Origin: Heterodontus francisci
Taxonomy: Eukaryota
Length of the DNA stretch: 64,000 bases
Reading direction: 5' to 3'
Assembly: GCF_036365525.1 (NCBI RefSeq)
Contig: NC_090395.1
Span: forward strand, 65,559,326-65,623,325
How positions within the stretch are numbered: the stretch's first letter is position 1; each line of letters opens with the position of its first letter. The notes beneath the pieces are model-generated. The model had not been told where the DNA came from. It was given only the letters and a program-made list of their open reading frames with translations, and ran no database searches. Both the position numbers and the translations under genes were made by a program. Positions 1 through 64,000 of the stretch are shown here, one piece after another.

Positions 1-680
1 ACCCCACCAACCACTAAAACATTCATTCCCTCCACCACCAGCGCACTGTGTCTACAGAGTGTAGCACAGTGGCGCAGTGGTTAGCACCGCAGCCTCACAG
101 CTCCAGCGACCCGGGTTCAATTCTGGGTACTGCCTGTGTGGAGTTTGCAAGTTCTCCCTGTGTCTGCGTGGGTTTCCTCCGGGTGCTCCAGTTTCCTCCC
201 ACAGCCAAAAGACTTGCAGGTTGATAGGTAAATTGGCCATTATAAATTGCCCCTAGTATAGGTAGGTGGTAGGGGAATATAGGAACAGGTGAGGATATGG
301 TAGGAATATGGGATTAGTGTAGGATTAGTATAGATGGGTGGTTAATGGGCGGCACAGACTCGGTGGGCCGAAGGGCCTGTTTCAGTGCTGTATCTCTAAA
401 TCTAAAATCTAAAAAAATCTACAAGTTGCATTGCAGCAACTCACCAAGGCTCCTTCGACAGCACTCCCCAAACCCGCGGGCTCTACCACTGCGAAGGACA
501 AGGGCAGCAGGTACACAGGAACAACCTCAGCTCCAAGTTACACACCATCCTGAGTTGGAAATACATTGGTGTTTCTTCATTGCTGGGTGAAAATCCTGAA
601 ACTCCCCACTGAACAACTCTCTGGGAGCCCCTCACCACATGGATTGCAGCAGTTCAAGATGGCAGCTCACCACCACCCTC
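1..680 (+). mobile_element. 3' region of a decayed non-LTR retrotransposon (common shark LINE), split by a SINE and lacking its tail
   Basis: Reads IHSLHHQRTV..[SINE]..YKLHCSNSPRLLRQHSPNPRALPLRRTRAA, a LINE ORF2 C-terminus-like stretch; family recognised from memory only. Confidence 0.6.
57..417 (+). mobile_element. tRNA-derived V-SINE (HE1-like elasmobranch SINE)
   Basis: A box TGGCGCAGTGG, B box GGTTCAATTC, V-domain GTGTGGAGTTTGCA..TTCTCCC..GTGGGTTTCCTCCGGGTGCTCC, CR1-like tail with (TCTAAA)n; TCTACA duplicated at 51-56 and 418-423; close copies at 6888-7245 and 60527-60873. Confidence 0.9.
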
Positions 681-3600
681 TGTATTGCTAATTTGTGTAA
701 TCTCTCCTCGTAACTTAACCCCTGTAGTCCAGGTATCATTCTTGTAAACCTACGTTGCACTCCCTCCAAGGCCAATATATCCTTCCTAAGGTGTGGTGGC
801 CAGAACTGCTCACAGTACTCCAAGTGGGGTCTAACCAGGGTTTTGTACAGCTGCAGCATAACCTCTGTGTCTTTATACTCCAATCCTCTGGATATAAAAG
901 CTAGCATTCCATTAGCCTTTTTGATTATTTTCTGCACTTGCTGGTAGCATTTTAAAGATCTATGCACCTGAACCCCCAAGTCTCTTTGGACATCCACTGT
1001 ACTTAACATCTTCCCATTTAGAAAGTACCCTGCTCTATCCTTTTTTGGTCCAAAATGGATAATCTCACACTTGCCCACATTGAAATCCATCTGCCACAGT
1101 TTTGCCCAATCACCTAGTCGGTCAATATCTCTTTGTAATTTTATGCTATCATTTAGACTGTCTACAATGCCGCCTAACTTTGTATCATCAGCAGATTTGG
1201 ATATATGACTTATTATGCCGTCATCCAAGTCGTTAATGAATAATATGAATAATTGAGGCCCCAAACCAGATCCCTGCGGGACACCACTAGTTACATCCTG
1301 CCAATCGGAATACTTACACATTATCCCCACTCTCTGTTGCCTATCACTCAACCAACTTTCTAACCATGTCAATAATTTGCCCTCAACTCCATGGGCCTCT
1401 ACCTTAGTTAACAGTCTCTTATGTGGGACTTTATCAAATGCCTTCTGGAAGTCCATATAAATAACATCCATAGACATTCCCCTGTCCACTACCTTAGTCA
1501 CCTCTTCAAAAAATTCAATGAGATTTGTCAGGCATGACCTTCCCGTCATGAATCCATGCTGGCTGTCCCTGATTAACTGAAATTTTTCTAGGTGTTCAGT
1601 CACCCTATCCTTGATTATAGACTCCAGCAACTTGCCCACCACAGATGTCAGGCTAACTGGTCTATAATTTCCTTGGTTCCCCCTTTCACCCTTCTTAAAA
1701 AGTGGAGTGACATGTGCAACTTTCCAATCCAGAGGGACCACTCCTGAATCTAGGGAACTCTGAAAGACTATAGTTAGGGCATCTACAATGTGCTCCCCTA
1801 CTTCCTTTAACACTCTCGGATGGAAACTGTCAGGTCCTGGGGATTTCTCACTCTTTAGTTCCATTAATTTCCTTGTTACTGATGATTACTTACATTAATT
1901 GTATTAAGTCCCTGTCCCCTATCGGCTATTAATTTTTTCGGGACTTCCGGCAAGTATCCTCCTTTTCAACTGTAAATACTGAGGCAAAGTAATTGTTCAA
2001 CATGTCTGCCATTTCCCCATTATCAATGACAACATCTCCATTTTCAGCTTTTAGTGGCCTACATTGCTCTTGACCACCTGTTTTCCCTTTATGTAACTAT
2101 AAAATTTCTTCTTACTTATTTTGATGTCTCTTGCAAGTTTCCTTTCATAATCTCTTTTAGTAGCTCTTATAAGCTGCTTTGTGACCCTTTGCTGGTCTTT
2201 GTATCGATCCCATTCGGCCGGATCTGTGCTGCGTTTTGCATTTTTGTAAGCCATTTCTTTTTGTTTTATGCTATCCCTAATCTCTTTGTCCATGGCTGTT
2301 TTTTCTGTGAAGTGGAGCTTTTCTTCTCAGGGGTATATACCCACTCTGTATTTCGTTAAATGTTTCTTTAAATATTCTCCACTGTTCTTCAGTCGTTTGA
2401 CCCATTAACAGATCTACCCAGTTTACCGTGGACCGTCTCGGTCTCATCCCGGTAAAGTCAGCCTTACTCAAGTCTAAATATTCTAGTAGCTGATTCGTGC
2501 TTTTCACTTTCAAATGCTACCTTGAATTCGATCATGTTGTGATCACTATTTGATAAATATTCACGCACAGTTAGGCTACTAATTAAATTTGGCTCATTAC
2601 TCATAACTAAATCTAATATTGCATGTCCCCTTGTTACATCTAGGACATATTGCTGTAGGAAACTATCCCGGACACATTCCAGAAATTCACTACCTTTCTG
2701 ACAGGTGCTAGTCTGCCTCTCCCAATCTATGTGTAAGTTAAAATCCCCCATCAATACTACTCTGTCTTTGTTACACACTTACCTAATTTGTGCATTTATA
2801 CAATCTAACACCTCAGAACTGCTGACCACATCATAATCTTCCATTTGAATTTGCGCCTGCAGTTCATCTAGCTTATTCCTTACACTCTGTGCATTTGTAT
2901 ATAGAACTCTTATTTGGGCTATACCCCATAACTTGTCCCTCAGCACTGATGCTTTATTCGCCTGTTTATTATTTCTCTCTTCTGGTTTAACCAGTATACT
3001 TCTTGCGGTTTGGTAACAATCAGCCTCACCACTAACCTGCACTCCTACCTTTTCCTTTAACTTCCTGTTTTTCCATGCATCTGAACCGTCCCCCCCACTA
3101 TTTAGTTTAAAGCCCTTTCTACAGCCCTAGTTATATAATTTGCCAGGACTCTGGTCCCAGCATGATTCAGGTGGAGCCCGTCCCATCGGAACAGCTCCCT
3201 CCTTCCCCAGTACTGGTGCCAATGTCCCACGAATTCGAACCCATTTCTCCCACACCAATCTTTGAACCACGCATTTACCTCTTTAATCTTATTCACCCTT
3301 TGCCAATTTGCTCGTGGCTCAGGTAGTAATCTGGAGATTATTACCTTTTTGGTTCTGCTTTTTAATTTAGCCCCTAGCTGCTAATATTCCCTCAGCAGAA
3401 CCTCTAACCTAATTCTACCTATATTGTTGGTACCTACGTGGACCACGACAACTGGATCTTTCCCCTCCCACTCCAAATTCCTCTGCAGCCCAGATGAGAT
3501 ATCCCGAACCCTGGCACCAGGTGGGCAACAGAGCCTTCAGGACTCTCAATCCTGGCCACAGAGAACAGTGTCTATGCCCCTAACTGTACTATTCCTGATT

Positions 3601-4250
3601 ACGACTTCATTTCTCTTTTCTCCCCCCCCACTTGAATGGCTCCCTCTACCACGGTGCTGTGGTCAGTTTGCTCATCCTCCCTACAGTCTCTGCTCTCGTC
3701 CACACAGGGAGCAGGAATCTCGAACCTGTTGGACAAGGACAATGGCTGAGGCTCCTGCAGCACTACCTCCTGGATCCCTCTACCTGCCTCACTCATAGTC
3801 ACACCCCCCTGTCCCTGACCACTGGCCAAATTCACGGTAGTTAATCTAAGGGGTGTGACTGCCACCTGAAACACAGTGTCCAGGTAACTCTCCCCCTCCC
3901 TGATGTGTCGCAATGTCCGAAGCTCAGACTCCAGCTCATCAACTCTGAGCCGGAGTTCCTCGAGCAGCCAACGCTTACTACAGATGTGTTCACCAGGAAC
4001 GACAATGGGGTCCACCAGCTCCCACATCATGCAGGTACAACACATCGCATGGCCCTGCATCTCTATTTTATATAATTAGATTTTAATTTGTTTTTTAAAT
4101 TTCCGACTGGTCTTTAGTTTTTAATCTGTAAAATATTTCTCCTATTCACCTTCAATTTGAAATCAACTTAGAATAGATAATTCAAATTAGCAGTTATTTA
4201 CCAACCAATGAACGTACGGTTTTCCTGTGATGACACTCTTTGTTTTATTT
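681..4250 (-). mobile_element. Decayed CR1 LINE, 5'-complete but missing its 3' end
   Basis: ORF1 pieces 3599-4060 (Cys knuckle, leucine zipper) and 3102-3296 (SGNH esterase, DGLHLN); ORF2 pieces 2779-3042, 2464-2778 (GDFN, SDH), 2051-2513 and 632-1864 (RT: NYRPVSLTS, QHGF, GVPQGS, SADD); stops and frameshifts between them. Confidence 0.93.
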
Positions 4251-4774
4251 TTCACTCTGTTTTTACTCCCTTAAATTACCCAAAAGTTAGATTTACACTA
4301 GGTACCTTGATTCCCCTCCCAAAAAAAAACACTACCTACGACATTAAAAAAGAACTGTAGACCTTTCTCTGGTGGAGAGAAAAGATATGAATTGTTCCTG
4401 CAAGGTAAGAATGGTGCACCTTATCATTATGAAGGTGTTCATATTTGACTCACTGCTGAAAACAGGGCAACATGTTACGTGACATGTGGGTGCATGATAT
4501 TTAATTCTGCCACCTGGTAGCTGAGAGTTCGGTATCTACCCATCTCTGATTGCCATGAATTCCTACACCGCCACTGCTGACCTCCTTGACCAGGCACAAC
4601 TTCTTTGTCGCTCTTTTTCTCTCGTTGCTGGGGAAGATTATCTCTCCCCGACTCTTCAGTAGTACATCATGGGAGATATTGTTAATGGGGTGCAGCCTTT
4701 GAGCATCTTGAATCTATCTTGTATGATTGCTGTCTTTGTTCCGAACCTCCCAACTGCTCCAGATTCCATCTTCC

Positions 4775-6205
4775 TTTTCAAGTAAGGAGGTCGAGAGAAA
4801 ACAGGGAACTGCACGCCAGTTAGCCTAACATCAGTCTTTGGGAAGATGCGAGAAACCATTATTAAAGAAGTCTTAATATAGTACTTGGAAAAGCATAGTA
4901 TGATTAGAAAATGTCAGCGTAGTTTTACTAAAGGGAGATCCTGTTTGACAAATTTATTAGAATTTTTTGAGGATGTAACTAGTAGGGTAGATAAAGGAGA
5001 ACCAGTAGATGTCGTATACCTGGATTTTCAAAAGGCATTCGATAAGGTGCCACATAAAAGATTAATAGGCAAGATAAGGGCTCATGGGGGTAATATATTA
5101 GCGTGGATAGAGGATTGGTTAACAGACAGGAAGCAGAGAATGGGCATAAATGTAGCATTTTCAAGTTGGCAGGCAGTGAATAGTGAGATGCCGCAAGGAT
5201 CAGTGCTGGGGCCTTAGCTATTTACACTCTATGTTAATGACTTGGATGACGAGACAGAGAATAATATATCTAAGTTTGCTGATGATACAAAGCTCGGTGG
5301 AAAGGTAAGCTGCAGGATGATGTAGAGAGGCTGCAAAGAGATATAGACAGGTTAAGTGAGTGGGCAACAAGATGGCAAATAGAGTATAATGTCGGGAAGT
5401 GGGAAGTTGTTCACTTTGGTTGTAAAAATAGAAAAGCAGAATACTTTTTAAAAGGTGTAAAACTGGTAAGTGTTGATGTTCAAAGAGACTTGGGGGCACT
5501 TGTACAAGGAACACGTAAAGTTAACATGCAGGTGCAGCAGGCTACCAGGAAGGCAAATGGCATGTTGGCCTTTATTGCAAGGGGATTGAAGTACAGGAAT
5601 AAAGAAATCTTAGTAAAATTGTACAGGGCTTTGGTGAGACCACACCTGGAATACTGTGTGTAGTTTTGGTCTCCACGTTTAAGAAAGGATATACTTGTAC
5701 TGGATGCAGTGCAGTACTAGATTGGTCCCTGGGATGAGGGGGTTGTTCTATGATGAGAGGCTGAGTAAATTGGGCCTGTACTCTCTGGAGTTTAGAAGAA
5801 TGAGAGGCGATCTAATTGAGACATACAAGATTCTGAAAGGGCTGGATAGGGTAGAAGCTGAGAGATTGTTCCCACTGGTCAGGGAATCTAGAACACGGGG
5901 ACACCGTCTCAGGATAAGGGGTCAATCATTCAGGACTGAGATGAGGAGAAATTACTTCACTCAAAGGGTTGTGAATCTTTGGAATTCTCTACCCCAGAGG
6001 GTTGTGGATGCTCCATCATTTAATACATTTAAGGCTGGGATAGATAGATTTTTGGTCTCGCAGGGAATCAAGGGATATGGGGAGTGGGCAGGAAAGTGGA
6101 ATTGAAGCCCAAGATCAGCCATGATCATATTGAATGGCAGAGCAGGCTCAATGGACCATATGGTCTACTTCTGCTCCTATTTCTTGTGTGTTTTTGTGTG
6201 TGTTC
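4775..6205 (+). mobile_element. 5'-truncated CR1 LINE (RT to 3' tail), disrupted
   Basis: ORFs 4885-5217 (DFQKAFDKVPH, PQGSVLGP) and 5695-6105 (RRMRGDLIETYKIL, VVNLWNSLP); CR1 3' UTR with a TTCTTGTG-like tail. Confidence 0.92.
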
Positions 6206-6887
6206 TGACTGGCCCTTTAAATACTCAAGTTGAGATTGCATCATGTGCTTCTGCACCACACCCATTTAACGCCAAATGTGGAAGTAAAATTATGATAAGC
6301 TGTCTGTGTTAAAATGGCACAGACAGACTCACTGAAATTACTTCTGGGTTTCCTGCATGATATCTGACCCCTCTCACCAACCATGCCTTGAAGTTAATAT
6401 CGAGGCCATTGTAACTAATAGTTGAACCATCAGGTCTGCTTGAGGAGAAGAAAGTAAATGTTTCAACAATTAATAAAGAGGCTCCTTTTACCATCAAACA
6501 GTGGCTCGCTTTTCAACTTTAGTTTAGTTCATCTGTAAAGTTGAACTCCGTTAGACTGACCGAAGTATCCTGTTGATTACCTGTGCCACACATCAGCAAG
6601 CTGGTGGAACCTGTTAAGCTCTGTGGATTGATTCTATTTGATTATTTTCAAGGAATTTATACCATTAGCAACAATTTGCTTCTCACTGCTTTTGTTATTG
6701 TCTGATGATTAGTTTGATTCTGAATGTGAACATCTGACAGTGTGATATTTAATACAGTTCAGAAACAGGAAAATGTGGTGAGCATCCCATAAAATACATG
6801 GTGCAGTACCCAGAAGTTAAAGGAATTCTTAGCCCCATAATACTTGAAACTCTTGTTCAGAAAGTTGGACAGGCCACGAATTGGGTG

Positions 6888-7245
6888 TTTTAGTTTAGTT
6901 TAGTTTAGAGATACAGCACTGAAACAGGCCCTTCGGCCCACCGAGTCTGTGCCGACCATCAACCACCCATTTATACTAATCCTACACTAATTCCATATTC
7001 CTACCACATCCCCACCTGTCCCTATATTTCCCTACCACCTACCTATACTAGGGGCAATTGCTAATGGCCAATTTACCTATCAACCTGCAAGTCTTTGGCA
7101 TGTGGGAGGAAACCAGAGCACCCAGAGGAAACCCACGCAGACACAAGGAGAACTTGCAAACTCCACACAGGCAGTACCCAGAATTGAACCTGGGTCGCTG
7201 GAGCTGTGAGGCTGCGGTGCTAACCACTGCGCCACTGTGCCGCCC
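6888..7245 (-). mobile_element. HE1-like V-SINE in the intron after the gene A V exon
   Basis: Reverse complement of 57-417 with (TTTAG)n tail; absent at the equivalent position of gene B (59085-59120). Confidence 0.9.
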
Positions 7246-7399
7246 CATGTACGGAACATGAAGCGGTTTTCCTGACCTCTGCCCATTACCTGACAGACTC
7301 TGCACTGCTGCGGGGATATCAGAGTCATGTTTCTCCCAGATAAAACATTGATCAGACATTTCAGTCGAGAGTTATAAAGAAAATCACTGAGAAATGTAC

Positions 7400-7714
7400 C
7401 GGAAGATATTTGTAGCTCGACAGCAAACATTGGATCGAAGCCAGATTGTTCAATACCACAGCTGTACCATCCTGCATCGCCTGAGCGAAGATCCTTCATT
7501 GTAACAACAAATATTCCTTGTGTCTTGTTATCTGTGATTGACATTCTTTCATGTTGCCCATTTGATGTTACTAAAACTGAACACTGGTGATTCCAGCCAT
7601 GACACCAATATTTCACGTTTGACTGGTATTGCTGTGTCTCATAGTGACAATCTATTGTGATCAATCTTCCCACAATTCCTATTACGTTCTTTTTTGCCCA
7701 CAATGCACCTGAAA
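7400..7714 (-). CDS. Gene A exon 2: V-set Ig domain of a CD300/CMRF35/pIgR-like receptor
   Basis: ttgtctcctcag acceptor, G|GTACAT donor, 315 nt, phase 1-1; (V)SGALWA..ITIDCHY..KYWCHGWNHQC..RMSITDNKTQGIFVVTMKDL..DAGWYSCG..VELQIS; four Cys including the KYWC-x6-C pair of the CD300/pIgR family. Confidence 0.92.
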
Positions 7715-7969
7715 CTGAGGAGACAATATTTCAGAAATTGACCAGGAAATAACTGCTTGTTATAAACAGGTACATTTTAGTAAGTGTTACCACTGAGTAC
7801 AGATTCTATCTATTAATATATGGAATTCCTTCTAATTTGTGATGAAAGAAAACATTAGTATAGTGCCTTATCACGGCCTTAAGACGTGACAAAGCACTTC
7901 ACAGCAATGATTTTTTATTGAGCAAGAGTCACTTTTGTTATTGTGTCAGCTGTGAGTCAGTGCATTCTT

Positions 7970-8651
7970 GGAGGGAATTTTATGCTGAGGGTAGGGGTCT
8001 CGATGTCAGTGGAAACTGATGCTGAGATCCCTGTGCCGCTTCTTTTCCGGAAGTCCCAGTCTTGTAGAGCTGCCGGCCAGTCAGAGGCCAGCAGCTGCGG
8101 AGCCACCACAGAGTTGGTGGCTGCTACTGTACCTGTTGTGACCATACACTGAGGAGTGGCACTGGATCCGGGCTTAAGGTAATTCAGGTTGAGTGGGGTC
8201 TCATGGAGTGGGGGTCGCGGGAAGCGGATGATGGTCTGCAGCAAGGACGGGGGTGGCCCTCAGCGGGCCCCCTCCCCGTTCCCGATGCCGGATCCCTGAT
8301 TCAGGCACTAAGAGCATTTGAACAAAGGAAACCAGCCCCGACCAGACCTTGGAAGCTGCCTGCACAGTTTTTGTCGTCATGCTTCCCATGTAGCAACAAG
8401 GCCATCTGCTTCATGGGTTATTGCAGCTGAGACCGGAAGAGGCTCTTAATCTGGGGTTAATTACCCAGTTAGGGGCCTCAATTGGTGGCAATTGGTGATG
8501 GGGCATGAAGGCCATTCACAGGCCTCCTGCCACGGACTAAATTTTGGCGGAGGCGGGATGATGCCATAGTCCTCCCCCGCCATCATCCCCCCTGATATTA
8601 TGCTCTCCCCACCTTCAAACCTGTTGTGGAGGAGAGTATAAAATTCCACCC
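7970..8651. mobile_element. Non-autonomous Harbinger-like element (MITE)
   Basis: Imperfect TIRs GGAGGGAATTTTAT...ATAAAATTCCACCC; GC-rich body sharing GCCGGCCA(G/A)TCAGAG with 55997-56537. Confidence 0.6.
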
Positions 8652-8654
8652 CGG

Positions 8655-8885
8655 ATCTCTGAATCAGTAGATTTTGAGTTCAATTCCCACTCCAGAGAGC
8701 TGAGCATGAAATCTAGCCTGAATACCAGTGCAGTACAGATGGAGTGCTGCACTGTTGGAGGTACTGTCTTTCAGATGAATCATTAAACTGAGACCCTCAC
8801 TGCCCTCTCAGGTGGATGTAAAGTTTCCAATATAACTATTTTGAAGTAGAGCAGGGAAATTCTCCCCAGTGTCCTGCCCAACATT
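8655..8885 (+). mobile_element. DeuSINE/SacSINE1-like remnant
   Basis: Deu-domain-like CTGTCTTTCAGATGA..TAAACTGAG..TGCCCTCTCAGGTGGATGTAAA..GAAGTAGAGCAGGG..CCAGTGTCCTG; related copy at 45700-45989. Confidence 0.7.
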
Positions 8886-9165
8886 TGGGAAGGGAAGATT
8901 CAGGAACTTGTAGATAGACCAATGAGCAGGACCTTGAGAATAATAAACGCAGGATTATTCCCAGTGACACATGGTCTTCTCTATAAGAATAGTAAGATAA
9001 GGGAAGTAATTCTCTGGCTGGAGAGATGGCTCAGAAGAAAAGGCTTTGGATTCCTGCCACATCGGGGTCAATTCTGGATGAACAAAGGAACAAAGAACAA
9101 AGAAAATTACAGCACAGGAACAGGCCCTTCGGCCCTCCAAGCCTGCGCCGATCCAGATCCTCTAT

Positions 9166-12123
9166 CTAAACATGTCGCCTATTTTCTAAGGGTCTGTATC
9201 TCTTTTCTTCCTGCCCATTCATGTATCTGTCTAGATACATCTTAAAAGACGCCATCGTGCCCGCATCTACCACCTCCGCTGGCAACGCGTTCCAGGCACC
9301 CACCACCCTCTGCGTAAAGAACTTTCCACGCATATCCCCCCTAAACTTTTCCCCTTTCACTTTGAACTCGTGTCCTCTAGTAATTGAATCCCCCACTCTG
9401 GGAAAAAGCCTCTTGCTATCCACCCTGTCTATACCTCTCATGATTTTGTACACCTCAATCAGGTCCCCCCTCAACCTCCGCCTTTCTAATGAAAATAATC
9501 CTAATCTACTCAACCTCTCTTCATAGCTAGCGCCCTCCATACCAGGCAACATTCTGGTGAACCTCCTCTGCACCCTCTCCAAAGCATCCACATCCTTTTG
9601 GTAATGTGGCGACCAGAACTGCACGCAGTATTCCAAATGTGGCCGAACCAAAGTCCTATACAACTGTAACATGACCTGCCAACTCTTGTACTCAATACCC
9701 CGTCCGATGAAGGAAAACATGCCGTATGCCTTCTTGACCACTCTATTGACCTGCGTTGCCACCTTCAGGGAACAATGGACCTGAACACCCAAATCTCTCT
9801 GGACATCAATTTTCCCCAGGACTTTTCCATTTACTGTATAGTTCACTCTTGAATTGGATCTTCCAAAATGCATCACCTCGCATTTGCCCTGATTGAACTC
9901 CATCTGCCATTTCTCTGCCCAACTCTCCAATCTATCTATATTCTGCTGTATTCTCTGACAGTCCCCTTCACTATCTGCTACTCCACCAATCTTAGTGTCG
10001 TCTGCAAACTTGCTAATCAGTCCACCTATACTTTCCTCCAAATCATTAATGTATATCACAAACAACAGTGGTCCCAGCACGGATCCCTGTGGAACACCAC
10101 TGGTCACACGTCTCCATTTTGAGAAACTCCCTTCCACTGCTACTCTCTGTCTCCTGTTGCCCAGCCAGTTCTTTATCCATCTAGCTAGTACACCTTGGAC
10201 CCCATGCGCCTTCACTTTCTCCATCAGCCTGCCATGGGGAACCTTATCAAACTCCTTACTGAAGTCCATGTATATGACATCGACAGCCCTTCCCTCATCA
10301 ATCAACTTTGTCACTTCCTCAAAGAATTCTATTAAGTTGGTAAGACATGACCTTCCCTGCACAAAACCATGTTGCCTATCACTGATGAGCCCATTTTCTT
10401 CCAAATGGGAATAGATCCTATCCCTCAGTATCTTCTCCAGCAGCTTCCCTACCACTGACGTCAGGCTCACCGGTCTATAATTACCTGGATTATCCCTGCT
10501 ACCCTTCTTAAACAAGGGGACAACATTAGCAATTCTCCAGTCCTCCGGGACCTCACCCGTGTTTAAGGATGCTGCAAAGATATCTGTTAAGGCCCCAGCT
10601 ATTTCCTCTCTCGCTTCCCTCAGTAACCTGGGATAGATCCCATCCGGACCTGGGGACTTGTCCACCTTAATGCCCTTTAGAATACCCAACACTTCCTCCC
10701 TCCTTATGCCGACTTGACCCAGAGTAATCAAACATCTGTTCCGAACCTCAACATCCGTCATGTCCATCTCCTCGGTGAATACCGATGCAAAGTACTCGTT
10801 TAGAATCTCACCCATTTTCTCTGACTCCAAGCATAACATTCCTCCTTTGTCCTTTAGTGGGCCAATCCTTTCTCTAGTTACCCTCTTGCTCCTTATATAT
10901 GAATAAAAGGCTTTGGGATTTTCTTTAACCCTGTTTGCTAAAGATATTTCATGACCCCTTTTAGCCCTCTTAATTCCTCGTTTCAGATTGGTCCTACATT
11001 CCCGATATTCTTTCAAAGCTTCGTCTTTCATCAGCCGCCTAGACCTTATGTATGCTTCCTTTTTCCTCTTAGCTAGTCTCACAATTTCACCTGTCATCCA
11101 TGGTTCCCTAATCTTGCCATTTCTGTCCCTCATTTTCACAGGAACATGTCTCTCCTGCACGCTAATCAACCTCTCTTTAAAAGCCTCCCACATATCACAT
11201 GTGGATTTACCTTCAAAGAGCTGCTCCCAATCTACATTCCCCAGCTCCTGCCAAATTTTGGTATAGTTGGACTTCCCCCAATTTAGCACTCTTCCTTTAG
11301 GACCACTCTCGTCTTTGTCCATGAGTATTTTAAAGCTTACGGAATTGTGATCACTATTCCCAAAGTAGTCCCCTACTGAAACTTCAAACACCTGGCCGGG
11401 CTCATTCCCCAACACCAGGTCCAGTATGGCCCCTTCCCGAGTTGGACTATTTACATACTGCTCTAGAAAACCCTCCTGGATGCTCCTTACAAATTCTGCT
11501 CCATCTAGACCTCTAACACTAAGTGAATCCCAGTCAATGTTGGGAAAATTAAAATTTCCTATCACCACCACCCTGTTGCTCCTACATCTTTCCATAATCT
11601 GTTTACATATTTGTACCTCTATCTCACGCTCGCTGTTGGGAGGCCTGTAGTACAGCCCCAACATTGTTACCGCACCCTTCCTATTTCTGAGTTCTGTCCA
11701 TATTGCCTCACTGCTCGAGTCCTCCATAGTGCCCTCCTTCAGCACAGCTGTGATATCCTCTTTGACCAGTAATGCAACTCCTCCACCCCTTTTACCTCCC
11801 TCTCTATCCCGCCTGAAGCATCGATATCCTGGGATATTTAGTTGCCAATCATGCCCTTCCCTCAACCAAGTCTCAGTAATAGCAATAACATCATACTCCC
11901 AGGTACTAATCCAAGCCCTAAGTTCATCTGCCTTACCTACTACACTTCTTGCATTAAAACAAATGCACCTCAGACCACCAGTCCCTTTACATTCATCATC
12001 TGCTCCCTGCCTACTCTTCCCCTTAGTCACACTGATTTCATTATCTAGTTCCTTACAAGCTTTTGTTACTACCTCCTTACTGTCAACTGACCTCCTCAAT
12101 TGGTTCCCATCCCCCTGCCACAT
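9166..12123 (-). CDS. CR1 ORF2: APE endonuclease plus reverse transcriptase, 985 aa, uninterrupted
   Basis: EN motifs NARS, ITETW, YRPP, GNFN (canonical GDFN), LDL, SDH; RT motifs PGPDG, NYRPVSLTS, QHGF, GVPQGSVLGP, FADD; CR1 C-terminus RRRLRGDLIEVYK. Confidence 0.96.
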   Translation of the reverse strand: MWQGDGNQLRRSVDSKEVVTKACKELDNEISVTKGKSRQGADDECKGTGGLRCICFNARSVVGKADELRAWISTWEYDVIAITETWLREGHDWQLNIPGYRCFRRDREGGKRGGGVALLVKEDITAVLKEGTMEDSSSEAIWTELRNRKGAVTMLGLYYRPPNSEREIEVQICKQIMERCRSNRVVVIGNFNFPNIDWDSLSVRGLDGAEFVRSIQEGFLEQYVNSPTREGAILDLVLGNEPGQVFEVSVGDYFGNSDHNSVSFKILMDKDESGPKGRVLNWGKSNYTKIWQELGNVDWEQLFEGKSTCDMWEAFKERLISVQERHVPVKMRDRNGKIREPWMTGEIVRLAKRKKEAYIRSRRLMKDEALKEYRECRTNLKRGIKRAKRGHEISLANRVKENPKAFYSYIRSKRVTRERIGPLKDKGGMLCLESEKMGEILNEYFASVFTEEMDMTDVEVRNRCLITLGQVGIRREEVLGILKGIKVDKSPGPDGIYPRLLREAREEIAGALTDIFAASLNTGEVPEDWRIANVVPLFKKGSRDNPGNYRPVSLTSVVGKLLEKILRDRIYSHLEENGLISDRQHGFVQGRSCLTNLIEFFEEVTKLIDEGRAVDVIYMDFSKEFDKVPHGRLMEKVKAHGVQGVLARWIKNWLGNRRQRVAVEGSFSKWRRVTSGVPQGSVLGPLLFVIYINDLEESIGGLISKFADDTKIGGVADSEGDCQRIQQNIDRLESWAEKWQMEFNQGKCEVMHFGRSNSRVNYTVNGKVLGKIDVQRDLGVQVHCSLKVATQVNRVVKKAYGMFSFIGRGIEYKSWQVMLQLYRTLVRPHLEYCVQFWSPHYQKDVDALERVQRRFTRMLPGMEGASYEERLSRLGLFSLERRRLRGDLIEVYKIMRGIDRVDSKRLFPRVGDSITRGHEFKVKGEKFRGDMRGKFFTQRVVGAWNALPAEVVDAGTMASFKMYLDRYMNGQEEKRYRPLENRRHV

Positions 12124-13070
12124 TAGTTTAAACCCTCCCCAACAGCGTTAGCAAAAACACCCCCAAGGACATTGGTTCCAGTCCGGCCCAGGTGTAGACC
12201 GTCCAATTTGTAATAGTCCCACCTCCCCCAGAACCGGTCCCAATGTCCCAAAAATCTGAACCCCTCCTTCCTGCACCATCTCTCAAGCCACGCATTCATC
12301 CTGACTATTCTTTCATTTTTACTCTGACTATCACGTGGCACTGGTAGCAATCCTGAGATTACTACCTCTGAAGTCCTACTTTTTAACTTGGCTCCTAACT
12401 CCCTAAACTCTGCTTGTAGGACCTCATCCCGTTTTTTACCTATATCATTGGTGCCTATGTGCACAACGACAGCTGGCTGTTCACCCTCCCCCTTTAGAAT
12501 GTTCTGCAGCCAATCTGAGACATCCCTGACCCGTGCACCTGGGAGGCAACATACCATTCGGGAGTCTCGTTTTCGACCACAGAACCGCCTATCTACTCCC
12601 CTTACAATCGAATCCCCTACGACTATAGCCCTTCCACTCTTTTTCCCGCCCTTCTGAACAGCAGAGCCAGCCACGGTGCCATGAACCTGGCTACTGCTGC
12701 CTTCCCCTGGTGAGCCATCTCCCTCAACAGTAACCAAAACGGTATACTTGTTTTGGAGGGAGATGACCGCAGGGGACTCCTGCGCTGCCTTCCTGCTCTT
12801 TCTCTGCCTTTTGGTCACCCATTCCCTTTCTCCCTCAGCAATCCTAATCTGCGGTGTGACCAATTCACTAAACGTGCTATCCACGACCTCCTCAGCATCG
12901 CGCATGCTCCAAAGTGAGTCCATCCGCAGCTCGAGAGCCGTCATGCGGTCTAACAATAGCTGCAGTTGGACACACTTCCTGCACATGAAGGAGTCACGGA
13001 CATCAGCCGTGTCCCTGAGCTCCCACATTGAGCAAGAGGAGCATGACACGGGTCTGAGATCTCCTGCCAT
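12123..13070 (-). CDS. CR1 ORF1: zinc knuckle/leucine zipper plus SGNH esterase, 315 aa from the ATG at 13070
   Basis: CSSCSMW..CRKC, heptad leucines, VVGDSIVR, CLPGA, HIGTND, DGLHL; stop overlaps the ORF2 start as TAATG (12125-12121). Confidence 0.93.
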   Translation of the reverse strand: MAGDLRPVSCSSCSMWELRDTADVRDSFMCRKCVQLQLLLDRMTALELRMDSLWSMRDAEEVVDSTFSELVTPQIRIAEGEREWVTKRQRKSRKAAQESPAVISLQNKYTVLVTVEGDGSPGEGSSSQVHGTVAGSAVQKGGKKSGRAIVVGDSIVRGVDRRFCGRKRDSRMVCCLPGARVRDVSDWLQNILKGEGEQPAVVVHIGTNDIGKKRDEVLQAEFRELGAKLKSRTSEVVISGLLPVPRDSQSKNERIVRMNAWLERWCRKEGFRFLGHWDRFWGRWDYYKLDGLHLGRTGTNVLGGVFANAVGEGLN

Positions 13071-13248
13071 TTTTAATCTTAAGCTTAACTTAGTTAAATG
13101 AAAAAGGAATGAAAAGTTTTTTACCAATCACGATAAAACCAGAGAAATAGAAAAAGCCTTACCTTATATGCACACCAACGAGTCCTTTTTTTTGGTTAGA
13201 GGAGGAGGGCGGGTGGGAGACACTACAAGTGTGGTGTATCGGGTTCAG

Positions 13249-16200
13249 AAACCGCCCAAATATATAGTGTTTTACTTACCCAGCAGCCCCCTGGCCTCCG
13301 CCGAAAACAAAAGGAAATTAAGTTTACTTTCAAACTGACCATCCCAGCTGCTCACTCGCTCGCACTCTCTGCTCCCGAAAAAGCTGCTGCAATGAAAGGA
13401 AAGTTATTTTAAACCGCCCAAATATATAGTGTTTTACTTACCCAGCAGCCCCCTGGCCTCCGCCGAAAACAAAAGGAAATTAAGTTTACTTTCAAACTGA
13501 CCTTCCCAGCTGCTCACTCGCTCGCACTCTCTGCTCCCGAAAAAGCTGCTGCAATGAAAGGAAAGTTATTTTAAACCGCCCAAATATATAGTGTTTTACT
13601 TACCCAGCAGCCCCCTGGCCTCCGCCAAAGACAAAAGGAAATTAAGTTTACTTTCAAACTGACCTTCCCAGCTGCTCACTCGCTCGCACTCTCTGCTCCC
13701 GAAAAAGCTGCTGCAATGAAAGGAAAGTTATTTTAAACCGCCCAAATATATAGTGTTTTACTTACCCAGCAGCCCCCTGGCCTCCGCCGAAAACAAAAGG
13801 AAATTAAGTTTACTTTCAAACTGACCTTCCCAGCTGCTCACTCGCTTGCACTCTCTGCTCCCGAAAAAGCTGCTGCAATGAAAGGAAAGTTATTTTAAAC
13901 CGCCCAAATATATAGTGTTTTACTTACCCAGCAGTCCCCTGGCCTCCGCCGAAAACAAAAGGAAATTAAGTTTACTTTCAAACTGACCTTCCCAGCTGCT
14001 CACTCGCTCGCACTTTTTGCTCCCGAAAAAGCTGCTGCAATGAAAGGAAAGTTATTTTAAACCGCCCAAATATATAGTGTTTTACTTACCCAGCAGCCCC
14101 CTGGCCTCCGCCGAAAACAAAAGGAAATTAAGTTTACTTTCAAACTGACCTTCCCAGCTGCTCACTCGCTCGCACTCTCTGCTCCCGGAAAAGCTGCTGC
14201 AATGAAAGGAAAGTTATTTTAAACCGCCCAAATATATAGTGTTTTACTTACACAGCAGCCCCCTGGCCTCCGCCGAAAACAAAAGGAAATTAAGTTTACT
14301 TTCAAACTGACCTTCCCAGCTGCTCACTCGCTCGCACTCTCTGCTCCCGAAAAAGCTGCTGCAATGAAAGGAAAGTTATTTTAAACTGCCCAAATATATG
14401 GTGTTTTACTTACCCAGCAGTCCCCTGGCCTCCGCCGAAAACAAAAGGAAATTAAGTTTACTTTCAAACTGACCTTCCCAGCTGCTCACTCGCTCGCACT
14501 CTCTGCTCCCGAAAAAGCTGCTGCAATGAAAGGAAAGTTATTTTAAACCACCCAAATATATAGTGTTTTACTTACCCAGCAGCCCCCTGGCCTCCGCCGA
14601 AAACAAAAGGAAATTAAGTTTACTTTCAAACTGACCATCCCAGATGCTCACACGCTCGCACTCTCCTGCTCCCGAAAAAGCTGCTGCAATGAAAGGAAAG
14701 TTATTTTAAACTGCCCAAATATATAGTGTTTTACTTACCCAGCAGCCCCCTGGCCTCCGCCGAAAACAAAAGGATATGAAGTTTACTTTCAAACTGACCT
14801 TCCCAGCTGCTCACTCGCTTGCACTCTCTTGCTCCCGAAAAAGCTGCTGCAATGAAAGGAAAGTTATTTTAAACCGCCCAAATATATAGTGTTTTACTTA
14901 CCCAGCAGCCCCCTGGCCTCCGCTGAAAACAAAAGGAAATTAAGTTTACTTTCAAACTGACCTTCCCAGCTGCTCACTCGCTCGCACACTCTGCTCCCGA
15001 AAAAGCTGCTGCAATGAAAGGAAAGTTATTTTAAACCGCCCAAAAATATAGTGTTTTACTTACCCAGCAGCCCCCTGGCCTCCACCAAAAACAAAAGGAA
15101 ATTAAGTTTACTTTCAAACTGACCTTCCCAGCGGCTCACTCGCTCGCACTCTCTGCTCCCGAAAATGCTGCTGCAATGAAAGGAAAGTTATTTTAAACCA
15201 CCCAAATATATAGTGTTTTACTTCCCCAGCAGCCCCCTGGCCTCCGCCAAAAACAAAAGGAAATTAAGTTTACTTTCAAACTGACCTTCCCAGCTGCTCA
15301 CTCGCTCGCACTCTCTGCTCCCGAAAAAGCTGCTGCAATGATAGGAAAGTTATTTTAAACCGCCCAAATATATAGTGTTTTACTTACCCAGCAGCCCCCT
15401 GGCCTCTGCCGAAAACAAAAGGAAATTAAGTTTACTTTCAAACTGACCTTCCCAGCTGCTCACTCGCTCGCACTCTCTGCTCTCGAAAAAGCTGCTGCAA
15501 TGAAAGGAAAGTTATTTTAAACCGCCCAAATACATAGTGTTTTACTTACCCAGCAGCCCCCTGGGCTCCGCCGAAAACAAAAGGAAATTATTTTACTTTC
15601 AAACTGACCTTCCCAGCTGCTCACTCGCTCGCACTCTCTGCTCCCGAAAAAGCTGCTGCAATGAAAGGAAAGTTATTTTAAACCGCCCAAATATATAGTG
15701 TTTTACTTACCCAGCAGTCCCCTGGCCTCTGCCGAAAACAAAAGGAAATTAAGTTTACTTTCAAACTGACCTTCCCAGCTGCTCACTCGCTTGCACTCTC
15801 TGCTCCCGAAAAAGCTGCTGCAATGAAAGGAAAGTTATTTTAAACCGCCCAAATATATAGTGTTTTACTTACCCAGCAGCCCCCTGGCCTCTGCCGAAAA
15901 CAAAAGGAAATTAAGTTTACTTTCAAACTGACCTTCCCAGCTGCTCACTCGCTCGCACTCTCTGCTCCCGAAAAAGCTGCTGCAATGAAAGGAAAGTTAT
16001 TTTAAACCGCCCAAATATATAGTGTTTTACTTACCCAGCAGCCCCCTGGCCTCTGCCGAAAACAAAAGGATATGAAGTTTACTTTCAAACTGACCTTCCC
16101 AGCTAATCACTCGCTTGCACTCTCTTGCTCCCGAAAAAGCTGCTGCAATGAAAGGAAAGTTGTTTTAAACCGCCCAAATATATAGTGTTTCACTTACCCA

Positions 16201-19200
16201 GCAGCCCCCTGGCCTCCGCCGAAAACAAAAGGAAATTAAGTTTACTTTCAAACTGACCTTCCCAGCTGCTCACTTGCTCGCAATCTCTGCTCCCGAAAAA
16301 GCTGCTGCAATGAAAGGAAAGTTATTTTAAACCGCCCAAATATATAGTGTTTTACTTACCCAGCAGCCCCCTGGGCTCCGCCGAAAACAAAAGGAAATTA
16401 AGTTTACTTTCAAACTGACCTTCCCAGCTGCTCACTCGCTCGCACTCTCTGCTCCCGAAAAAGCTGCTGCAATGAAAGGAAAGTTATTTTAAACCGCCCA
16501 AATATATAATGTTTTACTTACCCAGCAGCCCCCTGGCCTCCGCCGAAAACAAAAGGAAATTAAGTTTACTTTCAAACTGACCTTCCCAGCTGCTCACTCG
16601 CTCGCACTCTCTGCTCCCGAAAAAGCTGCTGCAATGAAAGGAAAGTTATTTTAAACCACCCAAATATATAGTGTTTTACTTACCCAGCAGCCCCCTGGCC
16701 TCTGCCGAAAACAAAAGGAAATTAAGTTTACTTTCAAACTGACCTTCCCAGCTGCTCACTCGCTCGCACTCTCTGCTCTCGAAAAAGCTGCTGCAATGAA
16801 AGGAAAGTTATTTTAAACCGCCCAAATACATAGTGTTTTACTTACCCAGCAGCCCCCTGGGCTCCGCCGAAAACAAAAGGAAATTATTTTACTTTCAAAC
16901 TGACCTTCCCAGCTGCTCACTCGCTCGCACTCTCTGCTCCCGAAAAAGCTGCTGCAATGAAAGGAAAGTTATTTTAAACCGCCCAAATATATAGTGTTTT
17001 ACTTACCCAGCAGCCCCCTGGCCTCTGCCGAAAACAAAAGGATATGAAGTTTACTTTCAAACTGACCTTCCCAGCTAATCACTCGCTTGCACTCTCTTGC
17101 TCCCGAAAAAGCTGCTGCAATGAAAGGAAAGTTATTTTAAACCGCCCAAATATATAGTGTTTTACTTACCCAGCAGCCCCCTGGCCTCCGCCGAAAACAA
17201 AAGGAAATTAAGTTTACTTTCAAACTGACCTTCCCAGCTGCTCACTCGCTCGCACTCTCTGCTCCCGAAAAAGCTGCTGCAATGAAAGGAAAGTTATTTT
17301 AAACCGCCCAAATATATAGTGTTTTACTTACCCAGCAGTCCCCTGGCCTCCGCCGAAAACAAAAGGAAATTAAGTTTACTTTCAAACTGACCATCCCAGC
17401 TGCTCACTCGCTCGCACACTCTGCTCCCGAAAAAGCTGCTGCAATGAAAGGAAAGTTATTTTAAACCGCCCAAATATATAATGTTTTACTTACCCAGCAG
17501 CCCCCTGGCCTCCGCCGAAAACAAAAGGAAATTAAGTTTACTTTCAAACTGACCTTCCCAGCTGCTCACTCGCTCGCACTCTCTGCTCCCGAAAAAGCTG
17601 CTGCAATGAAAGGAAAGTTATTTTAAACTGCCCAAATATATAGTGTTTTACTTACCCAGCAGCCCCCTGGCCTCCGCTGAAAACAAAAGGAAATTAAGTT
17701 TACTTTCAGACTGACCTTCCCAGCTGCTCACTCGCTCGCACTCTCTGCTCTCGAAAAAGCTGCTGCAATGAAAGGAAAGTTATTTTAAACCGCCCAAATA
17801 CATAGTGTTTTACTTACCCAGCAGCCCCCTGGGCTCCGCCGAAAACAAAAGGAAATTATTTTACTTTCAAACTGACCTTCCCAGCTGCTCACTCGCTCGC
17901 ACTCTCTGCTCCCGAAAAAGCTGCTGCAATGAAAGGAAAGTTATTTTAAACCGCCCAAATATATAGTGTTTTACTTACCCAGCAGTCCCCTGGCCTCCGC
18001 CGAAAACAAAAGGAAATTAAGTTTACTTTCAAACTGACCTTCCCAGCTGCTCACTCGCTTGCACTCTCTGCTCCCTAAAAAGCTGCTGCAATGAAAGGAA
18101 AGTTATTTTAAACCGCCCAAATATATAGTGTTTTACTTACCCAGCAGCCCCCTGGCCTCCGCCGAAAACAAAAGGAAATTAAGTTTACTTTCAAACTGAC
18201 CTTCCCAGCTGCTCACTCGCTCGCACTCTCTGCTCCCGAAAAAGCTGCTGCAATGAAAGGAAAGTTATTTTAAACCGCCCAAATATATAGTATTTTACTT
18301 ACCCAGCAGCCCCCTGGCCTCTGCCGAAAACAAAAGGATATGAAGTTTACTTTCAAACTGACCTTCCCAGCTAATCACTCGCTTGCACTCTCTTGCTCCC
18401 GAAAAAGCTGCTGCAATGAAAGGAAAGTTATTTAAACCGCCCAAATATATAGTGTTTTACTTACCCAGCAGCCCCCTGGCCTCCGCCGAAAACAAAAGGA
18501 AATTAAGTTTACTTTCAAACTGACCTTCCCAGCTGGTCACTCGCTCGCACTCTCTGCTCCCGAAAAAGCTGCTGCAATGAAAGGAAAGTTATTTTAAACC
18601 GCCCAAATATATAGTGTTTTACTTACCCAGCAGTCCCCTGGCCTCCGCCGAAAACAAAAGGAAATTAAGTTTACTTTCAAACTGACCATCCCAGCTGCTC
18701 ACTCGCTCGCACTCTCTGCTCCCGAAAAAGCTGCTGCAATGAAAGGAAAGTTATTTTAAACCGCCCAAATATATAATGTTTTACTTACCCAGCAGCCCCC
18801 TGGCCTCCGCCGAAAACAAAAGGAAATTAAGTTTACTTTCAAACTGACCTTCCCAGCTGCTCACTCGCTCGCACTCTCTGCTCCCGAAAAAGCTGCTGCA
18901 ATGAAAGGAAAGTTATTTTAAACCGCCCAAATATATAGTGTTTTACTTACCCAGCAGCCCCCTGGCCTCTGCCGAAAACAAAAGGAAATTAAGTTTACTT
19001 TCAAACTGACCTTCCCAGCTGCTCACTCGCTCGCACTCTCTGCTCCCGAAAAAGCTGCTGCAATGAAAGGAAAGTTATTTTAAACCGCCCAAATATATAG
19101 TGTTTTACTTACCCAGCAGCCCCCTGGCCTCTGCCGCAAACAAAAGGAAATTAAGTTTACTTTCAAACTGACCTTCCCACCTGCTCACTCGCTCGCACTC

Positions 19201-22200
19201 TCTGCTCCCGAAAAAGCTGCTGCAATGAAAGGAAAGTTATTTTAAACTGCCCAAATATATAGTGTTTTACTTACCCAGCAGCCCCCTGGCCTCCGCTGAA
19301 AACAAAAGGAAATTAAGTTTACTTTCAGACTGACCTTCCCAGCTGCTCACTCGCTCGCACTCTCTGCTCCCGAAAAAGCTGCTGCAATGAAAGGAAAGTT
19401 ATTTTAAACCGCCCAAATATATAGTGTTTTACTTACCCAGCAGCCCCCTGGCCTCCACCGAAAACAAAAGGAAATTATGTTTACTTTCAAACTGACCTTC
19501 CCAGCTGCTCACTCGCTCGCACTCTCTGCTCCCGAAAAAGCTGCTGCAATGAAAGGAAAGTTATTTTAAACTGCCCAGATATATAGTGTTTTACTTACCC
19601 AGCAGCCCCCTGGCCTCCGCCAAAAACAAAAGGAAATTAAGTTTAGTTTCAAACTGACCTTCCCAGCTGCTCACTCGCTCGCACTCTCTGCTCCCGAACA
19701 AGCTGCTGCAATGAAAGGAAAGTTATTTTAAACCGCCCAAATATATAGTGTTTTACTTACCCAGCAGCCCCCTGGCCTCCGCCGAAAACAAAAGGAAATT
19801 AAGTTTACTTTCAAACTGACCTTCCCAGCTGCTCACTCGCTCGCACTCTCTGCTCCCGAAAAAGCTGCTGCAATGAAAGGAAAGTTATTTTAAACCGCCC
19901 AAATGTATAGTGTTTTACTTATCCAGCAGCCCCCTGGCCTTCACTGAAAACAAAAGGAAATTAAGTTTACTATCAAACTGACCTTCCCAGCTGCTCACTC
20001 GCTCGCACGCTCTGCTCCCGAAAAAGCTGCTGCAATGACAGGAAAGTTATTTTAAACCGCCCAAATATATAGTGTTTTACTTACCCAGCAGCCCCCTGGC
20101 CTCTGCCGAAATAAAAAGGAAATTAATTTTACTTTCAAACTGAACTTCCCAGCTGCTCACTCGCTCGCACTCTCTGCTCCCAAAAAAGCTGCTGCAATGA
20201 AAGGAAAGTTTTTTTAAACCACCCAAATATATAGTGTTTTACTTACCCAGCAGCCCCCTGGCCTCCGCCGAAAACAAAAGGAAATTATGTTTACTTTCAA
20301 ACTGACCTTCCCAGCTGCTCACTCGCTCGCACTCTCTGCTCCCGAAAAAGCTGCTGCAATGAAAGGAAAGTTATTTTAAACCGCCCAAATATATAGTGTT
20401 TTACTTACCCAGCAGCCCCCTGGCCTCCGCCGCAAACAAAAGGAAATTAAGTTTACTTTCAAACTGACCTTCCCAGCAGCTCACTCGCTCGCACTCTCTG
20501 CTCCCGAAAAAGCTGCTGCAATGAAAGGAAAGTTATTTTAAACCGCCCAAATATATAGTGTTTTACTTACCCAGCAGCCCCCTGGCCTCCACTGAAAACA
20601 AAAGGAAATTAAGTTTACTTTCAGACTGACCTTCCCAGCTGCTCACTCGCTCGCACTCTCTGCTCCCGAAAAAGCTGCTGCAATGAAAGGAAAGTTATTT
20701 TAAACCGCCCAAATATATAGTGTTTTACTTACCCAGCAGCCCCCTGGCCTCCGCCGAAAACAAAAGGAAATTAAGTTTACTTTCAAACTGACCTTCCCAG
20801 CTGCTCACTCGCTCGCACTCTCTGCTCCCGAAAAAGCTGCTGCAATGAAAGGAAAGTTATTTTAAACTGCCCAGATATATAGTGTTTTACTTACCCAGCA
20901 GCCCCCTGGCCTCCGCCGAAAACAAAAGGAAATTAAGTTTACTTTCAAACTGACCTTCCCAGCTGCTCACTCGCTCGCACTCTCTGCTCCCGAAAAAGCT
21001 GCTGCAATGAAAGGAAAGTTATTTTAAACCGCCCAAATATATAGTGTTTTACTTACCCAGCAGCCCCCTGGCCTCTGCCGAAAACAAAAGGATATGAAGT
21101 TTACTTTCAAACTGACCTTCCCAGCTAATCACTCGCTTGCACTCTCTTGCTCCCGAAAAAGCTGCTGCAATGAAAGGAAAGTTATTTTAAACCGCCCAAA
21201 TATATAGTGTTTTACTTACCCAGCAGTCCCCTGGCCTCCGCCGAAAACAAAAGGAAAATAAGTTTACTTTCAAACTGACCATCCCAGCTGCTCACTCGCT
21301 CGCACTCTCTGCTCCCGAAAAAGCTGCTGCAATGAAAGGAAAGTTATTTTAAACCGCCCAAATATATAATGTTTTACTGACCCATCAGCCCCCTGGCCTC
21401 CGCCGAAAACAAAAGGAAATTAAGTTTACTTTCAAACTGACCTTCCCAGCTGCTCACTCGCTCGCACTCTCTGCTCCCGAAAAAGCTGCTGCAATGAAAG
21501 GAAAGTTATTTTAAACCGCCCAAATATATAGTGTTTTACTTACCCAGCAGCCCCCTGGCCTCTGCCGAAAACAAAAGGAAATTAAGTTTACTTTCAAACT
21601 GACCTTCCCAGCTGCTCACTCGCTCGCACTCTCTGCTCCCGAAAAAGCTGCTGCAATGAAAGGAAAGTTATTTTAAACCGCCCAAATATATAGTGTTTTA
21701 CTTACCCAGCAGCCCCCTGGCCTCCGCCGCAAACAAAAGGAAATTAAGTTTACTTTCAAACTGACCTTCCCAGCTGCTCACTCGCTCGCACTCTCTGCTC
21801 CCGAAAAAGCTGCTGCAATGAAAGGAAAGTTATTTTAAACTGCCCAAATATATAGTGTTTTACTTACCCAGCAGCCCCCTGGCCTCCGCTGAAAACAAAA
21901 GGAAATTAAGTTTACTTTCAGACTGACCTTCCCAGCTGCTCACTCGCTCGCACTCTCTGCTCCCGAAAAAGCTGCTGCAATGAAAGGAAAGTTATTTTAA
22001 ACCGCCCAAATATATAGTGTTTTACTTACCCAGCAGCCCCCTGGCCTCCGCCGAAAACAAAAGGAAATTATGTTTACTTTCAAACTGACCTTCCCAGCTG
22101 CTCACTCGCTCGCACTCTCTGCTCCCGAAAAAGCTGCTGCAATGAAAGGAAAGTTATTTTAAACTGCCCAGATATATAGTGTTTTACTTACCCAGCAGCC

Positions 22201-25200
22201 CCCTGGCCTCCGCCAAAAACAAAAGGAAATTAAGTTTAGTTTCAAACTGACCTTCCCAGCTGCTCACTCGCTCGCACTCTCTGCTCCCGAACAAGCTGCT
22301 GCAATGAAAGGAAAGTTATTTTAAACCGCCCAAATATATAGTGTTTTACTTACCCAGCAGCCCCCTGGCCTCCGCCGAAAACAAAAGGAAATTAAGTTTA
22401 CTTTCAAACTGACCTTCCCAGCTGCTCACTCGCTCGCACTCTCTGCTCCCGAAAAAGCTGCTGCAATGAAAGGAAAGTTATTTTAAACCGCCCAAATGTA
22501 TAGTGTTTTACTTATCCAGCTGCCCCCTGGCCTTCAATGAAAACAAAAGGAAATTAAGTTTACTATCAAACTGACCTTCCCAGCTGCTCACTCGCTCGCA
22601 CGCTCTGCTCCCGAAAAAGCTGCTGCAATGAAAGGAAAGTTATTTTAAACCGCCCAAATATATAGTGTTTTACTTACCCAGCAGCCCCCTGGCCTCTGCC
22701 GAAAACAAAAGGAAATTAAGTTTACTTTCAAACTGAACTTCCCAGCTGCTCACTCGCTCGCACTCTCTGCTCCCGAAAAAGCTGCTGCAATGAAAGGAAA
22801 GTTTTTTTAAACCGCCCAAATATATAGTGTTTTACTTACCCAGCAGCCCCCTGGCCTCCGCCGAAAACAAAAGGAAATTATGTTTACTTTCAAACTGACC
22901 TTCCCAGCTGCTCACTCGCTCGCACTCTCTGCTCCCGAAAAAGCTGCTGCAATGAAAGGAAAGTTATTTTAAACCGCCCAAATATATAGTGTTTTACTTA
23001 CCCAGCAGCCCCCTGGCCTCCGCCGCAAACAAAAGGAAATTAAGTTTACTTTCAAACTGACCTTCCCAGCAGCTCACTCGCTCGCACTCTCTGCTCCCGA
23101 AAAAGCTGCTGCAATGAAAGGAAAGTTATTTTAAACCGCCCAAATATATAGTGTTTTACTTACCCAGCAGCCCCCTGGCCTCCACTGAAAACAAAAGGAA
23201 ATTAAGTTTACTTTCAGACTGACCTTCCCAGCTGCTCACTCGCTCGCACTCTCTGCTCCCGAAAAAGCTGCTGCAATGAAAGGAAAGTTATTTTAAACCG
23301 CCCAAATATATAGTGTTTTACTTACCCAGCAGCCCCCTGGCCTCCGCCGAAAACAAAAGGAAATTAAGTTTACTTTCAAACTGACCTTCCCAGCTGCTCA
23401 CTCGCTCGCACTCTCTGCTCCCGAAAAAGCTGCTGCAATGAAAGGAAAGTTATTTTAAACTGCCCAGATATATAGTGTTTTACTTACCCAGCAGCCCCCT
23501 GGCCTCCGCCGAAAACAAAAGGAAATTAAGTTTACTTTCAAACTGACCTTCCCAGCTGCTCACTCGCTCGCACTCTCTGCTCCCGAAAAAGCTGCTGCAA
23601 TGAAAGGAAAGTTATTTTAAACTGCCCAAATATATAGTGTTTTACTTACCCAGCAGCCCCCTGGCCTCTGCCAAAAACAAAAGGAAATTAAGTTTACTTT
23701 CAAACTGACCTTCCCAGCTGCTCACTCGCTCGCACTCTCTGCTCCCGAACAAGCTGCTGCAATGAAAGGAAAGTTATTTTAAACCGCCCAAATATAGAGT
23801 GTTTTACTTACCCAGCAGCCCCCTGGCCTCCGCCGAAAACAAAAGGAAATTAAGTTTACTTTCAAACTGACCTTCCCAGCTGCTCACTCGCTCGCACTCT
23901 CTGCTCCCGAAAAAGCTGCTGCAATGAAAGGAAAGTTATTTTAAACCGCCCAAATATATAGTGTTTTACTTACCCAGCAGCCCCCTGGCCTTCACTGAAA
24001 ACAAATGGAAATTAAGTTTACTATCAAACTGACCTTCCCAGCTGCTCACTCGCTCGCACGCTCTGCTCCCGAAAAAGCTGCTGCAATGAAAGGAAAGTTA
24101 TTTTAAACCGCCCAAATATATAGTGTTTTACTTACCCAGCAGCCCCCTGGCCTCCGCCGAAAACAAAAGGAAATTAAGTTTACTTTCAAACTGACCTTCC
24201 CAGCTGCTCACTCGCTCACACTCTCTGCTCCCGAAAAAGCTGCTGCAATGAAAGGAAAGTTATTTTAAACTGCCCAAATATATCGTGTTTTACTTACCCA
24301 GCAGCCCCCTGGCCTCTGCCAAAAACAAAAGGAAATTAAGTTTACTTTCAAACTGACCTTCCCAGCTGCTCACTCGCTCGCACTCTCTGCTCCCGAACAA
24401 GCTGCTGCAATGAAAGGAAAGTTATTTTAAACCGCCCAAATATAGAGTGTTTTACTTACCCAGCAGCCCCCTGGCCTCCGCCGAAAACAAAAGGAAATTA
24501 AGTTTACTTTCAAACTGACCTTCCCAGCTGCTCACTCGCTCGCACTCTCTGCTCCCGAAAAAGCTGCTGCAATGAAAGGAAAGTTATTTTAAACCGCCCA
24601 AATATATAGTGTTTTACTTACCCAGCAGCCCCCTGGCCTCCACCGAAAACAAAAGGAAATTAAGTTTACTTTCAAACTGACCTTCCCAGCTGCTCACTCG
24701 CTCGCACTCTCTGCTCCCGAAAAAGCTGCTGCAATGAAAGGAAAGTTATTTTAAACCGCCCAAATATATCATGTTTTACTTACCCAGCAGCCCCCTGGCC
24801 TCTGCCGAAAACAAAAGGAAATTAAGTTTACTTTCAAACTGACCTTCCCAGCTGCTCACTCGCTCGCACTCACTGCTCCCGAAAAAGCTGCTGCAATGAA
24901 AGGAAAGTTATTTTAAACCGCCCAAATATATAGTGTTTTACTTACCCAGCAGCCCCCTGGCCTCCGCCGAAAACAAAAGGAAACTAAGTTTACTTTCAAA
25001 CTGACCTTCCCAGCTGCTCAGTCGCTCGCACTCTCTGCTCCCGAAAAAGCTGCTGCAATGAAAGGAAAGTTATTTTAAACCGCCCTAGTATATAGTGCTT
25101 TACTTACCCAGCAGCCCCCTGGCCTCCACCGAAAACAAAAGGAAATTAAGTTTCCTTTCAAACTGACCTTCCCAGCTGCTCACTCGCTCGCACTCTCTGC

Positions 25201-28200
25201 TCCCGAAAAAGCTGCTGCAATGAAAGGAAAGTTATTTTAAACCGCCCAAATATATAGTGTTTTACTTACCCAGCAGCCCCCTGGCCTCCGCCGAAAACAA
25301 AAGGAAACTAAGTTTACTTTCAAACTGACCTTCCCAGCTGCTCAGTCACTCGCACTCTCTGCTCCCGAAAAAGCTGCTGCAATGAAAGGAAAGTTATTTT
25401 AAACTGCCCAAATATATAGTGCTTTACTTTCCCAGCAGCCCCCTGGCCTCCGCCGAAAACAAAAGGAAATTAAGTTTCCTTTCAAACTGACCTTCCCAGC
25501 TGCTCACTCGCTCGCACTCTCTGCTCCCGAAAAAGCTGCTGCAATGAAAGGAAAGTTATTTTAAACCGCCCAAATATATAGTGTTTTACTTACCCAGCAG
25601 CCCCCTGGCCTCCGCCGAAAACAAAAGGAAATTAAGTTTACTTTCAAACTGACCTTCCCAGCTGCTCACTCGCTCGCACTCTCTGCTCCCGAAAAAGCTG
25701 CTGCAATGAAAGGAAAGTTATTTTAAACTGCCCAGATATATAGTGTTTTACTTACCCAGCAGCCCCCTGGCCTCCGCCGAAAACAAAAGGAAATTAAGTT
25801 TACTTTCAAACTGACCTTCCCAGCTGCTCACTCGCTCGCACTCTCTGCTCCCGAAAAAGCTGCTGCAATGAAAGGAAAGTTATTTTAAACTGCCCAAATA
25901 TATAGTGTTTTACTTACCCAGCAGCCCCCTGGCCTCTGCCAAAAACAAAAGGAAATTAAGTTTACTTTCAAACTGACCTTCCCAGCTGCTCACTCGCTCG
26001 CACTCTCTGCTCCCGAAAAAGCAACTGCAATGAAAGGAAAGTTATTTTAAACCGCCCAAATATATAGTGTTTTACTTACCCAGCAGCCCCCTGGCCTTCA
26101 CTGAAAACAAATGGAAATTAAGTTTACTATCAAACTGACCTTCCCAGCTGCTCACTCGCTCGCACGCTCTGCTCCCGAAAAAGCTGCTGCAATGAAAGGA
26201 AAGTTATTTTAAACCGCCCAAATATATAGTGTTTTACTTACCCAGCAGCCCCCTGGCCTCCGCCGAAAACAAAAGGAAATTAAGTTTACTTTCAAACTGA
26301 CCTTCCCAGCTGCTCACTCGCTCACACTCTCTGCTCCCGAAAAAGCTGCTGCAATGAAAGGAAAGTTATTTTAAACTGCCCAAATATATCGTGTTTTACT
26401 TAGCCAGCAGCCCCCTGGCCTCTGCCAAAAACAAAAGGAAATTAAGTTTACTTTCAAACTGACCTTCCCAGCTGCTCACTCGCTCGCACTCTCTGCTCCC
26501 GAACAAGCTGCTGCAATGAAAGGAAAGTTATTTTAAACCGCCCAAATATAGAGTGTTTTACTTACCCAGCAGCCCCCTGGCCTCCGCCGAAAACAAAAGG
26601 AAATTAAGTTTACTTTCAAACTGACCTTCCCAGCTGCTCAGTCGCTCGCACTCTCTGCTCCCGAAAAAGCTGCTGCAATGAAAGGAAAGTTATTTTAAAC
26701 TGCCCAAATATATAGTGCTTTACTTTCCCAGCAGCCCCCTGGCCTCCGCCGAAAACAAAAGGAAATTAAGTTTCCTTTCAAACTGACCTTCCCAGCTGCT
26801 CACTCGCTCGCACTCTCTGCTCCCGAAAAAGCTGCTGCAATGAAAGGAAAGTTATTTTAAACCACCCAAATATATAGTGTTTTACTTACCCAGCAGCCCC
26901 CTGGCCTCCGCCGAAAACAAAAGGAAATTAAGTTTACTTTCAAACTGACCTTCCCAGCTGCTCACTCGCTCGCACTCTCTGCTCCCGAAAAAGCTGCTGC
27001 AATGAAAGGAAAGTTATTTTAAACTGCCCAGATATATAGTGTTTTACTTACCCAGCAGCCCCCTGGCCTCCGCCGAAAACAAAAGGAAATTAAGTTTACT
27101 TTCAAACTGACCTTCCCAGCTGCTCACTCGCTCGCACTCTCTGCTCCCGAAAAAGCTGCTGCAATGAAAGGAAAGTTATTTTAAACTGCCCAAATATATA
27201 GTGTTTTACTTACCCAGCAGCCCCCTGGCCTCTGCCAAAAACAAAAGGAAATTAAGTTTACTTTCAAACTGACCTTCCCAGCTGCTCACTCGCTCGCACT
27301 CTCTGCTCCCGAAAAAGCAACTGCAATGAAAGGAAAGTTATTTTAAACCGCCCAAATATATAGTGTTTTACTTACCCAGCAGCCCCCTGGCCTTCACTGA
27401 AAACAAATGGAAATTAAGTTTACTATCAAACTGACCTTCCCAGCTGCTCACTCGCTCGCACGCTCTGCTCCCGAAAAAGCTGCTGCAATGAAAGGAAAGT
27501 TATTTTAAACCGCCCAAATATATAGTGTTTTACTTACCCAGCAGCCCCCTGGCCTCCGCCGAAAACAAAAGGAAATTAAGTTTACTTTCAAACTGACCTT
27601 CCCAGCTGCTCACTCGCTCACACTCTCTGCTCCCGAAAAAGCTGCTGCAATGAAAGGAAAGTTATTTTAAACTGCCCAAATATATCGTGTTTTACTTAGC
27701 CAGCAGCCCCCTGGCCTCTGCCAAAAACAAAAGGAAATTAAGTTTACTTTCAAACTGACCTTCCCAGCTGCTCACTCGCTCGCACTCTCTGCTCCCGAAC
27801 AAGCTGCTGCAATGAAAGGAAAGTTATTTTAAACCGCCCAAATATAGAGTGTTTTACTTACCCAGCAGCCCCCTGGCCTCCGCCAAAAACAAAAGGAAAT
27901 TAAGTTTACTTTCAAACTGACCTTCCCAGCTGCTCACTCGCTCGCACTCTCTGCTCCCGAAAAAGCTGCTGCAATGAAAGGAAAGTTATTTTAAACCGCC
28001 CAAATATATAGTGTTATACTTACCCAGCAGCCCCCTGGCCTCCACCGAAAACAAAAGGAAATTAAGTTTACTTTCAAACTGACCTTCCCAGCTGCTCACT
28101 CGCTCGCACTCTCTGCTCCCGAAAAAGCTGCTGCAATGAAAGGAAAGTTATTTTAAACCGCCCAAATATATCATGTTTTACTTACCCAGCAGCCCCCTGG

Positions 28201-31200
28201 CCTCTGCCGAAAACAAAAGGAAATTAAGTTTACTTTCAAACTGACCTTCCCAGCTGCTCACTCGCTCGCACTCACTGCTCCCGAAAAAGCTGCTGCAATG
28301 AAAGGAAAGTTATTTTAAACCGCCCAAATATATAGTGTTTTACTTACCCAGCAGCCCCCTGGCCTCCGCCGAAAACAAAAGGAAACTAAGTTTACTTTCA
28401 AACTGACCTTCCCAGCTGCTCAGTCGCTCGCACTCTCTGCTCCCGAAAAAGCTGCTGCAATGAAAGGAAAGTTATTTTAAACCGCCCAAGTATATAGTGC
28501 TTTACTTACCCAGCAGCCCCCTGGCCTCTGCCGAAAACAAAAGGAAATTAAGTTTCCTTTCAAACTGACCTTCCCAGCTGCTCACTCGCTCGCACTCTCT
28601 GCTCCCGAAAAAGCTGCTGCAGTGAAAGGAAAGTTATTTTAAACCGCCCAAATATATAGTGTTTTACTTACCCAGCAGCCCCCTGGCCTCCGCCAAAAAC
28701 AAAAGGAAATTAAGTTTACTTTCAAACTGACCTTCCCAGCTGCTCACTCGCTCGCACTCTCTGCTCCCGAAAATGCTGCTGCAATGAAAGGAAAGTTATT
28801 TTAAACCGCCCAAATATATAGTGTTTTACTTACCCAGCAGCCCCCTGGCCACCACCAAAAACAAAAGGAAATTAAGTTTACTTTCAAACTGACCTTCCCA
28901 GCTGCTCACTCGCTCGCACTCTCTGCTCCCGAAAAAGCTGCTGCAATGAAAGGAAAGTTATTTTAAACTGCCCAAATATATCGTGTTTTACTTACCCAGC
29001 AGCCCCCTGGCCTCTGCCAAAAACAAAAGGAAATTAAGTTTACTTTCAAACTGACCTTCCCAGCTGCTCACTCGCTCGCACTCTCTGCTCCCGAACAAGC
29101 TGCTGCAATGAAAGGAAAGTTATTTTAAACTGCCCAAATATAGAGTGTTTTACTTACCCAGCAGCCCCCTGGCCTCCGCCGAAAACAAAAGGAAATTAAG
29201 TTTACTTTCAAACTGACCTTCCCAGCTGCTCACTCGCTCGCACTCTCTGCTCCCGAAAAAGCTGCTGCAATGAAAGGAAAGTTATTTTAAACCGCCCAAA
29301 TATATAGTGTTATACTTACCCAGCAGCCCCCTGGCCTCCACCGAAAACAAAAGGAAATTAAGTTTACTTTCAAACTGACCTTCCCAGCTGCTCACTCGCT
29401 CGCACTCTCTGCTCCCGAAAAAGCTGCTGCAATGAAAGGAAAGTTATTTTAAACCGCCCAAATATATCATGTTTTACTTACCCAGCAGCCCCCTGGCCTC
29501 TGCCGAAAACAAAAGGAAATTAAGTTTACTTTCAAACTGACCTTCCCAGCTGCTCACTCGCTCGCACTCACTGCTCCCGAAAAAGCTGCTGCAATGAAAG
29601 GAAAGTTATTTTAAACCGCCCAAATATATAGTGTTTTACTTACCCAGCAGCCCCCTGGCCTCCGCCGAAAACAAAAGGAAACTAAGTTTACTTTCAAACT
29701 GACCTTCCCAGCTGCTCAGTCGCTCGCACTCTCTGCTCCCGAAAAAGCTGCTGCAATGAAAGGAAAGTTATTTTAAACCGCCCAAGTATATAGTGCTTTA
29801 CTTACCCAGCAGCCCCCTGGCCTCCGCCGAAAACAAAAGGAAATTAAGTTTCCTTTCAAACTGACCTTCCCAGCTGCTCACTCGCTCGCACTCTCTGCTC
29901 CCGAAAAAGCTGCTGCAGTGAAAGGAAAGTTATTTTAAACCACCCAAATATATAGTGTTTTACTTACCCAGCAGCCCCCTGGCCTCCGCCGAAAACAAAA
30001 GGAAATTAAGTTTACTTTCAAACTGACCTTCCCAGCTGCTCACTCGCTCGCACTCTCTGCTCCCGAAAATGCTGCTGCAATGAAAGGAAAGTTATTTTAA
30101 ACCGCCCAAATATATAGTGTTTTACTTACCCAGCAGCCCCCTGGCCACCACCAAAAACAAAAGGAAATTAAGTTTACTTTCAAACTGACCTTCCCAGCTG
30201 CTCACTCGCTCGCACTCTCTGCTCCCGAAAAAGCTGCTGCAATGAAAGGAAAGTTATTTTAAACCGCCCAAATATATCGTGTTTTACTTACCCAGCAGCC
30301 CCCTGGCCTCTGCCGAAAACAAAAGGAAATTAAGTTTACTTTCAAACTGACCTTCCCAGCTGCTCACTCGCTCGCACTCTCTGCTCCCGAAAAAGCTGCT
30401 GCAATGAAAGGAAAGTTATTTTAAACCGCCCAAATATATAGTGTTTTACTTACCCAGCAGCCCCCTGGCCTCCGCCGAAAACAAAAGGAAACTAAGTTTA
30501 CTTTCAAACTGACCTTCCCAGCTGCTCAGTCACTCGCACTCTCTGCTCCCGAAAAAGCTGCTGCAATGAAAGGAAAGTTATTTTAAACTGCCCAAATATA
30601 TAGTGTTTTACTTAACCAGCAGCCCCCTGGCCTCCGCCGAAAACAAATGGAAATTAAGTTTACTTTCAAACTGACCTTCCCAGCTGCTCACTCGCTCGCA
30701 CTCTCTGCTCCCGAAAAAGCTGCTGCAATGAAAGGAAAGTTATTTTAAACCGCCCAAATATATAGTGTTTTACTTACCCAGCAGCCCCCTGGCCTCCGCC
30801 GAAAACAAAAGGAAATTAAGTTTACTTTCAAACTGACCTTCCCAGCTGCTCACTCGCTCGCACTCTCTGCTCCCGAAAAAGCTGCTGCAAGGAAAGGAAA
30901 GTTATTTTAAACCACCCAGATATATAGTGTTTTACTTACCCAGCAGCCCCCGGGCCTCCGCTGAAAACAAAAGGAAATTAAGTTTCCTTTCAAACTGACC
31001 TTCCCAGCTGCTCACTCGCTCGCACTCTCTGCTCCCGAAAAAGCTGCTGCAATGAAAGGAAAGTTATTTTAAACCGCCCAAATATATAGTGTTTTACTTA
31101 CCCAGCAGCCCCCTGGCCTCTGCCTAAAACAAAAGGAAATTAAGTTTATTTTCAAACTGACCTTCCCAGCCGCTCACTCGCTCGCACTCTCTTCTCCCGA

Positions 31201-34200
31201 AAAATCTGCTGCAATGAAAGGAAAGTTATTTTAAACCGCCCAAATATATAGTGTTTTACTTACCCAGCAGCCCCCTGGCCTCCACCGAAAACAAAAGGAA
31301 ATTAAGTTTACTTTCAAACTGACCTTCCCAGCTGCTCACTCGCTCGCACTCTCTGCTCCCGAAAAAGCTGCTGCAATGAAAGGAAAGTTATTTTAAACCG
31401 CCCAAATATATAGTGTTTTACTTACCCAGCAGCCCCCTGGCCTCCGCCGAAAACAAAAGGAAACTAAGTTTACTTTCAAACTGACCTTCCCAGCTGCTCA
31501 GTCGCTCGCACTCTCTGCTCCCGAAAAAGCTGCTGCAATGAAAGGAAAGTTATTTTAAACTGCCCAAATATATAGTGCTTTACTTACCCAGCAGCCCCCT
31601 GGCCTCCGCCGAAAACAAAAGGAAATTAAGTTTCCTTTCAAACTGACCTTCCCAGCTGCTCACTCGCTCGCACTCTCTGCTCCCGAAAAAGCTGCTGCAA
31701 TGAAAGGAAAGTTATTTTAAACCGCCCAAATATATAGTGTTTTACTTAACCAGCAGCCCCCTGGCCTCCGCCGAAAACAAAAGGAAATTAAGTTTACTTT
31801 CAAACTGACCTTCCCAGCTGCTCACTCGCTCGCACTCTCTGCTCCCGAAAAAGCTGCTGCAATGAAAGGAAAGTTATTTTAAACCGCCCAAATATATAGT
31901 GTTTTACTTACCCAGCAGCCCCCTGGCCTCCGCCGAAAACAAAAGGAAATTAAGTTTACTTTCAAACTGACCTTCCCAGCTGCTCACTCGCTCGCACTCT
32001 CTGCTCCCGAAAAAGCTGCTGCAATGAAAGGAAAGTTATTTTAAACCACCCAGATATATAGTGTTTTACTTACCCAGCAGCCCCCTGGCCTCCGCCGAAA
32101 ACAAAAGGAAATTAAGTTTCCTTTCAAACTGACCTTCCCAGCTGCTCACTCGCTCGCACTCTCTGCTCCCGAAAAAGCTGCTGCAATGAAAGGAAAGTTA
32201 TTTTAAACCGCCCAAATATATAGTGTTTTACTTACCCAGCAGCCCCCTGGCCTCTGCCTAAAACAAAAGGAAATTAAGTTTACTTTCAAACTGACCTTCC
32301 CAGCCGCTCACTCGCTCGCACTCTCTTCTCCCGAAAAAGCTGCTGCAATGAAAGGAAAGTTATTTTAAACCGCCCAAATATATAGTGTTTTACTTACCCA
32401 GCAGCCCCCTGGCCTCCACCGAAAACAAAAGGAAATTAAGTTTACTTTCAAACTGACCTTCCCAGCTGCTCACTCGCTCGCACTCTCTGCTCCCGAAAAA
32501 GCTGCTGCAATGAAAGGAAAGTTATTTTAAACCGCCCAAATATATAGTGTTTTACTTACCCAGCAGCCCCCTGGCCTCCGCCGAAAACAAAAGGAAACTA
32601 AGTTTACTTTCAAACTGACCTTCCCAGCTGCTCAGTCGCTCGCACTCTCTGCTCCCGAAAAAGCTGCTGCAATGAAAGGAAAGTTATTTTAAACCGCCCA
32701 AGTATATAGTGCTTTACTTACCCAGCAGCCCCCTGGCCTCCGCCGAAAACAAAAGGAAATTAAGTTTCCTTTCAAACTGACCTTCCCAGCTGCTCACTCG
32801 CTCGCACTCTCTGCTCCCGAAAAAGCTGCTGCAATGAAAGGAAAGTTATTTTAAACCGCCCAAATATATAGTGTTTTACTTACCCAGCAGCCCCCTGGCC
32901 TCCGCCGAAAACAAAAGGAAATTAAGTTTACTTTCCAACTGACCTTCCCAGCTGCTCACTCGCTCGCACTCTCTGCTCCCGAAAAAGCTGCTGCAATGAA
33001 AGGAAAGTTATTTTAAACCGCCCAAATATATAGTGTTTTACTTACCCAGCAGCCCACCGGCCTCCACCGAAAACAAAAGGAAATTAAGTTTACTTTCAAA
33101 CTGACCTTCCCAGCTGCTCACTCGCTCGCACTCTCTGCTCCCGAAAAAGCTGCTGCAATGAAAGGAAAGTTATTTTAAACCGCCCAAATATATCATGTTT
33201 TACTTACCCAGCAGCCCCCTGGCCTCTGCCGAAAACAAAAGGAAATTAAGTTTACTTTCAAACTGACCTTCCCAGCTGCTCAGTCGCTCGCACTCTCTGC
33301 TCCCGAAAAAGCTGCTGCAATGAAAGGAAAGTTATTTTAAACCGCCCAAGTATATAGTGCTTTACTTACCCAGCAGCCCCCTGGCCTCCGCCGAAAACAA
33401 AAGGAAATTAAGTTTCCTTTCAAACTGACCTTCCCAGCTGCTCACTCGCTCGCACTCTCTGCTCCCGAAAAAGCTGCTGCAGTGAAAGGAAAGTTATTTT
33501 AAACCGCCCAAATATATAGTGTTTTACTTACCCAGCAGCCCCCTGGCCTCCGCCGAAAACAAAAGGAAATTAAGTTTACTTTCAAACTGACCTTCCCAGC
33601 TGCTCACTCGCTCGCACTCTCTGCTCCCGAAAATGCTGCTGCAATGAAAGGAAAGTTATTTTAAACCGCCCAAATATATAGTGTTTTACTTACCCAGCAG
33701 CCCCCTGGCCACCACCAAAAACAAAAGGAAATTAAGTTTACTTTCAAACTGACCTTCCCAGCTGCTCACTCGCTCGCACTCTCTGCTCCCGAAAAAGCTG
33801 CTGCAATGAAAGGAAAGTTATTTTAAACCGCCCAAATATATCGTGTTTTACTTACCCAGCAGCCCCCTGGCCTCTGCCGAAAACAAAAGGAAATTAAGTT
33901 TACTTTCAAACTGACCTTCCCAGCTGCTTACTCGCTCGCACTCTCTGCTCCCGAAAAAGCTGCTGCAATGAAAGGAAAGTTATTTTAAACCGCCCAAATA
34001 TATAGTGTTTTACTTACCCAGCAGCCCCCGGCCTCCGCCGAAAACAAAAGGAAACTAAGTTTACTTTCAAACTGACCTTCCCAGCTGCTCAGTCACTCGC
34101 ACTCTCTGCTCCCGAAAAAGCTGCTGCAATGAAAGGAAAGTTATTTTAAACTGCCCAAATATATAGTGCTTTACTTACCCAGCAGCCCACTGGCCTCCGC

Positions 34201-35916
34201 CGAAAACAAAAGGAAATTAAGTTTCCTTTCAAACTGACCTTCCCAGCTGCTCACTCGCTCGCACTCTCTGCTCCCGAAAAAGCTGCTGCAATGAAAGGAA
34301 AGTTATTTTAAACCGCCCAAATATATAGTGTTTTACTTAACCAGCAGCCCCCTGGCCTCCGCCGAAAACAAAAGGAAATTAAGTTTACTTTCAAACTGAC
34401 CTTCCCAGCTGCTCACTCGCTCGCACTCTCTGCTCCCGAAAAAGCTGCTGCAATGAAAGGAAAGTTATTTTAAACCGCCCAAATATATAGTGTTTTACTT
34501 ACCCAGCAGCCCCCTGGCCTCCGCCGAAAACAAAAGGAAATTAAGTTTACTTTCAAACTGACCTTCCCAGCTGCTCACTCGCTCGCACTCTCTGCTCCCG
34601 AAAAAGCTGCTGCAATGAAAGGAAAGTTATTTTAAACCACCCAGATATATAGTGTTTTACTTACCCAGCAGCCCCCTGGCCTCCGCCGAAAACAAAAGGA
34701 AATTAAGTTTCCTTTCAAACTGACCTTCCCAGCTGCTCACTCGCTCGCACTCTCTGCTCCCGAAAAAGCTGCTGCAATGAAAGGAAAGTTATTTTAAACC
34801 GCCCAAATATATAGTGTTTTACTTACCCAGCAGCCCCCTGGCCTCTGCCTAAAACAAAAGGAAATTAAGTTTATTTTCAAACTGACCTTCCCAGCCGCTC
34901 ACTCGCTCGCACTCTCTTCTCCCGAAAAAGCTGCTGCAATGAAAGGAAAGTTATTTTAAACCGCCCAAATATATAGTGTTTTACTTACCCAGCAGCCCCC
35001 TGGCCTCCACCGAAAACAAAAGGAAATTAAGTTTACTTTCAAACTGACCTTCCCAGCTGCTCACTCGCTCGCACTCTCTGCTCCCGAAAAAGCTGCTGCA
35101 ATGAAAGGAAAGTTATTTTAAACCGCCCAAATATATAGTGTTTTACTTACCCAGCAGCCCCCTGGCCTCCGCCGAAAGCAAAAGGAAACTAAGTTTACTT
35201 TCAAACTGACCTTCCCAGCTGCTCAGTCGCTCGCACTCTCTGCTCCCGAAAAAGCTGCTGCAATGAAAGGAAAGTTATTTTAAACCGCCCAAGTATATAG
35301 TGCTTTACTTACCCAGCAGCCCCCTGGCCTCCGCCGAAAACAAAAGGAAATTAAGTTTCCTTTCAAACTGACCTTCCCAGCTGCTCACTCGCTTGCACTC
35401 TCTGCTCCCGAAAAAGCTGCTGCAATGAAAGGAAAGTTATTTTAAACCGCCCAAATATATAGTGTTTTACTTACCCAGCAGCCCCCTGGCCTCCGCCGAA
35501 AACAAAAGGAAATTAAGTTTACTTTCCAACTGACCTTCCCAGCTGTTCACTCGCTCGCACTCTCTGCTCCCGAAAAAGCTGCTGCAATGAAAGGAAAGTT
35601 ATTTTAAACCGCCCAAATATATAGTGTTTTACTTACCCAGCAGCCCACCGGCCTCCGCCGAAAACAAAAGGAAATTAAGTTTACTTTCAAACTGACCTTC
35701 CCAGCTGCTCACTCGCTCGCACTCTCTGCTCCCGAAACAGCTGCTGCAATGAAAGGAAAGTTATTTTAAACCGCCCAAATATATAGTGTTTTACTTACCC
35801 AGCAGCCCCCTGGCCTCCGCCGAAAACAAAAGGAAATTAAGTTTCCTTTCAAACTGACCTTCCCAGCTGCTCACTCGCTCGCACTCCCTGCTCCCGAAAA
35901 AGCTGCTGCAATGAAA
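13249..35916. repeat. Tandem array of ~140 copies of a 162-bp monomer forming the 5' end of the CR1
   Basis: Unit starts at 13249, 13411, 13573 ... 35768 (22519/162 = 139.0), last unit partial; + consensus AAACCGCCCAAATATATAGTGTTTTACTTACCCAGCAGCCCCCTGGCCTCCGCCGAAAACAAAAGGAAATTAAGTTTACTTTCAAACTGACCTTCCCAGCTGCTCACTCGCTCGCACTCTCTGCTCCCGAAAAAGCTGCTGCAATGAAAGGAAAGTTATTTT; few substitutions per unit. Confidence 0.98.
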
Positions 35917-36978
35917 TGAGGAGCAGCCCGTGGAGGATAGGAGGATTTTACGAAGTTATTAGACCAATGGCCTTACTGGGAAAAGAACTCATGCTGTGGG
36001 GAAAGAGTTTAAACTAAAATGGCAGGAAGGAGGTTAAAAACAAGGTGAAGAGGCAGAGCGAAGACTAGAAGTGGAAAAGATATAGGAAAGATTAAACAGG
36101 GAAATGATAATATAAAAGAGATCAGATCAGAAAGAGGAAGGATAGAAAAGAGGATGATTACCAAACAAACAGAGCCAAATGCCAGTCAAAGTACATAAAA
36201 TATTCTGTGTAAAGTTGTTAAGTTAGAGACACAAAATTTTTATGGGGAGGTTTGATGTAATACAATTAACAGAGTCGTGGCTCAGAGTGGGGGGGAACTG
36301 GGAGTTTAACGTTGCTGGTTACAAAATAGATTAATCATAAATGGAGAAAAGGTGGCAATATTGATCAAAAATTCCATTGTAACAATATTGTAAGGTTAAT
36401 ATGGGTGGAAGTGTAAAAGCTGAATCTATTTGGTAACAGTTGAAGAAGGAGAAGAATACAGTTCCTTATTTGAAGAGTAATATAGACCAACCATCAACCA
36501 GTGAGGAACAGTGTCATTGACAGAGCCTCATGAAATAGTAATTCATCACCTATACTTTAGATGACAGAAACAATTGCAAAGTCAAGACGTGTTCTGTTTG
36601 AGGGATTATTATCACTGCAGTCTTTCGTGTTAATTGGGCATCAGATTACATTAAAAAAATCACTCTTTACAGATTAAAATGGGTTGTCTTTGTATTTTGA
36701 TTAAGTTATTTATGTAGCTTTTAAAAAAATAAATCGTTATTTTATTTTCCATTCCCAATTAATAATGCAGTTTAGTATTATTTGGTAAATATTTCTGTGG
36801 TACAATCGTATAGTCAAAAAGAGATGCAAGACTTACACAAATATTATGGATTTATTTTAGCTGAGTAGTTTGTGCCTTTACACGTCTCCAAGTATTTAAA
36901 CATCTTCACTGTATAAACCGTACACTGGACAGAAACTAACACTGATTATCTGAAGATCCAGCTCTGGCTGTTACTCAC

Positions 36979-37015
36979 CGGGTAGGGAACAAATGAGAAG
37001 AATCGGAATCCACAT
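36979..37015 (-). CDS. Gene A exon 1: signal peptide MWIPILLICSLP
   Basis: ATG TGG ATT CCG ATT CTT CTC ATT TGT TCC CTA CCC G|GTGAGT; the phase-1 donor joins the 7714 acceptor to give MWIPILLICSLPVSGALWA. Confidence 0.85.
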
Positions 37016-37200
37016 AGTTTTATTCACAAAGTTTGCATCAGCACTTGCTGTCGGTCACCCAGCTCTTCTCACTTGAAATATTTATTTAATTTAAATGGTA
37101 CAAGGAATTTAAATAAGGAAGAAGATAACAGGAAGCCAGTTTAGGAAATCACAGTAAGCCAGCTGATGTAATCAGCTGTGAGTTATATTTAACAAACAGA
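37016..37200 (-). promoter_or_regulatory. Putative 5' UTR/proximal promoter of gene A
   Basis: Unique DNA just upstream of the ATG, with a TTAAATAAATA TATA-like run (~37080-37090), clustered ETS-like GGAA cores (AATAAGGAAG, ACAGGAAG) and AGATAA; motif-only evidence. Confidence 0.35.
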
Positions 37201-39919
37201 ACTAAACTAATTTTCATCGAAGGATAAACAATCGTGAAAACCAGAGAGTTAGAATCTTAGCAGGACTGCGTAAGTTTATGCTGGATTGTGAGGTGAGCTC
37301 AAACAGGCACGTACACTCCCCCATCCTCCCAATGTTCTAAAAATTCCACAAACCCCCTGTAATACAAGTATTTTAGTGTATAAAAATTAACTATACCATT
37401 AAACATATATATATTTATGAATATTTTGGTTTGATTTGCTTAATGTGGAACTTGTTGCTGGTGTTGGACATCAATTCCGTCAGGAAGAGGAGATCTGAAC
37501 TCCTGGATATGCAATAAAAGGACTCCCTCTGCTCCACTTACCAGATCCACAAACAAGTTATGAGGCAGATTTCAGACAAAAAGGGGAACTCGATTCACAG
37601 AAGGAAGACTCTGCATGAAAGCAAACTGTAATCGAGAAACTGGGAGGGAGAATCAATCCAAATGTGAAGATGCCTCTGCTAAACCCACTGACATTGGGCC
37701 GTGTATTTCTCCCCTGTCCTAGTTGATGCTGAGTGAGCCTGGTAAATGGCACTGAATTTAAACCTCGAGAACATCAAGGTACCACCGTGCTGAAGGCAGT
37801 TGCCCCATCCTATGGCTAAAATAGAATCCCTAAGACTTGGGAGGATGGCCACTGGATGCATTACCTGAAGACTGAACCAAGGAGAGCCAAGCCAGTGCTT
37901 TGTACTAGGAAATGGCCCCGGTATGCTCAGTAAACTCCAGTGGGGATCTTGGACACATTTAGGGGTCCATAACCCTTGACTATGTCAACATGCACCTAAA
38001 CTCTCTGCAGTCAGGTGAACAAAACCTGACAGGGCCTGATTTTAACTCACTCAAAACATATTCACTTAGACAGAGTTAAAATTGGGCCTACACTGTGTGT
38101 CAAGAATAGAATTTGCAATCCATATTGGAATCTTGTATTTGTTTCTTGACCCTGATTTACTGAGATAATTGATCACTCAGTTGTCCCTCCACCATTCTGC
38201 TCTGGTACTGCAGTGTCTGGCTCTAAATGAGTCTCTTGGTCTCTTTAATCATCACAGTTCCTAGAACAATCTGAGAAGTTTGAATTCTTGCTTTACTCTC
38301 CATCAACATGTTCCCTTTCTTTGTGTGGAGCTATGGTGAGCATCATATTGTGTTTACTATTGATTCTATGGGGCCACTGAGTTGCAGGCCCTTGTTCTGC
38401 TTTTCTTTATATTCAGGAGATTGAACAGTTGTGTGGGAGAGATTTTGATCACCCCGTGACTGTAATTCCCAATGTTCTGTGTCGGTCATTTTTTAATAAA
38501 GGCAGAAAGTATCAGGTGGGACATTGAGAAACACAAATGGATGAATCTGAGCGACAGTTTAATTTGCTTCTCCTTGTTCACCAGACTCAATCACAAGGGT
38601 TTCCAACTGAACGGGAATTGTCCGAGGACACGTGTGTAGTTCAGGGTGAGGAACACTCGGGGACTGTTAAAGTAAATAAACATGAGACTGAAACTATGCT
38701 TAATATGAGATCATTATAGTAGCAGTTTCTGGGGAAGATATTGGGTAGCAGCACCATTCTGGGATGGATCAGTGATATTCATTGCTAACTTTAGTTCGCC
38801 TAAGTCGTTTCATGGCGGACCCCTTGAAACCTTCTCGCGGACCCCTGGTTGCAGTGCCTTGAGCTAGATTACAAATGCAAAAAAAAAACTCATGCAACTG
38901 TTGTGATTGACAGGAAGGTTCAGTCTCCTCTCCTTCCCACAGAGTTCTGAGCATGGAAATTAGATTCACAGATGAAGCAGTTAGTGCAGTGCTTATTAAC
39001 AACAGAAAGAATATCTGACCATATAGTCAGAGATCCTGAACAGTGATATTGTATCTATCAAACTATATCCTGGTAGACATGCACTCAGCAGCTTTATAAA
39101 TGTTTGTTCCTCTGAGGTAAGCAATCAAAGGGAGATAAATATACAGAAAATAATGGTAGAGGCAAAATAGAGAGAGAAATGATGAAAGAGACAGAGAAAG
39201 GTGAGGTATTTTATACCAGAATGTGGCATTTGTGGGATTGGAAACATAAGCACTGAATGGAAGGACATGAGAGACCAGGCTAAACCAAGGCACTGACTGA
39301 GGATTAAAAACTAGTGGGGGAGAAATTGGTTAGCTTCCGACTACAGGCATATCACAACATTAGGAAAAGGAGTAGACCATTCAGCCAATTAGATCATGGT
39401 TATTCTCAGTGCCAACTCCGACACAAATGGGTGGATAGGCTGCAACACAATACAAGCTCTGTCCAGTTTTTCATCAATTTCAGATTGGGATCCAAAAAAG
39501 AGCAATAGGACCCTGATTAGCTTAGAAGGGGGCTAAAGCCTCTTTCAGATGAGCACGTAGATCTCTAAGTACCTCCGGATCCAATTTTGCATTTAGTGTA
39601 CTTTGGGGGTGATTCAGGTACGGGATATAGTGGATCGAAATTGCAAACAGTAATTATATTTACAACCTTCCATGGGCAATGTAGCAATTCACTTCCTGAG
39701 CAGCCCAACCCATATGAAGCACTAACTCAGAATCTCAATTATTTGCTAAGTGAGGGCCTTTGATAAGAGCGCATCATTATAACCTCGCTTGGTTCAGTAT
39801 GGGAGTGGTGTGCTGCTACGAACAGCCTTGGTCACCCTATATACCCTAAACCTCTCAGGTTTTTCTGCCAAGGGAAATGAGCACTAACTCGCTGAATTTT
39901 CATCTGCGTATCGCACATC

Positions 39920-41750
39920 TTCTTTCTTTGGCCTCCTTGTCTCGAGAGACAATGGGTAAGTGCCTGGAGGTGGTCAGTGGTTTGTGCAGCAGCGTCTGGA
40001 GTGGCTATAAAGGCCAATTCTAGAGTGACAGACTCTTCCACAGGTGCTGCGGAAAAAATTGGTTGTCGGGGCTGTCACACAGTTGGTTCTCCCCTTGTGC
40101 TTCTGTCTTTTTTCCTGCCAACTGCTAAGTCTCTTCGACTCACCACACTTTAGCCCCACCATTATTGCTGCCCGCCAGCTCTGGCGATCGCTGGCAACTG
40201 ACTCCCACGACTTGTGATCAATGTCAGAGGACTTCATGTCGCGTTTGCAGACATCTTTAAAGCGGAGACATGGACGGTCTGATACCAGTGGCGAGCTCAC
40301 TGTACAATGTGTCCTTGGGGATCCTGCCATCTTCCATGCGGCTCACATGGCCAAGCCATCATCAAGCGCCGTTGACTCAGTAGGGTGTATAAGCTGGGGA
40401 TGTTGGCCACCTCGAGGACTTCTGTGTTGGAGATACGGTCCTGCCACCTGATTCCAAGTGTTCTTCGGAGGCAGCGAAGTTGGAATGAATTGAGACGTCG
40501 CTCTTGGCTGACATACATTGTCTAGGCCTCGCTGCTGTAGAGCAAGGTACTGAGGACACAGGCTTGATACACTTGGACTTTTGTGTTCCATGTCAGTGCG
40601 CCATTTTCCCACACTCTCTTGGCCACTGGACATAGCAGTGGAAGCCTTTCCCATGCGCTTGTTGATTTCTGCATCGAGAGACAGGTTACTGGTGATAGTT
40701 GAGCCTAGGTAGGTGAACTCTTGAACCACTTCCAGAGCGTGGTCGCCAATATTGATGGATGGAGCATTTCTGACGTCCTGTCCATGGTGTTCGTTTTCTT
40801 GAGGCTGATGGTTCGGCCAAATTCATTGCAGGCAGCCACAAGCCTGTCGATGAGACTCTGCAGACATTCTTCAGTGTGAGATGTTAATGCAGCATCGTCA
40901 GCAAAGAGGGGTTCCCTGATGAGGACTTTCCGTACTTTGGTCTTCGCTCTTAGATGGGCAAGGTTGAACAACCTGCCACCTGATCTTGTGTGGAGGAAAA
41001 TTCCTTCTTCTGAAGACTTGAACGCATGTTAGAGCAGCAGGGAGAAGAAAATCCCAAATAGTGTGGGTGCGAGAACACAGCCCTGTTTCACGCCACTCAG
41101 GATAGGAAAGGGGTCTGATGAGGCGCCGCTATGCTGAATTGTGCCTTTCATATTGTCATGGAATGAGGTGATGATACTTAGTAGCTTTGGTGGACATCCG
41201 ATCTTTTCCAGTAGTCTGAAGAGACCACGTCTGCTGGCAAGGTCAAAGGCTTTGGTGAGATCAATGAAAGCAAAGTAGAGGGGCATCTGTTGTTCGCGGC
41301 ATTTCTCCTGTATCTGACGAAGGGAGAACAGCATGTCAATGGTTGATCTCTCTGCTCGAAAGCCACACTGTGCCTCAGGGTAGACGCGCTTGGCCAGCTT
41401 CTGGAGCCTGTTTAGAGCGACTCGAGCAAAGACTTTCCCCACTATGCTGAGCAGGGAGATTCCACGGTAGTTGTCACCGCGGTCACCTTTGTTTTTATAG
41501 AGGGTGATGATATTTGCATTGCGCATGTCTTGTGGTACTGCTCCCTCGTCCCAGCACAGGCAAAGCAGTTCGTAGAGTGCTGAGAGTATAGCAGGCTTGG
41601 CACCCTTGATGATTTCAGGGGTAATGCCGTCCTTCCCAGGGGCTTTTCCGCTGGCTAGAGAATCAATGTCATCACTGAGTTCTGATTTTGTTGGCTGTAC
41701 GTCCAGCTCTTCCATGACTGGCAGAGGCTGGGCTGCATTGAGGGCAGTCT
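39920..41750 (-). mobile_element. 5'-truncated RTE-clade LINE (BovB-like), frameshifted
   Basis: ORF 41029-41715 (GKAPGKDG, NYRGISLLS, EAQCGFR, FIDLTKAFD, GVKQGCVLAP), LFADD at 40705-40971, FTYLGS, C-terminal RFKDVCKRD; short TTC tail; ATCGCACATC at 39910-39919 and 41819-41828. Confidence 0.92.
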
Positions 41751-42136
41751 TTGATGATCCAAGATGGCTCCTGGGCTATAAGCTCCCTAGGAAGCTCCCT
41801 TGCTGTGCAACTCTACCCATCGCACATCAGTACATTAAAATTCAACAGAATTCTTTTGATTGATGTGATTTAGTGAATGAATAGCCACATGTGAGTAGAG
41901 GATGATGTTCTGCACCTTCGGGAACCTACAAACACAATAAGAAGCAAACAGTTGGCTGCAGTTTCTGTTTGGTATTCCTGACTGTCATGTACCCATGCGC
42001 CAGCCTTTAGAAGACTTCTGTAATATCCTTGTGCAACAGTTGTCAGTATTTTCATTGACTCCTGAGATCTACCACTCAGTTCCTGGAAGGTATATAAATG
42101 TTCAGGGTGTGGTAACTATAACTTCACTTAGAAGTT

Positions 42137-42482
42137 ATATAGAAGGAGTGCAGCGAAGGTTTCCCAGACTGATTTTTGGGATGGCGGGACTGACGTATGA
42201 GGAGACATTGAGTCGGTTAGGATTATATTTGCTGGAGTTCAGAAGAGTGAGGGGGGATCTCATAGAAAATTCTAACAGGACTTGACAGGAAGGATGTTCC
42301 CGATGGTGGGGGAGTCCAGAACCAGGGGTCCCTTTCGCCCCAAGAGCTATATCTAACTCCTTCTTGAAAACATACAATGTTTTGGCCTCAACTGCTTTCT
42401 GTGGTAGTGAATTCCACAGGCTCACCACTCTCTGGGTGAAGTAATTTCTCCTCATCTCAGTCCTGAAAGGTTTACCCCGTAT
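42137..42482. mobile_element. Two short CR1 ORF2 3' fragments in opposite orientation
   Basis: + strand IEGVQRRFPRLI..RRVRGDLIE (42137-42325) joined to - strand MRRNYFTQRVVSLWNSLP (42328-42482). Confidence 0.75.
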
Positions 42483-42489
42483 ATGGTCA

Positions 42490-42632
42490 GTTATTCTCTG
42501 TGACCTTGTCCTATCTACACCTTCACCTTTGTTATCTCTTGCCCCACCCCAGCTTTACTTGCTTAAAACCTTTCACATTTCTAATATGTGCCAGTTCTGA
42601 AGAAGGGTCACTGACCTGAAACGTTTACTCTG
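42490..42632 (+). mobile_element. Penelope-like element terminal fragment with a hammerhead-like core
   Basis: Pyrimidine-rich stretch ending CCAGTTCTGAAGAAGGGTCACTGACCTGAAACGTTTACTCTG. Confidence 0.55.
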
Positions 42633-42634
42633 CC

Positions 42635-43065
42635 CTCCATTGTGCTCTGCTGCATCCCCTCCTCAATGGGGAAGCCTGGATGAATGAGGCCCATGATAGG
42701 TCACCCCTTCCTAAATGCTTGTTCTTCACTCCCAGTTGCCCTCCCTTCTTGCCCCCATTTGTGAACTTTTCCCAGGTGGCACTAGCCCATTGCCCCCCTT
42801 GCAATGCCCCCTTGCAGCTCAGAGACCTTTGCCCTCACCCCTCACACAATGCAAGCTGCCTCCCCTTCTCCACCCTGCCTGGCAGTCGATGGTTGTCCTC
42901 CCAATGGTCTCCCTTTGCAGCCAGACATAATCTCCAGCCTCCACGTTACCTCCTTGAGCTCTCTGAAGCTCCATGCCAACCGTGCGCCGTTTAGAAAATT
43001 CAAACCTGGCCATAAAATTGCTTTCAATAGGCCTCTTAACCTCTTAACTGCCTGTCGCGTCATCA
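42635..43065. mobile_element. GC-rich interspersed repeat, probably Harbinger-derived; inverted relative at 63545-64000
   Basis: TGGATGAATGAGGCCCATGATAGG and CTCCACCCTGCCTGGCAGTCG match the reverse complement of 63620-63820. Confidence 0.55.
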
Positions 43066-43428
43066 TTGAAACTCAAAGTAGTCGTGGAGAGGATGTTTCC
43101 TCTGGTGGGGCAATCTAGAACGAGAGGTCATAGTTTTAGGATAATGGGTAGCAGATTTAAAACAGAAATGAGGAGAAGTTACTTCTCTCAAAGGGTCGTG
43201 AGTCTGTGGAATTCACTACCACAGAGTGCGGAGGATGCCGGGACAATGGGTAAATTTAAGGAGGAGATAGACAGATTTTTAATTAATAATGGGTTGAAGG
43301 GCTATGGAGAAGGGGCAGGAAAGTGGAGTTGGGGCTGAGATGAGATCAGCCATGATCATATTGAATGGCGGAGCAGGCTCGAGGGGCAGAATGGCCTACT
43401 CCTGCTCCTTGTTCTTATGTTCTTATGA
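43066..43428 (+). mobile_element. CR1 3' end fragment
   Basis: MFPLVGQSRTRGHSF..RVVSLWNSLP; 3' UTR and (TTCTTATG)n tail. Confidence 0.88.
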
Positions 43429-44389
43429 ACTCTGTTCCCCATCTTTGCTGCCATTAGTAAAATTGGGATGGGATGTTATGACATCAGACTTCCTGTCCGA
43501 TGTGTCCCATCTCGATGTTATGCCCCCCACCACTTCCGTTCCTGTACCTGGGTCCGCTAAAACATCAGCCCAAGAAGTCTAATTGTGCAGACAGAAACTG
43601 TGCAAACAGCTAAATTATCACCAAGATGTAGGCAGAGAGATAACAACTTGAAAGACATAGTGTAGTTTTGAGTTGTGATGATTCAATAACAAAAGCCATT
43701 TTATTATGTATAATTGGTTAAAAAAACTGTTTGAAGCTGGATGAATAATGAATATTGGATCGGGACACAGAATTCCATCAATGTAGGTGTAAACTGGGAA
43801 TCTTCATTTTACCACCTTGGTCAAACTGTGACCATCTGATTCAGCGAGTGACTGAAAAAGAAAATATTTAAGGCATCAGATTAATTGTGACCGAGAACGA
43901 TGTATTATTTTACATGTCATTTCTGAACAGAATTCCGGAACTAGCAAAAAATTGAGGAAAAGCTTGTGATGGACTGGAGCTGTGTTGAGATCACTCTCCT
44001 CCCTCCCCTATCACCCATTGGATGGCCGCTGGGGAAAGGTTTCAGTTGTCTCCCTCTTGAATACATGTAGCTCCATTTTCATGCAATTAATGTTTCCCTG
44101 CAGCTGTGATGGTGACATTTGACTGCAGAAATAGGTTGACATGGCTACTTTATTAAATACATTTTATACCATCCAGTCGAGGTTCCCACAACAACATCAT
44201 CGGGTCTGTGTCTGAGCCTCTTGGTGCTCGACTGCGTCATTTTGAGTCCCTTGAGTGCTTGTCCAAAAGCAATTATCCCTGGTGCTCGGTTTCTTAGCTT
44301 TTCCCATTTCCTCACTTCCTTTTCTTGTTCTGACTGTTCTATAACACCGAAATAAAAGTTGTGAGGGCTCTATAATGGGTGGGTTCCAT

Positions 44390-45515
44390 AGTAACATAGC
44401 AACAGGAGCAGCTTATTCAACCCCTCAAGCCTGCTCCAACATTTGATTAGATCTGATTAGACTGATCTGTAGTTTAACTCCATTTTCCCGCCATCGATCA
44501 ATATCCTTTGATATCCTTACCCAACAAATATCTAAGGATCTCAGCTATGAAAATTTGAATTGACCAAGTATCCACAGCCTTTAGGATGAATCAGTTCCAT
44601 ATTTCTGCTACTCTTTGTGTGAAAAAATGCTTCCTAATGTCACTCCTAAACAGCTTAACACTCATTTTTAGATTATGCCACCTGGTACTGATTGCCCCAC
44701 TGAGAAGCAGTTTCTCTGTTCCTAACACATTGATTCCCTTAATAATTCTCAATAGCCCAAACAGCCCTCAACCTCTAGACTCAAATAAATTCATGCCAAT
44801 TTATGCAATCTGTCTTCATAACCTAACCCTTGATCCCATGTATCACTCTGGTGGGTTTACACTGCACCCTTTCCAAGGCCAATATTTCTTTCCTGAGGTT
44901 CGGTGCCCAAAACTGAATGCAGAATTCCAGATGGAGTCTGACCAAGACTCTGTACAACTAAAACATCACTTCTTCACTTTTGCATTTCAATCCTCTTAAA
45001 ATAAAGGCCAACATTCCATTTGTCTTTTCAATTACTTTCTGTAGCTGTGCACTAGCTCTTAGTGATGTGTGTACACGAACACACAAATCTCTTTACTCAA
45101 TCACATCTTATTATTCTTCAGAGGGTCGTTAGGCTGTGGAATTCTCTTCTCCAGAGGGCAGTGGATGCAGGCACATTGAATATTTTTAAGGCTGAGTTAG
45201 ATAGATCTTGATTGACAAGGGAGTCAATTGGTATCGGGGGCAGACAGGAAAATACAGTTAGGGCCACAATAAGACCAGCCATGAACTTAGCAAATGACAG
45301 AGCAGCCTCAAGGGGCTGAATGGCCTACTCCGGCTCCTAATTCGTATGTTTATATGCATCTTCTAGTCGCTAGCCATTAAGAGATTATTCCAATTTGTCT
45401 TTCTCAGATCCAAAGTGGATGAACTCACACTTCCGCACATTGAATTCCATTTGCCATAGATTTGCTCATTCACTCAGTCTGTTTATGTCCTTATGTGACT
45501 TCCTGCTCTCATCAA
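44390..45515 (-). mobile_element. Old CR1 3' fragment with a nested plus-strand CR1 3' end (~45113-45352)
   Basis: CATAGTAACATAG tail and decayed RT C-terminus on -; nested TTCTTCAGAGGGTCGT..TGGAATTCTCT..GAATGGCCTACTCC on +. Confidence 0.7.
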
Positions 45516-45699
45516 TAGAATTTACATTCTGGGATGGGTGGGTGATCCTCTCCACAACGTTACTGCCTATGCTGTGAAGGTGATAAGTTATTCCAGTGAC
45601 ACCAATTAAAAATGAAACTCTTGTAACGTGGATTTCTATAACCAGGATTGAACCTGTTTAGCCATGGACTGCAAATACATAATCTAGGCAGGCACTTCA

Positions 45700-45989
45700 G
45701 CACCATACAGCGGTAGTGCTCTATCATCAGATGAAACGTTGTCTGAAGGCCCCGTCTGCTAGTTCAGGTGAACATAAAAGATGTCATGACTCCATGTGAA
45801 GAAGAGCAGAGGAGTTCACCCAGTGCCCTGGCCTAGACAGATTATCTGGTCATTCATCTGCTTTGTTGCTTTTGGGACTTTGCTGTCTGCAAATTGCCTG
45901 TCGTTGTTACCGACATAACAACAATAACACGGCAAATTAACTCAATGAATGTAAAGATGTCGGGATGTTTTGAAGCCATGAAAGACACT
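45700..45989 (+). mobile_element. DeuSINE/SacSINE1-like remnant
   Basis: CAGATGAAACGT..GGCCCCGTCTGC..TCAGGTGAACATAAAAGAT..GAAGAAGAGCAG..ATTATCTGGTCATT..GCTGTCTGCAAATTG. Confidence 0.65.
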
Positions 45990-46899
45990 AGGCTGGATTT
46001 TACAGACCCCCCGACGTCGGGTTTCATGACCCGGGGTTGGGGGTGGGGGGCAGCTGGAAAATGCCTGCGCCAGAGGGCCGCCACGCACCTCGATACTGGG
46101 AGGGCCCGGCCTGATATTCCCGGTTGGCGGTGAGGCCTTGTGGTGGCTCTCCTGGCCGCTTGGCGACGGGACTGCAATTTAAATATGCAAAGAGGTACTT
46201 ACCATGCTGAATTAAGCATCCCGCTGCGAGCAAGTATCAGGTTTGAATATTGAGCTGACGGGTAGCTCTCGAATGCCTTCATGTTCCCGACCGATAAAAG
46301 CCGGCGAAACGGAGGTGGTAGTGCTCGGAGCCTGTGCAGATGAGTGGGGGAGTGTTGCGAAACAGGTTTTAACTTTGCATTCATGAAGGGAGGTTGATGG
46401 GGGAGGGATATTAAAGGAGTCTCAACTCTGCATTCACGTACGGAGGCACCGCGTACCCTCCCTCCGTAAAGGGGGCCACTCTGCGCCTGCAATTGCTTGG
46501 GGGAATGAAGGAACAATAGCAGTTCAGGGTCCCTTTGTGTGGGGTGGGGGGGGCCACAAATGGTAGGCAATTAAAGGTAATGTCGATGGTGGGTTAATCC
46601 AGGCAACTGCAGCAATAAGAATGCAGTCATGCTGCCCCACTCTTAGTGAAAGCTAAGATGTGCTGTGCCATGCCACACCATATAGGTGATGCGCGTACAT
46701 ACCTGATGTACCAATCTGTTAGGTGCCTTTGATGTACTGAAGGAACCAAGTTTAACTGCAACATTGAGATGGGGATGGTCCACCCTGTATTCATTGATCC
46801 ACACTCCTTGAGGAGCCATATCCGTTGGAGGTAGAACCAAGAGGCAGGTGTAGCCCATGTGGAAGCCCCCGGACGAGAACTGCAGCCCCCAAGGTGGAT

Positions 46900-47830
46900 T
46901 TGGTACTACAGAACACTGAGCATCTACAGGTCACGCATGACATACCTGCAGATGTCTGAGCGCCAATGTCAGAGGTGACTGGATGTCGAGAGAGGAGGTG
47001 ACACATCTCTGTGCACTGCTGAATGATGACCTGCAGCCAATGGGCTCTGATGGACATCCTATGCCTGTGGCCCTCAAAGTGAAGCAGCTCTTAACTTCTC
47101 TGCCTCTGCATCATTTCAGGAAACCACCGATAACCTATGGGGGTTCACAAAGTCAGCATGTCACTGCTGCATCAGGGAGGTCACCGATGCCCTGTACCGG
47201 AGGGCTGGCGACTATGTTTGCTTCAGGACAGACCCTGAGAGTCAGGCCAAGAGGGACGCCAAATTTGGCTCCGTCACAGAATTCCCACAGGTGCAAGAGG
47301 TCATAGATTGCACCCATGTGGCCATCAAGGCTCCTGCCGGGTAAGCAGCTGCATACATAAACAGGAAGGGATTCCACTCGCTCAGTGTGCAGCTGGTATA
47401 TGATCACCGGAAGTGCTTCATACAAGTCTGTGCCCACTTTCCAGGCAGCTGCCATGATGCCTTCATCCTGCGCCAGTTCCAGGTGCCGCTGCTGTTCACT
47501 GAACTGGCTCAAATCAAGGGGTGGATTCTTGGAGACGAGGGCGACCCCTTGCAGACATGGCTCCCGATGCCGTTGAGAAACCTCACCAGTGATGCAGAAG
47601 AGAGATACAACACCTGCCAGGGCTCAACACGAGCCACCATTGAGCAGGCCTCCGCTGCCTGGATACATTGGGTGGGGCCCTACAGTATGCATTGGAAAGG
47701 GTTGCTCGTATAGTTGCTGTATGCTGTGCTCTGCACAACTTTGCAGTAAATATGGGGAGGCCTTGCAGGATAAGGAGAGACATGAGTAGGACTCCTCCTC
47801 GGATGATGAGGACGTCAAGGTCTTGCAGCA
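46900..47830 (+). pseudogene. Harbinger DDE transposase (HARBI1-like), frameshifted
   Basis: MSERQC..HPMPVALKV; VIDCTHVAIKAP; YINRKGFHSLSVQLVYDH; FPGSCHDAFIL; GWILGDEG.PLQTWL; TRATIEQA; CCALHNFA. Confidence 0.88.
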
Positions 47831-48359
47831 GGAAAGGTGCACGGGAGGACGGAGAGCATCCAGGCAGCATGCGCAGGGCGAGAAGTGAGCAAGGGATGCA
47901 CGACAATGCCTTTTTGATCAACGGTTCTCCAAACCCTGAAGTGCGCTATATGTCCTACAAGCCACACACCACCCTCATTCAACTGTTGTGCAGCCGTCCG
48001 CATCTGTAACATCTTTGTCTCCACCATTGCTGGCAGCAGCTGACTGAGCCATTGTCCATATGACTGCATCTACGGACAGGCACATCACGCGTACTGGCAT
48101 GGCAATTTATTCCATAAATTGGCAGTTCTGTCAGGCCAATGACGTAATGGAAGGAGACATGATCTGTATGTGTTGGCACACATCATTCACACAGTAAAAA
48201 TGATACACATGTTAGTGAAGCACATTTACTGAGAAAAAACAATACGCGTGAAAGCCCATTCGTGTCATGGTGTTTTTTTGAAACGTTTGCGGGTGCTCCA
48301 ACATGGTGCCATTTCTGCGCTAGCAGCTTGACTGCAGGCAGGTGCTGATCAGGATGCCC

Positions 48360-50036
48360 TTTGGCTTTGGATGAGGTCGGCGGTTGTCCTCTGGGCACCG
48401 GAGGCCTGGAGAGCTCTAGCTGCCTGGGGGCAGTGCAGGGCTGTCTTCAGATGTCGTGGCTGCTGGAGCTGGACTCATCAGCAGAGGGACTGAGTGGCCG
48501 GTGTCCACATTGGAATCACCTTAAGGGAGGACCCCAGATTTGGCGCACAGGCTTGCCTCCTCCCTCTCGAGACGTGTAGGAACCTCGCTGTTCTCCCGGG
48601 AAGGACGAGGTGCAGAGACAGTCTCCAAGCCCCTGGTCCCTCTCTCGCCTAGCCACTGCTTCATCCAGCTTATGGCTGCGGTGAGGCTTTGCAGGTCAAC
48701 GCAGGGCATTGGAATCTGGCTCTCCAAGACACTCACCATCTTCCCCATGGATGAAGCCATGCGCTCAAATGCCTGGGACATGGCAGCTGTCATGGCCTGG
48801 ATGGACCTCCCACCATCCGTTCAAGGCTGTGCATGGCCTATGGCATCTCCACCAGATGTTGCCATGACTGCTGCTGCAGCTCCAGCATGCCCTGTGCTGT
48901 CGACAACAGAGGATCATCATCAGCCTGAAGCTAAGCATGGGTCTGGACACAATGTGGGGTCACACAGTCAGCAGTGCATCACTGCATCAGTCCTCCGACT
49001 GTCAGGGCCCTCGGCTGTCTCAGCCTCAACCAGCTGCTCGGCCGCGTTTGTCGTGCACTCACCAGCTTGTGACCCAGACTCTAAAGCCGATCGGATTCCC
49101 ACTGAGGTGGCTGTATCTGCGCTGGTTGGAGGTGCAGGAGTGTCATGGGACACCGCGTTCTCTGAGGTTCTCTCTTCCTCAGAGGTGCGGGAAGTCTCCG
49201 GGGCCTGCAATTCTGAATCGGAGCATCGCCCTGCAAAATACAATGTGAGGAGCACAGTTTCAGTTTTTATGGTGCACCTGTCATGATTATGACAGAATTG
49301 TCTCAAATAAAAAAATGTTCTAAGTAATCATTGTGTTTGTCAAATGGCTGTATGTTTACCCAGGACCCCGTGCTCCGAGTCCACAATGGCACGTCCTCCC
49401 TGGATGACAGCCAGCTCCAGGGCCTCGTCCTCAGTCTGTTTCAGCAGTCTCATGTCTGGCACCCGTCCACCAGTCCTGGATGCCTCCTGCGCATTGTGGG
49501 CCCTCTTAACCTGGAGGAGCAAGGAGGCATATATTGAGCATTGCCAAACAGCAACATGACACATGTCACAACAGGGGCACTGGACCCAAAGGTGGTGGAA
49601 GCTCAGTCTGTACTCCTGACTCAACCTGCATTGTAGCTGCCATGCTCTGAATAGGGAACAAGGGTGAGTTCTGTCACACGTGCAGCCATTCATGTAGCAT
49701 AATTCCTCCCTGCCTGACCTCCCTGTCTTTGACATGGCAGTGACACCCATGTGCTACTGCGTGGGGACACCCAGGTCAAATGGAGCCATACAACAAAGTG
49801 CTACTTACCTTTGCCAAGCGCAAGAGATCATTCACGCTCTTGCGGCACTGGATCCAGTCCCGGCGGATGGCCCCACAGCAACTTACCTCCTCTGCAATCT
49901 CCATCCAGGCTTGCTTAGACAGGCGGGAGGGCCTCTTCTTACCATCGCTGGGGAAAGGGACCTCCCGCCTTGCCCATGCAGCCTGGAGGAGAATGAACAG
50001 GGAGGCATCGCTGAACCGTGGGGCCACCTCTGTCAC
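48360..50036 (-). pseudogene. Harbinger Myb/SANT (trihelix, NAIF1-like) gene, about 3 exons
   Basis: APRFSDASL..FPSDGKK..QAWMEIAEEV..RDWIQCRKSVNDL..AK|GTAAGT; next exon cag|VKRAHNAQEASRTGG; third exon after ttgcag at ~49231. Confidence 0.82.
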
Positions 50037-50499
50037 CTTGTGTGCCTTCCAGGATCTTGGTTTCCAGATGCGCCAGAACAGATTATTCCGTGTAGCCTGG
50101 GCAGCTCCTGCAGTGATGTTTTAAAAGAGATTTTGAATGACTGCAGGGCTGGCTGCCGTTTAAATATGGCGCCAACACCTGCTGACTTGTCAGCTGACCC
50201 TGTTCATGGCGGCGTCCAGCCCGCCCCTTCCATGCCAGTGGGGCGTTTCCTGACCCGGGCATGCAAATGAGCCGCCATGCTTAGGGTCGCGGCAACTCCG
50301 CGACGTGCCCGATATCGGCAGCGGGCTTGTAAATTTCAGCCCACCGTGTAAAGTTTGCGATGCAAAGCATCATTGGTGAAGAGAAACTTTCATTTATTAG
50401 TGAAAATTATCCGAGAATAAGACTACTGATCACTTCTGGATGGATGCAGCTGCAACAAGGATGAAGAAGACCAACACCTTCCAGAACAAGGAATCTACT

Positions 50500-50613
50500 T
50501 GATTTTACCTACAAAACATCAGTAACACTTCAAAACTAACTCATATTATCTGTAAAATGCTTTGTTTCATCCTGAGGACTTGAAAGAATTTATATAAATG
50601 CAAGTTTTTCTTT
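50500..50613 (+). mobile_element. DeuSINE/SacSINE-like 3' tail overlapping a candidate last exon of gene B
   Basis: CACTTCAAAA..TGTAAAATGCTTTG..CCTGAGG..TGAAAG..TATATAAATGCAAGTTTTTCTTT. Confidence 0.55.
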
Positions 50614-50676
50614 ACAATATCTGTGATAAATATTTTTGAAAGTATTGATGGAGTGATTCATATAAATAATCCCCAC

Positions 50677-50767
50677 CTTAGGTTTTCTCGTATTCCTCAT
50701 GACTGAAATAGTGCAAATCACTAGGACAGCGAAGAATACCCAGCGTATCACTTTCCAGATAATGTAA
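50677..50767 (-). CDS. Gene B transmembrane exon (S)YIIWKVIRWVFFAVLVICTISVMRNTRKPK
   Basis: tctttttattcag acceptor in phase 2 matches the stalk exon donor; AAG|GTGGGG donor in phase 0; hydrophobic helix followed by a basic stop-transfer stretch. Confidence 0.85.
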
Positions 50768-51566
50768 CTGAATAAAAAGAAATACAAAATCATTCAGAGG
50801 GAATGAGACAGTTCTGTCCTGTTTACACTTAGGCTTAGTTTAATCTTAGCATATTCTACCAATGTAAGCCAGTATAGCCAAGGGACTTTAGTTAGGAAAC
50901 TGAACTATTGTTGTCTTACGGAGGAAAGACAACTTTGTGAGCATTGGATAAAGATAAAATGAAGCAAAATTCATTAACATGTCCACAATGTTTACATACA
51001 AACATACAAATTAGGAGGAGTAGGCCCCTCAGCCCCTCGAGCCTGGTCCGCCATTCAATAAGTTCATGACTGAACCGATTACTCCACATTACCGCCTCAA
51101 AGTGATTGATGACAACGCTACGTCATCAGGTTGCGCCGCGGTGCGCACATGCGCACACGGTCTCAGTCCCTCTGCGCATGTGCTGCGGTCCGGACTGCCA
51201 GGACCAGTTTGCGCATGCGCAGATGACGTCATCGCGATACGTCATCTTCCTCGGGGAACACGCCGGGTTGGCCTCTGCGCATGCGCAAACTGGTCCTGGC
51301 AAGCCGGACCGCAGCGCATGCGCAGAGGGCCTGAGACCGTTTGCGCATGTGCGTCAATCTTCAGAAAGCTTCGCCGCGAGTTTTTGAAAGTGGAAGGAGG
51401 AGAGGTTTCGTCGGGCATTTTATCTCAATTATTTAGTCATTTTGGACATTTGCTTCATTTTTATTAGACAGAGGAGATTGTTCCAAGGTAAGTTGCTCTG
51501 AAAATATTTACATTGTCTGGGGCGCCGCATGTGCTCCAGTCCCTGTTGTTAAGTTGGTCTGAAAAC

Positions 51567-51864
51567 NNNNNNNNNNNNNNNNNNNNNNNNNNNNNNNNNN
51601 NNNNNNNNNNNNNNNNNNNNNNNNNNNNNNNNNNNNNNNNNNNNNNNNNNNNNNNNNNNNNNNNNNNNNNNNNNNNNNNNNNNNNNNNNNNNNNNNNNNN
51701 NNNNNNNNNNNNNNNNNNNNNNNNNNNNNNNNNNNNNNNNNNNNNNNNNNNNNNNNNNNNNNNNNNNNNNNNNNNNNNNNNNNNNNNNNNNNNNNNNNNN
51801 NNNNNNNNNNNNNNNNNNNNNNNNNNNNNNNNNNNNNNNNNNNNNNNNNNNNNNNNNNNNNNNN
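51567..51864. other. Assembly gap (run of N)
   Basis: About 298 N. Confidence 0.99.
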
Positions 51865-53964
51865 TCGGGGGGGGTAGGGGGGAGCAGCGGAGCGGAAGAG
51901 GAGTGCCTTTTTCTGTGCATGCGCCATAAACACAAGGACTGGCTGATGAGATGGAGCCAATTAATTTGCCCAACAATTGCCCGGAAGCACCTTCGGATGG
52001 AGGTGGCATGCGCTGGACATCAGTCGCGTGCCACAATCCATGGATCCTGAGCATTTCACCCCCTGGCCTAATGATCTGATGGACCATACATACGCCTGCC
52101 TGTTCAAAGCTCCACTTCCCCCACCTGCGGTACCCTCTCCTTGCTGTTCAGTTACACAGTCACCTGTTCCTGCACCCATCCAAGCAGTGCACGTGGACAC
52201 ACAGCCTCATGTTTCCCCATCCGCCCTTGAAACAACCATGCAGAGCCTTGTGAGACTCCGCAATTGCCAGCTGCTGCCTGTCAAGCAGAGAAGGCGTCCA
52301 AAGGGGTCAAGCACTTGGGGAACATTCAGCAAGAAGAGACTGAGCACTAAAAGAAACAAGCATGCCGTGTCCAGTGGTAGCACAAATGTGAATGCTCTTG
52401 CTGCATACACAACTGGTGAGGTGGGAGTGCAGCCACACCATTCTCCATCCTCAGTGTTGCTTTAAGGCAAAGGTAGATAAGAGTGAAAGAAATGGAAGAT
52501 GATGCTGATAGTAGTAGGCAGGATTAAATGGGAATGGATGGGAAGACGCACGAGTAGCATAACCCTAGCAGGGAACAGCTGGGCTAAATGGCCTGCTTTA
52601 TGTTCATAGTCCAAAAGAAATGTGCTTCTTTTTCCAGCACCCTCACATCATTCATGTTTTCCCTGAGAGCAGCATTGAACCATCACGAGATAGGGGCAGT
52701 TACATCATCCTGACTCCTACAGCTGAGGTGGGTACTAAGTGATTCATTGGCAGTGTTATCAGTACATGCCTTTACTGCAGAGCATAAAGCATGCTCAACA
52801 GTAATTTCATTGGAGGGAGGGAAGCTCTGACACTGATGTTCTTTCCTTATTTCCTTTCATGTAAAACGTGCCCTTGAGAAAACAATCCTTGACACTTAAG
52901 GACGGCATTCCAGCAAAGGAGGCAGTGCAGGAGATGACGCAAGGATGTGCTGATTCCTGCATCTGAGGTGGGTAATAAGTGCTTCATTGGCGACGTTATC
53001 AATTGGTGCCTTCACTGCAGAACTTAAAAAGGTGTGCACAACAGTAATTTCAGTGGATGGAGGGAGGCAAGCTCTGACTCTGATTTGCTTTATTTCTTTT
53101 CATGTAAAACATGCCGTCAAGAAAACAATCCTCGAGACTTACGGTCAGCATTCAAGCAACGAAGGCAACTGGATCATGCTGCGGAGCTCGTCACGATGTG
53201 GAAAGGAACATTGCATTTATGGATGAATTGGGAATGCACATTGGGATGCGCTTGGGGAACATTCACCAAGAATAGACTGAGCTCAGACTCTTGTGACTTT
53301 GCCTTCTTCACATGGACAATACAATAGTAGAATAGAGAGCCAAGCGTTCATTCACCACAAGGCTCTCCAGGAACAATCTCTTTAGCTGTGCAGAGTAGAG
53401 ACTCGGCCTGTCTGTCTAACGGGAATGCTGGACACAACACTCATGTATCCATGCACAGCAGCTCCTCGGATGCTTAATGAACTTAATAAAACTTTTCAAT
53501 AATTAAACCCAGAATTGTTGAGGTTTTGTTTTGCATGCTATTTCCCCGACTTTGCAACTGCACTTCAGATATTCAACTGTGGTGGAGGGGTGGAGGTAGG
53601 GGGGTAGCGGGAGGGGTGGGTGAAGGGGGGATAGAGGGGTGGGTGAAGAGGGGGAGGGAGGGGTGGGGAGAGCGGGGTGGGGTGGGGAGAGGGAGCATGC
53701 AAAATGCAGGGACCAGACAGTTGCAATGCCTGAAGTACTGTGGAGAAGTAGGGGAGAAAGCAACTGGGTAGGGGATAAAGCAACTGGATTGGGCATCCGC
53801 AGCTGGAGGGAACGGCTGAATGGAGAGGGCCGGAAGCGAGAGGCCGTAGAGAGCCGCGGGGAGCGAGTGTGCGAAGACCTTGGTGTCAGCGGGTCCAGGG
53901 ACTGGCCAGTAAGTCTTTTGCTGTTGTGTTTCTGGCGCATGCACAGAAAAAGGCACTCCTCTTC

Positions 53965-54370
53965 TGCTCCCCCCCCCACACTCTCTCCCCTTCCTCCCTC
54001 TCCCTCCCCTCCTCCCTCTCCCCCTCCACCCGCTCTCCCCCACTTCCCCCAGCTCTCCCCCTCCCCCCTTCTTTACCCCTCCCTCCTTGCCCCCTCCCTC
54101 CTTCCCCCTTCTCCCCTCCCTCTTCCTCCCCCTCCCCCTCCCTCTTTCCCCCTCCCTCCCTCCCTCTTTCCCCCCTCCCTCTTTCCCCCTCCCTCTTCCC
54201 CCCTCCCTCCCTCCCTCTTTCCCCCCTCCCTTTCCCCCTCTCCCCACCTCTTTCTCCCCCTCTTTCTCCCCTCCCTCTTTCTCCCCCCTCTTTCTCTCCC
54301 CCCCTCTTTCTCCCCCCCCTCTTCCCCCCCCCCCGTCACCGTCACCCTCTTCCCCCCCCCCCCTCCCGCT
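53965..54370 (+). repeat. C/T low-complexity tract (G-rich on the - strand)
   Basis: Near-pure polypyrimidine of CCCTCCCTCTTTCCCC-like units; a G-rich tract also lies at 53578-53695 on +. Confidence 0.9.
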
Positions 54371-55114
54371 ACCGCTGGTCTCCCCGCGCTGCTCTCCCCG
54401 CCCACCGCGCTGCTCTCCCCGGCCCACTCCACTCTCTCACTCCGGCCATTGTATTCTGCCACGTGTTCGTTAGGTTTCATCTCTGTGATTCTTTGAGCAG
54501 CGCCATCTTTAGTCCTGGCAGCTGCTACAGCTACAGTCGCAATCTGTGACGTTTACGTGGCACATGCTGTATTTGCGCATGTGCCAAAACAGCGCCACCT
54601 ACCGATCGCGTTGTCAACAAATGCGGTCTTACCGCCTACCCCCGATAACCTTTCACCCCCTTGCTTATCAAGAATCCATCTACTTCTGCCTTAAACATAT
54701 TCAAAGACTCTGCTTCCACTGCCTTTTGAGGAAGAGAGTACCAAAGACTCACGACCCTCTGAGCCAAAAAATTGATATAACGTTAGGCATAATTTTATAA
54801 TTGGCGACCTTATAAAAGTGACTGGCTATCTGAGGGAAGCAGCACTGACCGGGGCCAAGTAGCAACGGTGAGCTGTATCCTTAGGTTGTAAGGATTGTCA
54901 GAATAACATCAGCCCACACTCTTATATATCTTCTAACAGGAGATTATTGAGCAGCTAGAAGCAGTCAGCCTTTCCAGCCTCTGTTTGGGAACAATGTATA
55001 ACACAGAGGAACTTGAGAAGGAGAAAAATCACAGAGAATCCAACTTTTCTGTCAGTGCCACTCCAGAAGATAGAAGGTTAAGGTAAACTGGCATTGCTGG
55101 ATTGTGGCAAGTAT

Positions 55115-55261
55115 TCTTTCTTTTGGGCCTCCTTATCTCGAGAGACAATGGATACGCGCCTGGAGGTGGTCAGTGGTTTGTGAAGCAGCGCCTGGAGTGG
55201 CTATAAAGGCCAATTCTGGAGTGACAGGCTCTTCCACAGGTGCTGCAGAGAAATTTGTTTG
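55115..55261 (-). mobile_element. 147-bp RTE 3' end with a 36-bp target-site duplication
   Basis: Matches 39920-40065; TAAGGTAAACTGGCATTGCTGGATTGTGGCAAGTAT at 55079-55114 and 55262-55297. Confidence 0.9.
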
Positions 55262-55585
55262 TAAGGTAAACTGGCATTGCTGGATTGTGGCAAGTATAAC
55301 TCCATGAGATTAGGTTAACAGTGAAGGAAGGTGAATAATGAAAACAGCACTATCTGAGGGCCGGCAAACTGGAAATGTTTACTTCTTATTCTTCATCTTC
55401 ACCAACACAAATAACACCTTCATTAGGAATCTAACACAATGATGGAAACCCAGCCACCATTTTCATTCTGATGAATGACAGTCTGAAATAGTAAATGATT
55501 GTAAACTCTTATGCCAAAACTCTTAAGCATTTATTCTCATTTGAAAGCAATGCTAATGAAAATACCAGAAACGAGAGCATCGTAC

Positions 55586-55646
55586 CTTTGACTAACAGAT
55601 GTGGATCCTGAAGATGGGGTTGAATCTTCACAAGAACTTTCAGGGC
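55586..55646 (-). CDS. Gene B stalk exon (G)PESSCEDSTPSSGSTSVSQ(S)
   Basis: tgtctcaatag acceptor, CAAAG|GTACGA donor, 61 nt, phase 1-2; bridges the C2 and TM exons in frame; Ser/Thr-rich. Confidence 0.78.
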
Positions 55647-55996
55647 CTATTGAGACATGGGGACAAAATTCAGATTCATCTGATTCTCACTTGCAGTCAA
55701 CCAAGACAGCACTCTTGTCAAATGGAACCTCAATGACTGAGATAACGGATTCAGATGAATTCATTTCAGTGTAATCTCCCTCTCTCTGTTAGCAAAGAAA
55801 GATGTGGCAGTGGCCTAATTTTTACTTATAATTGTGTTTCTTTCCCATATCTGGGCATTGGTGGTACAAAGTTACTGTTGGGGCAGTTAAAGGGTTTAGG
55901 TTGGTACGACTCGAATCCAGATATTCCATTTTTGCTGCATACAAATATAAAGAAAAGTTCCAGCCAGTGAGCTGGCCGCTGCCACCAGTGGAAAAG

Positions 55997-56537
55997 GTGG
56001 GGGGAATTTTATGGAAACGACAGGGCTCATGGCCATGGCTGCAGAGCCGGTGAGAGACCCACATTGCCTCCTTTGGGGAAGGCCTGCCATATCCTGAGCC
56101 AATCAGGCATTTGAGAGGTCACCGACAGGTCCTTCCTCGGATCAGGGCCCTGGGGATGAAATGTTCCACCTACCGAGAGCTGCCGGCCAATCAGAGCTCT
56201 TTTGCTCTGCAGTGCCACTGGGGAGGCAATGGCTGCTGCTGGAATGGCACCCACTGAAGGCCCAGGATTGTGGACCGACCCAGACCAGAGGTATGTGATG
56301 GCTGGAGGGTTTTTGCGGAGTGGGGGTCATGGGGAAGGGGTGTGTGGGGAGGTCAGTAGCAAGGGCTGGGGGGAGGGGGGACTCTCAGCTGGTTCCCCCC
56401 TTCCCGATGCCAGGTCCTTCAATCAGGCCCTGAGTACCTTTGAACGAGGGACCCGTCTGGGATCCCACAAGCAACCACGCATGTAGCAATAACAGGAAAC
56501 CCAACCCAACTGTAGTGGATATTACAAAATCCTGCCA
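55997..56537. mobile_element. Non-autonomous Harbinger-like element (MITE)
   Basis: GGGGGGAATTTTAT...ACAAAATCCTGCC ends; body related to 7970-8651. Confidence 0.55.
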
Positions 56538-57469
56538 GTGATATTCCATCTATTTATTTACAATGATCTTGCTGGTTGGGTGTTGTTGGTGAAAGAGGCT
56601 CCCCACCTCCACTAAGGAGTCAGACAATTGGCTCAGGTGTATTTGAATAAAAATTTGTTTCAAAATGTAAGAAATAACTATCATTGATATAGAACATTTC
56701 ACAACCTCAGGATGCACCAAAGTGCATCACAGGCAAGTTTCCTTTACCAAATGAGTGCATAAATATCAACAGGCTGTTCATTTAAGGGAGAAGTAATTTG
56801 AAGGCTCATTGTGTGCAAGAACCAGGAAACAGGGAGTTCTGCTCTGATGTTTCACTCCACATTGTTAATAGTAGGTCAATTATGTTGTTAAAGATGGACA
56901 GATGAAGGACATTGTTTAATTAAGGACTTGGAGCAGATATAAAGAAAGCCTGCTGGGACACAGGGGTGAAGGCTGGAGGCAGTGATACGTAATGCAGCAT
57001 TCTGTGAATAAACTGACTATCAAGAAAAGGATCTGTATCTAGCTTCATTTTTCACCATTTGGCTTGGATCTGTGTAACACTCATAGATAAAACCTCTCAT
57101 CTCAGTTCAATTCTTCCACTCTCTATCCCTGACATTCTTCCTGAACTAAGATACAACAGTTGGAGGTTGCATTTCACAATTCCAATTGCTAGAAATAGGC
57201 TTTTTGTTTATGAAGAAGCAGTGAATCAAGTTCCATTTCAATTTCAGGGGATAAGTGGAGTTTCTGCAATATTCTGGGGATATTTTATTATTCTGCCCAT
57301 TTTCCATGAAAAATGCAGATCAGTGTCCTTGTTCATAACTGTTGAGGGACCAAATAGAATGAATTTGGCCAGTTGCAATTTCTCTGGGTGACTGAGAAAA
57401 TATAACCAGTGACCAGTTTGGATAGACATTCATTCAGTTACCATATTGTTTGTTTAAAGTATCTCTTAC

Positions 57470-57793
57470 CAATGCTGCTGATTTGTGTCACATAACTGCA
57501 GCTCTCCCCTGATCTGTTGAAGACTGACACGTTAACCATTTCACTAGAGTTTTTTCCCTGGTTATTTGAGGCTGTGCAGTAATATTGATGATGTTGCTGT
57601 GTGAAGGATTGACAATGTAGATCCAGTTTATTGGTGTCAGAAATCTTTAAATCTTCAGATGGGGTCTTCTCGTACCATCGGTACTGAATGGGAAGGGATC
57701 CCCGGACAGACTCACAGGAGATGGACACTGAGCCCCCAAAACATGTGACATTTGGTGGTGATAAAAATCTAAACACAGGAACTGACACAGATT
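57470..57793 (-). CDS. Gene B exon 3: C2-type Ig domain (FCRL/PECAM-like signature)
   Basis: tttcccacag acceptor, G|GTAAGA donor, 324 nt, phase 1-1; (E)SVSVPVF..GGSVSISCESVRGSLPIQYRWY..YYCTASN..SEMVNVSV. Confidence 0.9.
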
Positions 57794-57879
57794 CTGTGGG
57801 AAAGAAACAAACATTCAGATACTGACTGAACATCTAAAAATCAAATACTCTGCAGTCGAGAGAAAGGATCAACTCAAAG

Positions 57880-59025
57880 TCAAGAAGTAGAATGAGTTTG
57901 AGTGAAGTTAAGAAACAGCAAGGGACAGAAAACATGAGTGGGAGTTATTTATCGGCCCCTAACAGTAGTTGTAGTGTAGAGCAGAATATACATCAAGGCA
58001 TTAGAGATACAATTAAAAAGGATATTACAGTAATCATGGGGGACTTTAAATTTCACATAGACTGGGCAAACCACATTTGTAGTAATAGTATGAAGGACAA
58101 GTTCATGGAATGTATACAAGTTAGTTATCTCGATCAGTATGTTGAGAACCAACTAGGGAACAGGCAATTTTGGATTTAGTATTGTGAAATGAGGAAGGGT
58201 TTACTAACAATCTTGTATTAAAGGGGCCGCTAGGGAAGAGTGACCATAATATGCAAATATTTTATATTGTGCTTGAAAGTCATTTTGTTAAGTTTGAAAC
58301 CAGGGTCTGAAATGTAAACAAAGCAAACTACACAGGTATAAGGGGGAAGTTGGCCAATCCAAGTTGGCATAGATTGGGAAACTACATTAAAAGATATGAT
58401 GGTAGACAAACAAATTGCTAGCATTTAAAGAGTTAATACATAATTCGCCACAAATATACATTCCTTTAAGGTGCAAAACCCCAACAGAAAAAGTCGGTCC
58501 AACCATGGCTAACAAGTGGAGTTAAAGATAGTATTAGATCAAAGGAGAGGCTTTTAATGTTGCCAAAAAGAGTAGTAAGCCTGATGATTAGTAGGATTAT
58601 AGAATTCAGCAAAGGAGGACCAAAAAATTGATAAGGAAAAAGAAAAGAGAATATGAGAGTAGACTAGCAAGAGTCATGAAAACACATAATAATCATTTCT
58701 ATAGGTCTATAAATAGCAAAAGATTAGAGGTAGAAACAGATGAAATTACAATGAGGAAACAGGAAGTGGCAGAGACATTACATGGTAGAAGAAACAAAAA
58801 ATATGGAAATAATGAGGAACCAAGAGTCCAGTGAGAATGAGGAACTTAAATCAGTGTAGGTAACAAAATATTACTGGTGAAATGAATGGGACTAAGTGGC
58901 AACAAATCCACTGGACCTGATGTCCTGCATGCTTGGGTTTGAAAAGAGGTGGCAGCAAAGATGGAAGATACATTGGTTTTGATCTTCCAAAATTCCTTAG
59001 ATTCTAGAAGAGTTCCCTGTAGTTA
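57880..59025 (+). mobile_element. Old CR1 ORF2 internal fragment (endonuclease to RT start)
   Basis: VIMGDFKFHIDW, SDHN, PWLT, KREYESRLA and KSTGPD remnants with many stops. Confidence 0.8.
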
Positions 59026-59258
59026 AAAGGAATTGTTAATCCAATAACACTTGAAAATTATTGGTCAGAAAGTTGGACAGGCCACGTGTGTAACACGTGT
59101 GTGTAACACAAGTCAGATTTCCCGACCTCTGCCCGTTACCTGACAGACTCTGCACTGCTGCGCAGCCTCGGGATATCGGAGCTGTCATGTTTCTCCCAGA
59201 TAAAACATTGATCAGACTTTCAGTAGAGTGTAATAAAGTAAATCACTGAGAAATGTAC

Positions 59259-59573
59259 CGTAAGATATTTGTAGCTCTACAGCAAACATTGGATCGTGTC
59301 CAAGTTTTTCAATACCACAGCTGTACCATCCTGCATCTCCTGAGTGAAGATCCTTCATTGTAACAACAAATATTCCTTGTGTCTTGTTATCAGTGATTGA
59401 CATTCTTTCATGTTGCGAATTTGACTTTACTAAAACTGAGCACTGGCGAGTCCAGCCATGACACCAATATTTCACAGATGACTGGTACTGTTGTGCCCCA
59501 TAGTGACAATCTATTGTGATCGCTCTTCCCACAATGCCTGTTACTTCCTTTTCAGCACACAATACATCTGAAA
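59259..59573 (-). CDS. Gene B exon 2: V-set Ig domain, CD300/pIgR-like; paralogue of 7400-7714
   Basis: Same 315-nt phase 1-1 exon and splice sites; ITIDCHY..KYWCHGWTRQC..DAGWYSCG; 19 of ~105 aa differ from gene A; flanking intron sequence is also homologous. Confidence 0.92.
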
Positions 59574-60526
59574 CTGAGGAGACAGAAATTGAACATGCTG
59601 AATACAAACAAATACATTTTGATAATCGTTACCACTGTGCACAGATGAATCTCTCCGCGATATCTATTAATACAGTTGAATTCCTTCTTGTGTATGATGA
59701 AAGGAAACACTGTCTCAGGATGTGACAAAGCACTTCTGTCATGGGAGTAGTTTTTTTATCTCCTCTGTTTAAAACAGTATGCCTTTAAGACTCTATTTAA
59801 AAATAGTGTGCCTTTAAGACTGAGAGAAGCTTTTATATTCCCTGGGCACAGTGTGTGAAAGCAGCAAGCCTGTTTCCTCAGCAACAGCAGGAGAGGAGAG
59901 GCCTCATGTTGTATTGTATCAATTTGACTACATGTAAAGACTGGCTAGAACCAGTTTGATCTGGCAGTCTGATGAAGCGTGCTCTGATGAAGAAAGAATT
60001 TTGTCCCTCTCAGCAGAAAATCACCATTGGTCTACAGGCGGTGTTATCCCTGAAGAGGGAAAAAAAGCCCTGAAGGAATCTTTGCCTTGTTGGAGGTAGC
60101 AAATTCCTTTTTACTTCCAGTCTCTGAGAGACGTTTCTGTCTCAGGAGTGACTTTCTGGGTTTTTTAGTGTTTCTGGGAGTTCAGGAATTCTCTGTAAAG
60201 TTTCTAATGATAAACTGCCAATTTAAAACTCCAAATGGTCCTGTTGCTATACTCCTTGTGGAAAGAACTGTGTGACGCCTACTGCAACTGAAGTGATTTG
60301 AATGCCTATCCATTACAAACTGTTCGTCAAACTCGCCTGGAGACTTTGGGTGGTATCTGACTGTTCGACTCTGAGACACCTCACCAAACCGGGAATGTAA
60401 CTCACCAAGACTAACAACCCAGATATTTATTTACTCCTAAGAAATTCCTAAGCTCTAATTTTTAACATCATTATCGAAAACCGGTTAACCATTGGTTTTT
60501 GAATGTATGTGTGTGTGCATGAAGGT

Positions 60527-60873
60527 TTATTTATTTTTATTTAGAGATACAGCACTGAAACAGGCCCTTCGGCCCACCGAGTCTGTGCCGACCATCAATG
60601 ACCCATTTATACTAATCCTACATTAATCCCATTTCCTACCCCATCCCCACCTTCTCTCAATTCCCCTACCTATACTAGGGGCCATTTATAATGGCCAACT
60701 TAACTATCAACCTGCAAGTCTTTGGCCGTGGGAGGAAACCAGAGCACCCAGCAAAAACCCACACAGTCACAGGGAGAACTTGCAAACTCCGCACAGACAG
60801 TACCCAGAATCGAAGCCGGGTCAATGGAGCTGTGAGGCTGCGGTGCTAACCACTGCGCCACTGTGCTGCCCCT
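60527..60873 (-). mobile_element. HE1-like V-SINE nested in the Gypsy LTR
   Basis: Reverse complement of 57-417 with (TTTA)n tail. Confidence 0.9.
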
Positions 60874-61916
60874 AATTAGGAGGAATAAGAAGTTATAAGG
60901 TCTTTAGACATAGATTTATCTCAATTGTGTTTAAGATTTAGTTTATTAATAAATAGTTAATTTGTTATATTTTAAAGATACCTGGTTTGGTGTGTTTTAT
61001 TCTGGGGGTTAATAGAGTGATGAATTTGGCTAATAATATGCAGTGACCTGTGGAGTAATGGGACTGCATTCACAGTGCATTGTTCCCGCCTCGGTCATAA
61101 CATATTAATTGGGGGCTTGATTCTTGGGATCCAAATGCAATACCAATTATATGAAATATAAGGGGAATAATCATTTGAAAGAGAAAAAGTAAAGGGAACC
61201 AGGTTTCTTGTATAATAGGGTAAAGGCTGTACCATCGGAATGGCATTAGCAGTTGCAGTAGTTTTTCTGGAAAAGGAGAATGTGTCCTTCAGTGACTTGA
61301 CAACTTTAACAAAGGTTACATTAAAAGAATTAGCTGCACAATTGGGGTTAGAGTTGAAATCAGGTGCTAAAAGGCAGAAATAATTGATGTTATAGCCCAA
61401 CATCTAAAATTGGAGTGATGTACTAGAATTGCCTAAAATTCAGTTACAGTTGAGGCAACTGGAACTTCAACAAGAAACAGAAGCAAAAATAGCCATATGA
61501 AAAGTTGAGGCTGAAAAGTAATTAAGAAAACTTGAACTTGAAGAAGAGGAAAGAAAAAAAGAGAGGGAATTTAGATTTAGAGAGATGGAATTAAGACAAA
61601 GGGGTAGTCTTCTCTCCAGGATAAATCCTGTTCAGGAAGAATCTGAATTCAGCCCAGCACACAGCAAAAGGCTACTTAAATTCATACAAGCTCTTCCGAA
61701 GTTTGAGGAAAGGGACGTAGAGGCATTTTTCATATATTCTGAAAAAATAGCCAAACAAATGAAATGGCAAAAGGAAAACTGGACACTGCTTATGCAAAGC
61801 AGGTTAATGGGCAGAGCTCATGAAGTTCATGCCATGCTTCCTGAAGAGGTTTCTGCAGATTATGAGATAGCAAAAAAGGCTATTCTCACAGTGTATGAGT
61901 TAGTCCCTGAAGCTTA

Positions 61917-62469
61917 CAGAAAATAGGAGCAGGAGTAGGGCATTCAGCCCTTCGAGCCTGCACCACCATTCAATACGATCATGGCTGATCATACAAACTC
62001 AGTACCCTGTTCCCACTTTCTTCCCATATACCTTGATTCCTTTAGCCCTAAGAACTATATCTAACTCTTTCTTGAATATATTTAATGATTTGGCCTCAAC
62101 TGCTTTCTGTGGTAGAGAATTCCACAGGTTCACCACTCTCTGGGTGAAGAAATCTCTCCTCATTTCAGTCCTAAGTGGCTTATTCCTTATCCTTAGACTG
62201 TGATCCCTGGTCCTGGACTCCCCCGCCATCGGGAACATCCTTCCTGCATCTAGTCTGTCCAGTCCTGTTAGAATTTTGTAGGTTTCTATGAGATCCCCTC
62301 TCACTCTTCTAAACTCTAGCGAATACAAGCCTAATCGACCCAATCTCTCTTCATACGTCAGTCCTGCCATCCCAGGAATCAGTCTGGTAAACCTTCGTTG
62401 CACTCCCTCCATAGCAAGAACATCCTTCCTCAGATAAGGAGACCAAAACTGCACACAATACTCCAGGTG
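61917..62469 (-). mobile_element. CR1 3' fragment inserted in Gypsy gag
   Basis: ORF 61999-62454 (QFWSPYLRKD..RRVRGDLIETYK); TSD TGAAGCTTA 61908-61916 / TGAAGTTTA 62470-62478. Confidence 0.88.
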
Positions 62470-62897
62470 TGAAGTTTATCGTCAGAAGTTTCGGAACTTA
62501 TAGAGATTGGCTGGGCAGACATATGTAGAATTTGAGAGGGTGAAGCAAATTCATTTTGATCGTTGAATACTGGCATTAAAGATGAAAATCACGTATGAGA
62601 ACCTTTGAGAATTGATTCTCTTGGAAGAGTTTAAAAATTCAATCCCTTTGGTAATGAGAACTCATGTAGATAACCTGAAAGTTTTGAAAGCTAGACAAGC
62701 AGCAGAAATTGCTAATGATTTTGAGCTTGGGTATCAGACAGTTAAAATTTTCAGCCCACCACCTGCAGACACAGGGAGCTTTAGAGAGATACCACCAAAC
62801 TCTCAAAACAATGATTAGAGCATACTGTCATGAATATCTGCATGACGGGGACTAAACTTGCTTTTATTTGTCAGCAGAGAGTCACCAAATGAGTCTA

Positions 62898-64000
62898 TGC
62901 CCAGAATCGTATGCCCCCCCAAAAGAGCGGGATGGTGGTGGGGTGGGGGGGTTGTAAAATGTAGTGGGAGGCTCATGGGGCCCTTCCCGACCCACTCCCA
63001 CCTCTGCTGCCACTTTATGCAGGGCGGCGGCAGCAAAAAACGGCCCGCCTGCCCCAGGTCAATCAAAGGCTTTGAGTGGCTAGGTAACAGCCACTTAAGG
63101 GCCTCTGCCCACCGCCATGGAGATTTTACCCTTGGCTGGTGGGCGGACAAATCCGAGAAAAGCCACCTGTTAAAAGTAGGTGAATTTCCGACACCCTGTG
63201 CCCGATGGAGGGCTGCCCCTGATGCCCCAACCACCCCCAAGCCCAACACGCACCCTGTCCCCCAATCGACCACTCTTGCCTCACCAAGGCTTGACCAAAT
63301 GTCCCTGGCTATGCCCCAAAAACTTACCCGGTCTCCGGGGCTCCCTGACATCTTCCTTCTTCAGCTGGCACTGCTGGGACAGAGAGCTGGCGGCCCACTG
63401 ATTGGCCAGCAGCTCCATCAGACCAATTAAAGGCCTGGGGACTGCAAAATGTGGTCCAGATCCCCAGGCCAGGCGGAGGTGATTTCGCCACCGACTTTTC
63501 AGTCGGTGGACGGCTCCTGTCCTCTGAGGGTAAAGTTCTGGCCTATCTAGTTGAGGGAGGCGACATAGAGGCAGGGGCTTATTGCTGGCTGCAAAGGGAG
63601 GCCATCAGGAGAGGCAGCACCGACTGCCAGGCAGGGTGGAGAAGGGAGGGCATTATCTGAGGATTGGGGGCAAAGGTACCAGCACTGCAGAGTGCCATAT
63701 GGGGGGGGGGAGGGGCAATGGGCAGGTGGTGACATGTGGGGGGAGAAGGGGAGGTGTTGGTAGTGAAGGCCTTAAAGTTAGGGAGTGGCCACCTATCATG
63801 GGCGTCATTCATCCAGACTTCGGGCACCTCATTGAAGAGGAGGTGGAGCAGAGCAGGAGTGAGGTCCAGGCACCAGCAGAGGCACTGCAACAACTTGTGA
63901 GCCCACAAGAGGGTCAGTAGCAGCCTCCAGGTGGTGGAGAAGGACATAGAGGGGAAAGCCAGCAGCCTCCTCTGCACAGAAGAAGTTACCCTCTAGAGGG
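62898..64000. mobile_element. GC-rich Harbinger-like non-autonomous repeats (62898-63544 and 63545-64000)
   Basis: GCCCAGAATCGTA...TAAAGTTCTGGCC ends; the second part is the inverted relative of 42635-43065. Confidence 0.55.

What the first reader, a model, noticed from the sequence alone, without database searches (positions are those of the whole stretch)
7715..36978. Intron 1 of an immune receptor inflated from ~2.4 kb to ~29.3 kb by one sense-oriented insertion
Seen: the leader and V exons are phase-compatible and undamaged but separated by a co-oriented CR1 plus array, whose outer end lies ~1.1 kb from the ATG. Inference: gene A may be silenced or mis-spliced, or array length may act as an expression dial. 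Conversely, the host promoter could drive the LINE in leukocytes.
Basis: partly seen in the sequence, partly recalled or inferred. Interest (0 to 1): 0.7.

Follow-up and report, generated by a model that had tools for sequence, protein, structure and literature searches.

The report
LINE promoter array as exon trap
A young jumping gene sits in the first intron of a shark immune-receptor gene, and its 162-base front-end unit has multiplied there to about 140 copies; the same unit supplies working splice sites at other places in this genome, so the array likely diverts this gene's transcript into a stop codon, which is untested for this gene itself.

Summary
Observation confirmed. Intron 1 (7715-36978, minus strand, 29,264 bp) of a pIgR/CD300-like receptor gene holds one sense-oriented, full-length CR1 LINE with both ORFs open. 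Removing it leaves about 2.43 kb; seven paralogous introns are 1.7-4.1 kb. The 22.7-kb array is about 140 copies of this family's 162-bp 5' unit. The family has at least 1,700 copies, typically with 1-3 units, and another copy has 230. The array most likely grew in place.

New here: the unit carries a splice acceptor and two donors that are in use. The genome holds 183 exact junction matches of the spliced form. Of 4 loose ends tested from RNA-like contigs, 3 are splices between a unit and outside sequence at other loci, two of them into the acceptor. A splice from gene A's leader into the array meets an in-frame stop in 133 of 139 units.

So an exon trap is the likeliest effect, but no transcript of gene A was seen, spliced either way. 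The 'expression dial' is untested (one haplotype). 'Host promoter drives the LINE' found no support. It is a new variant of known L1/SVA behaviour.

The parts
36979..37015 (-). Gene A leader exon, coding part (12 codons plus 1 base), donor GTGAGT
7715..36978 (-). Gene A intron 1, 29,264 bp; about 2.43 kb without the insertion
7400..7714 (-). Gene A V-set Ig exon, pIgR/CD300-like, open frame. Its C2-type Ig, stalk and Arg-bearing transmembrane exons lie beyond the window's left end (about 2.9, 8.5 and 9.8 kb before base 1)
13249..35916 (-). Array of about 140 x 162-bp CR1 5' UTR units with nested block duplications. Each unit has a tandem (NAGNAG) acceptor after positions 16 and 19, donors after 63 and 123, a TATA-like box at 137 and a GC box at 146
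35906..35921 (-). Outer end of the element at the family's usual start position (unit position 6-7), and the first acceptor, 1,073 nt downstream of the leader donor
13071..13248 (-). Unique tether between the last unit and ORF1
12123..13070 (-). CR1 ORF1, 315 aa, GDSL/SGNH esterase domain, open
9166..12147 (-). CR1 ORF2 frame, 993 aa stop to stop, endonuclease plus reverse transcriptase, open
9078..9110 (-). CR1 3' short-repeat tail and 3-4 bp target-site duplication (second copy at about 35916-35918)
59269..59562 (-). Neighbouring paralogue (gene B) V exon, 84% identical in protein; its C2-type exon is at about 57471-57800

Best explanation
A full-length CR1 LINE lies in sense in intron 1 of a pIgR/CD300-like receptor gene; its 162-bp 5' unit likely multiplied in place to about 140 copies, and because that unit works as a splice acceptor and donor at other loci, the array likely traps this gene's leader exon into a premature stop and lowers its full-length mRNA. 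Shown: the anatomy; the unit is the family's 5' end; spliced forms of the unit exist in the genome and in RNA-like contigs; the sites are intact here; the stop is in frame. Inferred: growth by unequal exchange after insertion; promoter activity of the unit (TATA-like box about 30 nt before where copies begin); trapping and decay of gene A's transcript. The event is most likely an insertional accident in a redundant cluster, not an adaptation.
For: Family: 1,700 exact unit-to-tether junctions. Of 30 copies taken in positional order, 28 have 9 or fewer unit segments, median 2; the other two have 15 and 47. Copies start at unit positions 1-13 in 28 of 29 and 4-13 in 24 of 28 with a visible end; this element starts at 6-7. 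In-place growth: block duplications differ by 0.3-0.9%, against 1.5-3.3% between CR1 bodies; 11 of 25 shared non-CpG variants are absent from 439 units at 35 other loci; one other copy carries a spliced junction three times at a 372-bp period. Live splice sites: 7 of 29 and 3 of 30 copies have internal joins, all 11 joins at donor 63 or 123 to acceptor 16 or 19. Genome-wide 167 plus 16 exact junctions, reversed controls 0, including runs of 44-47-nt micro-exons with mixed acceptors. RNA-like contigs: 3 of 4 loose ends tested are splices - upstream donor into the outermost unit's acceptor over 442 nt, with the copy's private base matching; upstream donor into an acceptor 24.6 kb away; unit donor to a host acceptor 66 kb away. 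Here: acceptor AG intact in 139 and 137 of 139 units, donor GT in 137 and 129; in-frame TGA in 133 of 139.
Against: No transcript of gene A was observed, trapped or normal. Vertebrate introns of 29 kb are ordinarily spliced, and weak 44-47-nt exons are often skipped (established knowledge): most family copies carry no spliced join (22 of 29, 27 of 30). All gene A exons found are open, so there is no sign of long relaxation. CpG transitions dominate (11 of 12 CpG positions hit, against 13 of 62 other C/G positions), so the array may be methylated and act, if at all, by silencing. Six of 139 units give in-frame stop-free exons. One loose end was plain genomic flank. The 24.6-kb case rests on a 30-mer found at 3 loci, only one of which had a same-strand unit within 60 kb. 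One copy seen has a join from position 63 that does not fall on a canonical acceptor. The runs are only guessed to be RNA and come from one sample.
Confidence: 0.6

Rival explanations
1. Neutral passenger: the spliceosome skips the whole 26.8-kb insertion and gene A is expressed about normally.
For: All gene A exons found are intact. The leader donor and V acceptor match those of paralogues. Most family copies show no spliced join. Arrays of 21-230 units exist at six other loci, so growth is a family habit and needs no selection.
Against: An outermost unit with a poorer pyrimidine tract than here did capture an upstream donor in an RNA-like contig. There are 139 intact acceptors, the first only 1,073 nt from the leader donor.
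Confidence: 0.2
2. Transcriptional silencing: methylation or heterochromatin on the 22.7-kb array spreads over the 1.1 kb to the promoter, or stalls elongation, so little pre-mRNA is made to be mis-spliced.
For: CpG-transition excess in the array points to germline methylation; the outer end is 1,099 bp from the ATG.
Against: The signature is historical and germline; no somatic methylation data. Family units are present in RNA-like contigs and splice to host exons, so the family is not uniformly silent.
Confidence: 0.12
3. Expression dial: array length is polymorphic and tunes receptor level, more units giving more trapping or more internal starts.
For: Recent block duplications (0.3-0.9%, longest exact repeat 1,020 bp) imply ongoing length change. 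Mouse L1 promoter output depends on unit number for one and two units (PMC9022269, passages).
Against: One haplotype only; no expression data. Trapping at the first acceptors would probably saturate long before 140 units (inference).
Confidence: 0.05
4. The host promoter drives the intact CR1 in leukocytes, or the array is largely an assembly artefact.
For: The CR1 is sense to the gene with both ORFs open. The array length was not confirmed with reads.
Against: No leader sequence outside the cluster. A leader-to-unit splice would put a short stop-ended ORF ahead of ORF1. 90 distinct units of 139 and nested duplications with private changes do not look like false duplication.
Confidence: 0.03

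Closest known systems
Mouse L1Md monomer promoters (A, Tf, Gf) with tether (PMC6454616 and PMC9022269, passages read)
   Same: Tandem 5' units, a tether before ORF1, variable unit number, rare very long arrays put down to unequal crossing-over. PMC9022269 notes cryptic splice sites in L1spa monomers that may explain 22 spliced genomic copies.
   Different: CR1, not L1. Arrays of 140 and 230 units against a mouse maximum of 50 (99% have 10 or fewer). Here each unit carries both an acceptor and donors, so it can act as a micro-exon. TATA-like layout. Promoter activity was not assayed here.
Human L1 SpIREs, spliced integrated retrotransposed elements (PMC5860796, abstract and outline only)
   Same: Copies made from RNA spliced within the 5' UTR.
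   Different: Splicing is between repeated units, can be serial, and may leave whole units behind, whereas the abstract describes SpIREs as mostly dead ends with weaker promoters.
SVA exon trapping and the intronic SVA in TAF1 (PMC9148063, passages)
   Same: An upstream host exon is spliced to an acceptor inside a retroelement; a repeat-bearing insertion sits in an intron.
   Different: Autonomous LINE with about 140 acceptors in series. That repeat length grades the TAF1 effect is recalled, not seen in the passages read.
TE-derived satellite DNA (review PMC9659126, passages)
   Same: A segment of a retroelement amplified in tandem.
   Different: The CR1 case listed there (chicken HinfI) derives from ORF2 and the 3' UTR; here the 5' unit expands while still attached to an intact element inside a gene.
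Elasmobranch pIgR-like / CMRF35-like V+C2 receptors (database names)
   Same: Leader, V, C2-type Ig, stalk and transmembrane exon; the Arg-bearing transmembrane type occurs in 9 of 53 relatives.
   Different: Names are automatic. Orthology to mammalian CD300 or pIgR was not tested; no paper held all five terms searched.

Membership tests
CR1 LINE (canonical) | ORF1 with esterase domain (PMC13343379, one passage) | tested here: met
   PF13472, E 9e-14
CR1 LINE (canonical) | ORF2 with APE-type endonuclease and reverse transcriptase | tested here: met
   PF03372, PF14529, PF00078
CR1 LINE (canonical) | 3' short tandem-repeat tail in place of poly(A), short or no target duplication (criterion recalled) | tested here: met
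   Tail and 3-4 bp duplication
CR1 LINE (canonical) | Reverse-transcriptase phylogeny within CR1 rather than L2 or another CR1-group clade | not tested
   No tree built
L1Md-like monomeric 5' UTR | Tandem units plus tether in most copies, variable number | tested here: met
L1Md-like monomeric 5' UTR | Copies start at a fixed place in the unit | tested here: met
   28 of 29 at positions 1-13; 24 of 28 at 4-13
L1Md-like monomeric 5' UTR | Unit has promoter activity | tested here: inconclusive
   TATA-like box about 30 nt before the starts and one unit-to-host spliced contig; no assay, and contigs cannot show starts
SpIRE-type spliced copies (other family members) | Internal deletion bounded by GT and AG in an integrated copy | tested here: met
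   11 of 11 joins in 59 loci; 183 exact matches genome-wide; one non-canonical join seen elsewhere
Exon trap on gene A | Sense-oriented intact acceptor downstream of a host donor, stop in frame | tested here: met
Exon trap on gene A | Host leader joined to the acceptor in RNA | tested here: inconclusive
   Leader not covered by any contig of the three RNA-like runs
pIgR/CD300-like receptor | V-set domain most like pIgR and CD300 | tested here: met
   PF07686; best solved structures are pIgR and CMRF35-like molecules
pIgR/CD300-like receptor | Orthology, leukocyte expression or ligand | not tested
   No tree; tissue of the runs not on record

The most novel reading that the evidence does not exclude
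This CR1 family's 5' unit is a combined promoter and micro-exon. RNA splicing trims its arrays at each transposition and DNA recombination regrows them in place, so the family's 1,700 or more copies act as mobile exon traps and alternative first exons across a shark genome. At this locus a length-variable array of about 140 traps sets how much of an activating immune receptor is made.
Probability: 0.12. Interest if true: 0.8.

Novelty: new variant of a known kind. Interest (0 to 1): 0.55.

Why it matters
It shows how one retrotransposon insertion can keep growing after it lands and become a 23-kb run of splice sites and promoter-like units inside a gene. The genome itself records that those splice sites work. 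If gene A is trapped, this is a simple route to switching off members of a fast-evolving immune-receptor cluster and to inflating introns in giant shark genomes, testable with one RT-PCR. The splice-site finding applies to the whole family, whatever happens at gene A.

Tried and rejected
Expression of gene A: no RNA holder listed. In the RNA-like run X20, V-exon contigs match the neighbours (one fits gene B at 26 of 26 sites; two fit other paralogues by difference counts), and at several positions all depth carries non-A letters, while DNA run X1 holds gene A's own sequence. The leader was not covered by X20-X22 at 90% likeness, paralogous leaders included. Contigs drop rare forms, so neither blank is used as evidence. 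Empty allele or polymorphism: no contig bridged either insertion junction; undecided. One of four loose ends (X22) proved to be genomic flank. Copy L093, which starts at the acceptor, has an older LINE as flank and shows no transduction. First transmembrane search missed gene A's exon because its type differs; found. Stalk search by tblastn failed; an exon scan found a candidate. Two intron lengths were mis-paired and replaced. Deletion by microhomology as the cause of the joins was rejected because four join types all fall on GT and AG and some runs mix acceptors; same-type serial joins could still be DNA duplications. Literature: 8 searches listed nothing on spliced CR1 monomer arrays; only listings were seen for papers not named elsewhere, subscription papers are not covered and no supplements were read. 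Earlier-findings look-ups by place and by sequence were empty.

Full report
Verdict.

The gene. Gene A lies on the minus strand. Its leader (37015-36979) and V exon (7714-7400) join in phase without a stop, as in named relatives. The V domain is a V-set Ig most like pIgR and CD300; its 53 longer relatives are all from sharks and rays. It is one of 21 such V matches within 0.65 Mb. Beyond the window's left end gene A has an open C2-type Ig exon, a candidate stalk exon and a transmembrane exon with an arginine, a type seen in 9 of 53 relatives and, from established knowledge, typical of activating receptors. Intron 1 is 29,264 bp; seven paralogous introns are 1.7-4.1 kb. Both halves of the intron align end to end with a paralogue's intron 1, which fixes the leader-V pairing and shows the empty site with a 3-4 bp duplication.

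The insertion. It is a CR1-type LINE with open ORF1 (esterase) and ORF2 (endonuclease, reverse transcriptase), 96.7-98.5% identical to other copies, headed by 139.9 units of 162 bp. The unit is the family's 5' end. There are 1,700 exact unit-to-tether junctions in the genome, a lower bound. In the 29 best-matching other loci there are 2-10 unit segments (three loci share one flank). In the first 30 loci by position the median is 2 and 28 have 9 or fewer (one repeats a locus of the first set, two share a flank); the other two have 15 and 47. A search for long arrays (38 of 1,916 candidates scored) led to copies with 16, 21, 23, 30, 39, 47 and 230 units, each attached to a CR1 body or tether. 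This array is thus the second longest of those seen, far out in the tail but not unique. Copies begin at nearly the same place in the unit, about 30 nt after a TATA-like box in the preceding unit, and so does this one. Promoter activity is inferred from that, not assayed.

How the array grew. 90 of 139 units are distinct and fall into nested block duplications that differ by 0.3-0.9%; the longest exact repeat is 1,020 bp; 11 of 25 shared non-CpG variants are absent from 439 units at 35 other loci, the other 14 occur at 1-6 loci. This fits unequal exchange after insertion, the explanation offered for the 50-unit mouse record (PMC6454616, passages), and argues against wholesale misassembly, though no long reads were available. 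CpG transitions dominate, consistent with germline methylation.

The new finding: the unit is a splice module. It has a tandem acceptor after positions 16 and 19 and donors after 63 and 123. Seven of 29 and 3 of 30 copies have internal joins, and all 11 joins link one of these donors to one of these acceptors. Exact patterns find 167 and 16 such junctions genome-wide, with reversed controls at 0. Some copies are runs of 44-47-nt micro-exons with mixed acceptors, so internal units can be taken up as cassette exons; one copy has a junction triplicated as DNA. One join seen is not canonical. In three runs guessed to be RNA, from one sample, loose ends show both position-63 junctions. I traced 4 further loose ends, of 18 listed for those runs. 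One is genomic flank. One joins a unit donor to a host acceptor 66 kb downstream. One joins an upstream donor to an acceptor 24.6 kb away, at 1 of 3 candidate loci. One joins an upstream donor to the outermost unit of a copy across 442 nt, with that copy's private base present. The last is the same geometry as at gene A.

Consequence for gene A (inferred). In this array the acceptor AG is intact in 139 and 137 of 139 units and the donor GT in 137 and 129. A splice from the leader into either acceptor reaches TGA about ten codons on in 133 of 139 units; six units with a one-base insertion give stop-free in-frame exons. The first acceptor is 1,073 nt from the leader donor, against 29,264 nt for the V acceptor. 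The likeliest effect is a partial or strong loss of full-length mRNA. Against this: most family copies carry no spliced join, long introns are routinely spliced, gene A's exons show no decay, and methylation could silence the region instead. Contigs of gene A's neighbours, but not of gene A, were seen in one run; this is not counted as evidence (see Tried and rejected).

The dial cannot be tested on one haplotype. Host-driven LINE expression left no leader-bearing copy outside the cluster, which addresses heritable events only.

Against what is known. Monomer arrays and occasional spliced copies are described for mouse L1 (PMC6454616, PMC9022269; passages), spliced copies for human L1 (PMC5860796; abstract and outline), exon trapping for SVA (PMC9148063; passages), satellites from retroelements in a review (PMC9659126; passages). 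A recent CR1 survey mentions only 1-5 subunits near the 5' UTR of some ORF1-less elements (PMC13343379; one passage). Earlier notes of this scan report monomer-headed shark CR1s, one with 118 units; the lines shown do not mention splicing. Eight searches found no account of spliced CR1 monomer arrays. The parts are known; their combination and scale in a CR1, inside an immune-receptor intron, is a new variant. Interest 0.55.

Noticed in passing
G000:C13:109,575,931-109,617,400 (L041-L044, L051): A second full-length copy of the family with 230 units, about 37 kb; its units are 93% like those here. Gene context unknown.
   Followed up: partly
G000:C1:265,956,800 to 266,023,023 (L072, L079): An RNA-like contig joins a CR1 unit to a host acceptor 66 kb downstream: a likely LINE-derived alternative first exon. 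Host gene not identified.
   Followed up: partly
window 59269-59562 and the 30 kb to the right of the window: Gene B's V exon has no adjacent leader, yet gave the deepest V contig in run X20. The nearest leader is 29 kb upstream, before a V exon with two stops; V-C2 units repeat in tandem, which suggests exon skipping or a multi-domain gene.
   Followed up: partly
L036/L035, about 9.8 kb before window base 1: Gene A's Arg-bearing transmembrane exon has a TGA four codons before the exon end, where gene B reads on; the short tail is cut further.
   Followed up: no
G000:C25:65,665,400-65,666,450 and 65,506,860-65,507,100: Two more copies of the same CR1 family lie in the receptor cluster, one with about 7 units on the genes' strand and one on the opposite strand.
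   Followed up: no
G000:C25:65.24-65.89 Mb: Cluster of at least 21 pIgR/CD300-like V exons with two transmembrane types, Arg-bearing short-tailed and uncharged; a paired-receptor-like family for which one search found no paper.
   Followed up: partly
window 46900-50300: Fragmented ORFs that look like a Harbinger-type transposase and its partner (label recalled, not tested).
   Followed up: no
window 632-4075, 4860-6190, 39974-41775: Older decayed LINE copies in gene A's second intron and between the genes.
   Followed up: no
L090, L093, L100: A subfamily of the unit has lost the GT after position 63, possibly an escape from self-splicing.
   Followed up: no

What the first reader, a model, noticed from the sequence alone, without database searches (positions are those of the whole stretch)
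9082..35916. CR1 LINE with both ORFs open whose 5' end is a 22.7-kb array of ~140 x 162-bp monomers
Seen: the array starts ~180 bp upstream of the ORF1 ATG, runs straight out of the unique 5' UTR and ends in a partial monomer at the insertion boundary. ATGA is duplicated at both ends, and the flanks rejoin as one older CR1 (..FW|MRSS..). The array is therefore inside the insertion. Known: mouse L1 uses tandem 5' promoter monomers, usually only a few. Inference: this CR1 family has a monomeric 5' module that here expanded into a satellite, so a satellite is being born from a LINE promoter while still attached to its parent ORFs. I do not know of a CR1 case at this scale.
Basis: partly seen in the sequence, partly recalled or inferred. 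Interest (0 to 1): 0.92.

Follow-up and report, generated by a model that had tools for sequence, protein, structure and literature searches.

The report
Shark CR1 LINE with giant monomer array
An intact shark CR1-type jumping gene carries at its front end 140 tandem copies of a 162-bp promoter-like unit that its relatives carry in only a few copies, so this looks like a satellite repeat growing out of a mobile element's promoter.

Summary
A minus-strand CR1-type LINE lies at 9082-13248. It has an open ORF1 (315 aa, GDSL esterase) and an open ORF2 (985 aa, endonuclease plus reverse transcriptase). Through a 178-nt unique tether it continues into 140 copies of a 162-bp monomer (13249-35916). 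ATGA flanks the 26.8-kb block, and the two flanks rejoin in frame as one older plus-strand CR1, so the array lies inside the insertion.

- Public contigs of the same species include at least one that bridges the tether/monomer junction with 10 mismatches, so it comes from another copy.
- Rough summed contig depth gives about two monomers per tether family-wide. Two other species also hold the monomer.
- The insertion starts 31 nt downstream of a TATA box, beside an Initiator-like motif, as expected for a transcription start.
- Monomer and tether have no sense-strand ATG.
- Blocks of 5-9 monomers recur within the array, which shows growth by segmental duplication, probably in situ.

Promoter activity, the exact array length and the monomer count of individual copies remain untested. 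The closest parallel is the mouse L1 monomer promoter, whose longest reported array has 50 monomers.

The parts
8883..9077 (+). Left half of the older, decayed CR1 that was the insertion target (ORF1 residues about 217-281)
   Evidence: tblastn against the intact ORF1, 38% identity, E 1e-10. ORF1 profile HMM, 36.1 bits.
9078..9081 (.). Target-site duplication, ATGA, copy at the element's 3' side
   Evidence: Read directly. Keeping one copy restores the old ORF1 frame.
9082..9102 (-). 3' tail of three heptamer repeats (CTTTGTT-like), no poly(A)
   Evidence: Read directly. Homology of contigs from other copies stops at 9088, so tail length varies between copies (record 17 and loose ends at 9088).
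9103..9165 (-). Remaining 3' UTR
   Evidence: Lies between the ORF2 stop (9166) and the tail.
9166..12123 (-). ORF2, 985 aa, open: apurinic-type endonuclease plus reverse transcriptase
   Evidence: Exo_endo_phos 6.7e-16, RVT_1 1.7e-35. The FADD motif is present in the translation.
12123..13070 (-). ORF1, 315 aa, open: Cys-rich N-terminus, coiled-coil-like region, SGNH/GDSL esterase. Its stop overlaps the ORF2 ATG (TAATG).
   Evidence: Best relatives are shark and ray proteins, 73-75% identity to Pristiophorus japonicus.
13071..13248 (-). Unique 178-nt 5' UTR ('tether'), no ATG, unrelated to the monomer
13249..35916 (-). Array of 140 x 162-bp monomers. In element orientation each has TATATAT (position 145), GGGCGG (154), Initiator-like TCATTG (16), TTGCAG (19) and GGTAAGT (131).
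35768..35916 (-). 5'-most monomer, truncated to 149 nt. The insertion starts at monomer phase 14, 31 nt downstream of where the TATA box of an upstream monomer would lie.
35916..35919 (.). Target-site duplication, ATGA, copy at the element's 5' side (its first A could equally belong to the monomer)
35920..36017 (+). Right half of the older CR1: ORF1 tail running to ...LN-stop
   Evidence: The profile alignment crosses the junction, and there are 33 codons after FW against 34 in the intact ORF1.
36251..36325 (+). Older CR1, ORF2 endonuclease N-terminal motif (residues 77-101)
   Evidence: tblastn 52% identity, E 1e-5, at the spacing expected from the intact element.

Best explanation
A CR1-type LINE family of this shark has a bipartite 5' UTR like that of mouse L1. 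Tandem 162-bp monomers sit upstream of a unique 178-nt tether.

Each monomer carries a TATA box and a GC box. Together these would place RNA polymerase II initiation about 31 nt downstream, at an Initiator-like TCATTG in the next monomer (inferred).

One full-length transcript that began at such a site was reverse-transcribed into an older CR1. That event produced the 4-bp ATGA duplication (shown: boundaries, duplication, flank rejoin). It probably brought in only a few monomers, because the family average looks like about two (rough, from summed depth).

The monomers then multiplied to 140 copies by repeated unequal exchange or replication slippage of blocks of 5-17 monomers (shown: block duplications; inferred: that they happened at this locus). 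The array was methylated and lost CpGs (shown: CpG sites change 6.6 times as often as other sites).

The result is a 22.7-kb array of nucleosome-sized units, satellite-like and still joined to an element with two open reading frames.
For: **One insertion.** ATGA flanks the block. The old ORF1 rejoins in frame across the junction, and the old ORF2 motif follows at the right distance.

**Family module.**
- An X9 contig of 151 nt spans 13172-13321 (77 nt of tether plus 73 nt of monomer) with 10 mismatches and depth 1018, so it comes from other copies.
- 44-55 X1 contigs carry the family-majority letters at 13233 and 13238 and reach 35-40 nt beyond those positions, which is up to about 30 nt into the monomer.
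- Summed depth is about 0.42-0.43 million on the monomer against 0.20 million on the tether. It declines from 1.9 million at the 3' end, as expected for 5'-truncated LINEs.
- Monomer variants are also present in organisms B and C.

**Start site.** The insertion begins at monomer phase 14, 31 nt after the first T of TATATAT and 2-4 nt before the A of TCATTG. A second contig (X9 record 31) stops matching at phase about 147 of the plus-strand monomer, against 149 here, and continues into 319 unmatched letters. This fits another copy starting at the same place (a single record).

**Leader.** There is no sense-strand ATG in the monomer consensus or the tether (P about 0.0015 by shuffling). The antisense strand has 4.

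**Local growth.**
- Runs of 5-9 consecutive monomers recur with at most 1 difference each at lags 8, 16, 21, 22 and 29. Only 5% of random monomer pairs are that close.
- None of the 140 monomers has the extra A after 13303. That variant makes up 22-43% of family monomer depth and is the only form seen at that site in B and C.

**Parallel.** Mouse L1 monomer arrays vary in number and reach 50 copies.
Against: - The monomer number per copy therefore rests on summed contig depth, which the tool itself warns is not a copy number.
- Promoter function is inferred from motifs only. 28 of 140 monomers have lost the exact TATATAT and 33 the GC box, so most of the array is evolving neutrally.
- X9 is only guessed to be RNA, and its 5' end is under-represented relative to DNA. 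There is no evidence of transcription from the monomers.
- The timing of the expansion relative to the insertion is not resolved.
- The array length comes from one assembly.
Confidence: 0.7

Rival explanations
1. Satellite first. The 162-bp unit is an independent satellite. A CR1 source copy lay just downstream of such an array, a read-through transcript carried some units along (5' transduction), and the units are not a working part of the family.
For: LINEs can carry flanking DNA along (review). The unit has typical satellite size (150-180 bp). The tether and the monomer share no similarity, so the monomer was acquired from elsewhere at some point.
Against: - The tether/monomer junction recurs in diverged copies, and the monomer is found with the element in three species.
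- Monomer depth is only about twice tether depth, not orders of magnitude more.
- The unit lacks ATG on the sense strand only.
- The insertion starts at a TATA-defined position.

An ancient transduction that was then kept by the family is the same as the best explanation.
Confidence: 0.1
2. The array was already about 140 monomers long at the source locus, and the whole 26.8 kb was copied in a single retrotransposition.
For: The 5' end lies at the predicted start site and the block has a single target duplication. Nothing in the sequence itself dates the block duplications relative to the insertion.
Against: - A 27-kb LINE copy is far beyond the usual length, and this family shows a clear loss of 5' sequence with distance (tenfold depth decline over 4 kb).
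- Only 40 singleton variants occur in 22.7 kb, and there are 1-kb exact repeats. This points to very recent, ongoing duplication.
Confidence: 0.07
3. Assembly artefact. The element and some monomers are real, but the length or order of the array is wrong.
For: Tandem arrays are error-prone in assembly. Only contigs, not long reads, could be laid on the stretch.
Against: - Both unique junctions are coherent and the flanks rejoin.
- The longest exact internal repeat is 1020 bp, and every 2-kb window of the array is unique. Reads of 10 kb or more can therefore place it.
- The variants form a non-periodic barcode with CpG-decay signatures typical of real DNA.
Confidence: 0.08
4. Two unrelated events landed by chance at one site. 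A monomer-bearing element or repeat inserted into the old CR1, and the intact CR1 later inserted exactly at its edge.
For: TE-dense region with nested insertions.
Against: - It needs the young CR1's 3' end to abut exactly the old breakpoint, with one shared 4-bp duplication.
- It does not explain the same tether/monomer junction in other copies.
Confidence: 0.03

Closest known systems
Mouse and rat L1 (L1Md A, Gf, Tf) monomeric 5' UTR
   Same: - Head-to-tail monomers sit at the extreme 5' end.
- A unique tether separates them from ORF1.
- The outermost monomer is truncated.
- Monomers are CpG-bearing and methylation-prone.
- Monomer number varies by duplication, usually 2-3, with rare very long outliers (50 monomers, 11.3 kb) (PMC6454616, PMC5381506).
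   Different: - A different LINE clade: CR1-type with an esterase ORF1 and a heptamer-repeat tail, not L1 with poly(A).
- The unit is 162 bp against about 200 bp.
- The architecture is TATA plus Initiator-like rather than YY1-centred.
- This array is about three times the longest reported mouse case.
- Promoter activity is untested here.
Chicken CR1 5' UTR promoters (for example CR1-H)
   Same: CR1-clade element whose 5' UTR acts as an internal promoter with the start site at its 5' end (bioRxiv 10.64898/2026.03.19.712899).
   Different: The passages I read of that paper describe no monomer structure in the chicken 5' UTR. The tandem array in that case (LL2R) lies downstream and is unrelated to the element.
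Satellites derived from transposable elements (chicken HinfI and Cen satellites from CR1, PisTR-A from the Ogre 3' UTR, cetacean satellite from L1, Helitron central repeats)
   Same: A short tandem stretch within or beside a mobile element is amplified by unequal exchange into long arrays of roughly 150-180-bp units (reviews PMC6947457, PMC9659126).
   Different: - In the LINE examples those reviews list, the source is an ORF or the 3' UTR, and the satellite is usually already detached.
- Here the source is the 5' monomer.
- The array is still attached to an element with both ORFs open.
- No free-standing arrays are shown.

Membership tests
CR1-clade LINE | ORF2 with an N-terminal apurinic-type endonuclease and a reverse transcriptase | tested here: met
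   Pfam Exo_endo_phos 6.7e-16 and RVT_1 1.7e-35.
CR1-clade LINE | ORF1 of the CR1-like type with an SGNH/GDSL esterase domain (my own knowledge: Kapitonov and Jurka 2003) | tested here: met
   Lipase_GDSL_2 9.4e-14. Homologues are widespread in sharks and rays.
CR1-clade LINE | 3' end without poly(A), ending in a few short direct repeats; short or no target duplication | tested here: met
   Three heptamers at 9082-9102 and a 4-bp duplication. Tail length varies among copies.
CR1-clade LINE | Reverse transcriptase groups with CR1 rather than L2 or Rex1 in a tree | not tested
   No named reference sequences were at hand. 'CR1-type' is therefore used in the broad sense (CR1/L2 group).
Monomeric LINE promoter (L1Md type) | Tandem monomers at the 5' end, separated from ORF1 by a non-repeated tether | tested here: met
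Monomeric LINE promoter (L1Md type) | The same monomer/tether arrangement in other copies of the family, with variable monomer number | tested here: inconclusive
   A junction-bridging contig from another copy and a monomer:tether depth ratio of about 2. No whole second copy could be read.
Monomeric LINE promoter (L1Md type) | Transcription starts inside monomers, so the outermost monomer is truncated at the start site | tested here: inconclusive
   The 5' end lies 31 nt downstream of a TATA position, next to an Initiator-like motif. One other contig ends at nearly the same phase. There are no start-site data.
Monomeric LINE promoter (L1Md type) | Monomers have promoter activity | not testable with these tools
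   Needs reporter assays or CAGE.
Satellite DNA | Long homogeneous tandem array of units of about 150-180 bp, shaped by unequal exchange | tested here: met
   22.7 kb, 96.7% pairwise identity, block duplications.
Satellite DNA | Exists as independent arrays at one or more loci, detached from the parent element | tested here: inconclusive
   Depth argues against a large independent satellite, but no genome-wide map was available.

The most novel reading that the evidence does not exclude
The monomer is a captured host-gene 5' end that the CR1 family adopted and made tandem. Read in sense, it consists of a TATA box, then 31 nt to a start site, then a non-coding 'first exon' of about 117 nt without ATG, then a consensus splice donor GGTAAGT. 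This gave a CR1 lineage in several sharks an L1Md-like, self-renewing promoter by convergence. At this locus that promoter is turning into a satellite of 140 promoter/splice-donor cassettes next to an immune-receptor gene cluster.
Probability: 0.15. Interest if true: 0.8.

Novelty: new variant of a known kind. Interest (0 to 1): 0.62.

Why it matters
Tandem promoter monomers are the textbook peculiarity of rodent L1. They are thought to let a LINE that loses 5' sequence at each copying step rebuild its promoter by duplication.

Finding the same layout in a CR1-type element of sharks, with a different TATA/Initiator logic, would show that this solution arose independently in a distant LINE clade and a distant vertebrate.

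The locus also shows an early step of satellite birth with the parent still attached. The founder unit, the duplication blocks and the boundary of the original insertion are all readable, which is rarely the case.

There is a practical point as well. Repeat annotation would split this into 'satellite' plus 'LINE' and miss the connection.

Tried and rejected
**Searches for further copies (all empty)**
- Exact scans for a 21-nt monomer core in metagenome, prokaryote-genome and viral contigs found nothing.
- ORF1-based locus scans of metagenome and genome contigs found nothing.
- The ORF1 protein search gave no relative above 75% identity, so this family itself is absent from that protein collection.

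**Negative checks on the sequence**
- The monomer is not related to the tether, the element body or anything else in the window.
- There is no Rfam family or tRNA in the element, tether or monomers.
- The array has only a weak overall period-8/16 signal. Its structure is local block duplication, not a regular higher-order repeat.

**Splicing between monomers**
- The motifs are well kept (GGTAAGT in 128 of 140 monomers, TTGCAG in 137 of 140).
- The one monomer-internal joint seen in X9 (13285 to 13366) has non-canonical ends. Splicing is therefore unsupported, though not excluded.

**Expression**
- X9 is only guessed to be RNA, and its profile looks like passive signal from truncated copies. 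I make no claim of expression.

**Literature**
- Searches found no report of monomeric 5' ends in CR1 or L2 elements. A blank there is not proof of absence.


Full report
**Observation.**
- Tandem Repeats Finder reports a single array at 13249-35916 with period 162, 139.9 copies and 96% matches.
- Splitting on an anchor motif gives 140 units spaced 161-163 bp, the last one 149 nt long. Mean identity between units is 96.7%.
- Just below the array, on the minus strand, lie two open reading frames. ORF1 runs from the ATG at 13070 to 12123 (315 aa). ORF2 runs from 12123 to 9166 (985 aa). The ORF1 stop overlaps the ORF2 start as TAATG.
- Pfam finds a GDSL/SGNH esterase in ORF1, and an apurinic-type endonuclease plus a reverse transcriptase in ORF2.
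- The element ends in three heptamer repeats at 9082-9102, without poly(A).
- ORF1's closest relatives are shark and ray proteins, at most 75% identical. Notes of this scan also call the genome a shark.
- Between the ORF1 ATG and the array lie 178 nt with no similarity to the monomer.

**Is the array inside the insertion? Yes.**
- ATGA occurs at 9078-9081 and at 35916-35919.
- The left flank (8883-9077, plus strand) encodes residues 217-281 of a diverged CR1 ORF1 (E 1e-10).
- When the flanks are joined with exactly one ATGA, an ORF1 profile built from 42 homologues aligns across the junction (36.1 to 39.6 bits). The frame then continues for 33 codons to ...LN-stop. The intact ORF1 has 34 codons there and ends the same way.
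- An endonuclease motif (ORF2 residues 77-101) follows at 36251-36325, about 335 bp past the junction. The intact element predicts about 330 bp.
- With zero or two copies of ATGA the frame would break. The 26.8-kb block therefore interrupts one older plus-strand CR1 at one point.

The evidence comes from laying public contigs on 8900-13500.
- In a DNA run of the same species (X1), 44,488 contigs match. Summed depth falls from about 1.9 million at the 3' end to about 0.2 million on the tether. That is the usual 5'-truncation gradient of a very abundant LINE.
- On the monomer the summed depth is 0.42-0.43 million, about twice that of the tether. The neighbouring flank bin has depth 15. The tool warns that these sums are not copy numbers. 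Taken roughly, they imply on the order of ten thousand tether-bearing copies with about two monomers each. This array's 140 units would be well under 1% of all monomers.
- A 151-nt contig of run X9 spans 13172-13321 across the tether/monomer junction with 10 mismatches. It comes from other copies, and it probably carries the family-majority letters.
- In X1, 44-55 contigs carry the majority letters at 13233 and 13238 and extend 35-40 nt either side of those positions.
- Runs of two other species (organisms B and C) also hold the tether and the monomer. They include a monomer variant with an extra A after 13303.

**Monomer anatomy, read in element orientation.**
- The motifs are TCATTG (Initiator-like) at position 16, TTGCAG at 19, GGTAAGT at 131, TATATAT at 145 and GGGCGG at 154.
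- The insertion begins at phase 14. That is 31 nt after the first T of the TATA box a preceding monomer would supply, and 2-4 nt before the A of TCATTG.
- From general knowledge of TATA-dependent promoters, 30-31 nt is the canonical distance from TATA to the start site. The truncated outermost monomer is therefore what a full-length copy of an RNA initiated in a monomer should look like.
- The same spacing from the innermost monomer points to a CA about 13-14 nt into the tether.
- A further X9 contig stops matching at nearly the same monomer phase and continues into 319 unmatched letters. This hints at another copy with the same 5' end. It is a single record, so it is only suggestive.
- Neither the monomer consensus nor the tether contains an ATG on the sense strand, whereas the antisense strand has four. 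Shuffling gives P of about 0.0015. This fits a leader that must be scanned to reach the ORF1 ATG.
- The monomer is 46% GC with CpG observed/expected of 0.78.

**How the array grew.**
- Variant barcodes show runs of 5-9 consecutive monomers repeated with at most one difference per monomer. Examples are monomers 76-82 and 84-90, 114-122 and 130-138, and 67-73 and 88-94. Only 5% of random monomer pairs are that similar.
- A distinctive monomer type recurs at positions 18, 24, 32 and 49.
- The array holds 102 variant types, of which 40 are singletons.
- None of the 140 units has the extra A after 13303 that is common elsewhere in the family.
- The array thus descends from one or a few founder units by repeated multi-monomer duplication, as in unequal exchange.
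- CpG positions have changed 6.6 times as often per site as other positions, almost all as C>T or G>A. This is the mark of germline methylation, and a sign that the sequence is real and has some age.
- The longest exact internal repeat is 1020 bp, and every 2-kb window is unique. Long reads could therefore assemble it. I could not check the length with reads, because the single read-laying run returned contigs only.

**Mechanism, with its status.**
- Shown: the boundaries, the single insertion, the block duplications, the CpG decay, and the recurrence of the junction in other copies and species.
- Inferred: that the monomers are the promoter, that the original insertion had few monomers, and that the expansion happened here afterwards.
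- The rivals are a transduced independent satellite, a pre-expanded array copied whole, an assembly error in length, and two chance events at one site. They are listed with their tests, and together I give them about 0.28.

**Comparison with what is known.**
- The closest system is the rodent L1 5' UTR: tandem monomers, a tether, a truncated outer monomer and variable monomer number. The usual number is 2-3, and one reported outlier has 50 monomers over 11.3 kb (PMC6454616; PMC5381506).
- Chicken CR1 uses its 5' UTR as a promoter. The passages I read of that paper describe no monomers in it.
- Satellites derived from mobile elements are well documented. The LINE examples listed in two reviews come from ORFs or 3' UTRs.
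- Four literature searches found no CR1 or L2 element with 5' monomers. This is a limited negative.
- I therefore class the finding as a new variant of a known kind: an L1Md-like monomer promoter in a CR1-type LINE, with an extreme local expansion.
- Assignment to CR1 in the strict sense, as against L2, was not tested by a tree.

**Earlier notes of this scan.**
- Another first-stage note (s1-872085, unchecked) reports a CR1 with a tandem-monomer 5' end starting at an Initiator on another piece of this genome. It agrees with my reading but is not independent evidence.
- A note on this same array (s1-872529) reads the monomer as a splice-signal cassette. I confirm that the motifs are there and are well kept, but I found no support for splicing.

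Noticed in passing
window 12126-12132 (minus strand), just before the ORF1 stop at 12125-12123: The heptamer T_TTA_AAC lies in the ORF1 frame immediately before the stop, and ORF2 is in the -1 frame (TAATG overlap). This fits the candidate -1 frameshift site that other notes of this scan report for CR1 copies (s1-873611, s1-872053).
   Followed up: no
window 13249-35916, element (minus) orientation: Each monomer keeps a consensus splice donor (GGTAAGT, 128 of 140) and an acceptor-like pyrimidine tract ending in TTGCAG (137 of 140). The tether has a further donor-like AAGGTAAGG. No canonical spliced joint was seen in the contigs.
   Followed up: partly
window 7080-7703 (minus strand): Open frame with an immunoglobulin V-set domain (Pfam 1.9e-08), about 1.4 kb from the insertion's 3' side. 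The block sits in an Ig-like receptor gene region that another note describes at 50677-59573.
   Followed up: no
window 632-1864 (-), 41029-41715 (-), 62131-62471 (-): Further decayed LINE reverse-transcriptase fragments, 65-70% identical at DNA level to the intact element where that was measured. The region is dense in old CR1-type copies.
   Followed up: partly
window 8900-13500 as laid on runs X5 and X6: In organism B, ORF1 is hundreds to thousands of times deeper than most of ORF2, which suggests a family that shares ORF1 but not ORF2. Organism C holds contigs about 99% identical to this element at very low depth. Neither pattern is explained.
   Followed up: no
window 9088 and 11423, 12238 (table 5c): Contigs join a 5'-truncated copy directly to the 3' tail of another copy with 2-7 letters between them. 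This suggests head-to-tail pile-ups or insertion into the tail repeats of earlier copies.
   Followed up: no
window 53584-54447: Purine- or pyrimidine-rich low-complexity repeats (GGAGGGG-type, then CCCTCC-type) were reported by Tandem Repeats Finder. There is an assembly gap or masked run at 51567-51864, which I left untouched.
   Followed up: no

What the first reader, a model, noticed from the sequence alone, without database searches (positions are those of the whole stretch)
13249..35916. Each monomer is a compact splice-signal cassette in the sense direction of both the LINE and the host gene
Seen on the minus strand: AAAATAAC-TTTCCTTTCATT-GCAG|CAG (branch-like TAAC, pyrimidine tract, NAGNAG acceptor), a 47-nt purine-rich segment, AAG|GTCAGT donor, a second tract CTTAATTTCCTTTTGTTTTCGG one base short of an acceptor, and TGG|GTAAGT consensus donor. 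This predicts a repeating 47-nt exon/115-nt intron, or 107-nt exons, and ~280 donor-like sites. Inference: the module could let the LINE splice upstream transcription onto its ORF1, collapse the array by splicing, recruit U1 to block premature polyadenylation, yield back-spliced circles, or trap splicing of the host gene.
Basis: partly seen in the sequence, partly recalled or inferred. Interest (0 to 1): 0.85.

Follow-up and report, generated by a model that had tools for sequence, protein, structure and literature searches.

The report
Shark LINE promoter repeats that splice

Summary
Window 13249-35916 is 139.9 copies of a 162-bp unit (96% alike). On the minus strand each copy carries the quoted acceptor (A1, TTTCCTTTCATTGCAG|CAG), a 47-nt purine-rich segment, donor D1 (AAG|GTCAGT) and donor D2 (TGG|GTAAGT). 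All three sites are intact in 120 of 139 monomers.

The array abuts the 178-nt unique leader of an intact CR1 LINE, and both lie in sense in the 29.3-kb first intron of a CD300/pIgR-like receptor gene.

The predicted junction GGGAAG^CAGCTT (115 nt removed, GT..AG) occurs in contigs of three public runs from two organisms. One run also shows the 3-nt-shifted NAGNAG form. The window's own DNA has no such joined sequence. So D1-to-A1 splicing is very probably real, although the runs are only guessed to be RNA.

I saw no junction for D2, the 107-nt exon, monomer-to-ORF1 or host leader-to-monomer. Circles cannot be told apart from linear splicing in a tandem array.

The monomer is best read as the LINE's promoter unit. 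It has a TATA box and a GC box, and the array's first base lies 31 nt after the TATA. The array then grew in place, in 8- and 16-monomer blocks.

Verdict: a new variant of known kinds (rodent-L1-type monomers, human-L1 5'UTR splicing). The scan noted this same stretch before (s1-872516, s1-872529).

The parts
13249..35916 (-). Array of 139.9 x 162-bp monomers. Shows higher-order periodicity at 8 and 16 monomers.
   Evidence: TRF; monomer alignment and variant map; lag analysis.
35903..35916 (-). 5' end of the array and element. The first base is monomer position 14 (TTTCATTGCAG...), 31 nt downstream of the first T of the monomer's TATATAT. This is the inferred transcription start.
   Evidence: Chance of falling in a 6-nt TATA+28..33 window is about 6/162.
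13260..13266 (-). TATA box (TATATAT, monomer positions 145-151) in the last monomer. The GC box GGGCGG follows at 13252-13257.
   Evidence: TATATA is present in 117 of 139 monomers and GGGCGG in 106 of 139.
13387..13400 (-). Acceptor A1 of the last monomer: the pyrimidine tract plus GCAG. The exon starts at 13386, or at 13383 for the alternative NAGNAG acceptor.
   Evidence: PWM 9.85 bits; used in junction contigs.
13340..13386 (-). 47-nt purine-rich 'exon' of the last monomer (monomer positions 25-71).
   Evidence: 66% purine. No ATG in the consensus; this last copy carries a variant ATG at 13342-13340.
13493..13504 (-). Donor D1 (AAG|GTCAGT) of the penultimate monomer. The exon ends at 13502 and the intron starts at 13501. 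This is the donor of the observed joints.
   Evidence: joints 13502->13386 (skips 115) and 13502->13383 (skips 118), GT..AG on the minus strand; PWM 8.49 bits.
13274..13282 (-). Donor D2 (TGG|GTAAGT) of the last monomer. The GT is at 13279-13278.
   Evidence: PWM 8.77 bits. No junction seen among the rows shown.
13071..13248 (-). Unique 178-nt leader ('tether') between the array and the ORF1 ATG. It holds the strong donor D3 (AAG|GTAAGG; GT at 13162-13161), has no ATG and shows no similarity to the monomer.
12123..13070 (-). LINE ORF1, 315 aa from the ATG, with an SGNH/GDSL esterase domain. The stop TAA overlaps the ORF2 ATG by one base (TAATG).
9166..12123 (-). LINE ORF2, 985 aa and open, with an AP endonuclease and a reverse transcriptase domain.
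9082..9165 (-). LINE 3' UTR ending in short TTCTTTG-type repeats (CR1-style tail). The end point is approximate.
36979..37015 (-). Host gene leader exon (MWIPILLICSLP, phase 1) with donor CCG|GTGAGT.
7400..7708 (-). Host gene V-set exon (CD300/pIgR-like). It reads in frame with the leader exon, so intron 1 (7709-36978) holds the LINE and the array in sense.

Best explanation
The 162-bp unit is the promoter and 5'UTR monomer of a young CR1-clade LINE, analogous to the monomers of mouse and rat L1.

Promoter. Each unit has a TATA box and a GC box that should start transcription about 31 nt downstream, at position 14 of the next unit.

Splicing. A transcript starting in any unit other than the last runs through further units. 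There the spliceosome pairs donor D1 (AAG|GTCAGT) with acceptor A1 (GCAG|CAG, or the CAG 3 nt later) of the next unit. This removes 115 nt, which includes that unit's TATA and GC box, and leaves a 47-nt purine-rich, ATG-free piece.

Amplification. This copy inserted in sense into intron 1 of a CD300/pIgR-like gene. Its monomer block was then amplified at the DNA level to 140 units, in blocks of 8 and 16 monomers. Its CpG sites have been decaying as methylated DNA does.

Status of each step:
- Shown: the anatomy, the motif integrity, the junction sequences in public runs and the higher-order repeat pattern.
- Inferred: promoter activity, that the junctions come from RNA, and that the expansion happened after insertion.

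I lean to the view that the splicing is a tolerated by-product. It may be mildly useful through a promoter-proximal 5' splice site, but I do not see it as a purpose-built device. Spliced RNAs would give promoter-less daughter copies, as human SpIREs do.
For: - LINE identity: ORF1 has a GDSL esterase domain (PF13472, 9.4e-14). ORF2 has Exo_endo_phos and RVT_1 (1.7e-35). Both ORFs are open.
- Position: the array ends exactly at the 178-nt leader, 5' of the ORF1 ATG, on the same strand.
- Start site: the array's first base is monomer position 14, 31 nt after the first T of TATATAT.
- Junctions: 13502->13386 (skips 115, GT..AG) in X1 (depth 49.6), X2 (123.8, 2 contigs) and X5 (96.3). 13502->13383 (skips 118) in X5 (251.7).
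- A third joined form, GGGAAG^AGGCC, in X1 fits the same donor D1 and the acceptor created by the G113A variant.
- None of the joined sequences exists in the window's DNA, and every monomer is 161-163 bp.
- RNA status: relative depths of X1 and X2, which are one sample, differ by region from 0.26x to 18x. That is not expected of DNA from one individual.
- Scores: the monomer sites match the host gene's real sites, and the combination occurs in 0.14% of shuffles.
- Amplification: monomers are more alike at lags of 8 and 16 units, and variant blocks repeat.
- Methylation: CpG columns vary 6.4 times more than other columns.
- Precedents: human L1 intra-5'UTR splicing and SpIREs (PMC5860796); rodent L1 monomers plus tether (PMC5381506).
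Against: - The runs are labelled 'RNA?' by guess only. No run on record as RNA holds the stretch.
- Only contigs were laid, so strand, transcript ends and expression level are unknown.
- Junction contigs are short, with 28-29 letters on the shorter side.
- Promoter activity is inferred from motifs and one 5' end. Within this array the TATA region is the most variable non-CpG part, at 4.6 differences per column against 1.7 on average.
- 140 monomers is far beyond any functional LINE 5'UTR.
- The third joined form has a very high depth in X1 (3333). It might be a 120-bp DNA monomer variant rather than a splice product.
Confidence: 0.6

Rival explanations
1. Purpose-built splice cassette. The monomer was selected for its splice signals. 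These would give every transcript the same short ATG-free leader whichever monomer fires, load U1 and exon-junction complexes to aid elongation and export, splice upstream host transcription onto ORF1, or act as a sink for splicing factors.
For: - Two donors and one acceptor of real-site strength in 162 nt occur in 0.14% of shuffles.
- D1-to-A1 is actually used, in two organisms.
- Splice-site columns carry fewer variants than average: A1 0.53 and D1 0.78 differences per non-CpG column, against 1.73 overall.
- The 47-nt piece is purine-rich and ATG-free.
- Chicken LL2R, a donor-rich tandem repeat transcribed from a CR1 promoter, recruits snRNPs and SR proteins (bioRxiv 10.64898/2026.03.19.712899).
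Against: - D1-to-A1 splicing deletes the TATA and GC box of each unit, so spliced RNA would yield promoter-less progeny, as shown for human L1 SpIREs (PMC5860796).
- No acceptor of any strength lies between the last monomer and the ATG. The best tether candidate scores 2.0 bits, and the next strong acceptor (12978) is inside ORF1, so its use would remove the start codon.
- The LINE has almost no AATAAA/ATTAAA hexamers to suppress.
- The variant counts are not independent because variants spread by block duplication. Absence of ATG is not significant (P about 0.05).
- No D2 junction was seen.
Confidence: 0.2
2. No splicing at all. The joined forms are DNA variants of the repeat (47-bp and 120-bp units) present elsewhere in these genomes, and runs X1, X2 and X5 are DNA.
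For: - The runs' RNA status is only a guess.
- The GGGAAG^AGGCC form has a depth (3333 in X1) comparable to the monomers themselves.
- Other LINE structural variants, such as the 121-nt skip at 12155->12277 with non-canonical ends, are also seen in X1 and X2.
Against: - Three different joined forms all share one donor and all fit GT..AG, with only 2 nt of microhomology. A random deletion fits GT..AG in roughly 1 of 85 cases once the 2-nt slide is allowed.
- The 3-nt-shifted form is the classic NAGNAG pattern.
- The longer direct repeat GCAGCT, which slippage or template switching would favour, is not the breakpoint.
- None of the 139 monomers here has such a deletion.
- Even if the forms are in DNA, exact intron loss points to retro-copied spliced RNA.
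Confidence: 0.08
3. Independent satellite. The 162-bp array was already in the intron and the LINE landed at its edge, so the monomers have nothing to do with the LINE.
For: - Only one copy is visible in the window, and no other monomer copy lies elsewhere in the 64 kb.
- 22.7 kb is satellite-sized.
- Organism G has the LINE body and the tether but no monomer at 90% likeness or more.
Against: - The array has the same orientation as the LINE and stops exactly at the tether.
- The array's outer end falls at TATA+31, as expected of a transcript-derived 5' end.
- Monomers and the LINE 5' part co-occur in organisms A and B.
Confidence: 0.05
4. Captured host promoter. The monomer derives from the promoter, non-coding first exon and start of intron 1 of a host gene. 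The LINE picked it up and then tandemly duplicated it. The donors would be that gene's real 5' splice sites, and A1 would have arisen at or near the duplication joint.
For: - The order TATA, start site, 58- or 118-nt exon, then a consensus donor is exactly that of a pol II gene's 5' end.
- LINE 5'UTRs are known to be replaced by unrelated sequence (PMC5381506).
- Organism G has the tether without this monomer.
Against: - No source gene could be searched for, because no vertebrate genome collection is on hand.
- Nothing similar lies elsewhere in the window.
- This reading concerns origin and is compatible with the best explanation.
Confidence: 0.07

Closest known systems
Mouse and rat L1 5'UTR monomers (A, TF, GF types) with tether
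   Same: - Head-to-tail promoter units directly 5' of ORF1, joined to it by a short unique tether.
- Transcription starts inside a unit.
- CpG-bearing, and subject to methylation (PMC5381506).
   Different: - The host element is a CR1-clade LINE with an esterase ORF1, in a shark.
- The unit is TATA-driven.
- Each unit carries a used donor/acceptor pair.
- There are 140 units instead of a handful.
Human L1 intra-5'UTR splicing and SpIREs (Larson et al. 2018, PMC5860796)
   Same: - Canonical donor and acceptor inside a LINE 5'UTR are used.
- Splicing removes promoter elements.
   Different: - Here the sites are repeated in every monomer, so splicing is iterative, monomer to monomer, and leaves 47-nt units.
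- Genomic SpIRE-like copies were not looked for, because no tool allowed it.
Chicken LL2R tandem repeat (Krasikova et al., bioRxiv 10.64898/2026.03.19.712899)
   Same: - A long tandem array next to a CR1.
- An excess of predicted donors over acceptors on one strand.
- Few polyadenylation signals.
   Different: - LL2R is about 160 kb and is transcribed by read-through from a CR1 promoter.
- It is reported as unable to complete splicing, and it nucleates snRNP-rich loops in oocytes.
- Here the repeat is the LINE's own 5' monomer and at least one intron is removed. No cytology is available.
Satellites and macrosatellites born from internal tandem repeats of transposable elements (review PMC6947457)
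   Same: - DNA-level amplification of a TE-internal repeat, with higher-order periodicity.
   Different: - The parental full-length, open-ORF LINE is still attached.
- The array lies inside a gene's intron in sense.

Membership tests
CR1-clade LINE | ORF2 with an AP endonuclease and a reverse transcriptase domain | tested here: met
   PF03372 6.7e-16 and PF00078 1.7e-35 in an open 985-aa ORF.
CR1-clade LINE | ORF1 with an SGNH/GDSL esterase domain; a 3' end of short repeats rather than poly(A) | tested here: met
   PF13472 9.4e-14. The tail is (TTCTTTG)-like. Nearest ORF1 relatives are elasmobranch proteins at 73-75% identity. No phylogeny was made.
LINE 5'UTR promoter monomers (rodent-L1 type) | Tandem units in sense directly 5' of ORF1, joined by a unique tether | tested here: met
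   The array ends at 13249, the tether is 178 nt and the ATG is at 13070.
LINE 5'UTR promoter monomers (rodent-L1 type) | A full-length copy begins at a start site inside a monomer | tested here: met
The first base of the array is 31 nt after the TATA. This rests on one copy only.
LINE 5'UTR promoter monomers (rodent-L1 type) | The monomer has promoter activity | not testable with these tools
   Only motifs are available: TATATAT and GGGCGG.
LINE 5'UTR promoter monomers (rodent-L1 type) | The same monomers head independent copies of the family, in small and variable numbers | not tested
Intra-5'UTR LINE splicing (SpIRE-type) | A canonical GT..AG junction within the 5'UTR, found in transcripts | tested here: inconclusive
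   The junction with GT..AG ends is present in 3 runs of 2 organisms, plus a NAGNAG variant. That the runs are RNA is only a guess.
Intra-5'UTR LINE splicing (SpIRE-type) | Genomic retro-copies carrying the junction | not tested
   The joined sequence is absent from this window. The genome could not be searched.
Donor-rich architectural tandem-repeat RNA (LL2R type) | An excess of donors over acceptors on the transcribed strand and few poly(A) signals | tested here: met
   Each monomer has 2 donors and 1 acceptor. The array has 2 AATAAA/ATTAAA hexamers in 22.7 kb. This is an in-silico result only.
Donor-rich architectural tandem-repeat RNA (LL2R type) | Nascent RNA is retained and recruits snRNPs and SR proteins | not testable with these tools
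   This needs cytology.
TE-derived satellite | DNA-level amplification with higher-order repeat structure | tested here: met
   Mean differences fall at lags 8 and 16 (4.4 and 4.6, against about 5.4). Variant blocks recur.

The most novel reading that the evidence does not exclude
The monomer is a self-contained 'promoter inside an intron' module. Each unit places its TATA and GC box in a 115-nt intron and its leader in a 47-nt exon. Whichever monomer fires, splicing then trims the transcript to the same kind of short, ATG-free, exon-junction-marked leader. Unspliced RNA would remain the template that carries promoters to daughter copies, a division of labour like that of retroviral genomic and spliced RNAs. 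In its 140-unit form inside a receptor gene's first intron, the same module would act as a train of poison exons or as a local sink for U1 and SR proteins.
Probability: 0.18. Interest if true: 0.8.

Novelty: new variant of a known kind. Interest (0 to 1): 0.6.

Why it matters
- Promoter monomers are textbook for rodent L1 but are barely described for CR1, the dominant LINE clade of sharks, reptiles and birds. CR1 5' ends are rarely preserved.
- This copy has an intact element, a clear tether and a 5' end at TATA+31. It therefore offers a defined CR1 promoter to test.
- Monomer-to-monomer splicing would be a new twist on LINE 5'UTR splicing. It sets up a measurable conflict: leader trimming against loss of promoters in progeny.
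- The 22.7-kb sense array places 140 strong acceptors between the leader and V exons of an immune-receptor gene. It is a natural experiment in exon trapping and in how tandem splice sites are handled.
- It also documents a LINE head turning into a satellite while still attached to its parent.

Tried and rejected
- Monomer copies elsewhere in the window: none. Only chance 11-22-nt matches turned up.
- Similarity between the tether and the monomer: not above shuffles (score 26, against 22 +/- 3.6).
- Empty-site comparison with the paralogous gene B: only the V-exon side aligns, so no empty site was found.
- Rfam on 12900-14000: one sub-threshold mir-219 match inside ORF1 and nothing on the monomers.
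- Exact-pattern scans for the monomer in metagenome, bacterial/archaeal genome and viral collections: 0 hits.
- Protein-guided metagenome scan with ORF1: no confirmed relative.
- ORF1 homologue search: the best hits are only 73-75% identical, so no near-identical family member was available for 5'UTR comparison.
- Lack of ATG in the monomer and tether as a sign of selection: rejected as not significant (26% and 21% of shuffles).
- U1 'telescripting' as the main role: judged unlikely because the LINE has one poly(A) hexamer in sense.
- Lower variation at splice-site columns: noted, but not used as evidence of selection, because variants spread by block duplication.
- The loose-end string does not occur in the window.
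- Splice scores come from approximate matrices I wrote from general knowledge. MaxEntScan and SpliceAI were not available.
- The leader-plus-V-exon model and the leader-plus-47-nt models were only translated in local scripts.
- Reads were laid on 9100-13625.

Full report
**What is there.** Tandem Repeats Finder reports one array at 13249-35916: period 162, 139.9 copies, 96% matches, no indels. Read on the minus strand, the array ends at 13249. It is followed by 178 unique bases and then the ATG of an open 315-aa ORF1, which carries a GDSL/SGNH esterase domain. Next comes an open 985-aa ORF2 with AP endonuclease and reverse transcriptase domains, overlapping ORF1 by one base (TAATG). The element ends near 9082 in short TTCTTTG-type repeats. 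This is a complete CR1-clade LINE. Its nearest ORF1 relatives in the protein collection are elasmobranch proteins at 73-75% identity, for example from Pristiophorus japonicus. Earlier notes of this scan call the genome a shark.

**The observation.** I cut the array into 139 monomers of 161-163 bp and aligned them.
- A1: the AG is unchanged in all 139 monomers, and the full 15-mer is exact in 131.
- D1 (AAG|GTCAGT): exact in 132.
- D2 (TGG|GTAAGT): exact in 127.
- All three sites are intact in 120.
- The 47-nt segment between A1 and D1 is 66% purine, against 50% for the other 115 nt.

I scored the sites with approximate vertebrate position matrices written from general knowledge, not MaxEntScan.
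- A1 scores 9.85 bits, D1 8.49 and D2 8.77.
- The host gene's real leader donor scores 10.3 and its V-exon acceptor 9.1.

In 5000 dinucleotide-preserving shuffles of the monomer, a second donor this good occurred in 0.7%, an acceptor this good in 15%, and both together in 0.14%. The combination is unusual, but the acceptor alone is not.

**Host gene.** A leader exon (37015-36979; MWIPILLICSLP, then G|GTGAGT) reads in frame into a V-set exon (7708-7400, acceptor TTTCAG|GT). These joined exon models were only translated in local scripts and were never sent to a search tool.

**Junction evidence.** The run search returned 24 runs with coded names. None is on record as RNA, and X1-X18 are labelled 'RNA?' by guess. 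I laid contigs of X1 and X2 (organism A, one sample), X5 (organism B) and X20 (organism G, DNA-sized) on 9100-13625.
- Joint 13386<->13502 skips 115 nt with ends CT..AC on the plus strand. It appears in X1 (depth 49.6), X2 (123.8, two contigs) and X5 (96.3).
- Checked against the sequence, this is exactly ...GCTGGGAAG | GTCAGT...TTGCAG | CAGCTT... on the minus strand.
- X5 also has 13383<->13502, which skips 118 nt at depth 251.7. This uses the CAG three bases later, a typical NAGNAG alternative.
- A third joined form in X1 (table 5c, depth 3333) reads CTGGGAAGAGGCC. It fits the same donor D1 joined to the acceptor that the G113A variant creates in the 'one base short' tract. That variant is present in 30 of the 139 monomers here and scores 9.5 bits.
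- The third form could instead be a 120-bp DNA variant. As an intron within one monomer it would be only 42 nt, so if it is spliced it must span at least 204 nt.
- None of the joined sequences exists in the window's DNA on either strand.
- X20 has no depth at all on the monomers, although it covers the LINE body and the tether. It is therefore not a control for the junction. It does show that organism G lacks this monomer at 90% likeness or more.

**Why I read the joints as splicing.**
- Three forms share one donor and all fit GT..AG, with only 2 nt of ambiguity.
- The breakpoints avoid the longer direct repeat GCAGCT, which slippage or template switching would favour.
- The 3-nt pair is the signature of tandem acceptors.

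If the runs were DNA, exact intron loss would still point to retro-copied spliced RNA, as in human SpIREs (PMC5860796). One indirect sign that X1 and X2 are RNA comes from their relative depths. They are one sample, yet their relative depths differ by region from about 0.26x to 18x (table 2). DNA from one individual should not do that. The summed contig depths are noisy, though, so I give RNA status about 0.8.

**What was not seen.** The 15 joint rows shown include no D2 junction, no 107-nt exon, no monomer-to-tether or monomer-to-ORF1 junction, and no host-leader junction. One 19-letter loose end abuts A1 in X1. It could be a foreign exon or the flank of another copy, and its letters are not in this window. 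In a tandem array a back-spliced 47-nt circle has the same junction sequence as linear splicing between neighbouring monomers, so contigs cannot address circles.

**What the monomer is.**
- It has TATATAT at positions 145-151 and GGGCGG at 154-159.
- The array's outermost base (35916) is monomer position 14, 31 nt after the first T of the TATA. That is the canonical TATA-to-start distance, with about a 4% chance of arising by accident.
- A full-length LINE copy should begin where its RNA began, so this marks the monomer as a promoter unit. The organisation of tandem monomers plus a tether is known from mouse and rat L1 (PMC5381506).
- The pyrimidine run that serves as A1's tract thus also spans the start site.
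I could not verify that it is the same monomer.
- Neither the monomer nor the tether has an ATG in sense, but shuffles give that result in 26% and 21% of cases.

**How the array grew.** The variant map shows blocks of monomers recurring. Mean differences drop at lags of 8 and 16 monomers: 4.4 and 4.6, against about 5.4. This indicates DNA-level segmental amplification in place, not retrotransposition of a 22.7-kb leader. The 12 CpG columns carry 6.4 times more variants than the others, and the common variants there are the expected C>T and G>A transitions. That pattern fits a methylated, silenced array. Some of these decays create the second acceptor.

1. Collapse of the array by splicing: supported for D1-to-A1.
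2. Splicing upstream transcription onto ORF1: no acceptor of any strength lies in the tether (best candidate 2.0 bits). The next strong acceptor (12978) is inside ORF1, past the ATG. The tether has a very strong donor (AAG|GTAAGG at 13162, 11.3 bits). This function is unsupported.
3. U1 against premature polyadenylation: the LINE's sense strand has one AATAAA/ATTAAA hexamer in 4167 nt and the array has two in 22.7 kb. There is little to protect, although a promoter-proximal 5' splice site could still help transcription.
4. Circles: untestable here.
5. Host trap: plausible on scores. The first A1 (8.2 bits) lies 1.07 kb after the leader donor, and 139 more follow before the true acceptor. Splicing to it would put a stop 11 codons into the first trapped unit. 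This was not observed.

D1-to-A1 splicing removes each unit's TATA and GC box, so spliced RNAs would found promoter-less copies. That argues the splicing is a cost or a by-product for the LINE rather than its design.

**Comparison and novelty.** The parts are each known:
- monomeric LINE promoters in rodent L1;
- intra-5'UTR LINE splicing in human L1 (SpIREs);
- TE heads growing into satellites (PMC6947457);
- a donor-rich tandem repeat beside a CR1 that gathers splicing factors, the chicken LL2R repeat (bioRxiv 10.64898/2026.03.19.712899).

The new element is the combination: a CR1 promoter monomer in a shark in which every unit is a small exon-intron module that appears to be spliced unit to unit, amplified here to 140 units in sense inside a receptor gene's intron. 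My paper searches found no description of spliced LINE monomers. The library is partial, so this is weak evidence of novelty.

**Limits.**
- Only the one read-laying run returned contigs, not reads.
- Scans of public collections for the monomer were empty.
- No vertebrate genome collection was on hand.
- This same stretch was noted earlier in the scan as s1-872516 and s1-872529.

Noticed in passing
window 12121-12135 (-): The ORF1 stop and the ORF2 start overlap by one base (TAATG). They are preceded by GGTTTAAAC, the U_UUA_AAC-type heptamer that other first readers flagged as a possible -1 frameshift site. Here ORF2 has its own ATG, so termination-reinitiation is equally possible.
   Followed up: partly
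window 12155-12277: Contigs of X1 and X2 skip 121 nt near the end of ORF1, with non-canonical ends (GT..TT on the minus strand). This is probably a subfamily deletion variant of the LINE.
   Followed up: no
window 12910-13054: A 543-nt contig of X1 (depth 433) matches ORF1 only up to 13054, 16 nt after the ATG. It continues for 398 nt with sequence unlike this element's start, tether or monomers. This suggests another subfamily with a different head, or an upstream exon joined at ...CTCAG| (table 8).
   Followed up: no
window 13177-13248 against 13328-13625: Organism G (run X20) covers the LINE body and the tether but has zero depth on the monomers. The monomer therefore seems specific to the lineage of organisms A and B, as if the LINE's head had been replaced.
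   Followed up: partly
protein hits P0007, P0028, P0065, P0066, P0081: Relatives of this LINE ORF1 are filed in public databases under several host-gene names:
- an SGNH hydrolase of Pseudomonas aeruginosa (likely contamination by fish DNA);
- isoforms of RPS24 (Pristis pectinata);
- isoforms of TMEM204 and an ABHD14A-like protein (Mobula birostris).
The isoform entries are gene models that splice host exons onto LINE ORF1 pieces.
   Followed up: no
window 632-6105 and 61999-62454: Several older, broken CR1-type fragments of other families lie in the window:
- RT pieces at 632-1864 (-), 4885-6105 (+) and 61999-62454 (-);
- an ORF1-like N-terminus at 3599-4060 (-).
They are 66-70% alike to this element at the DNA level.
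   Followed up: no
window 59118-59709 against 7268-7854: The V exon of the host gene has a paralogue 52 kb upstream on the same strand, 83% alike. The receptor genes are therefore tandem duplicates. This matches note s1-872630 on gene B.
   Followed up: partly
window 53584-54447: A purine/pyrimidine-skewed low-complexity block (GGAGGGG / CCCTCC type repeats, about 850 bp). An N run at 51567-51864 was left untouched.
   Followed up: no
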